Below, one piece after another: positions 1 through 64,000 of a stretch of DNA of 64,000 nt. How positions within the stretch are numbered: position 1 is the first letter of the stretch; each line of letters begins with the position of its first letter. The position numbers and the translations under genes are program-made. The notes under the pieces were generated by a model that saw only the letters and a program-made list of their open reading frames with translations, searched no databases and was not told the DNA's origin. The stretch comes from Blastocladiella emersonii ATCC 22665 (lineage: Eukaryota > Fungi > Blastocladiomycota), in contig JANHCV010000006.1 of the NCBI GenBank assembly GCA_025594325.1, positions 1 through 64,000 of the forward strand, given 5' to 3'.

Positions 1-1
<1 letters not shown>

Positions 2-55
<54 letters not shown>
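2..55 (+). repeat. (CAG)18 trinucleotide microsatellite, coding polyQ, cut by the window edge
   Basis: 18 uninterrupted CAG units were counted directly. Confidence 0.95.
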
Positions 56-56
<1 letters not shown>

Positions 57-1939
57 TCCGCGGCCAGGTCCAGCGGTTCCAGCAGCAGCACCAGGCCCAG
101 CAGCAGCACCAGGCCCAGCAGCCGCAACCCCCGCAACCGCCACCGCCGCCGCAGCAGCAATACCAGTCGCCGCAGCAGCACGTCGCCCCGCCACCCGCGA
201 CCTCCGCCTCCCCGGCACCCGCGGGCGTGACCTCGGAGCTCACGGCCGCGCAGCAGGCCGCGGTGGGCGCCGAGCTGGCCCGGCGGCGCCAGGAGACGCC
301 GCAGTTCCAGGCGATGCTCCAGCAGCAGGCGCAGGCCCAGCAGCAGGTGCAGCAGGCGGCGGTGCGCCAGATCCAGATCCAGGCGGCGCAGCAGCAGCAG
401 GCCCAGGCGCAGCAGGCCCAGGCCGAGCAGATGGCGGCGCGCCAGGGGACCCCGACCATGCACCAGCAGCAGCAGGCCCAGGCTCAAGTCCAAGCCCAGC
501 AGCAGCAGCAGCAGCAACAGCAGGCTCAGGCTCAAGCGCAAGCGCAGGCTCAGCAGCAGCAGGCTCAGGCCCAGGCAAACGCCCGCGCCAACGTCACGGC
601 GCAGGCGAACGCGTTTATGCACGCTCGCACCCAAGCGCAGGCACAGGCACAGGCCCACGCCCAACAACAGCAGCAGCAGCAGCAGCAGCCAGCGGCTCCG
701 TCACCCGCACCGCCGCAGCAGCAGCACGCCAACGCCCAGGCGCTGCAGGCGCTGGCGGCCGTCGCGACGTCGGCCGCGGCTCACGCGAGCATGGTCAACG
801 TGCAGCGGACCGGCTCGCCCCACGCCGCCGCCACGCCGCCGGCGCAGACCCCGCAGCCCCCGGCTCAGCAGCAGCAGCAGCCCGCACCTCCCGCGCCTCA
901 ACCCGCGGCATCGGCCGCTGCGGCCGCCGCGCAGGCGTCGAACGCGTCCGCAGCGCTCCAGCGGCAGCAGCAGCAGCAGCAGTTTGAGCAAGCGCAGCGC
1001 CAGGCCCAGGCCCAGGCCCAGCAAGCTCAGCAGGTGCAGCAGATGCAGCAGTCGCAGTTCATGCATGCGGCGCGCCAGGCGCACGCGCAGGCGCAGGCCA
1101 ACCTGGCGTTCCAGCAGCAGGTGCAGGCGTCGCAGGCGGCGCGCACCGCGGCCGTGAACGCGGCGCACGCGGCGCGCCAGTCGGGTCCCGGCACCGCGAG
1201 CGACGCGAGCACGCCCGCGTCCGCGACCTCGACGCCGCCGACGACCGCTGCGGGGCTGCTCGGCGGCTCGAACGCGGCACCGCCCGCACCGGGCTCCCGT
1301 GTCGCGACGCCCGCCATGGCGACCGTGGTGCCGCCGCCAGTCGTTCCCGCCCCCGCATCGGCGGCACCTGCCCCCGCTCCAGTCGCGTCGGCGCCCGCTC
1401 CCACGCCCGCCATGAACGTCGCAGCGACCGCAGCGGCGGCGGCGGGCCAGGCCAACTCGGCGGCCATGATCAACCCGTACATGGCGGCGATCGCGGCGCA
1501 GGCGCAAGCGCACGCTCAGGCGCAAGCGCAGGCGCAGGCGCAGGGCCAGCACCTCGTGCACCAGCACCAGCACCACCCGAACGCGGCGGCGGCGCTCATG
1601 GGCCACGGGCACGCGCACGCTCACCCGCACGCGCACCCGGCGACGGCCATGGTCAACGCGCACATGATGGGGATGCACCACCCGGGGATGGGCGTGCCCA
1701 TGAACCCGATGATGTACCACTCGCTCGCCATGAACATGTTCGCCGCCAACGGCGGGCGGCCCACCATGATGCCCGGCCCGAGCGTCGCGTCGTACGCCAT
1801 GTACTCGGCGATGCGCGCCGCCGCCTTGGTCAACCGGCCACCCATGCCCATGGCCCCGCAGCCGCAGCCGCGGCCGCCGATGATGCCGCCAACGGGACCC
1901 GCGGGCGCGCCGGGTGTGCGGCCGCCGCCGCCGTCTTGA
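2..1939 (+). CDS. 3' part of a polyQ/Gln-Ala-Pro-His-rich low-complexity protein (5' end outside the window)
   Basis: The frame of ORF 227..1939 is open from base 2 (CAG run) to TGA at 1937-1939. It has QA repeats, polyQ tracts, an HAHAHPH tract and a Met/Pro-rich tail. No folded domain was recognised. Confidence 0.6.
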
Positions 1940-2314
1940 CGGTGATCGGCCCGGTCCAGTCGTCAGCGGGCGTTGTAATGCTTGATTCACTCGGTTCACT
2001 CACTACCCCACATACATTATACTGTCCGTCTTCCTGATCGGCCACGTCTCGTGGATTTTGAGAGGGTGGGTGCGAAGGAAGCGAGCGACGAGGGAGGGCC
2101 TCAGCAACGCAGGTCGAAGCAAGGCGCGGTCACGGTGCACAAAAAAAAGGAGAATGACTATAGCAACGACGATGACAAGTAGGACCGAGGACACGAGAGG
2201 GGAGTCCGGCGCGCGCTTCCGCCAGGATACGTTCCATGGCGGGCGAGCGAGCAGCCGTGACGGCCACCACAACCCGACGCAATGCAGCGCACGCAGCAGC
2301 AGGAAGCCGAGGGC

Positions 2315-2867
2315 TTACTTGCGCATGAGGAGGTAGATGCTCTCGCCCTTGCGGAAGTTCTGCAGGTGCTTGGCCTCGCCCATCAACCGGAGCAGCAGGC
2401 CGCCAAAGGAAATGTACACGGAGCTACGGGGGCGGGCGGGTGTGCGGGGGTAAGTGGTCGGTCGGTCGGTCGGACGAGGGGTCCGATCGAGGAGCGAGGA
2501 CCGGCGCGAGTAACCAGGACACGTACACCATGGAGTTGTTCTCCTCCTCAAACTTGTAGCAGCGGCCGTGGCAGACGTAGTCGAACTCGTCGCTCAGGTC
2601 GCGGTCGTCGGTGGGCAGCTTGTCCCGCCACGAGTCGCGCTGCACGGTCTGGGCGCCGTTGAGGGCGAGCGAGGTGGTGAGGGTCAGGGTGAACTTTTCT
2701 CCGGCCTTGAGCGGGTACAGCTCGTTGTTGAAGTCGAGGGTCAGCTCGGCGTGGTAGTTGTCGGACGAGGCGTTGAGCCGCGACACGCGGTCGAACCGCT
2801 TGCCGTCGGCGTCCACGTCCTTGATGGCGAACATGTCCGAGAACAGCAGGGCGTCGTTGCGGCTCAT
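2315..2867 (-). CDS. RPB8: RNA polymerases I/II/III shared subunit RPABC3, 2 exons (intron 2424-2526)
   Basis: MSRNDALLFSDMFAIKDVDADGKRFDRVSRL...DFNNELYPL...FDYVCHGRCYKFEE spliced to VSVYISFGGLLLRLMG...IYLLMRK*. The intron has a GTACGT donor and a TAG acceptor. Confidence 0.97.
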
Positions 2868-3425
2868 GGTGGCGGCGGGGCGTCGATCACGTTGCAATGA
2901 GTGGGGTGCGTGGCCTAGCTTCGTGGGGCCCGTTGTCGTCGTCGCTTCCCCCCATGGCCGCGGCACCGACGTCGACGGCGGCGGGCAACGCGGTGTGCCG
3001 ACCCGCCAGCCAGCTGTCACGTGACCCGTAGCGAGGTGTTGGCCGCGTCCCTCCTCCGCGAGGCCTCCTCGGGCCCGGATGCTGATCGAATACCTGACGC
3101 GCCATGTTCTCGCTATTCTGCGCGGGATTGGTCGTCTGAGGAAGAATTCGGGGGTGGGGAATTCCCGGCGCGTGTCCGGTGCGGGTCCGGAGAGATCCGC
3201 GCGCCTACCGCCGCCGTTCCGCGCTCCCGCAACTAGCACTTGTTGATGAAGCACTAGAACTACACGCAACGCAACGCACGCTCCGGGCTGGCCCTGAACA
3301 CGAATCAACTCCACGCATCGACACCCTCCACCCCCGCTGGCCCGCCTGCCGCCCTTGTCGTCGTCTCGCGACCCTGGTCCCGGCCGATCCCCCCTGCATC
3401 CGCATACACCTCCCTCGCACCGACC

Positions 3426-4174
3426 ATGAGCACCGCAAAAGTCGGCTACCTCTTCCTCCGAACTATGGCCAAGCCCATCGCCAACGCCGTCAAGTCCTAC
3501 GCAAAGTGCGTCGCCCGCGGATCGCGAGCTGGGGCCGGTGCATGCAGCGCACTGACCCGATCGCCGCCGCTGCCCCCAGAGAACACCCGCGGTTCAGCGA
3601 GTTCTGTATCGGCTTCGCGCAGAAGCTCCACCGTGCCGAGATGACGCTCAAAAAGTCCATCTTCGACTATCAGGTATTTTGGACTACTACCCTTACTGCC
3701 ACGCCGCGGAGGGCTTACGACTGCCAACTTGCGTGTAGATTGACCACGTGCGCCCTCTCAGCGATGTCCGGTACGTAAACGCCTGTAACTCCGTTGCTAG
3801 ACCCGTCGTGATCGCTAACTCGGCTCCCGACACCTTTTCTCAGTGCTCTCGAGATGGGGGCCAACTTCATTGGCGAAGCAACGCTGTTCTCGCTCGTCGC
3901 TACGGTCGTCGTCATCGAAACAACGCGTTCCAGCATCTCGTCCAAGCGCAAGGAGGCCGTGCAGAACCAGCGCATCACTGCCGCCGAGGACGGCATCCGG
4001 GACCGCGAGCAAGAGATTTTGGCGCTACGTTGCGAGATGGCCGAGCTGAAGAAGATCGTCGAGCAGTTCAACGACCAAATCGACGAGCTCAAGGCGCGGG
4101 CCGAGGTCGATCCAGCGGCCGAGTCGGCGGTGGCCGTGGCGGCCCCGAGCTCGTCCTCGTGGAAGTTTTGGTAA
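3426..4174 (+). CDS. OPA3: OPA3-family mitochondrial protein, multi-exon
   Basis: MSTAKVGYLFLRTMAKPIANAVK / EHPRFSEFCIGFAQKLHRAE / MGANFIGEATLFSLVATVVVIE...KRKE plus a coiled coil. These are OPA3 family motifs; the internal micro-exon boundaries are approximate. Confidence 0.9.
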
Positions 4175-4446
4175 CGCCATTAGGGCGCGATATACAGTTG
4201 ACTACACTCCTAGAACTGCATGTTGGACGCGAAACGCGGTGCGAGACGCGGCTGCGAGACATCACGTGGCGCTCGCGTGAGCTGAAACGCGACGCGTCCC
4301 ACCGCGCGAGTGACGCGCGCTTTGTTTCCCGGCACCGCTCGCCGTTGATGACGGCTCGTCCCGGATCCAGTGCTCCCTCTCGCCCGCCACTACCCGCCAT
4401 AGACTACGACACCACGAATAGACCGGCGGCAACTACCACTAGAACC

Positions 4447-7420
4447 ATGGACTCCCGACCCCTCCGCCGCGCGCTACCGCGGCTCGCTGTCGGCGCTCTG
4501 CTCGCGCTCATGTGCTCGTCCGCAGTAGCCTCGCCCGCGGGTGCCCGCCCGCCACCTGCCGGCAACGCCATCGCGTGGGGCGCCGCGCCGCACGAGGTCC
4601 GCGAGGACGCCCGCGACAGCATCCTGACGCACGACCAGCTCGCGCACGCGCTGTCAACGTCATCGCAGCCCGTGTACGAGGCCCTGCCCGCGACCGCCTT
4701 CAACGTCAACTTCACCGCCATCCTCTCCAACGTCAAGCTCCCGAACATCAGCAACATCAACTTACCGCCGCTCTCGACCGACGCGCTCGCCGAGGCCTTC
4801 GACGTCAACAAGACCAAGAACCTCGGCGGCCTCGAGGTGTGGTCGGGCCTCGGTCAGTCCTGGCGCGCCGGCGTCCGCGGGCAGCAGCCGCTGTCCCAGG
4901 CCGCGGTCAAGGACGGCTCGATCGACCCGGCCAACCCCGAGCTGCAGAAGATCATCCTGGTACGCCGCCGCTACTCTCACGAGGAATGTGACGATCGCGA
5001 TTCTGACTTTGTTCGACTGACAACTTGTGTAGCCGGTCCTCATCTTCGCGGGGATCTGCATCGTGGCGGGCATCCTGACCCTGCTCTCCTCGCCCATCAC
5101 GGCGTGCTGCGCCGTGTACCGCAAGCCGTCGGGCCTCGCGCAGCGCCGCCTGGCCGACGGTTCCAACAAGAAGGGATTCCTCCGCCTCAAGATCGCCTTC
5201 ATTGTCCTCGCGTTCCTCCAGCTGTACGCGCTCTGCCTGCCCGGTCTCGACCCCTCGATCCATCCCCTTGCTAACTTGCTCCATCACACGGCTAGGATCT
5301 TCGTCATCTGCATGACGCAGGGCAACGCGGCGCTCTCGCGCGGAATCTCCACGTCGGTCGGCGCCGTCCAGAACACGGCCGAGGCCGCCTACGCCATCAC
5401 CTACAACCTGCAGCCCGTCGCCAACGGCATCATCTCGGGGACCTCGGCGGTCATCAACTCGACCATCGACGATATCACGGCGCCCACCACGGTGCCCGCG
5501 TTCGAGGCCAGCATCAAGACGGCCGGCGACGCGCTGTCGTCGATCCTGCGCGCGGCGGCGGGCCAGGTGACGGGCGCCAAGTCGGACCTCGATGCGCTCG
5601 ACGCGTCGCTCTCGACCACCACCGGCAACGTCAACACGGTCAAGTCGGACCTCAACAACGCCCTCTCGGGCGCCAACAACCTCAACGCGCAGCTCACGGT
5701 GCCCAACACCAACGAGGGGTACCGCCTGACCAACCAGATCTCGGGCATCCCGACGGCCTCGAGCTTCGGCATCCCGGACCTCAGCTCGCCGCCCAGCACG
5801 TCCCAGGCGCGCAACCAGGTCAACGGGCTGCCGGACCTCGCCGCGCAGGCCAACAACGTCGACGCGCAGGTCGCCTCGGCGGGGGCCACGGTCCGCACCA
5901 AGCTCGCCGAGGCCAACACGGCCGTCAAGGGCAACGTGCAGCCGCTCATCAACCAGGCGACGACGCTCATCAACGGGCTCGCCGACGTGAAAAAGTCGGG
6001 CTCGGTCGCCTTCGCGCTCAACTCGGCGCTCGACACGGTGCAGGCGCAGGTAACGGCGCAGTCGCAGCCCGTCAAGGGCTACCTGACCATCGCCTACTAT
6101 GTCGTGCTCGCCATTGCCATCGTCCTGATCCTCGGCTTCCTCGCCGTCGGCCTGTCGCTGCCCACCACGAGCCCCAAGCCGCCGCGCCACTGCGCGTGCC
6201 TGACGCTCCTGCTCGCCGGCCTCCTGTTCCTGCTCGCCGGCGTCTTGTTCATCGGCTCGGTCGGCGTCGGCGAGGCGTGCACGCAGCTCGACCCCGTCAA
6301 CCCGGCACCCTCGGCCGGCGCCTTCTTTCCGCCGTCGACCAACGTCACGGCCATTGCCAAGATGGGGCTCGGCACGCTCAACACGTGCGCGTCGTCGTCC
6401 AACGTGTCGGTGCTCATGGCGCTCGAGCTCAACGGCGCACCTGCGGTCCTCGGCCTCGGCGCCGGCGTGTCGCTCAACCTGACCAAGCTGACCGACTCGC
6501 AGCTGGCGTCGCTCGACCTCGCCAAGCAGGTCAACGACCAGCTCAACTCGCTCAACGTCGCGTCGCTCGTGTCGTGGAACGGCGGCAGCGTGTCGGACCA
6601 GCTCGCGCCGCTGACGGGGACGGCCGGCCCGCTCGCCTCGTTCAACTTTGGCTTCTTCTCGACGCTGCCCACGGCCATCTCGACGTCGAGCCTCGTCTCC
6701 CTGCGCGACAACCTGTCCTCCCTCAAAGGCTCGGTCGACACCAACTCGTTCACGTACGACACCACGGTGGTCACGGCGCAGCAAAAGACCAACTGCGTCA
6801 ACGACTTCAAGTCGCGGCTCGACACGCAGATCTCGGCGCTCAACAACATCATCAACACGTCGGCGCCCAACGCGGCCGCGGCGCTCGCCGACACCAAGAC
6901 CAAGGGCGGCAACCTCGAGACGCGCGTCACCCAGCTCAAGACGTCGGCCAACACGATCGTGACGCGGTTCAACGCGCTCGTCGGCGTCGCGACCGACTAC
7001 CTGGCGGCGACGCGCACGGACCTGACGACGGTGCGGATCCCGAAGGCGACCAAGTCGCTGATCGAGACGGCGGGCACCGTGGACGCGACCATCGCGGCGC
7101 GGCTCAGCTGCCAGCCGCTCGCGCGGTCGCTGCTGGCCACGACCAACGGCGTGTGCGTCGTGACGCAGAGCGGGCTCGACGCGCTGTGGCTCGCGTGCTT
7201 CTGGGCCGCCGTCGTCGCCGAGATCACGGTCGGCATCTTCGTCAAGCTGCACGCGTACCTCCGCGCCGCCCGCGACGCCCCCGCAGCGCCCGGCACCGTG
7301 CCCGCGGGCAAGGCGCCCATCTCGGGCAAGGACGCGCTCAAGGTCAACCCGGCCTCGGACGCCTTCTCCAAGGCCAACATCATCCAGTCCAACCCCATGT
7401 CGCCCGGCGCCAAGGTCTAG
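4447..7420 (+). CDS. Prominin-like 5-TM membrane glycoprotein, intact source copy (introns ~4960-5030 and 5224-5295)
   Basis: Signal peptide, TM1 followed by CC, TM2, a large luminal loop, TM3-TM4 with a Cys cluster (RHCAC), a second large loop, then CQPLARSL...VC...GLDALW...IFVKLHAYLR. That last segment resembles the prominin C-terminal motif CKPV...LC..DPLNLFW...FAVKLAKYYR. Confidence 0.75.
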
Positions 7421-10400
7421 GCAGGTCGCGATACCAGTAACTTTGTCATTTATATGCTGTTGTTCCGTTGTTTCAATCGTATTCTTTCTACACGCAGTGG
7501 AGATCTACCACGAGCTTGGCTGCTGGGCGCGTCGCGGCTCTCGTGGACCGTGGTCGAGGCCAGCGCTTGCGTGGCATGGCAGGCTCGTCAGTCAAAGCAC
7601 TTGTCATGAGAAAACAAAGATCAATTTGACTGCTTGGATTGCACTGTACAACGATGGATGTAATGAGCAACTGCCGCTACTGTACAACTACGCGGCGGGC
7701 GTCGCCTCGGCCGCCGCCATCCCGTCCTGCTTCTCCGCGGCCGCCGCCCGCTGCCGCGCCTCGTCCATGACATCGTCGAGGATGATGTCGTACCACTCCG
7801 AGTACACGTGGCGGTTGTGCGCCGCGAGCCGGACCGCGTCCTGCACGAGCGAGGCCACCTGGTCCTGCACCGCCTCGAGGCCCTTGACGGCAGCCACGGC
7901 GGGCGGAGAGTCGGACGAGGTCGACGTCGTGGGCGCGAGACCAGTGCGCAGCGCGGCCTCGATCCGGCGCACCAGCAGCTTGTACACGGGGTCCGTCTTG
8001 GCGAGACACCGCGCGATGGTGCGGTGCATCTCGGCGCCGCACAGCCGCGCGAGGTCGGCGACGAGCGCGTCGACGGCCGTCGCCGAGTCGAGTACCGCGG
8101 TCAGCTGCGCCACGGCGTCGGGGACCCGGCCGGCACGCACCAGAGCGACCACAGGCGCGGGACGGACCGCCGTACCGACGCCGCTGGCCGAGTCGCTCGA
8201 CCCGCTACGTGACCGCGCGTGCGTGATGAGCGCTGCGAAGAGCAGGGCGCGGTGCGCGCGCTCGCTGAGCCGGTCGAGCCGGTCGCCGTCGAACGGGAAC
8301 GTCTCGGGCAGGCCCGCGGGTGCCGCACGGCGCGGGAACACCACCAGGCCGACGAACGCCGCGTCCCACAGCGTGCGGTACAGCGTGCCCGATCGCGCTG
8401 ACGGTGTTGTGGTGGTGGCGATGCCCGACGACTCGACAGCGTGAGCGAGCCAGGCGCGGGTGCGCGGCAACTCGGCCGTGGGCGAACCATCGGCGGCGTC
8501 GAGGAACGCGCGGAAGTGCGCGCGCTCGAGAGGGACGATGGTGCGCCGCAGCACCGGCTTGACGCTGTGCATGCGGACACGCGCGAGGTCCTGCCGCATC
8601 GCTTCGCTGATGTCGAGCAGCGCGAAGAGCAGGGTCGCGACCGACGCAGCAGAGTCGTTGTTCGGGTGAGAAGTGGTGGTGGTCGGAGGCGAGAGTGGCG
8701 GCGCGAGGTCGGCGAGGGCAGCGTCGCGGACAGGCGCGCAGAGCTCGCGCATCAGCCGGCGCAGCCCGTCGAGCACGCCGAGCTGCTCGGCCACGTCCAG
8801 AGCGCCGCGCTCGAGTCGCTCGCGGAGCCACGCCGTGTCGCACACGGCGGCCACGCGGGGGCGCGTCGACTCGGGGTCGGGCGTCGCCATGCAAATGTTG
8901 TCGCACAGCACGCCCAGACAGTCGGGGAACCACGGCCGCAGCTGGCCCTGCGCGGCGAGCGCCGTCGTCTGGTCGCGGAACGCGCGCTTGAGCGTCGCCT
9001 GCACCCGCGCCACGTGCGGGTCAGCCGGCGGCGACAGCGTGCCCTCGAGGAACAGCTCGTGCGCGAGGCGGACGTCGTTGAGGTCGCTCGCTGGTGGTTG
9101 GTTCGACGGTGCCGTGGTGGTGGGCGAGACGGGCGGGCTGCCGGCTGGGGAAGGCAACGGTGACGACAGCGGCGTCGTGAATCCCGCCGCGACCGAGTCG
9201 GACCGGCGACCCGACGCATGGCCGGTAGAGGAGAGCGAGGGTCCCAGAAGCTCGTCTGCTGGGTCGCGCATCAGGTCGAAATGGTCAAACTCGAGGTCGC
9301 GGCGGAACCGCGCGAGGGCGACCTCAGCCTCGGCCCCGCCAAACCGCCGCAGCCGGTTGAAGATGAGCTGCTGCCGCGTGCGCAGGCCCTCGAGGTACTC
9401 GGCCGCCGCCGTCGCCACCTCGGCCGTCGCCGACTCGGTTGAGCCGACAGCGGCAGAGAGGAAGCGCGGATGCGCCGTGGCCCACATGCGGTCGACCTCG
9501 ACGAAATGCGCAATCAGCTCCTGGATCAGCGTCTGCTGGCTGGCGAGCTTCCACTCGGCAAACTGGCGCGCATACTGGGACCACGCCGCGGCGAAGTGGT
9601 GCACGCGGCGCTTGGTCGGCGACCCGAGCAGCCGCGCAAACGAGTCCATCATCAGCGTCGTCTTCTCGAACAAGTTCTTGAGAGTGGAGCGGGAGGGTTA
9701 GCGTGCAAGGGTGAGGCTGTGCGAGTGTGCGAACGTACGTCGTCGAGCGGGTTGCCCGGCCGAAGCACCTGCGACGGGGACAGCGACGTGGCGAGGGCCG
9801 CAAGGAACATGCGCGTGTCGAACGGGTTGCTGGCGTCGGTCTCGGGCACTGGGTCCTCGACGTCGACGCCCTCGTCGCTCGCCTCGGCCGAACGGTCGCT
9901 CTGGATCGAGGTGCGGCTCGCCGTGCGGGCGTGAGACATGGGCTGCCGCTCCAGCGTCGGCGTCGCCTTGGACGAAGAGGATGCAGAAGCGAAAGCGGCA
10001 ATCTCGTTGAGCAGAACGCGCGTGACGCGCAGCGTGGTCTCGTCTTCGACGTGCGCGACCAGGTCATCGAGCGTGCGGCTGCTGGCGTCGTGCCGTACGA
10101 GGTCGAGCGCGACGAAATCGGCAATGGCGGTCTCGAGGTCCGACGACGAGGTGGCGGAGCGCTGAGAGCTGAGCGAGTCGCTGGACAGGTTGCGTGGGAG
10201 CGATACGCTGGTGGTGGTAGCGCCCTCGTCCGAGGAAGCCGCGTCGCCTGAGGACGACCGAGTGGAGGCGGTCGAGTCGGTCGACGCCGCCGACGCGGTG
10301 CGCTGCCGGGGCGTGAAGCTGGTCGTACTCCCACTGCCGCCAAATGTCAGCCGGCGCGCGAGCGCTGACCGGCGGCGCGACTCGCACGCCTCGAGCTTGG

Positions 10401-13400
10401 CGCGCAGCTTCGCCGCGGTCCGCTCGCGCGCCTCGCGCTCCAGGTCGGCCTTGCGCTGCGCCGTGGTCTGCACGTGCGCGAGGTGCGACCGCGCGGACGA
10501 GACGGCGCGCTCGAGGACCGACCGCCGCGCCGATGCCGCGCGCTGCATGCGGACGGCGAGCGAGGGCCGCTTCTTGAGACCGGTACCAGTGCTCTCGCCG
10601 CCCTCGGCGGGCGCGACGGCGGCGGTGCCAGTCGGGCTCGCGGGCACGTCGGTGCACCGTGCGCGGAACCGGCCGAGCATCCCGAGCGGTTGCTGTTTGT
10701 GCGGTGGGGTCTCGGGCGAGTCGATGGAGGGGAACGCCTCGCTGCTGCCGGGACTGTTGAGGCGGCGCCTGGTTGAGGGCGATACGACTGGGATGGAGAA
10801 GGCCACGTCCATGGTTGATGGTCAGTTCATCGCTTTGGAGAGCGCGGGCTTCTCTAGTGACGAACCCTCGTAGAACACACGATGGCGTGCTGGCTACCTG
10901 GCCCCGTGCTGTGGCTCAGCAGCGGTGGTCACGGTGCGAGGCGCAGACGGTGATGAAGGCGGTCGGGCGCGAGTGCGTGATCCGCCGAGATGATGAGCGG
11001 CGCGGGCTGGTTGGTCGATGGACACACCCGTGGCGCACTTTCCTCTCGTGTTTCGACAAAGACGACGACGTGTACGGCGAGGATATCACGTCGTGCTTGC
11101 CGCAAGTGATGCGGTGGGTACAGGTGTCTCGCGAGGTCGGCGGGCGAGTTGGTGAGGGCAGCGCTCACAGAAGTCGATGATGATGATGCATGGGTTGCCG
11201 ACGGGCGGCAGAGTCCATTGAAGGCGAAGGTGAAGGTCGTTGCATTTGGAAGGAAGAGGAGATCATGGAGCAGCAGCGGGCAACGGTGAAGCGACCGACC
11301 GCCGCGAAGTGCGCACTCAACCTTATCACCGCCGGCAGTGCGCCACGGGCACCTGCAGGTGCGCCATGACCTGCTCGGCCGTCGCCAGCAGCGCGTCGTA
11401 CGCCGCCTGCAGCTGGGCGCGGCCCGCCGCCGCCACGGCCGCCACCTCGTCGTGCCCCGGCGCCGCGGCCGCGACGATGCGCTGCGTCAGGTGCTGCTTG
11501 GTCGCCAGCAGCACGTCCTGCACCTCGCCGCGCAGCTCCGGGAACGCGCGGATCAGCTGCACGATGGCGCGCATCGTCACGTCAAAGTAGGTGACCGTGG
11601 CCGCGACGGCCCCGGGTTGGTCGTTGGCGTCGCCCAGGCGTGCGCCAAACGACTCGCGCTTGCCGAGGCTCGACAGCACGAGCTGCTGCAGCGACGGGAG
11701 GATGTCGGACCGCGCGATCGCCAGCCTACACTCGGTTTCGAGGGTGAGTCGAGGTCCGTGCAGGGAGGTGAGACAGCAGGAGCGAGGCACGCACGTCTTG
11801 GGCAGCGGGTACTGGTAAAAGAGGCTCGTCAGGACGTAGCTCACGAAATGCACGTCGCGCGTGAGCACCTTGCGGAACCCGTCGAGGAACACGTCTACTC
11901 GGTGCGGGCAACCGTCAGTGAGGCAACAACCTCAGGCCAAGTGAATCAGACCACGTACGGAACGCGGGCAGCTGCACCACGGCCTCGACCGCGTCCGGGT
12001 GGAAGCCGTGCACGACAAACGCGGGCACCAGCGCCGGCTCGCGGATGAAGAGCCGGTTGACGTACTCGCCGATCAGCTCCTTGGTCTCTACATGCCGCCG
12101 TCATTCACGTGTGAGTGAGGGTGCCACGCCAGAGTAACCACGAGAACACGGACCAGGCACCATGGCCTCGACCAGCACCCGCAGCACCTTGCACTTGGTC
12201 GACCGCACGCGGTCCGCGATCGCCACCTCGTGCATGGCCGAGTCCGCCTTGGCGTGGTTGCGCAGCGTGATCTGCTGCATGTGCGGCGCGCTCGCCGCCA
12301 GCAGGAAGTCGAGCACCTGCAGCGTGACCGCCGTCGTCGCGCGCGTCGCCAGCCCGCACCCGCCCACCAGCAGCGTCTCGGGCGACGCCAGCAGCGCGCC
12401 GTACTGCACGTGCGGGTCGCCCGCCAGCGTGCGCGCCGTGAACACGGTCACCTCCATTGGGTACAGCGCGAACCGCCGCGTCCACGCGTCGACGCTGCCC
12501 GCCATCACGAGCCCCGCGATCTCGCCCATGGTCGGGATCGTGCTGCTGTTTTCAGTGGTCTCGAGCTCGGCGGTAGTCCGAGACACGGTGGTGGTGGTCG
12601 ATGGCCACGCCGGGTCCTTGGGGCGGACCGACTGCATGTGCTGCGAGTACTCGGGCGGCAGCGTGCCGAGGAGCGCAAAGTACAGCGCCGGCGACGCGGC
12701 CACGGCGGGGACGCGCACGAGCTGCGCGAGCGGCATCCGGTGCAGCAGCTGGAGCGAGAGCGGCGGCAGCGTCGGGTGCTGGTGGCACCCGCGCCGCCGC
12801 GTGTAGCTCAGCACGTAGTACGCCAGCACCGCCGTGCGCGGGCCGGGCGGGATCACCCCGCTGGTGACCTGCGTGACGTGCGCCCAGATGGCCTGCTCGT
12901 CGAGCGGCGAGTAGCACGGCGCCGGGTCCGCGTGCAGCCTACTCGTTACAGCGGGTTAGTACTGGCTTAGCTCAGTAGCGACGATACAACGCGTACCCCT
13001 CGATAAACTGGTCGACGAGCTCGATCAGCGCGCGGTCGACCCGCTCGCACTGCAGAATGTGCGCGAGCAGCCACGGGCCCAGGTCGAGCCCGGCGCGCTG
13101 GAACTCGCCCCCGCCTTGCATCAGCTGCAGCACCAGCATCGCCGAGCCCTCGGCGTGCAGCAGCGCCGCGCGTGCCAGCGTTGACGTCGGCAGGACCGCG
13201 CGGACGTGCTCGACGCACGCCGACCCGTTGGGCAGCAGGTACCCGCTCGCTCCGCCGGGACCGCTGCCGCCGACGGGCGCGCCGAGCCAGTCGAACACGA
13301 GCCGCTCGACCATGCCCCAGCTGTTGTCGAGGACGTGGTACACGAGCACCGCGAGCGACGGGTTGCTGGCGACCCACGCGGCGAGGACCGGCGCCGTGAA

Positions 13401-14896
13401 GTCGGCGGGGAACCGCGCCATGACCGCCATGGTCACGCAGGCCGCAATCTCGCGCATCCGTTCCGACGGTGAGGTGGTGTGGGTGCCGTGCGACAGTGTG
13501 GCCAGGAGCGGCGGCGCCACGGGTTTCGGCGCGCCGCCGTCTTTGCCGGGAGCGGCAGCGGGGAGCGGGGCCATGGCGGCAGCCACGGCCGGGTTGAGGG
13601 TCGGGTCGGCCAGCCCGACGCTGTCGAGCGACGGGACCAGCACGCCCAGATTGAAGGCGGTCGGCGTGCTCGCCACGAGCAGCGCAATCAGGCGCAGCAC
13701 CTGCAGCTGGACGACGGGCGGCGCGTGGGGCTCGCGCAGCCGCACGGCGAGGTGCACGATCACGTCGGCGACGAGTGTGTCCGACTCTTCAAACTCGCGC
13801 ACAATGGCGCGCGCGTTGGCGTTGAGCAGCGCCGACAGCAGCGGCACCACGTCGTCGTCCTGCTGCGACCCGGCCACGCCGTGGCGCAGGGCGAGCCGCA
13901 GCGACAGCGCCGGCAGCACCGAGGCGCGGCGCAGGTGGTGCAGGAACAGCGCGGCGCCCTCGTCCGACAGCGACGCGAGGTGCTCGGCGCAGGCCGTCAC
14001 GACGCCGCGCATCGCCGCGCGGTCACCGCGGTACGCGTCCATGAGCCAGTCCATGTGCTCGGCGAACCGCGCCGGGTGCGCGCACACGAGGAATCCAAAG
14101 AGTGGGGGACCGGGCGGCGCGTGCAGCAGCAGCTCGGTCGCGGGCACAAGCTCGTAGAGCGCGTAGGTCATGGTAATGGCGGCGCACACGACGGCCGGCG
14201 AGTCGGGCAGCGCGCTCGCCGTGGCGGCCGTGTGCGGGATGTGACCTGACGCAATGTTGCCCGCAAATCTATTTACGGGGGATCAGTGGATGTCGTGAGG
14301 TAGGGAGCGGAGAGAGGGCGTACTCGAGCACCTCCTCGGCGCCAGGTTCGGCGCACAGCGGATCGCCCAGCGGCGTCTCCTCGTCGCCGAACCCCGTCGA
14401 CCACAGGAACGTGTACAGGTCGACGATGCGGGCCTAAATGCGGTCCTGCGCGCGGGCGTCAGCTTTCGAGAGCGTCGGAGCTGGTGATCGGGAGAACGGA
14501 CCAGGTCGCGGTGCTGCTTCGCGACGGGCAGGACAGCGGCGGGCGCGGGCCCGTTGTTTCTAACCAGGATGTGGACGAGCAGCTCGGGCGACGGGTTCTG
14601 GGCGTGGGACGACACGTGTGAGCTCCTGACGTTCGCGTCGACGGCCCACCAAGTAGCATACGGCGCTCCACGTCTCAACGAGCTGGTCGAGACTCTCTGC
14701 ATCAAGCGCAACGCGAAGGAGATCCATGATTCATTGGCTTTCATGAGGCGAGGGGGGAAGAGAGAGAGGACGCGCCCCGATGACCACTCGCGTCCTGACC
14801 GACTTGACCGGCCTCAGCGTTCTCGCTCTCTCAACGTTGACCCGGCACCCTACAATGTAACGCTTCCATGGACTCCTTACTTGATGGACTGAGATG
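4790..14896. repeat. Left (source) arm of the ~10.1-kb inverted repeat
   Basis: Every ORF in this interval has a mirror ORF whose coordinates sum to 38614 (e.g. 5063+33551, 7688+30926, 12972+25642, 14554+24060). The end points were read base by base. Confidence 0.97.
7688..10812 (-). CDS. T-complex protein 11 (TCP11/SOK1) family protein, 2 exons (intron 9677-9738)
   Basis: N-terminal basic coiled coil, then NPFDTRMFLAA...RFAAAWSQYARQFAEWK...LIQELIAHF and later TCP11-like helices (LERAHF, LPETFPFDGDRL, HNRHVYSEWY). Confidence 0.85.
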
Positions 14897-14916
14897 GCGT
14901 CGAAGATCCGCGCCAT
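11326..14916 (-). CDS. INTS2: Integrator complex subunit 2, intact source copy, multi-exon
   Basis: Several blocks match remembered INTS2: GFLVCAHPARF (LCLLVANVPDSF), LPALSLRL (LPGLGVAL), AVLAYYVLSY (ILVLYYILSY), LFYQYPLPKT (LCIQYALPKS), LIRAFPEL (FCRAFPPL). The putative exon 1 is ATG GCG CGG ATC TTC GAC GCC ATC TCA GTC CAT CAA|GTAAGG. The 5' exon structure is less certain. Confidence 0.85.
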
Positions 14917-15008
14917 GCACCTCGTCGGACAACCGCTTTGCTGACTTCGGTCCCGCACGTCGCCTACGTCGCTCTCGGCTTCTAGCCCTCGCCCGCACCA
15001 CGACGACC
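14917..15008. promoter_or_regulatory. 92-bp putative bidirectional promoter between INTS2 and the MED1-like gene
   Basis: Divergent ATGs at 14916 (-) and 15009 (+). This depends on the inferred INTS2 start. Confidence 0.55.
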
Positions 15009-16975
15009 ATGTCGGGCACCCAGGAAGACGCCATGGCGGTAGACGCGCCGCCATCACTGTACCACCTGGTCCCGCCGCCGCCCGTCTCGCGCACTGCCGT
15101 GGCCGAGCTCGCGCGGCACGGCCTGCCCGAGTTCATGTTTCGCGACCAGGTGTGGGCTCCCGTGCTGGCGCGGACAGGGGCTTCGCCAGAGTCTGCGCTG
15201 AGCCGCGACCTTGGGCGGGCCAAGTACCTGCTGCAGAAGCGCCTCGACGCCGTCCGTGACCGCGCCAACCCAGCGTCGGATAGCGCGATCGCGACGCGTG
15301 ACGGGCTCGCGAGCACGGTCCGCGAGGCGCTGGGCGCGCAGACGCACATCCAGGCCATTGAGGAGGAGGGGACCGACGAGAATGACGGTCAGGACGTGCA
15401 TCTGTTGTACATTGCCGGGCACACGTTGTTCCTCGAGGTATTCGCTGCTGCCGCTACTGGTTTCATGTTTCCGCTCACTAACATGCGCTGACGCCGCTTG
15501 TAGTTCCTGTTCCGCGTCCAGACAGGTCTGCTGTACCGCGTCAAGCTCGAGTTCCCGAGCCAGACCATGGATCCCGCGGGCAAGGAGCGGGTCCGTCTCA
15601 GTCGACTGTTCCGTGATGTAGCGACGCTGACCCACCATGTCGCACTGCCTCTAGATCGAGGCCTTCCTCCTCGACGCGATTGTGCGGTACCAGCGCAAGG
15701 CCGCGGTCCAGGCGATCCTGCTCCTAGCGCACATTGACCAGCTCGGTGCGGTGCAGCAGGAGCAGCAGCAGCCTTCGTTTGCGCTGTGGAATCTGCAGGC
15801 CCTCGCGCGCGACCTCGAGTCGCTGACTACACGGTACGCTTTCTCGTCGCGAGCCGCGTGGCATAGCAGGGCTGACACCTCTCTCGTGTATAGCGATCCG
15901 AACACGGGCCTCGGGCTGCCGCTCATCGACACGCGGGGCGAGCACCTCGGCACGCGGCTCGTGTACTTTGCGTCGCCCGGCACTCTGAAGCGGGTCTCGA
16001 ACGGGTCGATTCGTGAGGGCGATGACGGCGTCTTCGTTGTCAAGGTCGGACTCGAGGCCAGTCCGACGGGAGCCGCGCCATGCCCTGTGCTCTCCGACCA
16101 GGCCAGCACTTTCCTCGACCCGTACGGCTCTCGCTTTCCTACTCGTGAGCGAAATGCTTACCCGCGCGCTATCGTAGAACCCGATCTCAGCTCATCGACC
16201 TCAAGACCCTCGGCGGCGCTCCCGCGACGGCTGCTGCGCCGCTTCGGTGGACGGTGATGCTATCGCCGAGCATCGCCGTGACGCGTTCGACCGTGGACGC
16301 GCTCGCGGCCCACTGTCTCGGTACGCCCGCGCTCTCCCACTTCAAACGCAACCTCCATCCAACCTGACTTGCGCCGTACGTGTAGACGCCTCATCGACCA
16401 CGGTCCCGCGCGTCTCGTTCGCCGACCTCCTCGGTCTCGCGCCGGCCGCGCGCGACGCGTCCGTCACCAGCGAGCCAGGTACGCTGCTTCACCAGGTGGC
16501 CGTCGCCCAACCCGCAGCGCTCCCCGCCGTCGTCGCGATCCTGCGCGCGCAGGCGGCCGTCAACCACGCGCTGTACCAGTTTGGGTGGGACACCGCGTCC
16601 GCTGCAGCCGCGGGGATGCCGCCGCTGCCCGCGGCGCGCGTGGGGATCTCGTCCTCGCCGCTCGGGATCGACGTGGTGACGGGGATCCCGGCAGCAGGTG
16701 CCGGCGGGGCCGTCCACCTCCGGCTCGTTCCAGGCGGCAACGGCGCAGGTCCCTCGCACGACGACGCGGAGGCGGGCAGCGGCGGGATGGCGTGGAGCGT
16801 GTCCATGTCCGAGTCGCGGGCCGCGTCGGCGGCAGCGGGGTTCGGGTCGCCCGCACCGTCAGCAGCAGCGGGCGTCGCCGACGTCGGGCTCACGATCCGC
16901 GCGGGGCGCGCGATGCGGGTCGCGGGGACCGTGGACTTGCTGCTCCGCTGGCTCGCGTCGGTGGCGAGCGCGTAA
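15009..16975 (+). CDS. MED1: Mediator subunit 1-like protein, multi-exon
   Basis: LYIAGHTLFLE|FLFRVQTGLLYRVKLEF resembles MED1 ITSDMFYLEV...DVKV. ALARDLESL and GLGLPLIDTRGEHLGTRLVYFASP resemble VGYLTPRSGGHLMNLKYYVSP. GT-AG introns separate the blocks. Confidence 0.6.
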
Positions 16976-17153
16976 CGGTCGCGGCTCCCTTACAGTTGCC
17001 GAGCAAGCGCCGTGTCCATGCGGTCAATCAAAAACGAGGTGGATTATCATCGCATGACGGGGAGACTCGGTGAGGGGAGGAGGGTGCGGAGAAGTGTACA
17101 GGGTGGGAAGGTTGCGAGGAGCGGGCGAGCGAGCGCAAGGAAGCAACGGCGTC

Positions 17154-17562
17154 TTACTTGACAAACTTCTTAGCGGCGATCGACACGGGGCCGTCGGCCT
17201 CGATGAAGTCGAGGTGCGGGTGCTCGGCGAGGGTGGCTACGGGGGCGTGCGATGGCGGCGGCGGTGAGCATGGTGTCCGTTCCACGGCGGGTCGCAAGCG
17301 CGAGAGCGGAGAAGGACAGCGTACTGATGTGGTCGTCGGGAATCGAGGCCGAGAAGCCGAGGATGGTCGACTCGAAGCGGTGGCCGACCTTGCCGCCTAC
17401 GAGTCCGCCGGAGGTGGGGAGGTTAGCGTTCCGCGCGCGGCGGCGAAGCACAGCGTGGCGAAGCGGCGTACCCTGCGCCTCGAGCTCCTTGGCGGCCGCG
17501 TCGATGGTGGCGATGGGGGTCTCGGGCTTGAAGACGACGATGACGGACGACTTGGACGACAT
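17154..17562 (-). CDS. Stand-alone peptidase inhibitor I9 (PBI2/POIA-like), ~80 aa, 3 exons
   Basis: Spliced product MSSKSSVIVVFKPETPIATIDAAAKELEAQGGKVGHRFESTILGFSASIPDDHITTLAEHPHLDFIEADGPVSIAAKKFVK*, which follows the I9 pattern (IVxFK...GGxI...GFSA...P.V.yIE.D..V). Confidence 0.85.
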
Positions 17563-17957
17563 GGTGGCGGTAGGGTGGGCGGTGCTGGACAGGTTGCGGG
17601 GCAGCGGGTGGAGCCGCGATGTGAGCGAGCCGGTCGGGAGGCGGGAGCGGAGGAGGCGATGCATGAGGTTACATGGGCGCGCATGCATACCAGAGCGGAG
17701 GTGTGCGAGGCGAAGTATTCGACTTGTACGAGGCCGCGGGAGAGAGAGGGCGGCGCGCGGGAGGTTTGGGGGGAGGGAGGGAGGGCGAACGCGCGGGCGG
17801 CGCGCAAGCCACGACGCGTGAGCGCTGACGCGGAAGCTGCAGGTCTGGCGCCACTCACGACGCGGATTCGTCAAAGACAGGCACCAGGCGCCAGGCACCG
17901 GCACATCGGCCGAGACAGACGTTTATTGGACACGAGAGGGTGGGACGGGAGCGACGC

Positions 17958-18368
17958 CTACATGTCCTCGTAGTGCGGTCCCGCGCCCATGATCCCGGCC
18001 CCGGCGCTGTTGCCGACGGGGCGCGGCAGGTGCACGACGTAGTTGGGCGTGATCTTCTCGATGGCCGGGTGCGCGCTGACGGTGCCTAGAGCGGTCGGGC
18101 GTGATGTTAGTCTCCTGGCCGAACCGGATCGGTGGACAGCAGACGACGCACTGTAGCGGTCCTGCGGGATGATGGCCGAGAACCCGAGCAGGGCGGCGCC
18201 GAACCGCGACGTGACGCGGCCGCCGTTGCTCTCGAGCTCGGCCGCGACCGTGTCGATGACGGCGGGCGCGGTGCCCTCCTTGAACTCGACAATGAAGCTG
18301 TTGGGCACCACCTTGTTGCCGGCGCCGCCGAGACCGAGACCGCCCGTGAAGCGCCCGAGGCCAGACAT
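17958..18368 (-). CDS. Second stand-alone peptidase inhibitor I9, 2 exons
   Basis: MSGLGRFTGGLGLGGAGNKVVPNSFIVEFKEGTAPAVIDTVAAELESNGGRVTSRFGAALLGFSAIIPQDRY|STVSAHPAIEKITPNYVVHLP...HYEDM*. It is a clear paralogue of the neighbouring gene. Confidence 0.82.
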   Translation of the reverse strand: MSGLGRFTGGLGLGGAGNKVVPNSFIVEFKEGTAPAVIDTVAAELESNGGRVTSRFGAALLGFSAIIPQDRYSASSAVHRSGSARRLTSRPTALGTVSAHPAIEKITPNYVVHLPRPVGNSAGAGIMGAGPHYEDM

Positions 18369-18552
18369 GGTAGTGGAGATGAGGATGGCGTTGGGTTGCG
18401 GGGAGTAGCGCAAGACGAGCGAGCTTGAGCACGGCCATCGTCGTCGCGTGCGGGGGAGAAGGGAGCGACGTGGCGGCGGCGGAGGCGCAGGGACGCCTGC
18501 AGGACGCCACGTGTGCGGCGTAGCGCGTCCAGGTCCACGTTGCCGGCGGCGG

Positions 18553-19740
18553 TCAGCACGCGTTGAGCTGTAGCAGCGCGTCGATCTCGCCGAGCTCAAG
18601 GGCCTCTTCAAACTCCTCGGGCTACACACACGCTCGGGACCGTCAGCCTCGTCCCCATCCCCACAAACACCTTGAGCATACCAGAATCCAGTCACGCTCA
18701 GCCGACTCGTCGCCGAGATGCCACGCGGTACTGATCTGGGCCTCGTCGTACGGGTCGAGCATGTCGAGCAGGTCGTCCTCGTCGTCGCTGTCGGGGCGCA
18801 CGACGCGGAACTGGAGCACGACAATGGGCCACGGCGGGACGCGGCCGCCGCGCGACTTGGCCTCGGCGACGCCGTTGTTGCGTACCGTGACGAAGACGGG
18901 GCTGGTGATGTCGAGCATGAGCACGCGCGACACGTCGAACTTGGCGCGCAGGATCGATAGCAGCCGCTCTTGCCGGTGCTTGACCTGGGTGGGGCGGGAG
19001 GTCAGTGGGCGGGCGATGGCGCGGCGACGCAGAGGAAAAAAGCGCACCGCAACGCTGGAAGTGACCGAGGCGTAGAGGAAGAACACGTCAAACACCTCGA
19101 TAACGCCGCCGCCGCCGCCGCCGCCGCCGTGACCTTCATCGTCGCTGGCGTCGGCGGTCGCGGGCTCGAGCTGGCCGTCGACGTCGTCGGCCGAGAGCGA
19201 CGCGACCGTGGAACAAAAACTCGCGTCGTCGTCATCATTCTCATCTTCATCGCCGTATCCGTCGGTTGCGAGACTCGACGTCACCTTTGCCGCGACAGGA
19301 GGCGCGCTGGGCGGTGGAGCCTCGCAGTCGACGAACACGTCGTTGGCGTCGTCGGAGCCGGCCGACACGGACGCGGGGAGGGGCGGGAGGTCGAGGAGCT
19401 CGCCGCCGTTGGGAGGAGCAGGATCGAGCGCCGCGCGCAGGCTGGCTGAGACGTGGGCGAGCGGCGACGCGCCGTCTTCTGCAGCCGCCGTTGCACCGTC
19501 AACGGACGCGTTGCCCGAGAGCGGGAGCGGTGACGCGGGCAGCTGTCGGGCACACGCGACGGTGGTTGGGTCGGTCGAGTCGGAGGTGGTGCGTGGGAGG
19601 GAGAGCGGGAGCGGGGGCAGGTCCGAGAACACGAGCGAGTTGCGGCGGCGCGGGTCGGCGGTGCTGGCGGTGGTGGGGGCCGGGTGGTTCGATGCCATGC
19701 TCGAGGCGATGTTGCATGCAAGTGGAAGCGTCGATGACAT
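18553..19740 (-). CDS. Protein with a long disordered acidic N-terminus and a C-terminal SH3BGR/glutaredoxin-like domain, 3 exons
   Basis: VIEVFDVFFLYASVTSSVA|VKHRQERLLSILRAK...MLDIT and the last exon PEEFEEALELGEIDALL resemble SH3BGR (VYxAS.SGS..IKKxQ...L...DI; YEEFxEAxE.GELxxFL). Confidence 0.7.
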
Positions 19741-20267
19741 GGGCTCACTTCGCGATACGAGTGAGCGAGGCGGTCGCAGTCGACGGAGGCGGGCCGCGGG
19801 AACCGCGCGAACGAGCGACGCGTCGCGCGGTGGCTGTCAAACGAATCGCGCAACGGCTCACATGCCACGCGTGACCGCCACGCACTCGCTCGACCCGCCT
19901 GCCGCAGCAGCGCCACTACGCCGGATCGCGCCCTGAAACGCCGTGTCGAGCAAACCACCGATGCAGTGCAACGTGTCGCCGACGAAGCGAACCCGGCGGG
20001 CGGAACCGGAGCCTCAGAAACGTGGGCACGCGCTCAGCGTGGAAGGAGAAACGTGTGGAGATGAACAACGTGGGATGATCTATTGTAGTCGCGCGGGTTT
20101 GATATCGAGAGAACACAGGGTGGTGGCAGCGCCCGGCCGGCCGTCGTCGCCGACAGCAGCGGCGGCAGGCTATGTACATGCCGCGGGTAACGCGGGAACA
20201 TGGTTTAGGGGGAGGAGGAGGCGCGCGGCGGCCGCGCAGGGGTTCGCCTGGGTGAGCGGGAACACCT

Positions 20268-21428
20268 TTAGCACGAGCGGCTGAGCGCGACGAGGCACTG
20301 CGCGGCGCTGAGCGGGTCGGCCTCGTCAAAGTCGCCGGCGGTGCTGGACGCGGGCGAGGGCACCGAGGCGGCGGCGGCGGCAGCCGAGGCCGAGAGCACG
20401 TAGGCGGGCGACGCGCGGTGCATGTCCTCGTCGAAGGCCGACTCGGGGAGGAAGAGCGGCGGCGGGGTCATGGGGTGGACGCCCGCGGCGGGCTCGGCGG
20501 CCGGCGACGCCGCGATGGTGATGGCGTCCTTGGTGGCCGAGAAGGTGAAGGCGGCCGGGGCGAGCAGCGGCGACGCCGAGGACAGCGACAGGGCGGGGAC
20601 GGCCGACAGGAACGTGGTGGGCGAGGCGACGGCGAGGCGCTGGGGCAGGCACGGCGACGGCGACGGCGACGGCGTCGCGTACGCGGCCGCGGCGGTCGAG
20701 TCGTTGATGGCGGACCGGCGGGCGGCGGTGGCGGCGGCGACGGCGGCGGGGCGCGCGTATGGCGTCACCCTGGCGTGGCGGGGGCGGGTCACGTGACCAT
20801 GGTGGCGCGGCGTGAAGGGGGTCGGGACGGCAGCGGGCACGACTTTGGACGAGGACACCGACGCGGCAGCGGCAGCAGCAGCGACCGCCGCGGCCGTGGC
20901 GGCGACCGTGGCGGCGCCCTTGGCCGAGTAGACGATGCGGGCGACGACCGAGAGCGGCTCCCAGCGCGACGACAGGGCGCCGGGGAAGAAGTGGATGCGG
21001 TCGCCGTGGATGCGGCACGCCAGCACCTGCCGGCGGAGCCAGATGCCGCCGTGCGCGTCGACCAGCAGGGCGCGGACCGCCGCGTACTCGAGCGCGCCGC
21101 CGCCGGCGAGCGGCGACGAGGCGCCGATCGGCGCGGCCAGGACTACGTCCCCGACGTTCACCAGCACGGTCGCGGAGCCGAGGCGCGCGGCCGCGTGGTT
21201 CACGTAGCGGAGGAGCGGCGAGGCCGACGACGAGAGCGGAGCAGCGACCGGGTGCGAGTGCAGGAGCGACGGCTGGGGCGCCGCAGCGGCCGAGGGGATC
21301 GAGATGGCCGAGAAAGCGGGCGCCGGCGCGGCGGGCACGAAGGCAGCCGCACTGGCGGAGCGCTGACCGGCAACAGCAAAGGCCGAGGCCGATGCCGAGG
21401 ACGACGAGGGGATGATCATTGCGGACAT
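20268..21428 (-). CDS. Hypothetical single-exon protein with a small beta-rich (possibly BAH-like) core
   Basis: 386-aa ORF with GC3-biased codons. Core VNVGDVVL...EYAAVRALLVDAHGGIWLRRQVL; C-terminus DPLSAAQCLVALSRSC. A TATA box lies upstream. Confidence 0.6.
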   Translation of the reverse strand: MSAMIIPSSSSASASAFAVAGQRSASAAAFVPAAPAPAFSAISIPSAAAAPQPSLLHSHPVAAPLSSSASPLLRYVNHAAARLGSATVLVNVGDVVLAAPIGASSPLAGGGALEYAAVRALLVDAHGGIWLRRQVLACRIHGDRIHFFPGALSSRWEPLSVVARIVYSAKGAATVAATAAAVAAAAAAASVSSSKVVPAAVPTPFTPRHHGHVTRPRHARVTPYARPAAVAAATAARRSAINDSTAAAAYATPSPSPSPCLPQRLAVASPTTFLSAVPALSLSSASPLLAPAAFTFSATKDAITIAASPAAEPAAGVHPMTPPPLFLPESAFDEDMHRASPAYVLSASAAAAAASVPSPASSTAGDFDEADPLSAAQCLVALSRSC

Positions 21429-21789
21429 GTCGGACGGGGAGCTTGCTTGGGAGGTATTTCCAAGAGAAGCGAGTTTTTATGTATTCACCAGAACTTCTGG
21501 AAGTCGGAGCCGGGTGCGTGTGTGTGTTGGTTGGTGGTGCCGGGTCAAGAGGGGGGAGAGATCAGGCAGCGGGGAGGATAGCGATGGGCGGCAGGGATCG
21601 AGGTTGCGTGAGGGCAAGCGGGGAGCAGCAGATCGCAGAGGGGAGAGGTCAGGGACGAGGTGGGGAGGCGAGAGCGGAGGTCGAGGGATGGGTTGGGAGC
21701 GTGGGGGAGGAGGGCGGAGAGGTTCAACCAAGCGACGGAAGGTGTGCGGCGGACTGGTAGCCAGAGCATGTCCGGGGGCGGGGGGACCG

Positions 21790-21802
21790 CCGCTCTTTAT
21801 AC
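21790..21802 (-). promoter_or_regulatory. TATA box in an extended motif GTATAAAGAGCGG
   Basis: An identical 13-mer occurs upstream of the subtilisin gene (36405-36417). CCAAT boxes lie nearby at ~21943 and ~22024. Confidence 0.5.
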
Positions 21803-23270
21803 CGCTCAGGGCGGCGAGGCCCCGCGCGGGCCGGGCTCCAAACCCCCGAGCATCAACATCGGGGCCGCTCCGGCCCGTTCCGAGCCCACCCTCGGAGGCA
21901 GCCCTGTTCCCTATCAAGCTGCAGCTTTATCGCAGCGCTGGCCAATGGGCGCGCGCCGCGAGAGCACACGGCGATTTCACGAGCGCGGCGTTCGGAAGCG
22001 TTCGGCAACCCCGCTCGGCTCAGCCAATCGGCGCCCGCGCACGCGTGCGATAAATCTGGGGCTGTCTCGCACCCGCTGCGAGACAAGCTCGCGGCGCGGC
22101 TCGCCTGCCTCACCATGCATCACGATGCTTCACTGGGCCTCACCTTGCCGCGAACAGACGTCCGTGCATGGGAGATCGCGAACTGCCCGTCGCGGCCGGA
22201 TCCTCTCTGCGCAGAGCGCGGGCACCGCGCATGGTCGGATACGGCCCCACAGCGGTCAGGGATTCCATCCATCGCTGCGAGTGCCCCACACCGTTTGCTG
22301 CCGACCGAGAATAGTCGCACGAGCCAGCCAGCGAGCACAATGGTGTGTCGTTTCCGATGGATGGCGTGCGGAGCTGGGTCGCGCGGAAAGGACCGGGCTC
22401 GGAAGAAACCGGCGGTTGCGGCGCGGCGCGGCGCGTCGCGTCACCTTGGACCGCGTCAAACGTGGCCGGCCTCGGAGGCAGAACCCTTGTCGGAGGCGAG
22501 CGTGTTGCAGGAGGAAGCAGGTCCACCCGCCCGGCATCGCACGCTCGGCGCGGACCGTGAGAGCGGTGGCCACGGCGGCTTCTCCCGTTCTCCATCAACA
22601 CGGCGAACACCGCCGGCGTCGCCCGCAACTCGCCGTGCTCGCGTTCGGCGCCCTTCCACCGCCGCCGGAACCCGAGCTCGGGTCGGGCGACCGTGGGAGC
22701 CGCTCCGCCTCCGTGAACATCCTCACCTCCGCGTCCGTCGCCCACACGAGTCGGGAATGCACGGCTCCGCTGCTCCGGCCGGCACCGACCGGGACGCGTG
22801 CTCCTTCAACCTCTCCCGAACGGCAACGAAGCTCTTCCCACGCGAAGCGTGTGCAAGGGGGGCGCCTCGACGCCGATGGCGCAACTGCGTCAGGAATCGA
22901 CTCGGCGTATGCTGGCCGGCCGCACACACAGTCGCGGGACTGAGGCATAGAGATGCTCAACCGCGGGCAGGGCGACCGCGACCATGACCGCGACCACGAG
23001 AGAGCGAAGCAGCATCCAGCTTTCATGATCACGGACACGTCGCAGCCTGCCCGTGCGATCCCGCGAGGATCGGCAATGAGCTGCGCGGGTACGTGGTCGG
23101 TATCGCGTCCATGAGAAGTCCTGGTCGGATCACCGACGGCTGCAACGAACACGATGTCCGAAGACCGAACCGCTGGCACGTCCACGAGTGTGCGCGTCAC
23201 GATGCACACCACTAGAACGCGGTGCGGTTGTATCACAGTCCAATCGAGACGGTGATCCAGGGTGAAGAAC

Positions 23271-23336
23271 GCGTCCCCGCGGGTGAAAACAACTATGAGA
23301 TGCGCGTCCCCGTGGGTGAAATCGACAATGAGATGC
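23271..23336 (+). repeat. Two tandem 33-bp imperfect direct repeats
   Basis: gcgtccccgcgggtgaaaacaactatgagatgc and gcgtccccgtgggtgaaatcgacaatgagatgc are 29/33 identical. Confidence 0.85.
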
Positions 23337-23399
23337 GAGCGAGTGCGGCGGTAGCGGACACGCCGCAGACGGATGAGCGACACGATGCTCGAAGATCCT

Positions 23400-23717
23400 G
23401 AGGGTCAAAGTTGAGAACTGTCTTTGAAGACCGACAACGGCGCAACGGAGGCGTACCTCGCCTCGGGTCCAAACCTGATCAACAACGCGCCGTCGTAGCT
23501 CTCACAGAAGGACTCGCGTGGAGCCCAACTGATGCCGCTCGGGCCACGGGACGCAGAATAAGAGAGCTGTGATACTAACTCCGTGTCGGTGAGCGTCAGG
23601 ACTTGGTGCCGTAGCAGAACGCATGCGACGACAGCGCGCTCACGCCGACAACAGGCCGAGAGGCGACGTCAAGAACACCGTCAACTGTCTCGTCTTGTGG
23701 AAGAAGCTCTTGATGGT
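23400..23717 (-). pseudogene. 3' remnant of the gene interrupted by the duplicated arm
   Basis: The minus strand starts ACC ATC AAG AGC TTC TTC CAC AAG ACG (TIKSFFHKT, strong GC3 bias), followed by a GTGAGC...CCTGAC...TAG/CAG intron-like sequence. The lower boundary is approximate. Confidence 0.5.
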
Positions 23718-26700
23718 CATCTCAGTCCATCAAGTAAGGAGTCCATGGAAGCGTTACATTGTAGGGTGCCGGGTCAACGTTGAGAGAGCGAGAACGCTGA
23801 GGCCGGTCAAGTCGGTCAGGACGCGAGTGGTCATCGGGGCGCGTCCTCTCTCTCTTCCCCCCTCGCCTCATGAAAGCCAATGAATCATGGATCTCCTTCG
23901 CGTTGCGCTTGATGCAGAGAGTCTCGACCAGCTCGTTGAGACGTGGAGCGCCGTATGCTACTTGGTGGGCCGTCGACGCGAACGTCAGGAGCTCACACGT
24001 GTCGTCCCACGCCCAGAACCCGTCGCCCGAGCTGCTCGTCCACATCCTGGTTAGAAACAACGGGCCCGCGCCCGCCGCTGTCCTGCCCGTCGCGAAGCAG
24101 CACCGCGACCTGGTCCGTTCTCCCGATCACCAGCTCCGACGCTCTCGAAAGCTGACGCCCGCGCGCAGGACCGCATTTAGGCCCGCATCGTCGACCTGTA
24201 CACGTTCCTGTGGTCGACGGGGTTCGGCGACGAGGAGACGCCGCTGGGCGATCCGCTGTGCGCCGAACCTGGCGCCGAGGAGGTGCTCGAGTACGCCCTC
24301 TCTCCGCTCCCTACCTCACGACATCCACTGATCCCCCGTAAATAGATTTGCGGGCAACATTGCGTCAGGTCACATCCCGCACACGGCCGCCACGGCGAGC
24401 GCGCTGCCCGACTCGCCGGCCGTCGTGTGCGCCGCCATTACCATGACCTACGCGCTCTACGAGCTTGTGCCCGCGACCGAGCTGCTGCTGCACGCGCCGC
24501 CCGGTCCCCCACTCTTTGGATTCCTCGTGTGCGCGCACCCGGCGCGGTTCGCCGAGCACATGGACTGGCTCATGGACGCGTACCGCGGTGACCGCGCGGC
24601 GATGCGCGGCGTCGTGACGGCCTGCGCCGAGCACCTCGCGTCGCTGTCGGACGAGGGCGCCGCGCTGTTCCTGCACCACCTGCGCCGCGCCTCGGTGCTG
24701 CCGGCGCTGTCGCTGCGGCTCGCCCTGCGCCACGGCGTGGCCGGGTCGCAGCAGGACGACGACGTGGTGCCGCTGCTGTCGGCGCTGCTCAACGCCAACG
24801 CGCGCGCCATTGTGCGCGAGTTTGAAGAGTCGGACACACTCGTCGCCGACGTGATCGTGCACCTCGCCGTGCGGCTGCGCGAGCCCCACGCGCCGCCCGT
24901 CGTCCAGCTGCAGGTGCTGCGCCTGATTGCGCTGCTCGTGGCGAGCACGCCGACCGCCTTCAATCTGGGCGTGCTGGTCCCGTCGCTCGACAGCGTCGGG
25001 CTGGCCGACCCGACCCTCAACCCGGCCGTGGCTGCCGCCATGGCCCCGCTCCCCGCTGCCGCTCCCGGCAAAGACGGCGGCGCGCCGAAACCCGTGGCGC
25101 CGCCGCTCCTGGCCACACTGTCGCACGGCACCCACACCACCTCACCGTCGGAACGGATGCGCGAGATTGCGGCCTGCGTGACCATGGCGGTCATGGCGCG
25201 GTTCCCCGCCGACTTCACGGCGCCGGTCCTCGCCGCGTGGGTCGCCAGCAACCCGTCGCTCGCGGTGCTCGTGTACCACGTCCTCGACAACAGCTGGGGC
25301 ATGGTCGAGCGGCTCGTGTTCGACTGGCTCGGCGCGCCCGTCGGCGGCAGCGGTCCCGGCGGAGCGAGCGGGTACCTGCTGCCCAACGGGTCGGCGTGCG
25401 TCGAGCACGTCCGCGCGGTCCTGCCGACGTCAACGCTGGCACGCGCGGCGCTGCTGCACGCCGAGGGCTCGGCGATGCTGGTGCTGCAGCTGATGCAAGG
25501 CGGGGGCGAGTTCCAGCGCGCCGGGCTCGACCTGGGCCCGTGGCTGCTCGCGCACATTCTGCAGTGCGAGCGGGTCGACCGCGCGCTGATCGAGCTCGTC
25601 GACCAGTTTATCGAGGGGTACGCGTTGTATCGTCGCTACTGAGCTAAGCCAGTACTAACCCGCTGTAACGAGTAGGCTGCACGTGGACCCGGCGCCGTGC
25701 TACTCGCCGCTCGACGAGCAGGCCATCTGGGCGCACGTCACGCAGGTCACCAGCGGGGTGATCCCGCCCGGCCCGCGCACGGCGGTGCTGGCGTACTACG
25801 TGCTGAGCTACACGCGGCGGCGCGGGTGCCACCAGCACCCGACGCTGCCGCCGCTCTCGCTCCAGCTGCTGCACCGGATGCCGCTCGCGCAGCTCGTGCG
25901 CGTCCCCGCCGTGGCCGCGTCGCCGGCGCTGTACTTTGCGCTCCTCGGCACGCTGCCGCCCGAGTACTCGCAGCACATGCAGTCGGTCCGCCCCAAGGAC
26001 CCGGCGTGGCCATCGACCACCACCACCGTGTCTCGGACTACCGCCGAGCTCGAGACCACTGAAAACAGCAGCACGATCCCGACCATGGGCGAGATCGCGG
26101 GGCTCGTGATGGCGGGCAGCGTCGACGCGTGGACGCGGCGGTTCGCGCTGTACCCAATGGAGGTGACCGTGTTCACGGCGCGCACGCTGGCGGGCGACCC
26201 GCACGTGCAGTACGGCGCGCTGCTGGCGTCGCCCGAGACGCTGCTGGTGGGCGGGTGCGGGCTGGCGACGCGCGCGACGACGGCGGTCACGCTGCAGGTG
26301 CTCGACTTCCTGCTGGCGGCGAGCGCGCCGCACATGCAGCAGATCACGCTGCGCAACCACGCCAAGGCGGACTCGGCCATGCACGAGGTGGCGATCGCGG
26401 ACCGCGTGCGGTCGACCAAGTGCAAGGTGCTGCGGGTGCTGGTCGAGGCCATGGTGCCTGGTCCGTGTTCTCGTGGTTACTCTGGCGTGGCACCCTCACT
26501 CACACGTGAATGACGGCGGCATGTAGAGACCAAGGAGCTGATCGGCGAGTACGTCAACCGGCTCTTCATCCGCGAGCCGGCGCTGGTGCCCGCGTTTGTC
26601 GTGCACGGCTTCCACCCGGACGCGGTCGAGGCCGTGGTGCAGCTGCCCGCGTTCCGTACGTGGTCTGATTCACTTGGCCTGAGGTTGTTGCCTCACTGAC

Positions 26701-27288
26701 GGTTGCCCGCACCGAGTAGACGTGTTCCTCGACGGGTTCCGCAAGGTGCTCACGCGCGACGTGCATTTCGTGAGCTACGTCCTGACGAGCCTCTTTTACC
26801 AGTACCCGCTGCCCAAGACGTGCGTGCCTCGCTCCTGCTGTCTCACCTCCCTGCACGGACCTCGACTCACCCTCGAAACCGAGTGTAGGCTGGCGATCGC
26901 GCGGTCCGACATCCTCCCGTCGCTGCAGCAGCTCGTGCTGTCGAGCCTCGGCAAGCGCGAGTCGTTTGGCGCACGCCTGGGCGACGCCAACGACCAACCC
27001 GGGGCCGTCGCGGCCACGGTCACCTACTTTGACGTGACGATGCGCGCCATCGTGCAGCTGATCCGCGCGTTCCCGGAGCTGCGCGGCGAGGTGCAGGACG
27101 TGCTGCTGGCGACCAAGCAGCACCTGACGCAGCGCATCGTCGCGGCCGCGGCGCCGGGGCACGACGAGGTGGCGGCCGTGGCGGCGGCGGGCCGCGCCCA
27201 GCTGCAGGCGGCGTACGACGCGCTGCTGGCGACGGCCGAGCAGGTCATGGCGCACCTGCAGGTGCCCGTGGCGCACTGCCGGCGGTGA
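23713..27288 (+). CDS. INTS2: Duplicated INTS2 copy with exon 1 truncated and a junction-derived in-frame ATG (MVISVHQ instead of MARIFDAISVHQ); function uncertain
   Basis: Mirror of 11326-14896. The junction reads ttgATG GTC ATC TCA GTC CAT CAA gtaagg. One Ala>Val change at 25684 (GCG>GTG). Confidence 0.6.
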
Positions 27289-27801
27289 TAAGGTTGAGTG
27301 CGCACTTCGCGGCGGTCGGTCGCTTCACCGTTGCCCGCTGCTGCTCCATGATCTCCTCTTCCTTCCAAATGCAACGACCTTCACCTTCGCCTTCAATGGA
27401 CTCTGCCGCCCGTCGGCAACCCATGCATCATCATCATCGACTTCTGTGAGCGCTGCCCTCACCAACTCGCCCGCCGACCTCGCGAGACACCTGTACCCAC
27501 CGCATCACTTGCGGCAAGCACGACGTGATATCCTCGCCGTACACGTCGTCGTCTTTGTCGAAACACGAGAGGAAAGTGCGCCACGGGTGTGTCCATCGAC
27601 CAACCAGCCCGCGCCGCTCATCATCTCGGCGGATCACGCACTCGCGCCCGACCGCCTTCATCACCGTCTGCGCCTCGCACCGTGACCACCGCTGCTGAGC
27701 CACAGCACGGGGCCAGGTAGCCAGCACGCCATCGTGTGTTCTACGAGGGTTCGTCACTAGAGAAGCCCGCGCTCTCCAAAGCGATGAACTGACCATCAAC
27801 C

Positions 27802-30800
27802 ATGGACGTGGCCTTCTCCATCCCAGTCGTATCGCCCTCAACCAGGCGCCGCCTCAACAGTCCCGGCAGCAGCGAGGCGTTCCCCTCCATCGACTCGCCC
27901 GAGACCCCACCGCACAAACAGCAACCGCTCGGGATGCTCGGCCGGTTCCGCGCACGGTGCACCGACGTGCCCGCGAGCCCGACTGGCACCGCCGCCGTCG
28001 CGCCCGCCGAGGGCGGCGAGAGCACTGGTACCGGTCTCAAGAAGCGGCCCTCGCTCGCCGTCCGCATGCAGCGCGCGGCATCGGCGCGGCGGTCGGTCCT
28101 CGAGCGCGCCGTCTCGTCCGCGCGGTCGCACCTCGCGCACGTGCAGACCACGGCGCAGCGCAAGGCCGACCTGGAGCGCGAGGCGCGCGAGCGGACCGCG
28201 GCGAAGCTGCGCGCCAAGCTCGAGGCGTGCGAGTCGCGCCGCCGGTCAGCGCTCGCGCGCCGGCTGACATTTGGCGGCAGTGGGAGTACGACCAGCTTCA
28301 CGCCCCGGCAGCGCACCGCGTCGGCGGCGTCGACCGACTCGACCGCCTCCACTCGGTCGTCCTCAGGCGACGCGGCTTCCTCGGACGAGGGCGCTACCAC
28401 CACCAGCGTATCGCTCCCACGCAACCTGTCCAGCGACTCGCTCAGCTCTCAGCGCTCCGCCACCTCGTCGTCGGACCTCGAGACCGCCATTGCCGATTTC
28501 GTCGCGCTCGACCTCGTACGGCACGACGCCAGCAGCCGCACGCTCGATGACCTGGTCGCGCACGTCGAAGACGAGACCACGCTGCGCGTCACGCGCGTTC
28601 TGCTCAACGAGATTGCCGCTTTCGCTTCTGCATCCTCTTCGTCCAAGGCGACGCCGACGCTGGAGCGGCAGCCCATGTCTCACGCCCGCACGGCGAGCCG
28701 CACCTCGATCCAGAGCGACCGTTCGGCCGAGGCGAGCGACGAGGGCGTCGACGTCGAGGACCCAGTGCCCGAGACCGACGCCAGCAACCCGTTCGACACG
28801 CGCATGTTCCTTGCGGCCCTCGCCACGTCGCTGTCCCCGTCGCAGGTGCTTCGGCCGGGCAACCCGCTCGACGACGTACGTTCGCACACTCGCACAGCCT
28901 CACCCTTGCACGCTAACCCTCCCGCTCCACTCTCAAGAACTTGTTCGAGAAGACGACGCTGATGATGGACTCGTTTGCGCGGCTGCTCGGGTCGCCGACC
29001 AAGCGCCGCGTGCACCACTTCGCCGCGGCGTGGTCCCAGTATGCGCGCCAGTTTGCCGAGTGGAAGCTCGCCAGCCAGCAGACGCTGATCCAGGAGCTGA
29101 TTGCGCATTTCGTCGAGGTCGACCGCATGTGGGCCACGGCGCATCCGCGCTTCCTCTCTGCCGCTGTCGGCTCAACCGAGTCGGCGACGGCCGAGGTGGC
29201 GACGGCGGCGGCCGAGTACCTCGAGGGCCTGCGCACGCGGCAGCAGCTCATCTTCAACCGGCTGCGGCGGTTTGGCGGGGCCGAGGCTGAGGTCGCCCTC
29301 GCGCGGTTCCGCCGCGACCTCGAGTTTGACCATTTCGACCTGATGCGCGACCCAGCAGACGAGCTTCTGGGACCCTCGCTCTCCTCTACCGGCCATGCGT
29401 CGGGTCGCCGGTCCGACTCGGTCGCGGCGGGATTCACGACGCCGCTGTCGTCACCGTTGCCTTCCCCAGCCGGCAGCCCGCCCGTCTCGCCCACCACCAC
29501 GGCACCGTCGAACCAACCACCAGCGAGCGACCTCAACGACGTCCGCCTCGCGCACGAGCTGTTCCTCGAGGGCACGCTGTCGCCGCCGGCTGACCCGCAC
29601 GTGGCGCGGGTGCAGGCGACGCTCAAGCGCGCGTTCCGCGACCAGACGACGGCGCTCGCCGCGCAGGGCCAGCTGCGGCCGTGGTTCCCCGACTGTCTGG
29701 GCGTGCTGTGCGACAACATTTGCATGGCGACGCCCGACCCCGAGTCGACGCGCCCCCGCGTGGCCGCCGTGTGCGACACGGCGTGGCTCCGCGAGCGACT
29801 CGAGCGCGGCGCTCTGGACGTGGCCGAGCAGCTCGGCGTGCTCGACGGGCTGCGCCGGCTGATGCGCGAGCTCTGCGCGCCTGTCCGCGACGCTGCCCTC
29901 GCCGACCTCGCGCCGCCACTCTCGCCTCCGACCACCACCACTTCTCACCCGAACAACGACTCTGCTGCGTCGGTCGCGACCCTGCTCTTCGCGCTGCTCG
30001 ACATCAGCGAAGCGATGCGGCAGGACCTCGCGCGTGTCCGCATGCACAGCGTCAAGCCGGTGCTGCGGCGCACCATCGTCCCTCTCGAGCGCGCGCACTT
30101 CCGCGCGTTCCTCGACGCCGCCGATGGTTCGCCCACGGCCGAGTTGCCGCGCACCCGCGCCTGGCTCGCTCACGCTGTCGAGTCGTCGGGCATCGCCACC
30201 ACCACAACACCGTCAGCGCGATCGGGCACGCTGTACCGCACGCTGTGGGACGCGGCGTTCGTCGGCCTGGTGGTGTTCCCGCGCCGTGCGGCACCCGCGG
30301 GCCTGCCCGAGACGTTCCCGTTCGACGGCGACCGGCTCGACCGGCTCAGCGAGCGCGCGCACCGCGCCCTGCTCTTCGCAGCGCTCATCACGCACGCGCG
30401 GTCACGTAGCGGGTCGAGCGACTCGGCCAGCGGCGTCGGTACGGCGGTCCGTCCCGCGCCTGTGGTCGCTCTGGTGCGTGCCGGCCGGGTCCCCGACGCC
30501 GTGGCGCAGCTGACCGCGGTACTCGACTCGGCGACGGCCGTCGACGCGCTCGTCGCCGACCTCGCGCGGCTGTGCGGCGCCGAGATGCACCGCACCATCG
30601 CGCGGTGTCTCGCCAAGACGGACCCCGTGTACAAGCTGCTGGTGCGCCGGATCGAGGCCGCGCTGCGCACTGGTCTCGCGCCCACGACGTCGACCTCGTC
30701 CGACTCTCCGCCCGCCGTGGCTGCCGTCAAGGGCCTCGAGGCGGTGCAGGACCAGGTGGCCTCGCTCGTGCAGGACGCGGTCCGGCTCGCGGCGCACAAC

Positions 30801-30926
30801 CGCCACGTGTACTCGGAGTGGTACGACATCATCCTCGACGATGTCATGGACGAGGCGCGGCAGCGGGCGGCGGCCGCGGAGAAGCAGGACGGGATGGCGG
30901 CGGCCGAGGCGACGCCCGCCGCGTAG
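27802..30926 (+). CDS. Complete duplicated TCP11-family gene (intron 28876-28937)
   Basis: The translations are identical to the left copy in the ORF track, and the upstream intergenic region is also duplicated. Confidence 0.85.
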
Positions 30927-31193
30927 TTGTACAGTAGCGGCAGTTGCTCATTACATCCATCGTTGTACAGTGCAATCCAAGCAGTCAAATTGATCTTTGT
31001 TTTCTCATGACAAGTGCTTTGACTGACGAGCCTGCCATGCCACGCAAGCGCTGGCCTCGACCACGGTCCACGAGAGCCGCGACGCGCCCAGCAGCCAAGC
31101 TCGTGGTAGATCTCCACTGCGTGTAGAAAGAATACGATTGAAACAACGGAACAACAGCATATAAATGACAAAGTTACTGGTATCGCGACCTGC

Positions 31194-33839
31194 CTAGACC
31201 TTGGCGCCGGGCGACATGGGGTTGGACTGGATGATGTTGGCCTTGGAGAAGGCGTCCGAGGCCGGGTTGACCTTGAGCGCGTCCTTGCCCGAGATGGGCG
31301 CCTTGCCCGCGGGCACGGTGCCGGGCGCTGCGGGGGCGTCGCGGGCGGCGCGGAGGTACGCGTGCAGCTTGACGAAGATGCCGACCGTGATCTCGGCGAC
31401 GACGGCGGCCCAGAAGCACGCGAGCCACAGCGCGTCGAGCCCGCTCTGCGTCACGACGCACACGCCGTTGGTCGTGGCCAGCAGCGACCGCGCGAGCGGC
31501 TGGCAGCTGAGCCGCGCCGCGATGGTCGCGTCCACGGTGCCCGCCGTCTCGATCAGCGACTTGGTCGCCTTCGGGATCCGCACCGTCGTCAGGTCCGTGC
31601 GCGTCGCCGCCAGGTAGTCGGTCGCGACGCCGACGAGCGCGTTGAACCGCGTCACGATCGTGTTGGCCGACGTCTTGAGCTGGGTGACGCGCGTCTCGAG
31701 GTTGCCGCCCTTGGTCTTGGTGTCGGCGAGCGCCGCGGCCGCGTTGGGCGCCGACGTGTTGATGATGTTGTTGAGCGCCGAGATCTGCGTGTCGAGCCGC
31801 GACTTGAAGTCGTTGACGCAGTTGGTCTTTTGCTGCGCCGTGACCACCGTGGTGTCGTACGTGAACGAGTTGGTGTCGACCGAGCCTTTGAGGGAGGACA
31901 GGTTGTCGCGCAGGGAGACGAGGCTCGACGTCGAGATGGCCGTGGGCAGCGTCGAGAAGAAGCCAAAGTTGAACGAGGCGAGCGGGCCGGCCGTCCCCGT
32001 CAGCGGCGCGAGCTGGTCCGACACGCTGCCGCCGTTCCACGACACGAGCGACGCGACGTTGAGCGAGTTGAGCTGGTCGTTGACCTGCTTGGCGAGGTCG
32101 AGCGACGCCAGCTGCGAGTCGGTCAGCTTGGTCAGGTTGAGCGACACGCCGGCGCCGAGGCCGAGGACCGCAGGTGCGCCGTTGAGCTCGAGCGCCATGA
32201 GCACCGACACGTTGGACGACGACGCGCACGTGTTGAGCGTGCCGAGCCCCATCTTGGCAATGGCCGTGACGTTGGTCGACGGCGGAAAGAAGGCGCCGGC
32301 CGAGGGTGCCGGGTTGACGGGGTCGAGCTGCGTGCACGCCTCGCCGACGCCGACCGAGCCGATGAACAAGACGCCGGCGAGCAGGAACAGGAGGCCGGCG
32401 AGCAGGAGCGTCAGGCACGCGCAGTGGCGCGGCGGCTTGGGGCTCGTGGTGGGCAGCGACAGGCCGACGGCGAGGAAGCCGAGGATCAGGACGATGGCAA
32501 TGGCGAGCACGACATAGTAGGCGATGGTCAGGTAGCCCTTGACGGGCTGCGACTGCGCCGTTACCTGCGCCTGCACCGTGTCGAGCGCCGAGTTGAGCGC
32601 GAAGGCGACCGAGCCCGACTTTTTCACGTCGGCGAGCCCGTTGATGAGCGTCGTCGCCTGGTTGATGAGCGGCTGCACGTTGCCCTTGACGGCCGTGTTG
32701 GCCTCGGCGAGCTTGGTGCGGACCGTGGCCCCCGCCGAGGCGACCTGCGCGTCGACGTTGTTGGCCTGCGCGGCGAGGTCCGGCAGCCCGTTGACCTGGT
32801 TGCGCGCCTGGGACGTGCTGGGCGGCGAGCTGAGGTCCGGGATGCCGAAGCTCGAGGCCGTCGGGATGCCCGAGATCTGGTTGGTCAGGCGGTACCCCTC
32901 GTTGGTGTTGGGCACCGTGAGCTGCGCGTTGAGGTTGTTGGCGCCCGAGAGGGCGTTGTTGAGGTCCGACTTGACCGTGTTGACGTTGCCGGTGGTGGTC
33001 GAGAGCGACGCGTCGAGCGCATCGAGGTCCGACTTGGCGCCCGTCACCTGGCCCGCCGCCGCGCGCAGGATCGACGACAGCGCGTCGCCGGCCGTCTTGA
33101 TGCTGGCCTCGAACGCGGGCACCGTGGTGGGCGCCGTGATATCGTCGATGGTCGAGTTGATGACCGCCGAGGTCCCCGAGATGATGCCGTTGGCGACGGG
33201 CTGCAGGTTGTAGGTGATGGCGTAGGCGGCCTCGGCCGTGTTCTGGACGGCGCCGACCGACGTGGAGATTCCGCGCGAGAGCGCCGCGTTGCCCTGCGTC
33301 ATGCAGATGACGAAGATCCTAGCCGTGTGATGGAGCAAGTTAGCAAGGGGATGGATCGAGGGGTCGAGACCGGGCAGGCAGAGCGCGTACAGCTGGAGGA
33401 ACGCGAGGACAATGAAGGCGATCTTGAGGCGGAGGAATCCCTTCTTGTTGGAACCGTCGGCCAGGCGGCGCTGCGCGAGGCCCGACGGCTTGCGGTACAC
33501 GGCGCAGCACGCCGTGATGGGCGAGGAGAGCAGGGTCAGGATGCCCGCCACGATGCAGATCCCCGCGAAGATGAGGACCGGCTACACAAGTTGTCAGTCG
33601 AACAAAGTCAGAATCGCGATCGTCACATTCCTCGTGAGAGTAGCGGCGGCGTACCAGGATGATCTTCTGCAGCTCGGGGTTGGCCGGGTCGATCGAGCCG
33701 TCCTTGACCGCGGCCTGGGACAGCGGCTGCTGCCCGCGGACGCCGGCGCGCCAGGACTGACCGAGGCCCGACCACACCACGAGGCCGCCGAGGTTCTTGG
33801 TCTTGTTGACGTTGGTCTTGTTGACGTCAAAGGCCTCGG
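31194..33839 (-). pseudogene. 5'-truncated duplicate of the prominin-like gene (lacks start codon, signal peptide and first ~115 codons)
   Basis: Homology begins at EAFDVNKT(NVNKT)KNLGGLVVW. I found no in-frame ATG close upstream across the junction. Confidence 0.7.
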
Positions 33840-34200
33840 TTGCAGGCACACGTCGGTGGCGACCCGGTCGTTGCGCGACCGGCCCGTGTACAGCTCGCCG
33901 GCGACGGTGACAGCGCAAGGCGGCACGTGAAGGTGCTTGTCCGTGTGCAGGTCGATGGAGTAGATGCCGGCGACCCACTTGGCGGGCCAGCGACAAGCTC
34001 CGAGACGAGCCTCGCGCACTCGACGGCCGTCAGCAGGACCGTGCGGGCCAGTGCGAGCGCCGCTGCCTTGGGCCCGCCCGGGCGACTGAGAGCAGCCGCT
34101 GGACGAGGGCCGTGTCGTTGCGGCGAGGGCATGCACCAGCGACGGGTCCGCGGGGCCCGTCGACAGGGTGCGGCCCGTGCAGCGAGTGCTGGGATTGACA
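33840..34200 (-). pseudogene. 5' remnant of the interrupted gene, frameshifted
   Basis: GC3-biased frame WPAKWVAGIYSIDLHTDKHLHVPPCAVTVAGELYTGRSRNDRVATDVCLQ (33989-33840). Upstream protein-like blocks (DPSLVHALAA, NDTALVQRLLS, ALALARTVLLTAVE) lie in different frames. Confidence 0.5.
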
Positions 34201-34545
34201 AGGGCAAGGTCAAGTTTGCTAGTGGTGATTCATGACTGATACATTGCCTGTTTGCGTTCGTGAAGAGAGAGAGAGTGCGCGGCGACCTCGGGCGACGAGC
34301 AGGGCGACGAGAAGAAGCGCGACCACACCGCGATAAGCGGTATCTCCCCGTGACAGCTGCAGCATCTCGGTCAATCACCGTGCGCACCGCGATCAACATG
34401 CAGCCGACGCGTCGACCGACCACCGACCACCGACCAAATCGACGAGACGACATGTTCATGAGAAAATCGTCCATCCATCATCCAAAATGAGAAACATGAG
34501 AGAGCGGGGAGGGAAATATACAAATCGTGTGTGTGCGCGACCTCC

Positions 34546-36168
34546 TTAGAACAGGTCCGTGACGCGGACGCGGACGCGGTCGGCGACCTTGCGGATCCAG
34601 ACGACGGCCGCGTGCGTCTCCTCGATGGCGCGCAGCACGTCCTCCTCGTCGTCGCCGTCGTCACCGTCGTCGTCGCCGTCCGAGGGCGGCTGCGGCACGG
34701 GCTCGGGCTTGTCCTCCTCGGCCTTGACGTCGGTGAAGAGCAGCAGGTTGGGCGACTTGCCCGCGTCGCCGCCGTTGTCGCCGCCCGGGGGCCACGGGAA
34801 CGGCCACTTGGGCTGCTTGTTGCCGCCCTTGCCGGGCTTGGGCAGGCCCGTGATCACGTCCTTGGTCGCGAGCTTGAGCAGGCGCGCCTTGAGCTCCATG
34901 GGCGCCACGGGCTCCTCGTTCTCGGCGGCCAGGACCGCGAGCGTGCCGGCGACGTGCGGCGAGGCCATGGACGTGCCCGAGATGGTGTTGGTGGCCACGT
35001 CGGACCCGATCCACGTGCTGAGGATGTCCTTGCCGGGCGCGAAGATGTCGACGCACTTGCCGTAGTTGGAGAAGTAGGCGCGCTTGTCGTCGAGCGCCGT
35101 CGCGCCGACCGTCACGGGCTTCTCGGCAGCGGCCGGGGACGAGTCACAGGCGTTCCCGTTCTCATTGCCCGCCGCCACGCTGAAGTGGATGCCCGAGTCG
35201 ACGGCCGCGTTGACCACCCGGTCTAGCAGCGCGGATTTTCCGCCGCCGAGGCTCATGTTGGCTGCTGACTTGGCATTCTTGTCCTTCTTGGTGCGGCGCT
35301 TGTGGTCCTGCACCGCCCACTCGACGCCCTTGACCACGTCCGACATGGAGCCCGACCCGTTGCTCGAGAGCACCTTGACGGCCACGGGGTGCGCCTTCTT
35401 GGCCACGCCGAACCGCTTGCCGGCGATGGTGCCCGCGCAGTGGGTGCCGTGGCCGTTGCCGTCGAGGTCCTCGTCGTTTTCGGGGATCGTGGCGCCCCAG
35501 CGGGCGCGGCCCTCGAAGTCGCGGTGCGCGATGTTGATGCCCGTGTCGATCACGTACACGGACACGTTGGCGCCCGCCGTCGTCGGGTACGGGTACTCCT
35601 TGTAGTGCGCCGCCGTCGGGCGCTTGCGGTGCGCGATGCGCGACAGGCCCCACGGCGCGTCCTTCTGCAGCACGTAGTCGGTGTGCGACGCGACGCCGCG
35701 CGAGTGCTCGGTGATGGACACGACCTGGTCCTGCTCGATGTAGGCGACCTGGAGGAAGGGGAGCGAGGGATTCGGTGAGTTGGGTTGGTCGAGAGGAGGA
35801 GCGAGCACAGCGACGAGCGAAGAGAAACGTACGTGCTTGGCGCGGCGGATGGCGCCAATCACCTCGTCGTCAAACTTGCCGGCATACCCCTTGACGCCGG
35901 GCAGGTCGTAGACGTGCTTGATGCGGTTGGCCGACACGTCGTTGACCGAGGCGCGGACCGCGGGCGAGGCCAGGAACGACGTGAGCCAGTTGGTGTGCTC
36001 GGCGAGCGCCGCGTCCGACTCGTCGCGCAGGACGACCATGTAGTGGCCGGGGATCGTCTTGGCGTTCTGCGCCGACAGCAGCGGCGACTCGTTGGCGAGC
36101 GGCGTCGCCGACGCCAGCGTCGCGGCCAGGACCGCAACGAGGGCGGTGCCGAGCGCGGAGCGGATCAT
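34546..36168 (-). CDS. Subtilisin-like S8 serine protease (cerevisin/proteinase B type) with signal peptide and I9 prodomain (intron 35749-35832)
   Basis: Catalytic motifs VYVIDTGI, GNGHGTHCAG and SGTSMASPHVAG. Prodomain IPGHYMVVL...GYAGKF. Acidic C-terminal extension. Confidence 0.96.
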   Translation of the reverse strand: MIRSALGTALVAVLAATLASATPLANESPLLSAQNAKTIPGHYMVVLRDESDAALAEHTNWLTSFLASPAVRASVNDVSANRIKHVYDLPGVKGYAGKFDDEVIGAIRRAKHVRFSSLVAVLAPPLDQPNSPNPSLPFLQVAYIEQDQVVSITEHSRGVASHTDYVLQKDAPWGLSRIAHRKRPTAAHYKEYPYPTTAGANVSVYVIDTGINIAHRDFEGRARWGATIPENDEDLDGNGHGTHCAGTIAGKRFGVAKKAHPVAVKVLSSNGSGSMSDVVKGVEWAVQDHKRRTKKDKNAKSAANMSLGGGKSALLDRVVNAAVDSGIHFSVAAGNENGNACDSSPAAAEKPVTVGATALDDKRAYFSNYGKCVDIFAPGKDILSTWIGSDVATNTISGTSMASPHVAGTLAVLAAENEEPVAPMELKARLLKLATKDVITGLPKPGKGGNKQPKWPFPWPPGGDNGGDAGKSPNLLLFTDVKAEEDKPEPVPQPPSDGDDDGDDGDDEEDVLRAIEETHAAVVWIRKVADRVRVRVTDLF

Positions 36169-36404
36169 GGTGGTCGGTGTCGTTGCGTGTGAGTGCAGGG
36201 GGTGGTGTGCGGTGGAATGTACAGGTGTGCTTGGTGGTGGGTGGGTGTGGACAGGTGTGGATGGATGGATGGGTGGAGTGGAAGCAAGGGCCGGTCAACG
36301 GAGCAGTGTCCTCGCCAGGAGGGACAGTGGTCGGTTGGAGCGCGGCGGGAGGGGGAGAGGGGTTGCTGGAGAGCGGAGAGCGAGGGCCGGTGCGGGGGGA
36401 CGGG

Positions 36405-36417
36405 CCGCTCTTTATAC
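36405..36417 (-). promoter_or_regulatory. TATA box (GTATAAAGAGCGG) of the subtilisin gene
   Basis: TATAAA lies ~240 nt upstream of the ATG at 36168. Confidence 0.55.
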
Positions 36418-36750
36418 GGGCGGGCGCGGCTAGCGGGGCGGGTCGACTCGACGGGCGGAAGGGCGGCGGGTCAGGCTCAGGTGACGGCTGACGTGAGGGC
36501 GGGCGAGTGGTGAGAACGCGGTGCTGCGCGCAGCAGCGCGACGCGTCGGGCAGCTGACCGCCCCAGCCACCCGCCCGCGGCGTGACGGGCGTGACGCGTG
36601 GCGCGAGACGCGTCACGAATTCGGAATTCGGCGGCCACGCGACGTGCGCCAGCCCTTCCATTCCGCCCCCGCTTGCCCTTCTCAGCGTGGCGATTAATTT
36701 TGCGGAACGGGTATATTGGCGGTAAAGGGTAGAGATGGTGGTGGTGGGGG

Positions 36751-38160
36751 TCACGTCCGCGGCCCGCTGCCGGCGCGCTTGCCTCGCGACCACGACCCGG
36801 ACCCCGACCCCGACGTCGTGTTCGCGGCAGGCGGCTGCGGGGCCGCGGCGTACTTCTTGCACCGCTGCAGGACGAGGAACCCGACGACGGCGACGAGCGC
36901 GTAGTGGCGCTCGCACTGGTCCTCGTCCTCGCTGCCGACGATGGCGAGCCCGAGCAGCGGCTCCATGCCGGCCGCCGCGACGAGCTGGACCACCTCGAGC
37001 GTGCGCCCGGCGGCTTCGACGACGCGCGCGTAGTGGTCGAGCAGCCCACCGACCACGGCCTCGCCGTCGTCCCCGCCCCCCGCGGCGACACGCGCGCCGG
37101 GCGAGAAGACGGCCTCGACGCGCCGCTTGAGCTCGCCGTACGACGACGACGACAGCCGCGCGAGCCCCGCTATGTCCATGACCCCATGGTCCAGGAACAC
37201 CTGCAGCATGCGGTTCGCCGCCGTCCGCGACATGGCGTACCGCCCCGCGGGCCGCGGGACATGGGCGGGGACTGCGCGCGCGTGTACCACAATCTCCTCG
37301 AACGTCGGCGGCGGGTCCGCTTTCACCACGACCGGGTGCGCTGTTGCTGCCGCGGGTGTTGTTGAGCCGTCTTCTTGCTCGTCGCCGCCGTGGTCCCGTT
37401 CCCGCCCGCGCCCGCGGTCCCGCTCGCGCTCGCGGCGAAGCGACCGGCTGCGCATCAGGCTGGAGAAGAGCGACCCGGACGCCGAGCTGCTGGCCGCTAC
37501 GCTGAGCCGCTTGACGGGCGGGCGCGGGCCGAGCCCCGTGGAGCTGAACGACGACGACGACGGGTCGCTGCTGGCGTTGGTCGGGCTCGATACCGTGTTG
37601 ACGGGCGCCGACGTGGTGCGCGTCCCCGCGACGGCGCGGCCGGGCGACAGCGGGACGGCCACGGCGGACCGCGGCACCGTGCTCGACTCGCCCGTGATCA
37701 CGCCCGGGAGTTGCTTGGCCGGCGGGCCCGACGCGCGCGGCACCGTGCTCGCAGTGGTCGCGGCGGCGGGGCGGTGGTGCTGCGCGGGCGCGTACGACTT
37801 GCGCGGGGACGCGGGCCGGGTGCTCGGCGGCGCTTCGGGGTCTTGGTCCGGCTGCTCGGGCACCTCCTCGATGCTGAGGTCCTTGAGCTTGTGCTCGGCC
37901 AGCGAGCCCGCCGTCGCAAACACCGTCGACGACGTGTACGACGACGACGCGCCGTCGCCGCCGGCGTGCGGGTGCACGCGCGCCGCCGACCCGCCCACGG
38001 ACAGCGTGTCGTGTGCGATAGACCCGCCGCCGCCGGCCCGCGGCTGCGTGTTGCTGGCAGTGGTGCCGCCCGGCGCGAGCATCTCCCCCTCGCCGCGCGC
38101 CAGCGTCGTCGGCCGGTCGACGGTCGGCGGCGAGTAGAAGGTGTGCCGGTTGACTTGCAT
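36751..38160 (-). CDS. Hypothetical protein with a disordered Ser/Pro-rich N-terminus and helical C-terminal domain
   Basis: Long ORF with a plausible ATG at 38160 (MQVNRHTFY). The C-terminal block PPPTFEEIVVHAR...RMLQVFLDHG...HYALVAVVGFLVLQRCKKY has coding-like codon use. Confidence 0.6.
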   Translation of the reverse strand: MQVNRHTFYSPPTVDRPTTLARGEGEMLAPGGTTASNTQPRAGGGGSIAHDTLSVGGSAARVHPHAGGDGASSSYTSSTVFATAGSLAEHKLKDLSIEEVPEQPDQDPEAPPSTRPASPRKSYAPAQHHRPAAATTASTVPRASGPPAKQLPGVITGESSTVPRSAVAVPLSPGRAVAGTRTTSAPVNTVSSPTNASSDPSSSSFSSTGLGPRPPVKRLSVAASSSASGSLFSSLMRSRSLRRERERDRGRGRERDHGGDEQEDGSTTPAAATAHPVVVKADPPPTFEEIVVHARAVPAHVPRPAGRYAMSRTAANRMLQVFLDHGVMDIAGLARLSSSSYGELKRRVEAVFSPGARVAAGGGDDGEAVVGGLLDHYARVVEAAGRTLEVVQLVAAAGMEPLLGLAIVGSEDEDQCERHYALVAVVGFLVLQRCKKYAAAPQPPAANTTSGSGSGSWSRGKRAGSGPRT

Positions 38161-38945
38161 GGGATTAGCGTGTGTCTGCGAGTAGACGCAGTCTGGGGAG
38201 AGCGAGAGCGGGGATGCTTGCGTGTATTTCTCGAGGCGGCCGAACGATCCGTGTTGGGAGACGTTTCCGCGTGCGCACACTTGGCGAGGCGGGGGCGGCG
38301 AGCGAGGCCATCGGGTCCACCCGACTGCTGAGCCACCCCGCGACTGAGCCACGCGCACTCGCTGCGAACATGGGCGCCGCCACGCGCTTTCACTCGACCG
38401 CGTCCTCGACACGGCCGACGCCGACGCTGGCGGAAAAGCGTGCGAGCTTACCCTCGCGTCCAGGTTGGCGAGGTGATCGCGGGCATCGCGAAGCGCGCGC
38501 GTCTCCCCGCACGCGTGTCCGCACCGCCGTGTTGACCGCCCCCACTCCTCTCCTCCTCACCCTCTCCGTGACGGATTCGCCGTCCCTGTCGCCGTCCCTG
38601 AACCTCGCCATGTAACCTGATGCAACACGCGCTGTTTATCCAGTCCAGTCCGCGGATGCGGTAGCGTGGGCGGGAGCGCGGGATCAGTCATCCTGAGTCA
38701 CCGCGCTTCGCCCCACGCCTTCCTGCCGCGGGCCCAAGCTCGGCCCTCGTTCATGCACGTCCTGCATCGTGCACCGCGTGGCGCCGCTGCTGCGGTCCGT
38801 CGGGCCCGTCCGCGGAACCGGGTTGAGCGATTTCGACTTCAGGGACGGCGGCGACGAGGGGGATCCGCGAGGCTATTTAACGGCGGCGCGTCCGCTCGGC
38901 TCGTCCCTGAACCCTGAACGTAGACCGACTCTATAGACTGCTACC

Positions 38946-40413
38946 ATGCCCCGCCGCACCCGCGCCTCGCGCCTGCTCCTCCTCGCCGTCCTTGCCATCC
39001 TCGCCGCGACCGCGGCCGCGCAAAAGTGCCCGACGCGCGTGCGCAAGGAGGTGCGCGACCTGTCGTTGACCGAGCTGGATGCGCTCAAGAAGGGCTTCTG
39101 GGAGCTCAACCGGCGCGGCGTCATGGCCAAGTTCACGCGGCTGCACGTCGAGCACAAGGAGAAGGGCCACTTCAACCCGTCGTTCCTGCCCTTCCACCGC
39201 GCCATGCTCAAGCACTTTGAGGACGAGCTGCTCGCCGTTGCGCCGGGGCTGAGCGGGCTGCCGTACTGGGACTCGACGTACGACGCCAAGGACCCGGCCA
39301 AGTCGGCGGTCCTCGCGCCCGACTTCTTTGGGTCCGCCAAGAAGGGGTGTATCGCTGACGGGCCGTTCGGTACGCTTACCCTCTCGCGCGCTCCATGGAC
39401 CGCTCACTAACCTCCCGCTCGCCTCGTAGTCGGCCTCAAGCGCGAGGACGGGACCTGCGTGCGGCGCGACCTGGTCCCCGGCCCGTGGAACCTCGACCAG
39501 TCCATGATCGTGTCGCTGCTGCGCCTGTACCCCGACAACTTTGACCGCTTCGCCTACTACCTCGAGCGCGGGCCCCACTTTGTCGTGCACTCCAACATTG
39601 GCGGTGGTGCGTTCGGGCGCGGTTGTTGCTGATTGACGGCGCGAAGACTGACATCGCGGCCGATCTCTGACTAGACATGTACACGCTGGTCGACTCGCCC
39701 AATGACCCGTACGTTCTCCTTCGACTCAAGACCCACTCGAACCACGTCGCTAACCCCTCGCCTCCCGTAGAATCTTCATCCTGCACCACTGCAGCATCGA
39801 CCGGTGGTGGGCCATGTTCCAGGGCACGTCCGCCAAAGCCGCGACGTCGTACGGCGGCGAAGCCAACGGGCGGACCTACGTCCCCTCGGACGCGATCATG
39901 GACTTCACCGTCTCGGACCTGTTCGACTACCGCGGCAGCTCGCGCTTATGCTACACATTCCAGGACCCACGCTTCCCGCGGGACGGGATCGCGTCGCGCA
40001 AGCCCGGCACAACCAACGCGACCGCGACCAACCTGACCAACACGGCAGTCCCGGACTTCAAGCCGCTGTCGGACGCGTTCCTCGCCGGGTTCGGCGTCAA
40101 GCCCGACCAGATGGTCGTCGCCAACCGCATGTTCGTCGCCGTGACCCGCGCGCTGCAACAGGTCCAGAAGGACGGGAAGCCGCTGCCCACGTTCGACGAC
40201 CTCCGCAACCTGACCGCGCTCGCCGAGTTCGAGGCCCAGCTGCGCAAGTCCACGGGCGACGGCGGGTCCGGGACGAGCGGCGCGCCGACGGCCGTCACGG
40301 CGCCGGGGACCACCATCAAGGCCGATGCCGCCGCGAGTATGGCGGCGGTCGTGTCGTCGGGGCTGGTGGGCGTGGCGGCAGTGCTCGTTGCGGGCATGGC
40401 CGTGTTGATGTGA
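38946..40413 (+). CDS. Secreted tyrosinase-like type-3 di-copper protein with a probable GPI-anchor tail, 4 exons
   Basis: Signal peptide. CuA: RLHVEH...GHFNPSFLPFHR. CuB: GPHFVVHSNIGG...SPNDPIFILHHCSIDRWW. Ser/Thr linker and terminal hydrophobic stretch VVSSGLVGVAAVLVAGMAVLM*. Confidence 0.9.
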
Positions 40414-40489
40414 AATAGACTGCGGGTGTGGCGCAACGCGTCCTCCCTTCTCCTCTCCACGCGTCCTCTCTTACACCACCCTGAATACC

Positions 40490-41596
40490 ATGGACTCGAA
40501 TGAAACACTCAACACTTGTCGCACTCCGTCGCCCACAAAACCGCCTACTGCGCTCGCGGTCGCCGTCGACTCGGTCGCGAGCGTGACGGACCGCGTCCTG
40601 CACCAGACCCACCAGCCGTCAACAACGGGCACCTGGACCGCGAAACAGCTCGAGTCGGTGCTTCAGCGCCGGTTCGGCGCCGAGCGGTACGCGCAGCAGA
40701 TGCGGTTTGCGGACCCGACGCCGCGGTACAAGGTGGTCGTGGTGGGCGACCCCGCCGCGGGCAAGTCGTGCTTGATACGCCGGTACTGCGAGCGGAGGGT
40801 ACGTGCCGTGGTGCGAGGGTGGGAAGTGGGCGGGGGCTGATGACATGAAGTAGTTTACGGCGAGCTACATCTCGACTATCGGGATCGACTACGGCCTGCG
40901 CGTCGTGGACCTCGCGCCCGGTCGGCAGAGTATGCGCTCCTCTCTCCTGTCGACTCTCAACCCTCGCTAACGCGCGCCTTGCCCAGTCAAGATCAACTTC
41001 TGGGACATGGCGGGCGACCGCGCGTACGCGCTGATCCGGTCCGAGTTCTACGGCGACGACACGCACGGGGTCCGTCCTCTCACTCCTTCTGTGCCTCCCG
41101 CCACTCACTCACATCCGTCCGACAGATCATGCTCGCCTTCGACGTCTCGGTACGCGCGAGCTTCGCGGGGCTCGACGCGTGGCTCAAGGAGCTGCGGCAC
41201 CACGCGCGCGCGAGGTGGGACGCGCTGCACGTCGTGCTGGTTGGGACCAAGGTGCGGCGCGGCCCGCTTTACCTGTCTAGGGCAGCGACGCTGACCTCGG
41301 GCGACGCGTGTAGACGGACCTCCCATCGCGCGCCGTCGCGCCCGAGGAGGCACAGGCTTGGGCGGCCAAGCACGGGTTGACGTACGGCCGCGTCCTGGTT
41401 TGCGCTACCGCGGTGAGGAAGGACGACGAGCTGACGCGAGCGGGTGCGCGACGCGTCTAGGTACATCGAGTGCTCGGCGCAGTCCGGGCACAACGTCGAC
41501 GACGCGTTCAACGGGCTGTTCTCGCGCATCGATGCGGCGGCGACGGCGGGCACGGCATCACGGTCAACGGGGGCGGCAGCGGCCACGGTCGAGTGA
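40490..41596 (+). CDS. RJL-family (RBJ/DNAJC27-like, no J-domain) Ras-like GTPase, ~6 exons
   Basis: [32 protein letters not shown]...KINFWDMAGD...IRSEFYGDDTHG...SFAGLDAWLKE...VGTKTD...YIECSA matches the RJL signature GKSCIIKRYCEKRF...TIGIDYG...FDMAG. It lacks the switch-II Gln and a CAAX box. Confidence 0.85.
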
Positions 41597-41695
41597 AATC
41601 CAGCCAGTCAAAGGAGGGATTACATTCCAACGTTTTCAGCAGAGTGGGGTACGGCAGGACGGAGACGGACGGGCAGAGTGTACAGAGAAGGGGAA

Positions 41696-42295
41696 TCACG
41701 CAAGCATCTCGAGGCCCGAGTCGCGGCGGGCAAAGGCGGCGAGAACGTGCTTGGAGACGGCGGCTACCGGCGTGGTGGGCAGGGTCAGCACACGCGAACG
41801 TGCGGGGCTCCCACGCCATTGATGCGTACCAGGTGGTGCGGCAGCGGTAGTCGGCGATGGTGGGAGCGGCGGCAGGACCTCGGCGGGGTCGACTGCTGCT
41901 GCTGCTGCCTCGGACCTTGGTACCGCCGACGACGAGGATGATGATGGCGCAGTCGCAGCCGTCGACGACTTGCGGCGGTGTCGCCGCCGCTCTCCTGCAC
42001 CTGCTCCTGCCCCGCCGCTGACGGACGATCGCTTGCGCGTCCTTGTTGGCCCCGCGGCCGTTCCCGATGATGGCAGTTCGAGTCCAGCGCCCGCGGCGAG
42101 TCGCGCCGCGTCGGCGTCGTCGAGCGCACACCACATGCGCACAATGTAGATGACCGACGGGATGGATACGGCGAGCAGCGCGAGGTACTGTGGCGGCAGC
42201 GCGAGCAGCGAGGAACCCGGCGCCGGCGGGCTCAGGGCCGACGGGCCGCGCACGGTCGCGGGCGAGCCGGCGACGATGGCGCGGGCGAGCGGCAT
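41696..42295 (-). CDS. Hypothetical small single-TM protein
   Basis: ATG at 42295, hydrophobic segment YLALLAVSIPSVIYIVRMW, then a low-complexity tail. The 3' structure is uncertain. Confidence 0.4.
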   Translation of the reverse strand: MPLARAIVAGSPATVRGPSALSPPAPGSSLLALPPQYLALLAVSIPSVIYIVRMWCALDDADAARLAAGAGLELPSSGTAAGPTRTRKRSSVSGGAGAGAGERRRHRRKSSTAATAPSSSSSSAVPRSEAAAAAVDPAEVLPPLPPSPTTAAAPPGTHQWRGSPARSRVLTLPTTPVAAVSKHVLAAFARRDSGLEMLA

Positions 42296-42949
42296 GGTTG
42301 TATTATGGTTGTTGGAGTGGGGAGGAGAGAGGGAGGGGAAGTGGCGGTGGGTCCCAAGACGATGGGCGCCAGTCAAGCCAACACAGCGGGGGGAGGGAGA
42401 GAGGACAAGCGAGCTTCACGCGGACGGGCGGTCTTCTTCCACTTTTCAGGGCGAGCAATTCATGGCGCCCACGCGCGTGCGCCAAGTGGGGACGGTGTGT
42501 GGGGGGAAGCAGCGGGGCGACGATGGAGGAGCGAGCGGGCGGCGGTGACGCGATGGCGACGCGCTCGCTCGGTGCTGGCAACTAAAAATTCGCCGCCGCT
42601 GCCTGAAGCGCTCGCTGTCGTCGCCCTCGGCCGCTCTCTCCCCCGCGCCGCAGTTTCAAGTCCGCCATCTCCCCAGATCCCCGAAGGCAACGACCACTGT
42701 GGCTCAGCGCCGCCGCCTTAATCGCGCGCGGGCGGCCGGGAGTGGGTGATGATCGTGTCTCGCAGCGGACGAGAGACATGGGGCCCGCGACGCGGTCACG
42801 TTCGGTCGCGCCGCGGGATTCAGTGCCGACGCACGCGCGCCCATGACGGACGGGTCGGAAATGACGCCGCGCGGCATCATCGTCGAGTCAGAGGGCGGGT
42901 GAGCAAAACAGAATCAAATACAGGGTGTACACTCGCGGGTGACGCGGTC

Positions 42950-43434
42950 TCACGCCGTGTTGCGGACGACTACACGAGCACGTACGAGCGAGTCAGCCAA
43001 CCGCCCAGGTCCCAAGTAAAACGAGGCAGCGCACCGATGATGACCGAGTCTCCGCGCAGGAACATCTTGGAGATGAACCGGTCCTTGGTGACGGGCTTCT
43101 TCTTGCCCGCGGCCGACGACCCGGACTTTGGGATCTCGGTCCACACCTCCTTGACGTTCTCGAGCACCATGTTGCAGTGGCGGTCGAACGCCTTGACGCG
43201 CGCCAGCAGCTTGCGCCCGTTGCGGCAGTTGACCAGGATCTGGTTGTTGTTCTTGACCGCCGCACGCAGCACCGACAGCGGGCCCGTCTTGAACGACTGC
43301 TCCTCGGCCGCCCGGATCTCGTCGGCGCTCATGGCCGCCTTGGTTGCTCTGTCATCGGGACGGGGGCACGCGCCGGGGGTGAGTGGACTTCACCGAGCGC
43401 GCGGATAGGCGAGCACATACGCTGCCTTGGTCAT
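42950..43434 (-). CDS. SMD2: Small nuclear ribonucleoprotein Sm D2, 3 exons
   Basis: [10 protein letters not shown]...[41 protein letters not shown]...[20 protein letters not shown]. Confidence 0.97.
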
Positions 43435-43690
43435 GGTGGGGATAATGCGGCAAGTTGCGTGGTAGGTGTTGATACGTTGCACAAGCTGGCGCGCATTCGC
43501 GGTCGGTGCAGCGCGAGAGCTCGACACAAGAGCGAGCGAGCCGAGCGGGCTGCAGCTCAAACAGGTGACCGCGGGAACGTGACGGCGCCGCCTCGCCGCC
43601 GCCTTCGTCTCTTCCTGAGCGACGCGACCTCCCTCTTTTTCTCAGAAGCCCTTGCATGCATCTCTAACAACGAACCAAACCTCGAGCAAC

Positions 43691-44172
43691 ATGGCCAAGG
43701 ACGCGTTCCCCGACACCCTGCCCGGCGCGGCCGCGTCCCTGTGGCGCAACTACGTGCGCGGGACGCCGGCACACCTCAAGCTGATCGACGCGTACCTCGT
43801 ATACCTGCTGTGCTCGGGCATCGCGCAGTTTGTCTACGTGTGCCTCGTCGGCACCTTCCCGTTCAACGCGTTCCTCGCCGGGTTCGGGTCGGCCGTTGCT
43901 GCGTTTGTGCTCGCTGGTGCGTGAGGGCTGGTGATCGGCGAGGGTGCAGGAGGTGCGCTAACCTGCCGTGCGCTAATCGCTACCAGTGTCGCTGCGGATG
44001 CAGACCAACCCCGAGAACAAGGGCACGATCGCGTGGAACCCACAGCGGTACGCTCACATCTCGCCGATCCGTGCGAGGGCGCACGCTGACCTCTCGTTCG
44101 TGTAGCGCGTTCGCCGACTTTGTGGTGAGTAACGTAGTGCTGCAGTTCATTACCGTGCACTTCCTCGGATGA
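43691..44172 (+). CDS. OST2: Oligosaccharyltransferase subunit DAD1/OST2, 3 exons
   Basis: [45 protein letters not shown]|VSLRMQTNP...[22 protein letters not shown]. Confidence 0.96.
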
Positions 44173-44206
44173 TCATATACACAACCAGATCTCCTCCCCA
44201 CTCCGC

Positions 44207-45116
44207 TTACAGCTTGGGCAGGTACAGGAGCCGTCCCTCCATGCCCGCGTTGACGTCGACGACCGTGCCCGTGACGTTGCCCGAGACGCGCCCGGCCGCG
44301 AGGTACATGATAGCGTGCCCTACGTCCTCGGGCTCGCTGACCTTCTGCAGCGGGCTGGTAGCCATGGCGGCGCCGAGCAGGACGGGGTCCTCCATGGCGC
44401 GCGCGGCCATCGGGGTGCGGATCCAGCCGGGCGCGACCACGTTGATGCGGGCGCGCGGGTGCACCTTGACGGCCTCGTTCTTGACCGACAGCAGCAGGCC
44501 GCCCGGCTGGAACGCGGCCTTGGACGCGGCGTAGTCGGCGTGGTACGCCTCGCCGAACTTGCCCGCGGTGCTCCCGACCAGGACCGCGGAGATGTTGGGC
44601 GTGGCGGGGGAGAGGGTGCCCGCGGCCACGGCGGACCGGATGCCGCGCAGCCAGTGCTTGAGGAACAGGAACGTGCCCTACACCCAGGAAGTGAGTTCGG
44701 GCCCGCGCGGGGTCAGCGGGACGCGGCGCGGAACGTACGTCGAGGTTGACGGCGATGGTGTTCTTCCACCGCGTGAGGTCCATGTCGGCGACGAGCACGT
44801 CCTCGGCGGGCCAGATCCCGTGGCACACGATGAGCGAGTGGACGGGGCCCCAGTCCCCCGCGTTGGCGCGGACGGCGCGCTCGACGGCAGACTCGTCAGT
44901 GACGTTGGCCTGCACCGTGCGCAGGCGGCCGGTCCCGGCAAACTCGCGGACGAGTGCCGACAGCGGCGCGCCGGGCTTGAGCGGCGAGTTGTGGTGCGCC
45001 GTGACGCGCGCGCCCGCCTCGACGACGAGCTGCCGGACGAGCGCAACGCCCAGGCCGCCCGAGGCGCCCGTCACGAGGACGTGCGTGTTGGCGAGGCCGA
45101 GGTAGTCGGTGTTCAT
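44207..45116 (-). CDS. Short-chain dehydrogenase/reductase (SDR), intron 44678-44738
   Basis: Rossmann motif VLVTGASGGLG, catalytic YAASKAA, NVVAPGWIRTPM, and GTVVDVNAG. Confidence 0.92.
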
Positions 45117-46112
45117 GGTGTCGATGCGTTGGTGGTGGAAGCGCTGGGGAGAGAACGAGGGAGAGAGGGACGGAGGGTTGTGAAGGCCGATCGCGCGAGC
45201 GAGCCGGCCCACGTGTGGTTCACCCGGACCTTCTCCCCCTCTCCCCGATATCCCCTCGTTCATTCATTAGCGTAGTCATGGTTGAGGCAGCAGCCGCGCC
45301 CTCGTCATCGGCCCTTCAACATCGCAAGGTGAGAGGTGAGGGGGTGTCCCTGCAGGCCCTCGCGACGACGGCGGCGGCGGTGCGGCGCGTCGCGTCCGTC
45401 GCCCGCGTCCCGTGATACTTTGACGCGTCGCGGCGCGCGGGAGGGGGACGTCCGCCGTCCGCCACCACGGCGCCCCCCACCCGCCGTCCACCACACTTGT
45501 GCGGGTGGGGGACCCGCGCCAGATTACATCTCGTATACCCACCCCGCCCATCGAGCAGACCGCCGAACCTCGTTCATTCATGGAGCCCACGCTGCCGAGT
45601 TCCCCCACCACCACGCTCCCCTCCCGACTCTGAGCAACGTCCGCGCCGACCGACCACTGCTCGGCCTGCGACCTCGTCGGCCGCGCATCCGTCCCCTGTG
45701 TGCAGGGCCCGCTCCGGGGCACCTCCCTCCCTCGCCACCACCTTCCCCGCCTGGATCCGCGGGCCGCCCGGCCTGATCCGCCAGCCTCGCTCGCATCGGA
45801 GGGCCGACCGTCGCGACCGCAGCACGTCGAATTCGCCCGCGCGGCCGCCGCTCGCTCGCGTGAGTGCGTTCATAGCCACCGCGGCGCGTGCGCCACTTTC
45901 GCCGCACCGAACCGCCTCGTCGCCACCGCCTGCTTCGCCTCCCTCCCCCTCCCCCGCACTCCTCCATACCCCCTCACTCTGCGACGTAATCAACATCGCA
46001 CACGCGCCGACTTGACGCATCGACCCGCCGAGCTGCCGCTGCGCCCACCTACGACTCCGCCACGACGCATTCTCGGACCCCCGCCATCGACACCGCCGCC
46101 GCCAACAACGCC

Positions 46113-48941
46113 ATGAGCGTGCCCCTGCCCATCATCCCGCCGGGCCACGACCCGCCACCCGCCGCCGTGTCTGCGGCACCACCTGCGCTGTCGGTCGCCA
46201 CCACCTCGCCCGCCGCAACAGGCACCGCCGGCGCCGTGAACCCGCTCGGCAGCCCGCCCAAGTCGCCGGTCCCCGGCAGCCCCGGGCTCAACTTTGCCAA
46301 GCTCGCCATGCAGCGCAACTACTCGAACGAGTTCCCGCCCGCCCCGCCTGCCTCCTCGGGCCCTTCCGCGTCGCCCACCGGCGGCACCGGGTCCTCGGGC
46401 CTGCGCAACGGCACCGTGCCCGTGGTCCACCACTCGAGCTCGGCGGGGTCGCTGCCGAGCGTCGGTTCCTCGTCGCCCGCGTCCGTGCACTCGATCGAGA
46501 GCGCCCCCGAGATCAGCTCGGGCTCGTCGCCGCTCGTCCCGCCCGCCCTCACGCTGTCGGGCGTGTTCGGGACCGGCGGTGGGGGACCGCCGTCGCCCTT
46601 CTCCCCGCCACCAACGCTGCCGCCGTCGGCGCTCGGCGGTGCGTCCGGCACCATGTCGCTCGCCGAGTTCATGCGCGACGACCGGTTCCCGCGCAGGCAG
46701 CGGAAATACTTTCTCGCCCTCCAGCGGCTCGAGGAGACGTACTCGCCCGACGCCAAGCTGCAGCCGATCAAGGTCAAAAAGGGTGCGTTGCGCGCGCGTG
46801 GATTGGTGGTCGGCGCCTGTGTACTGACGCGTTCTCGCAACGTAGACAAAAAGTCGAGCAGCAGCGACGGGTCCGGGTCCGGCGCCATGAACAAGCTGTC
46901 CAACCTGCTCGGCAAGAAGAAGAACCGGCAAAAGACCGTCAACAGTACGCGTCCCTCTCACGCGCGCTCATCGCACCACATCTAACCGAATCCCAACGCG
47001 TGTAGGCCAGTTCCACATGCTCCGGATCGCCATCATGGAGGAGCGCCAGGACACGGCCATCGACGTGCTCGAGCAGCTGCCGAGCGCCACCATCAAGAAG
47101 AAGCGGCCCGACGAGGTCAACCACCTGTTCCTGCTCGCCCTCGCCAAGCGCATGGAGCGCCTGTGCATGAAGATGTTCGACAAGGGCTACCCCGCCGACG
47201 TCAACGCACCCATCTTCCTGCCCAACGTCACCAAGGGCGAGGCGCCCAAGTTCGGGTTCCCGAGTTTCTTCCTCCTCGCTATCGGGTTCGGGCTCAATAA
47301 CCTCGCCACTGCCATGATGAAGGTACGTCCCGTGAACTATAGCGAGGCGGGCGGCACCCAATGACGCGTACCCCCAAACGAGTGTAGAAGGCCAACGTGC
47401 AGCAGTCGTGGTACGGTCTGACGCCATTACTCCTGGCGTGCTCGGGCGGCACCTCGGGCCGCGCCTCGCTCGGGCTCGTGACGCAGCTGCTGGCCATGGG
47501 CGCGAACCCGGCCGCGGGCATCCCGCTCGAGCAGTACCAGGTGCACAAGAAGCTGCGCCCGAAACCCGCGCGCATCCGGACCATGCCGCACCACCAGGCC
47601 AACGGCAGCGACTTTGGCGCGTACTCGCCCATGCCCGCGACTGTGCCCGCCGGGATCAGCCGCGCGGCGTCGTTCGCGGACGGCTCGTTTGGCGGCGCCG
47701 TGACCACGTCCATCTGCCCGCTCGGCCAGTACGGGCAGGCCGCGGGGGCCGCGGTCCTCGAGACCCCCGAACGCGTCGGCGCGTGGAGCAAGGGTAAGAT
47801 GGTGTACCCGCTCGATGTAGCCGCGGCCGCCGAGCAGGGCGAGGTGCTCCAGCTGCTCCTCCGCAAGCTCGAGCAGCGGCGCGTCCGCGACTCGGCGCTG
47901 TGCTTCCTCGCGCAGCAGAACTTTGCCGTCACGATGCAGCTGTGGAAGAATGGCGGGAACGCGATGCAGCGTGACTGGGGGTATGTTCTCTGCGTCTAGT
48001 TATCCCGGTGCTGGACTGACTCTCGACCGCGGTATAGACAAATGACGGGCCTGCACATTGCGTCGCGGCTCGGGCTCATCGAGCTCGTGTACGTGTACCT
48101 CGAGATGCGCGTGGATGCCAACACGCCGGGCGAGAACGGGTGGACGCCGCTGCAGGAGGCCGTGAGCCAGCGGCACCGCGACACGGCGCGCATGCTGTCC
48201 CGGCGCGGCGCGCGGGCCGACGACCGCAACCAGGCAGGCGATTCCGCCCACGACGTCGCGCGCCGCGTCGGGCTGTCCCCTGCCGAGGCCGCCGAGTACT
48301 TTGCGACGGACGCGACGCCCGAGGAGGCCGCGCGCGACGCGGCGATCGCCGAGCGGGTCGCGGCCGCGCTCATGAACTCGCCCGTGCACTCGGTCGCGGG
48401 CAGCGCCGACGTGCTCCCCGGGGCCTCCGGCAGCATCCACAGCAACCTGCGGATCGAGACGGGCAGCGTCAAGTCGCTGCGCAAGCGGTCCGAGTCGCTG
48501 CCGAGCTACGGCGCCGGGTCACACGCGACGGTGCTCGCGTCGTCAGGCCTGCCGAGCCCGCTGTCCGACTCGTCGAGCGCGTCGTCGGGCGGGTCGTCCG
48601 GGTCGCCCACGGGGCACCACGGCCACCACGCGCGCGCCACCAGCGACGCGGCCGCGCACTCCGGGATCGCCGGTAAGACCAAGAAGAAGCGCAGCGGGAC
48701 CATGGACAAGTTTGCGATGCTGCGGCAGTCCATGTTCTCGTCAAGCTCGTCCTCGAGCAACGCGGCGGCAGCGGCCAGCAGCGCGTCCGAGCTCCCGCCC
48801 ATGCCGCGCAGCTCGTCGATGCACGCGGCACCGCCCGTCCCGCCCAAAATCGGCGCCGGGAACGCGTCCTCGGTGTCGGCCGCAGCAGCAGCTATGGCCG
48901 AGGCGCCGCCGCGGATCCGGTCGGCGTCGGCCAAGAACTAA
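46113..48941 (+). CDS. Ankyrin-repeat protein with low-complexity termini, ~5 exons
   Basis: Ankyrin motifs GLTPLLLAC, TGLHIASRLG and GWTPLQEAVSQRHRDTARMLSRRGA. GT-AG introns join ORFs 46113, 47017, 47397 and 48042. Confidence 0.8.
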
Positions 48942-49456
48942 GGCCTGCTGTCGTCGTGTCGTAGAACTCGTTGTCGCACCATTGCTCCCCTTTGTCTCTC
49001 TCCTCTCAGTTATAATATTGACCGTTCCGAAGACCCGAAGATACACGTCGATGTAGCGAAGCGCGGAGGTCAAATTTGGTCGCGGAGAAGTGGTGGCGCA
49101 GCTCGTTCTTCGGTTTCGGGGTCCGCGGCTCCGGCTCCGCCCGCACGCGATGCGCGGAACGGGCCGGCCGCGCCGCCCCGACGCGTGATGCAACGCGGTC
49201 ACGCGGCACCTCGGCGCGTGTTCTCGTGCATGAAAAGCGACGCGTCGCCGTCGACACCGTGAAATGGCAAGGCGGCGCGGGCTTCCGGTTCCCTCCGAGC
49301 GCCTCTACGCCGCCGCTGCCGTGGTCGGTGCGCGTGAGTGGTGACGTGCAGCCGTGGCTGGAGGCAGCCGAAGCGGCCGGCGCCGAGTCAGTCGGTCACG
49401 CGTCCGCGCTGAATGCAGAGTGCGCGGCGAGTCCTGCCCGTCCTGCACCCCGCGCG

Positions 49457-49462
49457 TATAAA
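49457..49462 (+). promoter_or_regulatory. TATA box of the isocitrate lyase gene
   Basis: cgTATAAAgcgcg lies ~72 nt upstream of the ATG at 49534. Confidence 0.55.
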
Positions 49463-49533
49463 GCGCGCCCGCGCCCCCGCTACCGCCCCGTCTTCGCTCC
49501 CGCAGTCGGATCGTGTATATCCCACACCCCATA

Positions 49534-51256
49534 ATGTCGCCCATCAACCAGCAGTTCCTCGACGAGGAGGGTATGCACTCGCGACCCTCGCCCGCGTCGT
49601 AGCTTCCACTCACACCCACGGATCGCATGTATCGTAGAGCGCCGCTTCCAGGCCGAGGTGGCCGCCGTCAAGCAGTGGTGGCAGTCGGACCGGTTCGCGC
49701 GCACGACGCGCCCGTACTCTGCCGAGGACGTCGTCAACAAGCGCGGCACGATGCACGTCGAGTACCCGTCCAACGTGCAGGCCAAGAAGCTGTGGGCGCT
49801 GCTCAAGCAGCACAAGGCCAACGGCACGGCCTCGCACACGTTCGGCGCCCTCGACCCCGTGCAGGTCGCGCAGATGGCCAAGTACCTCGAGACCGTCTAC
49901 GTGTCCGGCTGGCAGTGCTCGTCGACGGCGTCGTCGTCCAACGAGCCCGGCCCGGACCTCGCCGACTACCCCATGGACACGGTCCCCAACAAGGTCGACC
50001 AGCTGTTCCGCGCCCAGATGTTCCACGACCGCAAGCAGCGCGCGGCGCGCCTCGCCCTGCCCAAGGCGCAGCGCGGCGCCCAGCCCGCCATCGACTTCCT
50101 GCGGCCCATCATCGCTGACGCCGACACGGGCCACGGCGGCATCACGGCCAACATGAAGCTCGCCAAGATGTTTGTCGAGCGCGGCGCCGCCGGCGTGCAC
50201 GTCGAGGACCAGGCCGCCGGCACCAAGAAGTGCGGCCACATGGCCGGCAAGGTGCTCGTCCCCATCTCGGAGCACATCAACCGCCTCATCGCCATGCGCC
50301 TGCAGTTCGACATCATGGGCACCGACACCCTACTCGTCGCCCGCACCGACGCCGAGGCCGCCACCCTCCTCCAGAACAACATTGACCCGCGCGACCACCC
50401 CTTCATCCTCGGCTGCGCCAACCCCGCGCTCCGCGGCAAGCCCCTCGTCACCGTCATGGACGAGGCCCAGCGCGCCGGCAAGATCGGCGCCGCCCTCGCC
50501 AAGGTCGAGGAGGACTGGACCAACGCGGCGCACCTCAAGACGTACGCCGAGGCGGTCGTCGACGCGATCCAGGCCTCGTCGCGCGCCGACAAGGCGGCCC
50601 TGATTGCGCAGTTCACGGCCAAGGTCAAGTCGGCGTCCAACGCCGAGGCGCGCGCCGCCGCCAAGGTCATCGGCTTCGGCGACGTGTTCTGGTGCTGGGA
50701 CCTGCCGCGCGTGCGCGAGGGCTACTACCGCTACCGCGGCGGAACCCCCGCGTGCATCAACCGCGCCATCGCGTACGCGCCCTACACGGACCTGATCTGG
50801 ATGGAGACGGCCAAGCCGATCCTGTCGCAGGCGCGCGAGTTCTCGTCGGGCGTGCTGGCCGCGGACCCGTCGGTGATGCTCGCCTACAACCTGTCGCCGT
50901 CGTTCAACTGGGACGCGGCGGGTATGTCGGACGACGAGATGCGCACGTTCATTGCCAACCTCGGCAAGCTCGGGTTCGCGTGGCAGTTCATCACGCTCGC
51001 CGGGTTCCACGCCGACGCGCTCGGCATCGACACGTTCGCCCGCGACTACGCGACCCGCGGCATGCTCGCCTACGTCGAGGGCGTCCAGCGCCAGGAGCGC
51101 GCCCGCGGCGTCGAGACGCTCGCCCACCAGAAGTGGTCGGGCGCCGCCTACGTCGACGCCACCATGATGACGGTCCAGGGCGGCGTCTCGTCCACGGCCG
51201 CCATGGGCAAGGGCGTCACCGAGGACCAGTTCGGCGGCAAGAAGGCGGCCCACTAA
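49534..51256 (+). CDS. ICL1: Isocitrate lyase, fungal long type (intron 49571-49637)
   Basis: Catalytic [61 protein letters not shown] and HQKWSGA. Confidence 0.98.
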
Positions 51257-51325
51257 GTAATGCATCCCGGTAGTGGGGTGAGTGTCAGCATAAATACAAA
51301 GTTCATATTGCTACCATCATCCCGC

Positions 51326-52489
51326 TCAAGAGTACTGGCGCGCGCCGCCCTTGGCCAGCTCGTCGGCCGCCTCGTTGCCCGGCAGCCCCGCGTGCGCCTT
51401 GATGTACTCGATGCGCAGCGTGCCCGTGCGCCGGTTCAGCTGCTCGTCGAGGTCCTTGAAGTACTCGACGTTGCTCACGCCCGCGTAGTCGTTGCGGCGC
51501 CAGCTGTGCATCCACGACGACCACGCCTTGACCACGTACTGCGAGTCCGTCTTGATTACCACATCCTCATGCACGGGAACGAGTTTGAGGGCTTCGGTCA
51601 CGGCCTACGATACAGTGAGGGTGAGTGGGCCGGCCGGCCGGCGGGTGAGCGGGGGTGCAAGAGGGGCGGACGGACCTGGATCTCGGCCTTCTGGTTCGAC
51701 GGCTCGTCATTACGCGAAAGCAGGCGCAGCGGCCGCGAGATGTTGCGGCTGTCGCCCGGGCCAAAGTACGCGCCGCTACACACGTCGCGGCAGTCAGTCG
51801 TCAACCCGCGCCGCGTAGTGGGGGAACACGGCGTACATGCCGGCACGCCCGCCGCGCTGCCCGTTGCCCATGCAGCTGCCGTCCGTGTACACGACCGTCG
51901 GGCCCTTGCCGCCGTTGCCGGCGGAAGGGAACGCGGACGCGGCGTACTCGGCCCCCGAGATCGTCGCCGTCGTCCGCCGCGCCGTCGTCGGCTGCACGAG
52001 ATCCGTGGGATCAAACGTCCACGCCGAGACCGCGTAGTGGACGGGCGGATCCGCGGACGACGACGACGAGAGTTTGCTGGTGGAGGGGGTGGGGCGCGAG
52101 TACGGCGTGCTGCGCGACGACGACGACGAGCTGGTACCGCTGCTACGACTGGTCGAGGCCGAGACGCCGCTGCCGCTGGCGAACGCGGCGGCCTCGGCGT
52201 GCGACGTGAACTTCTTGAACACGGGCCCCGAGAAACCCTTGACCTGGGCCTCGCACGCGGCCCACGTCGTGAACACGCCCGTCTTGCGCCCGCGCTGCAC
52301 CGCGTAGTAGGCGCCACTGCTGCTCCCGCTGGTGGAGGTGGAGGAGGTGGTGGTGGTTTTGCTTCTCGAAGACGACCCGCGCGGCATGGTGCTGGTTACG
52401 AAGCGGTGGTGGTGGCGGTGCTGACTGACGGCGTCGGCGGCGGCGAGCAGGCGCAGTGCGCCTCGAGTCAGCCGGTGTGCGTGGTACAT
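51326..52489 (-). CDS. RNH1: Ribonuclease H1 with hybrid-binding domain, 3 exons
   Basis: [37 protein letters not shown]. Catalytic [23 protein letters not shown] and [15 protein letters not shown]. Confidence 0.95.
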
Positions 52490-53016
52490 GGTGGCGGCGA
52501 ATGGTTGCGGGGAGTCGCATGCATGCGCAGAGGGAGGGAGATCGGCAGGGTCCGTACGGGATAAGAGTGTGCAAGGAAGCTGCTGATGAGGTAGGTGCGC
52601 GACGGGTGCACCGAGTCAGCCACACGGGTCAAGCTACATGAAAGGGGGGTCGTTGGTCGAAGCGGAGAGGGAGAGGCGGGAGAAGCGGCTGGCGAGAGGG
52701 AGGGCGAGGGGTGGGCAGGGCCGGCTGGGGGACTCCGGCGAAAGCGGTCAGGGGGCGGCGGTGCCACCGCGCGCACGGTCCGAGGTCGCGACGCGCCACT
52801 TCGGGTCCTAAGCCCGAGGGAGGGATCTGGCGCAGGATCCGGCGCGCAAGATAGACGTCGCTATTGATCGAACGAGATCGATAGCCTGACCAGGACTTGC
52901 CGCAAGAGAGATGAGCTTTGCAGGACTCTCGCTGACCGCGCTCGCGGGGGCGGCCCGACCATGACGCTTCGCGGGAACCCCCGCTCGAGAACTCGCACTG
53001 GAACCCCGCCAAGCGC

Positions 53017-53926
53017 GTGCTATCGGACCCGAAGCTCGCGGCGTGGTGGATGGGCGTGATTGACGAGGCGCTGCGGCTCGCAGAAGCGGGCGAGGGGGCG
53101 AAGCGGTTTGCATACTTCCCCGGCGGCGGCGCGCGCGCCCTGCCCGGATGGACTGCCGGTGTGCCGTACCCACTCGCCGCGCGCCCGCGCGACGTCGTCC
53201 CGCTGCTCCCCGACCACGAGCTCGGCCGGCTCGTTCACGAGGCCGAGGCCTCGCAGGACGTCGCGACAGTCCGCGAGTTGCTGGTGCTGTGGGACGGGAT
53301 CGCGGAGATGAAGGGCGAGCAGCCGGGGTGCCTCACCGTGACTGTCCCGGCAGGCTCGGCGCGCGAGGGTGTCGAGGAGACGAATGCAGTGGTGGAGAAG
53401 ACGGTAGCGGACGAGGTCTTTGTTAAGATCCTCAACGCGCTCGCGCAGGCCGATTTCCGCGCCGCTGACGTCGAGGAGACGGTCAAGGTCATGGCGCCCG
53501 TGCTCGACGCGATCCGCGGCGCGGCGGTGGCGGGCGTCCGCATCGAAGGGGCGCCGATCGTCGCCGTTCCGCTGTCGACGACGCCATCGGCCGCTGCCGC
53601 GAGATCCAGCTCGTCGACTGCTGCCGCCGCGCCCATGAACCTCAACAGCCTGATCAAGAAGAAGCCGACTACAGCAAGTGGTACGATCATGCTCGCCGCG
53701 TTCTGCACACGAAGCTCGACTCACTGGCCCTTTTGTGTAAGCAGGGCCTGTCGTCAACCAGCTGGGCAGCTCGCTGATCAAGCGCAAGGCGCCCTCGTCA
53801 TCGTCGTCGTCCACCACAGAGCCGACCTCGACAGCGGCTCCCGCCAACCCCGCCGCAGCTGTACCCGCAAGCGAGTCGGGTCCGGAAAGCGCGCGGCCGG
53901 CGAAGCGGGCCAGGACCTCGTCATGA
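53017..53926 (+). CDS. Hypothetical nuclear protein, 5' end unresolved, with a NASP/Hif1-like C-terminal tail (intron ~53681-53744)
   Basis: The spliced tail APMNLNSLIKKKPTTASGPVVNQLGSSLIKRKAP...PAKRARTSS* has two NxLxxLIKKK repeats plus an NLS. No clear start codon was found. Confidence 0.45.
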
Positions 53927-54393
53927 GAACGGAGTGTCCGGAATCATCAACGGAATACAGAGTTGCTCCCCCGAACAGGACGGCCCCATCGACACGTTCG
54001 CGTGCACCGTTGATGGTCGCCGCTGATCAGTCACTGGTCACGAAACCCGCGGGATGACTGAGCCCGCGCGGAACTGTAAGGCCGAGCATGCGTGCGTGCG
54101 TGCGTGCCAACTAGCGAGAAGCAAGCCTGCGCAAGAGACGCGTCGCGATATCACGTTTGTCTCGCAGCGACGCGATGCGCCACGCGCTCGCTCCGACTCA
54201 CTCAGACATGGATGGTGCAGGTAACCAGGAGGACTTGCGCAACTGAGCTCTGGCGTATATTTTATAAACCCAGTGAGCTCACCACCGGCGTGTGGGCGTG
54301 AGATTGGGATATCCCGATACCCATCCCGAAAGAGCGACGCGGGTGAAACGTGACGCGTCCGCCCGCGCGCCGATTGACGCTTTCGCGCGCGCG

Positions 54394-56785
54394 ATGCACT
54401 TTGCCTCGTCTCGAAAGGCCCCCTGCACACGTACTCGCATGAATCAGACCGCGGCACTTGACGCAATGCATTCCTCGCACCAGACGGGTCTCGTCCTCCC
54501 GCCCGACGTCCTCGAGCGCGTCATCGCCATCGCCACGCCGCGGACGGCGCCCGTGGCCGCTTCGCGCGCGATCCGCACGGTCTTTGCGCCCGGCACCATC
54601 CACCTGGCTTGGCTCCGCCGCGTGGCTGTCCGCGAAAACGCTTCGCGCGGTGCTCGGCCCAAGTGGTCAAACCGCAGCGTGCCCATCCGGACCGACATGG
54701 GCATGTACCTGAGCCGGCGCTTACAGGACAACCGCGCGGCCGCTGCTTTGGCTGCTGCTGCTGCTGCACAAGAGGACGACGGGACCGACACTACCAATGT
54801 CACTGCCGCTCAGCTCACCGTCCCGCCGCACCCGTTCACACGAGGCTTACTCGAACGCCTCGTGCTCGACGCGCTCAAGGACGCCCAGCAGCGCGGCTTG
54901 GATGGCAGCGACGGCGCGGTAGCGGCGTGGATTGACCACGTCGCCTCGCTGAAAGAAGCCGCCGGCGCAGCCCCCGAGGGTGCCGCGGCGTGGCATCCGC
55001 TCGTCATGCTCCTGCAAGCGGCCATGTTCCTCGGGCTCATTGGCGATCTCGACCTCCTCGAGCATCTCATTTCGAGCCTCGCCGTGCGACTCGGCTCGTT
55101 CCATCCTTGGACGTGCCGTATGATCGATCTTTTCCACTTTTCGCCCGAATGGAACTTCAAGCTGACCGGCCATCTCCTCGCTTGGTCAAACTCGCAGCAG
55201 CAGACCAACTCGGGCCCCGCCTTCCCTACGCTCGGTCTAGTGCCGTACTTTGCCGCGCGCGCTGTGCTCCAGTGGGATTTTGCGGCCGTCGAGCGCTTCG
55301 CGAAGCAGCCGTTTGGACTCGATTTTCGCTCCATCCTCGACCACATCTCGAGCGAGCCCGCGGCCAAGCTTCTCGAACTATACTCGGCCGAAAAACACGT
55401 GCGGACCGAGGCGATCCTTGCCCAGCTGCGCTGGCTCGAGTCGCGCGGGTGGACCATCTGCCGCGCCACGTTCCCCACTTGCGCCGAGCTGTTCTTTGCC
55501 CGCAAGGATCTGGCGCTCATGGCCGAGGCCTTCCGCATGTTTGACCGCGCGAGTCCGGCACTGAGCGACGCGGCGCGGACAAAGTTTGAGCGGCGTCTTG
55601 CAGACCGCCTCAATAGCACTTATGTCGGCGTGGACGAGCTGCAGCGGCTCGAGGATGCCGGCCTCCGGTCGTACCCCGTACTGAGGCAGCAGCTGAAGGA
55701 CGCGCTGCGCCGTTGCGACCGCACTATGCTTGGCTTTGCCGAGGAGGTCCTTGATCCGGACCGATACCAGCTCGACGTCACGCAGGGTACGCTACGCTCT
55801 CGCCTTCTACTCTCCGCTCCTGCCGGCCAGGTCGTCTTGGGCCGAGACCGAGTATGGACGACGACGACGAAGGCCTTGCCCTCACTCTCTCACTCTCACT
55901 CTCACTCTCACTCTCGATCGTGACTCATTTACTCACTCACGCACGCACGCACCACCCGGCCCGACCCGCCGAATAGCCCTGCAGGCCGTCCGCAAGTTTG
56001 ACGAGCTCGAGCCGATTTGCCTCGGGCTCTCGCTTGCCCTCGCGGTCAATGGTAGCTACGACGGCTACTTTCGAAACGACGCGCGCAATGCCGGCCGAAT
56101 CCTCGCAGCCTTTCCAACCATGACGCAGACGCTGCTCAGCCCGCCGCACTCGCACGACCCCGCGGCCATCTTCTTTGGCCTCTTCTCGGTCGCCACGTCC
56201 TGCCCGAGTATCCCGCAATCCGAGGCGGCGCTGCATCTTGCGGAACTCACCGTGTACGTGCTCAACCACCCGGAGCATCACGCGCGCGCGCTGTCCCTGA
56301 TCGGCGGCGACGGTCGCGGTGTCGAGGACGAGCACGGAGATGATGTTGAAGCAAAGGCTGCCAGCTTCTACGTCGAGCTCTTGCTCCTCAAGCACGAGTG
56401 GTGCGCGCACGCCTACTCGGTCGCCGACCTCGATGTGACGCTGCACCCGGACGCACCCGTCGGGTGGACCGCGTGGCAGTTCGCGCTCCACGCCATCCTC
56501 ACCAGTTACCCGGCGGCGCTCGGCCGGGCCAGGTACGGCACACTGGGCGCCCCGTGGCGGAGCTGCTTTGCGACGGACGGCGCGTTGCACGCGCGACTCG
56601 CGGCCGAGGCCGCGCAGCCCGACGAATACGCGCAGACGATGAAGACGCGGACGCTCTTGTGCAAGCTTCTGGTCATGGTCGACTCGCAGTGGGTGTGCGA
56701 CGAGCTGCTCCGGCTCACGGCGGCGAGTCCCTGGTGGAAGACGGCGCTTGTGCCAGCGCGTTACCGGCCCGTTATCGCAGAGTAG
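54394..56785 (+). CDS. Hypothetical ~730-aa protein with an F-box-like N-terminal motif (intron 55788-55976)
   Basis: LVLPPDVLERVIAIA resembles the F-box start. The CAG G|gtacgc...tag|CC CTG splice joins ORFs 54292 and 55730 in frame. The start codon is uncertain. Confidence 0.6.
55881..55915 (+). repeat. (CTCACT)n-type intronic microsatellite
   Basis: ctcactctctcactctcactctcactctcactctc was read directly. Confidence 0.85.
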
Positions 56786-57416
56786 AGAGCGAGATAAACG
56801 CGGTTTGCATCATCGTGCGGGAGGGAAGTGAGGACCCTGAGCCGAGCCGAGGACGCAGCGTGAGACGGCGTGCGAGACGCGACGATCAAACACGTGAGGC
56901 GGCGGCGCCACGCGTTCCCACTCGGCGACCTGCGCCGCGACTCGCCGGAGCGGCGCAACCCCGACCTTTTCTCTCGCCCGCTGCAAGAGCGATATCGCCA
57001 GCCACACACATGTATCGCAGGAGACGCTCAGCGCCCCGAGCCGCAGCGCAGCCCCCGCGCGAGGCCGACCAGTCGCTCGCGCGCCCCGACCGGCGGCGGC
57101 GCCACGGCCGACCCGTTGACCGCCGGTGGGGGACTATGGCGTGACCGTCCCCCACCGCCGGGCACCCGCAAAAGTCGCGCCACGCATCGGCCCGCTCCCA
57201 CGCGGTCGGCGCCGTGCGGACGCCTGCGTGGCGGCGGCCGACTCGTCTCCGCCCCGCACCGGGTTCCTGCCGCCCTCTTCACCATCGCAGCGATAGAAGC
57301 GAGATCTCGCACTGCACTGTACTACTACCGACTCTTGCACACACACACTTGCTCGCCCGCCCGCCCGCCCGCCCGCCCGCCCGCCCAACACACCCGTCCG
57401 GCGCCCCGACCGACCG

Positions 57417-60400
57417 ATGTGGCTGCTGCCCAACGCCGTCACGGCCGCCTTCGCCGCGACCTCGGAGGCCTTCTCCAAGCTCTTTGGCGCTGGTGCCGGT
57501 GCCGGTGCCGCTGCCTCGACGGCCGTGCAAGCAGAAGCGGTACGTTGGCTTCGTGGGCAGTGTGGGATGTGCGCGTACCGAGTGGAGGCTCACTGCCATG
57601 TACCCGCTCGTTCCTCTAGGCGAATGCTGGTCCGGCTGCCGACGACGACTCGCTCGCCGATGCACTCGCAGAAGCAGCGCTCGGTGATGCAGCAGCAGTG
57701 GGTGCCGCGCCCGCCGCCGATCCGCCCGCCGCCAGCAAGCGCACCAGGGCGCAGTGCCGCAAGGACGCGAAGCGGCAGCGGCAGCGCAACCGAGAAGTAG
57801 AATCCACCTTTTCGGCGCCGCCGCTCCGCGTCAACCAGGGCCGCGGCCGTACCGACTCGGCGGCCGACCTCTCCCCCGTGCCTGATCCGCCCGCTGCCGC
57901 CGCTGCCGCTCCCGCCGCCGCATCGTCGTCGTCCTCTTCTACGCCGACGGACACGGCCCATGTCCCGGTATCGGGCGGGATCCTCGGGGTTCTCGCGTAC
58001 ATCAACCACCTGTCGGCCGCCGTGATGCTCTCGGCCGAGTCGCTGTCGTCTACCTCCCCGCCGCTCGCCGCGTCCTCGTCGTCCTCGTCGTCCTCGCAGT
58101 TCTCGCAGTCCTCGCAGTTCTCGCAGTCCTCGCAGCACTCTCCCTCGCGTGCCCTCGAACTCGCTGCCACGTACCTCCGCGACCGACGGATCGGCGAGAG
58201 CCGCCATCGGCAAGAGTCCGCCAGCTGCGCCCTCGTGCAACTCGTGGCGCCCGAGGACCATGTCTGCGCCGTCATGGGGCTCGCCAAATGGGCCATCGGC
58301 ACGGTGCGGTCGCCCGTGTTCGCGCGCTTCGTCGAGTCTGCCGCCAAGGCCGCCGATGCCGACGCCGACGCCGACTGCGATGAGGCCATGCAGGTCGACT
58401 CGGACTCGTACTCGCGCTCGTACTCGGGCAGCTGCGAGGGCACCACGCTCGCCGCCGCCGCCGCCGCGCCCGACGACGACGCCCTGCTGCGGGACCTCGC
58501 CAACACGGCGCTCGCGACGCTCCTGCGCCTGCTGACCATCGCCACCGCCGGCGGGGTCACGACGGGCGCCACGGCGTGGGCCGATCTTCATCCCGACGCC
58601 AAGGCCGCCCATGTCCATCTCCTCGACGCGCTGCTGCTCGCGACCGACGGCGTGGTCTCGTGGTACCTCAGCACCGTCAAGCGGTCGTGGGACGCGTGGC
58701 TGGCGCTCGTCAACCTGGGCGACCACCCCGTCGCCAAGCTGTGCTGGGCAGCCGACCCGACCAAGGGCGCCATGACCGGGTACCAGTTCCTCCGCGTGCT
58801 CGCGCTCACGTCGCGGAACCTGCCCGCCCTCGCCCGCTTCGCCCGCCTCGCCGACCCGTTCCAAGAACCCGCCGCCGCCGACAGCCTGCCCCGCCCCTCG
58901 TACCGCCCCCACCCCAACTTCAAGGAGCTCGTCAAGGAGATTTTCGTGCTCGGCCCCGTCTGCGAGTGGACCTCCGCGTGCAGACCCAAGGCGTCGGCAT
59001 CGCCGTCGACGGCCAAGGCCGTCATCGAGGAGGAGCAGCAGCAGGCCCGTGTGGTCCTCGCCGAGCTCGTGCAGCAGGACTGGGCCGCGGCGCTGTGGGA
59101 CCACGAGCGCTTCGACGCGGCGCTGTCGGGCGAGGTGGACCTGCTGCGCGTCATCTCGAACGTGCGCCCGGCCGCGCGCAACCTGGTGTTCGGCGCGCAC
59201 TCGTGGGCGGCCCTTGGCTTCTCGTACGTCCCGCACGACAACCTCAAGCTGTTCCGCGACCTGATGCTCGAGCAGAAGACGCAGTCCAAGGCATCCGCGC
59301 AGTGGTTCCGTAGTCTCGGCGAGGGTACGCTTTCCCCTATTACTGCCCGCCCCGATCCCGATCCCGTCACTCAGCCCCTGCTAACCGCTCGCGTCTCTCT
59401 CTCTCTCCCCAAACCGACTACTTCTCCTACTACTAGTGATCGTGCGCAGCATGATCTTTTCCACGAGGAAAAAGGGACCGCAGCACCTTCACGTTGCAGT
59501 CGCGCGCGTTCGCGACCTGGTCCAGGGCGACTGCGAGTTTGGCCAGGTGCTCGACGAGTGCCGCGCCGTGCTCTTTGATGGGTTCGACGCGCACATTGAC
59601 TACTACCTGCAGATCCAGACGGACCGGCAGTCAGCGGCGCCGTGCTGCCAGGAGCAGCAGCAGCAGCAGAAACGGCAACAGAAGCAGCAACACGACCACT
59701 CGGCGGCCGCCGCGGTCCAGGCCCCGCCGCTCGGGTCGCTCGCCCAAATTCTCGCGGGTGACGCGGCCGCCGGCGTACCCGAAGAACGACGGGCTGCGCC
59801 GCGGGACCTCATTGCCGTCGTGCTGCGGCTACTGCTCAGCAGCAAGCGCATCCGCGACGCGGGTCCCACGTCGTCCATGAGCGAGCAGGACCGGCTCGCT
59901 GCCGGCCGCCTCCACGCCCATCTCAAGTCGACGCTGCGCGACCCGTACGTCGCGCGGCTGACCTGCGCGGCCCTCGGCATGGCGCTGCCGACCGTGGGGC
60001 ACAAGCTGACGGCGGTGGTCAAGGCGATCGCGCAGAGCGGCGAGGTCGAGACCCTCGTCTCGGGGATGCTCGCGGTCCTGTTCGGCGGCGGTTCCACCGA
60101 GATCAGCCTCGAGCCCGTCCGCCATCTCGCGCCGATCGGGCCCAACAACGCCGAGGACACGGGCGGCTGCCCGCTCGTCCCGCCGTGCCCGCTGCAGCAC
60201 CGGCGCGGGTGGCGGCAGACGCTCGAGGCCATGCTGTGGGCCGCCGTCCTCGACTCGGGCGTGCTGTCGGACCAGCTGGGGTCGTCGTCGTCGTCGTTGT
60301 TGTCGGCTTCTACTTTGTCGATCAAGGACGGCATCCGCATGTACCTCCTCGCCGTGCAGAAATACTCGCCGCCGACCCTGATCCAGATCGGAGCGGTGGT

Positions 60401-60968
60401 GGCCAGGGCGGCAGCGACGTGCACGGATCACGGCGGGCACGGCTACCTCGCCCATTGCCCCTACGGTCCCGCTCACGCGGCGGCGCTGTCCGAGCGCGGC
60501 TGCTGCTGCGACGACAACCCGAGGCTCACCATGGCCGCCAAGCTGTGTGCCGTGGCGCCCAACATGATCGCGGGTCTCTTTGCTGAGCCCAAGCCCAACC
60601 GCAAGCGCGACCACGACGGCAACATTGGCGGCGAGGGCTTCGGCAACGGCGACGCCGCCTCGGGCCCGCCGCAGGTGGTGCTCGACATTCTCGCCGAGAT
60701 TGCCGCGTACTGTCGTCGCAGGGCCCCGCCCGCCGCGCCCGCGTCCTTGTCCGCATCGGGATCCTTGTTGTCGTTGTCAAGCCGCTCGCTCCCTCCCAAC
60801 CCCATCTCCTCCTCGCGACTCCACCCGCTCTACCCGCGCCACCGCCCGCCTCCCTACCCCTGTCCGCTGCGCGCGGCGCCTACTGCGCACCTATCAAGCT
60901 CGTCATCTCCCTCAACGCGTGCGGCGGCCTTGGCGCTCTTCCTTCCTCCGCCCCTGCCTCTCGACTAG
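57417..60968 (+). CDS. Large hypothetical helical protein, ~3 exons
   Basis: ORFs 57417, 57698 and 59436 are linked by GTACGT/GTTCCG or GTACGC donors, GCTAAC branch points and TAG acceptors. Codon use is GC3-biased. No family was recognised. Confidence 0.6.
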
Positions 60969-61899
60969 TCCGACCACTGGATCCGGCGGCGTCCGTAGGG
61001 CAGCGTTTGGGGCTCGCCCGCTCACCCTGTGCATCGCGCGCCGTCCCTTCCCTCCCCACAAACCCAACCTCGACCTTGCATCAACCCATATCATCGCGTG
61101 AATACCTCCTACACCCCCACCACTACCCTCTCAACACTGGCAATACAAACCCACCTAGGATTTCTAGCAAACGTTGCCCATCATCGACTGCGATGTGTGA
61201 ACGCCAGCCCGGGCACCCCCGCCGGGCCGCACAATCGGATAGTGTACATGCCGCAGCACGATTGGTTCTGATCTTCTTCTCGCCTTGCAATCAAGCAGCA
61301 GCAGCAGCCCAGGCCGGATTCGTGATGATCAGGGAAGCGTTTCGCTGACGCGAGCGGTGGTGGAGCGGTGGTGGTGGCGCAGCAAGATCACGCCGCCCGC
61401 TTTTTCTCCCTCTGCTGGCCCCGATTCGCTCGCTCGTCCCATGAAACGCTTCTAACCTCGATGCGTCGACTTTTGGTAATGCCAACGCTGCCGTCAAGCG
61501 CAACGTCGTCGTCGAGTCGGCTCAACCGATCCGCGCGCCATTGCCGAGGCCGAGGTGACCAACTCTGCGTCGCGTCGCCCTCGCCCGCCATCGTTCCCGG
61601 CGTCTGTCGAGCTCTTTGGATTGCTCGTCATCATCGACTTAGGGATCCTCGCCGCATTCTCCGCTGCATCGACTGAACAGCTCGCCTAGGCCGTGACCTT
61701 GAGAACCGTCCCCGCCTCCGCCACCAAGCGCGCGCCAACCTGCGCCGTACCCGTCACCGCCATCACCAAGGCCCTTGTATTGACGTTCGAGCTGCACGAC
61801 TCGGACCAGGCCGTCAAGGCCGAGAAGCAGAATCGTGTCAAGACCGTGTGAGGTACGCATTTTTGGTCAAGATTGACTGACTGCCATCCGCGCGCACAA

Positions 61900-64000
61900 A
61901 CTGACCGCTGTTTGTGTCGTGTAGCATTTCAGAGAGCCCCGGAGAGTTCCACCGCCAAGATCGACGACTTGCAGGACGATCGTGCAGCCAAGTCGTCGCC
62001 CGCCATCATCGACTCAAACTACGGCCGTTTTGCACCAGCAACAGGCTGAGCCCGCCGCCACGCAGGTTGAGGGCCGCGTCGTGGTCGGCCTCATCGAGCC
62101 TGGCGCCTGTCCCCGCCAACTCGGCCTGCTGTTTGGCCGCCTTCGCCCATCAAGGCGTCAACGTCGCTGGGCTTCTCTCTATGGGCCTTCACACTGCGGC
62201 TCCGCTCGACAAGGCGGCTGCAAGCAACGTCGACATCATCATCAAGTTCGGGTCGTCGCCCGCCGTGGTCATGAACGACCAGCGCGCGATTCATTCGCTC
62301 CGAAATGCAGCCAGGGATTATGCTAAGCTGACGTCTACTCGATAGGACTACGTCGGACGCGATTGACTCTGTGAGCGAGCACAAGGTCGTATGATAGCGA
62401 TAAAGCTGGCGGGCGCAGGTTTCTTTCGACCTCGGCCTTCTCGTGCATGGCCGCCCTCCAGGCCGCCTCCTCGAGCGAGCTGTCGCGGCGGTGCGAGACG
62501 CGTTGCGCAATCGCGTGCCAGAGGGCGCCAGATCTGCCTGCCCCTCTCTCCTGCCCTCTCTCCATCCCCTGTTCGAACACACCACGCTCGAAACCCTACC
62601 CATGGACTTGATGCAATCTCATGAATACAGCTCGGGTAACATCGAGCTCGCTTGGCTCGGCTTACCGCAGGTAGAAGTGTGAACGCCGCCCTGCAGCTGG
62701 CCGAGCCGCGGTTCCCAAGCGCGTCCGCTTCAACTTTTGTTCACGCCACGGCCTGAGGTGGAAGTATCACTCGGCGCTCGTGGTTTTTCATCATAGCTGG
62801 CCGGTTTCTTGCGCATCCCACCCGCACTCCCCGCTACATCCGCGCCCCGCTCAAGAACTCCCTGTCGCGCCTCGTCCTCCCGGACGTCAACCCAACTTTT
62901 GGCGCAGAACCCGGATCTTACTGTATTTTTATGTGGAACTACAGGCTCGCTCCACCACCGGTTCCGCTGTTGCTTGAACTCGCTTTGCACCTGTGTCGCT
63001 GTATTCGCCTTGGCGACTTGGGGGCCGTCAAATTTACCCCAAGATCTGGAACGGTCGTTGTCTGCGGATGGACGGAATCTATTGTGTCAAGTTCTCAGTT
63101 CTCGACCTAATCGCTTTCGTATGCCATCAGCTCCTTGACGCGTGCAGTCACTGCCTTCCTGGCCCGGCCCAGTCTGGTTTGCTGATTGCGGCCCTCTTCT
63201 ACCTTGCCGTCTCGCGGTGGAAGTCTGCAAGCTATTCTTTTTGCGTTGCTTAGCAAGCCTTGGTATGCAGTTTACACGCCAGCACTTGAAGCTGTGCATT
63301 GCGCCAACGGTCCGTTGGAATTCGCCCTCCAAGGATCGCCAGTCCATCACGCTCCAACGAACTCCACGGATATGTGTCTTGTTTCCTCAGGCACAACTCG
63401 CAAATGTTGAACCAGGTACGCAGCGCCTGTGTGCAGGCGGCCGTGGATATACACATGAATGAGGCCTTTTTGCCGCTACTTGCCCGGTTCTCCAACCCGG
63501 TCGCGGCTGGTATTCCGTCTTGAAACGATATCGGGGGCGTATGCCTCAACGTATTGTGTTTTCCCAAATCGGACAAAGGCGACTGCGAGCCCTTCGACCA
63601 GCTTGGCGAGAGAGTCCGTCTCTTCCGTTGCAGACGGTCGTTTGCGGGTCAGCCCGCCTGGCGCATTCCTTTCCTCGCGCTTATGGACGTGAGTACCAGC
63701 AAGTCTCAGCACTACAAGTACCTCGTGCCGCCGTCCGGGATGGCTTCGTGCTACAATGCGAGCACGTTGAAGTTGGCAAAAACGATGATACTGGCTGGCA
63801 GTACACTTGCGACCGCCTCAGCTTGGATCAGCTTGTAAGCCGGGTCCTTTTCTTGGGTGATTCGTGTGAGATGTTCCGTTCGGTTCCGCGACCTGCAGGA
63901 TGAGGTAGAGGCGAAGGAGAAAACACTTTCCCTCCGCTGAACTGCAGATCCACGTTGAGCGACGTGACAACGTTACCTTCACGCTCGGCGGATCGGAACC
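61900..64000. other. Lower-GC region with fragmented, stop-interrupted coding-like remnants (decayed gene or element)
   Basis: GC is visibly lower (a sampled line at 63001 was 55%). Only short ORFs are present, with scattered intron-like signals and no recognisable intact gene. Confidence 0.35.

Follow-up and report, generated by a model that had tools for sequence, protein, structure and literature searches.

A 10.1-kb inverted segmental duplication in Blastocladiella emersonii and its likely origin in a single copying accident

Introduction

How does a fungal chromosome come to carry the same block of host genes twice, in opposite orientations and only 8.8 kb apart? The question is raised by bases 1-64000 of contig JANHCV010000006.1 of Blastocladiella emersonii ATCC 22665 (the whole 64,000-nt stretch analysed here, referred to as the window). 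It resolves into several parts, namely whether both copies exist in the DNA, which of them is the original, how the second was made and how long ago.

Results and discussion

Two inverted arms around a unique spacer

BLAST self-comparison, a base-by-base check and a repeat search agreed that 4790-14896 and 23718-33839 are reverse complements of each other. The core of the repeat pairs 4802-14896 with 33812-23718 over 10,095 nt, at a coordinate sum of 38614 and with two mismatches (4835/33779 and 12930/25684). It extends to 4790/33839 if a 15-nt tandem duplication found only in the right arm is allowed, and this extra segment holds one further substitution (C at 4800 against T at 33829). The complete count of differences is three substitutions and one 15-nt insertion, or 99.97% identity over 10,107 columns. 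The arm coordinates and coordinate sum given in the original prediction were thus recovered by the self-comparison and the base-by-base check, and its by-eye tally of differences proved to be the full count from the alignment. An exact inverted match of 10 kb is far beyond chance.

4790-14896, plus strand: left arm, ancestral donor copy, 10,107 nt
14897-23717, no strand: unique spacer, 8,821 nt, with five annotated genes followed by 2.3 kb without a gene call
15009-16975 (plus), 17154-17562 (minus), 17958-18368 (minus), 18553-19698 (minus) and 20268-21428 (minus): annotated genes of the spacer
23718-33839, minus strand: right arm, derived inverted copy, 10,122 nt, sitting between 23717 and 33840
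12930 (partner 25684), minus strand: INTS2-like substitution, codon GCG (Ala) in the left arm, GTG (Val) in the right

Identity between the arms ends sharply at all four edges. Neither sensitive blastn nor Smith-Waterman alignment with shuffles revealed diverged homology outside the arms, as a two-tier palindrome would possess, and no inverted homology was detected inside the spacer. The substitution at 12930/25684, 9 nt past a predicted 3' splice site, is the sole arm difference far from a junction, and over the final 1,966 nt up to the inner edge the arms do not differ.

Genes in and around the arms

The arms carry host genes, whose GenBank models are as follows.

4447-7420, plus strand: prominin-like gene H9P43_005326, 942 aa
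7688-10812, minus strand: TCP11-domain gene, 1020 aa, fully within the arm, flanked there by 513 nt upstream and 267 nt downstream
11326-14727, minus strand: INTS2-like gene, 985 aa as annotated, weak Pfam match, 169 nt of upstream sequence inside the arm
23912-27288, plus strand: right copy of the INTS2-like gene, annotated, 966 aa
27802-30926, plus strand: right copy of the TCP11-domain gene, protein identical to the left copy
31194-34365, minus strand: chimeric gene H9P43_005336, 901 aa, a prediction only, in which the truncated prominin-like copy continues into the flank beyond the right arm (flank B)

The annotated TCP11-domain gene has a 5' exon in addition to the open reading frame read here from the sequence. 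TCP11 had been put forward as the only gene copied whole, a view that does not hold by the GenBank calls, which place the INTS2-like coding region fully inside the arm as well; by that annotation, TCP11 is not clearly the sole gene to have been copied entire. The duplication has left TCP11 present twice in identical form, another INTS2-like coding region whose upstream region is shortened, and a 5'-truncated prominin-like copy that gene predictors have joined to flank DNA. Users of the annotation should be aware that TCP11 and the INTS2-like gene are duplicated, and that the 901-aa 'prominin' model fuses a truncated copy with flank DNA.

Both arms are present in the DNA

Several features of the assembly invite suspicion that a chimeric or fold-back long read, or an assembler misjoin, invented the second arm: the arm length of 10.1 kb is close to the mean HiFi read length of 10.5 kb, the structure starts 4.8 kb from the contig start, and the assembly was purged and manually refined. 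The HiFi reads are those of SRR19593111 (PMC9730499). The right outer junction at 33839/33840 is crossed unbroken by contigs of two libraries (X1 record 5, covering 33783-34993, and X2 record 13, covering 33783-35305), with zero differences and no competing branch. We take X1 for the 2022 HiFi run and X2 for the Illumina run, and we assume separate DNA preparations; all runs belong to one BioSample. This read-based junction support concerns the join of right arm and flank B, the inner junctions (left arm/spacer and spacer/right arm) being known from the HiFi assembly alone. A contig for the left-arm junction is present in a third set, X3.

The depth of the contigs gives the same answer. In X1, depth is 351-407 on the three-copy part of the arm and 308 on the two-copy part, with 127-137 on the flank; in X2, the arm is at 69-71 and the flank at 28-34. 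The arm-to-flank ratio is ~2.3-3.1, and at least 2.3 even where a third copy is absent. That arm depth rises above twice that of the flank is due to a third copy of the prominin-like gene, which lies in a separate 2.9-kb segment on contig 18 (L003) and is 98% identical. A third copy of the whole arm was considered as the source of the ~3-fold HiFi depth and rejected, since the 2.9-kb segment on contig 18 explains it. Variant contigs in X3 and X4, whose variants match residues of P0005, are likewise explained by the contig-18 copy.

Both arm copies hence exist in the DNA and not in the assembly alone. Per-arm depth had been proposed as a check on the original prediction, and the arms are found above flank depth rather than at half of it; together with the junction contigs from two libraries, this raised depth bears out the genuine inverted segmental duplication that it had claimed. 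An artefact is already largely refuted and retains a very small probability, given that HiFi and Illumina contigs alike (by the library assignment above) offer no other path at the right outer junction, that depth is at least 2.3 times that of the flank where the third copy is absent, and that the right arm holds private variants. The locus thus combines the near-identical inverted arms, the unique spacer and the two physical copies by which a palindromic (inverted) segmental duplication is recognised.

The left arm is the donor

The arm edge at 4790 interrupts the first exon of the prominin-like gene, 343 nt past its start codon, and the outer end of the left arm runs on into the intact gene through this exon 1. 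Both P0004, a paralogue, and the contig-18 copy align across 4790 into the left flank. Furthermore, a high-GC3 coding signal continues unbroken from ~4500 to 4900, through the outer edge of the left arm. Rooted with the contig-18 copy, the three differences at the outer end, which lie no more than 46 nt from the right-arm junction, are each derived in the right arm; polarity is readable for these three of the four arm differences, that at 12930/25684 having no outgroup.

As two paralogues align across the outer edge and the right-arm differences are in the derived state, these comparisons identify the left arm as the donor. The left arm had earlier been named as donor on the ground that both its ends continue into intact genes. 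The choice of donor stands, on the paralogues and the outgroup, and so does the continuation at the outer end; the inner end is placed by the GenBank gene calls in an intergenic stretch of 281 nt.

Insertion site and junctions

The right arm sits as a clean insertion in DNA that is unannotated and looks non-coding.

21429-23717 (left half) and 33840-34545 (right half), no strand: insertion target, with flat GC by codon position
23709-23734, no strand: inner junction 23717/23718, with an 8-nt inverted repeat astride the join, CTTGATGG ... CCATCAAG
33779-33839, minus strand: outer-junction scar of the right arm, two substitutions and a 15-nt tandem duplication

The only gene call in the target is the chimeric prominin-like model (31194-34365), whose 5' end reaches into it; the target lies downstream of a subtilase gene and forms the upstream sequence of none. 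Flank B is normal chromosome, with subtilase, tyrosinase and isocitrate lyase genes, and tRNA and Rfam scans yielded no feature. An older gene at the target was also considered: a stop-free stretch of 224 codons runs over the rejoined site, yet 86% of random joins of window sequence reach at least 225. Flat GC by codon position and the lack of a Pfam hit further speak against such a gene.

In the scar at the outer junction, the substitution at 33779 replaces Glu by Val in the reading frame of the prominin-like gene; the 15-nt tandem duplication (33797-33827; TRF, period 15) is in frame and adds five residues, and the substitution at 33829 is synonymous. Three of the four arm differences thereby fall within 46 nt of one end (P ~4e-7 per end).

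Microhomology visible at the right-arm junctions amounts to 0 nt, although a consumed match or lost target bases would not show, and these junctions have no target-site duplication. As a yardstick for the inner junction, random joins of window sequence had an inverted repeat of at least 8 nt within 20 nt of the join in 0.7% of trials. In the ancestral arrangement the 8-nt match at the inner junction is direct, not inverted. The repeat was examined as a possible primer, and fold-back, strand invasion and snap-back synthesis schemes all fail to give the observed join.

Origin of the second arm

The most probable explanation, which we favor with good though not complete confidence, is a single "copy, invert, paste" accident of repair or replication in the B. 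emersonii lineage. A 10.1-kb block comprising most of the prominin-like gene, the whole TCP11-domain gene and the INTS2-like gene would have been copied and placed, inverted, 8.8 kb downstream of the original. The copying may have been error-prone repair synthesis, by a template switch or by break-induced copying from a nearby template; alternatively, a fragment derived from the sister may have been captured by end-joining. The 15-nt templated duplication and the two substitutions beside it presumably arose while the outer end was processed. Counted against this explanation is that fold-back and template-switch models usually come with 2-8 bp of microhomology (PMC3907307), none of which is visible here.

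Capture of the genes by a transposon, such as a Helitron or a Pack-type element, is highly improbable. In neither orientation does the right arm have TC at its start or CTRR at its end, and the site is not between A and T, as a Helitron would require; terminal inverted repeats are absent, as is a target-site duplication. The arms hold no Rep/helicase or transposase among their Pfam hits or gene calls, in keeping with the absence of a transposase noted in the original prediction.

It could also be proposed that selection or a genetic program shaped the palindrome, which would then serve as an invertible (flip-flop) cassette or be an adaptive amplification of TCP11. Inverted repeats of 10 kb are indeed able to flip the DNA between them, and TCP11 is duplicated intact together with its flanks. 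This proposal is nevertheless very unlikely: a recombinase and promoter-switch logic are absent, inversion of the spacer would neither break nor join genes, and the breakpoints cut a gene and fall in non-coding DNA, as they would in an accident. TCP11 dosage, earlier named as the simplest candidate for any selected effect, finds no support as such.

Age of the duplication

The near-identity of the arms is no measure of the age of the copying accident if they undergo gene conversion, which yields the same near-identity. That the duplication is 'very recent', as had been suggested, is plausible. The alternative is an old inverted duplication whose arms have been kept identical by recurrent gene conversion, as in sex-chromosome palindromes, with the differences at the outer edge marking spots that conversion tracts rarely reached; such a concentration of differences at an edge is the pattern that conversion would leave. 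We consider this unlikely. Divergence is confined to the outer edge, whereas at the inner edge the arms match over all of the last 1,966 nt; the locus has no diverged outer tier; and the three polarisable differences are all derived in the non-functional copy, beside its junction. This alternative bears on the age of the duplication and not on its origin.

Significance of the locus

The event is of a familiar kind among DNA copying accidents and, taken alone, an ordinary structural variant. Large near-perfect palindromes of B. emersonii receive no mention in the genome paper, and we found no paper reporting them. At this locus one can read directly which arm is donor and which is copy, where the insertion took place and what scar the junction carries, and work on the origin of palindromes in an early-diverging, coenocytic fungus can start from there. 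In the resulting 29-kb palindrome-like structure, the arms could exchange sequence or flip the spacer.

A broader and decidedly tentative suggestion is that some process in B. emersonii is unusually active in copying gene blocks of ~3-30 kb and reinserting them nearby in inverted orientation. If so, the present locus would be the freshest and least-overwritten product of such a process. Palindromes would then originate in blunt insertions of the 'copy, invert, paste' type, scarred at their junctions, and would only later become conversion-maintained and sources of chimeric genes.

Comparison with known systems

Insertions made by template switching or microhomology-mediated break-induced replication (MMBIR) are expected to show junction-proximal mutations and junction microhomology. 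The B. emersonii locus resembles insertions of this type in that a nearby template is copied inverted, and in that the 15-nt templated duplication and the substitutions cluster at one junction; it differs in the absence of the expected microhomology. Origin-dependent inverted-repeat amplification, which gives an inverted triplication, was rejected, the locus holding two arm copies and the assembly one spacer copy. The third copy of the prominin-like gene lies apart, in a 2.9-kb segment of another contig.

Fold-back inverted duplications have a single-copy spacer of 766-70,466 bp (Hermetz et al. 2014, PMC3907307; Al-Zain et al. 2023, PMC10622511). Of their junctions, 13 of 21 possessed 2-8 bp of inverted microhomology, and the events are terminal or dicentric, with a secondary rearrangement being needed (PMC3907307, PMC10622511). 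The order of direct copy, single-copy spacer and inverted copy is shared by the present locus, and its 8.8-kb spacer lies inside the reported range. In contrast to fold-back events, the B. emersonii duplication is interstitial, the copy ending after 10.1 kb and rejoining the break site; its junction microhomology is 0 nt, and there is no terminal deletion, dicentric intermediate or distal secondary rearrangement.

The palindromes of mammalian sex chromosomes have arms that are >99.9% identical, with a unique spacer between them. The gene-bearing inverted arms (99.97% identical here) and the kilobase-scale unique spacer are common to both systems, as is the potential for arm-to-arm conversion and spacer inversion. 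The B. emersonii arms are far smaller and reside in a fungal host. Furthermore, while conversion at this locus is only a potential, the polarity of donor and copy and an insertion-type origin are visible in it.

Extent of the inverted duplication

Self-BLAST of the window returned a single non-trivial match, 4802-14896 against 33812-23718 (10,095 nt, two mismatches, no gaps), and a separate repeat search of the window recovered the identical arm pair. The two mismatches in this core were placed by a base-by-base check at 4835/33779 and 12930/25684. The right arm alone carries a 15-nt tandem duplication; once this is accommodated, the match reaches 4790/33839, the added stretch containing a third substitution at 4800/33829. 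In total, the arms differ by three substitutions and one 15-nt insertion (99.97% identity), and the original prediction, which had described the repeat and counted its differences in these terms, proved exact and complete. All four arm edges are sharp, identity stopping at once, and no homology past them was found by sensitive blastn or by Smith-Waterman comparison with shuffled controls. The genome paper mentions tandem duplications and no palindromes or inverted duplications (PMC9730499); among the matches listed in a full-text search, no paper ties Blastocladiella to either.

The window is bases 1-64000 of the 2.02-Mb contig 6, and just 4.8 kb separate the palindrome from this contig end, where base 1 is inside a CAG-rich poly-glutamine gene (11-1939); telomere repeat is absent from window 1-1939. 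At 62001-64000, GC falls to 58%.

Gene content of the arms

The GenBank gene calls in the two arms are as follows.

Gene calls in the arms
4447-7420, + strand, prominin-like, 942 aa
7688-10812, - strand, TCP11-domain, 1020 aa
11326-14727, - strand, INTS2-like, 985 aa
23912-27288, + strand, INTS2-like right copy, 966 aa
27802-30926, + strand, TCP11-domain right copy
31194-34365, - strand, chimeric prominin-like H9P43_005336, 901 aa

The TCP11 protein (1020 aa) is encoded twice, both times on JANHCV010000006.1; it is the same in both arms, and its gene retains 513 nt of upstream and 267 nt of downstream sequence. TCP11 had been proposed as the only gene copied whole: it was indeed copied whole, but "only" does not clearly hold, since by the GenBank calls the INTS2-like coding region also lies within the arm, with 169/281 nt to its divergent neighbour retained. 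INTS2 is a weak assignment, scoring 20.3 bits where the cut-off is 25. The INTS2-like starts are annotated differently (14727 versus 23887/23912), and the lengths of 985 and 966 aa are annotation noise, because the DNA at both starts is identical. Any effect of TCP11 dosage is speculation. The predicted H9P43_005336 model combines the truncated right-arm prominin-like copy with 526 nt of flank B, the sequence beyond the outer junction at 33839/33840. The spacer holds a small stand-alone peptidase-inhibitor I9 gene (17154-17562), and just past the right arm lies a subtilase that carries an I9 propeptide of its own (34546-36168).

A third prominin-like copy and the donor arm

A protein cluster look-up identified a third prominin-like protein, P0005, on JANHCV010000018.1. 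Its DNA (L003 10252-13155; about 81388-84291 of that contig) matches window 4603-7502 at 98.0%, intron kept, and 31112-33839 is therefore present three times in the genome. This contig-18 copy is a dispersed, DNA-level copy with sharp edges, missing the first 156 coding nt; its annotated product, H9P43_010151 (927 aa), has a differing N-terminus.

The arm edge at 4790 falls within exon 1 of the prominin-like gene (annotated 4447-7420). P0004, a 60%-identical prominin-like paralogue, can be aligned to the left-copy protein before and after this breakpoint, where the residues of the right-copy model are unrelated to it, and collinearity of the contig-18 copy with the left arm begins at 4603 and continues across 4790. 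Because both align across 4790, the left arm is ancestral, in keeping with its proposed role as donor. Polarised by outgroup comparison with the contig-18 copy, all three outer differences show the ancestral state in the left arm (TTC; 15-nt duplication absent; GAG); hence, the right arm gained a Glu-to-Val change, a five-residue in-frame duplication and a synonymous change. These right-arm-derived changes all lie within 46 nt of the outer junction, and three of four differences falling that near a given end has a P of about 4e-7 under random placement.

Read evidence for both copies

The assembly was built with LJA from PacBio HiFi reads (mean 10.5 kb), purged of duplicated contigs, and Pilon-polished with Illumina GAIIx reads (PMC9730499). 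Read contigs of four runs of one BioSample (X1-X4) were compared with 30900-36899, across the right outer junction. From date and depth, we infer that X1 is the 2022 HiFi run and X2 an Illumina run. A 1,211-nt contig of X1 spans 33783-34993 and a 1,523-nt contig of X2 spans 33783-35305, both with no differences, running unbroken from the arm through right-arm-private sequence into flank B. Since both cross the junction intact, neither library holds an empty-site path of any weight.

Depth, which with this junction had been proposed as a check on the duplication, is raised in the arms' shared sequence in X1 (word depth 351-407 in arm contigs, 127-137 in flank) and in X2 (69-71 versus 28-34), Illumina depth ratios being unreliable in this genome because of the strong GC bias of X2 at 36433-36899. 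In that stretch (73% GC), depth is ~5 in X2 and ~130-165 in X1. The near-threefold HiFi arm depth is due to the third prominin-like copy; at 30900-31099, DNA found only in the two arms, X1 depth is 308, ~2.3 times the flank. The inverted duplication is real. An assembly artefact is refuted for the part tested, outer-junction contigs and arm depth, both inner junctions coming from the assembly alone.

In the low-depth run X3 the left-arm form is present, with T at 33779 and without the 15 nt, and the loose end of this run is 4760-4789 reverse-complemented. At position 33779, the X1 contig has the left-arm letter and that of X2 the right-arm letter, which is what two coexisting alleles would be expected to give, each contig builder having resolved the bubble in one direction. 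Ten substitutions exclusive to X3 and X4 agree with P0005 residues, and those contigs therefore derive from the third copy. A loose end of X4 at 31279 reads TCGTATAACTTCGTATAA, resembling the loxP-type linker used in 454 paired-end libraries, in which case X3 and X4 would be older, low-depth 454 runs.

Insertion target, junctions and age

An older gene at the insertion target is not supported: 86% of random joins yield a longer open frame than that across the rejoined site, the target has no codon-position GC signal and no Pfam match, and GenBank calls no gene at 21429-23911 and, apart from the 5' end of the chimeric prediction (to 34365), none at 33840-34545. This gene-less target also contains a 33-nt tandem repeat (23270-23337, 2.1 copies, 88% matches), ~400 nt away from the insertion site.

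Neither junction has microhomology between target and donor continuation, and no target-site duplication or Helitron or terminal-inverted-repeat ends were found. Pfam and gene calls gave no transposase, bearing out the claim that the arms carry none, and scans gave no tRNA or Rfam element. Spanning the inner junction (23709-23734) is an 8-nt inverted repeat, CTTGATGG / CCATCAAG, as is seen in 0.7% of random joins; the 8-mer also occurs 9 nt from the donor inner end, the ancestral arrangement being a direct repeat 8.8 kb apart. As a primer, it fits none of the priming schemes worked through.

Outside the scar at the outer junction, the arms show a single difference across about 10,060 nt, against 2.0% for the contig-18 copy. 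If no gene conversion has acted, this would make the inverted copy about two hundred times younger than the contig-18 copy; arm-to-arm conversion, if acting, would erase this clock. The scar is confined to the outer edge, the inner edge being 1,966 identical bases, and this asymmetry mildly favours a young event.

Comparison with fold-back inverted duplications

In fold-back inverted duplications, spacers measure 0.77-70 kb, and inverted microhomology of 2-8 bp is usual (PMC3907307); the primer end can be hidden through flap trimming by polymerase delta (PMC10622511). Unlike these, the B. emersonii event is interstitial, its copy extends for 10.1 kb before rejoining the break site, and its junctions are without visible microhomology; for these reasons, a single "copy, invert, paste" repair or replication event is favoured. 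Such an event may have copied a template 8.8 kb away, through template switching or break-induced synthesis, with subsequent end joining, or it may have captured a sister-derived fragment, and with either the outer end would have undergone error-prone processing. The inverted duplication belongs to a known type of structure, sharing with fold-back inverted duplications the succession of a direct copy, a kb-scale single-copy spacer and an inverted copy.
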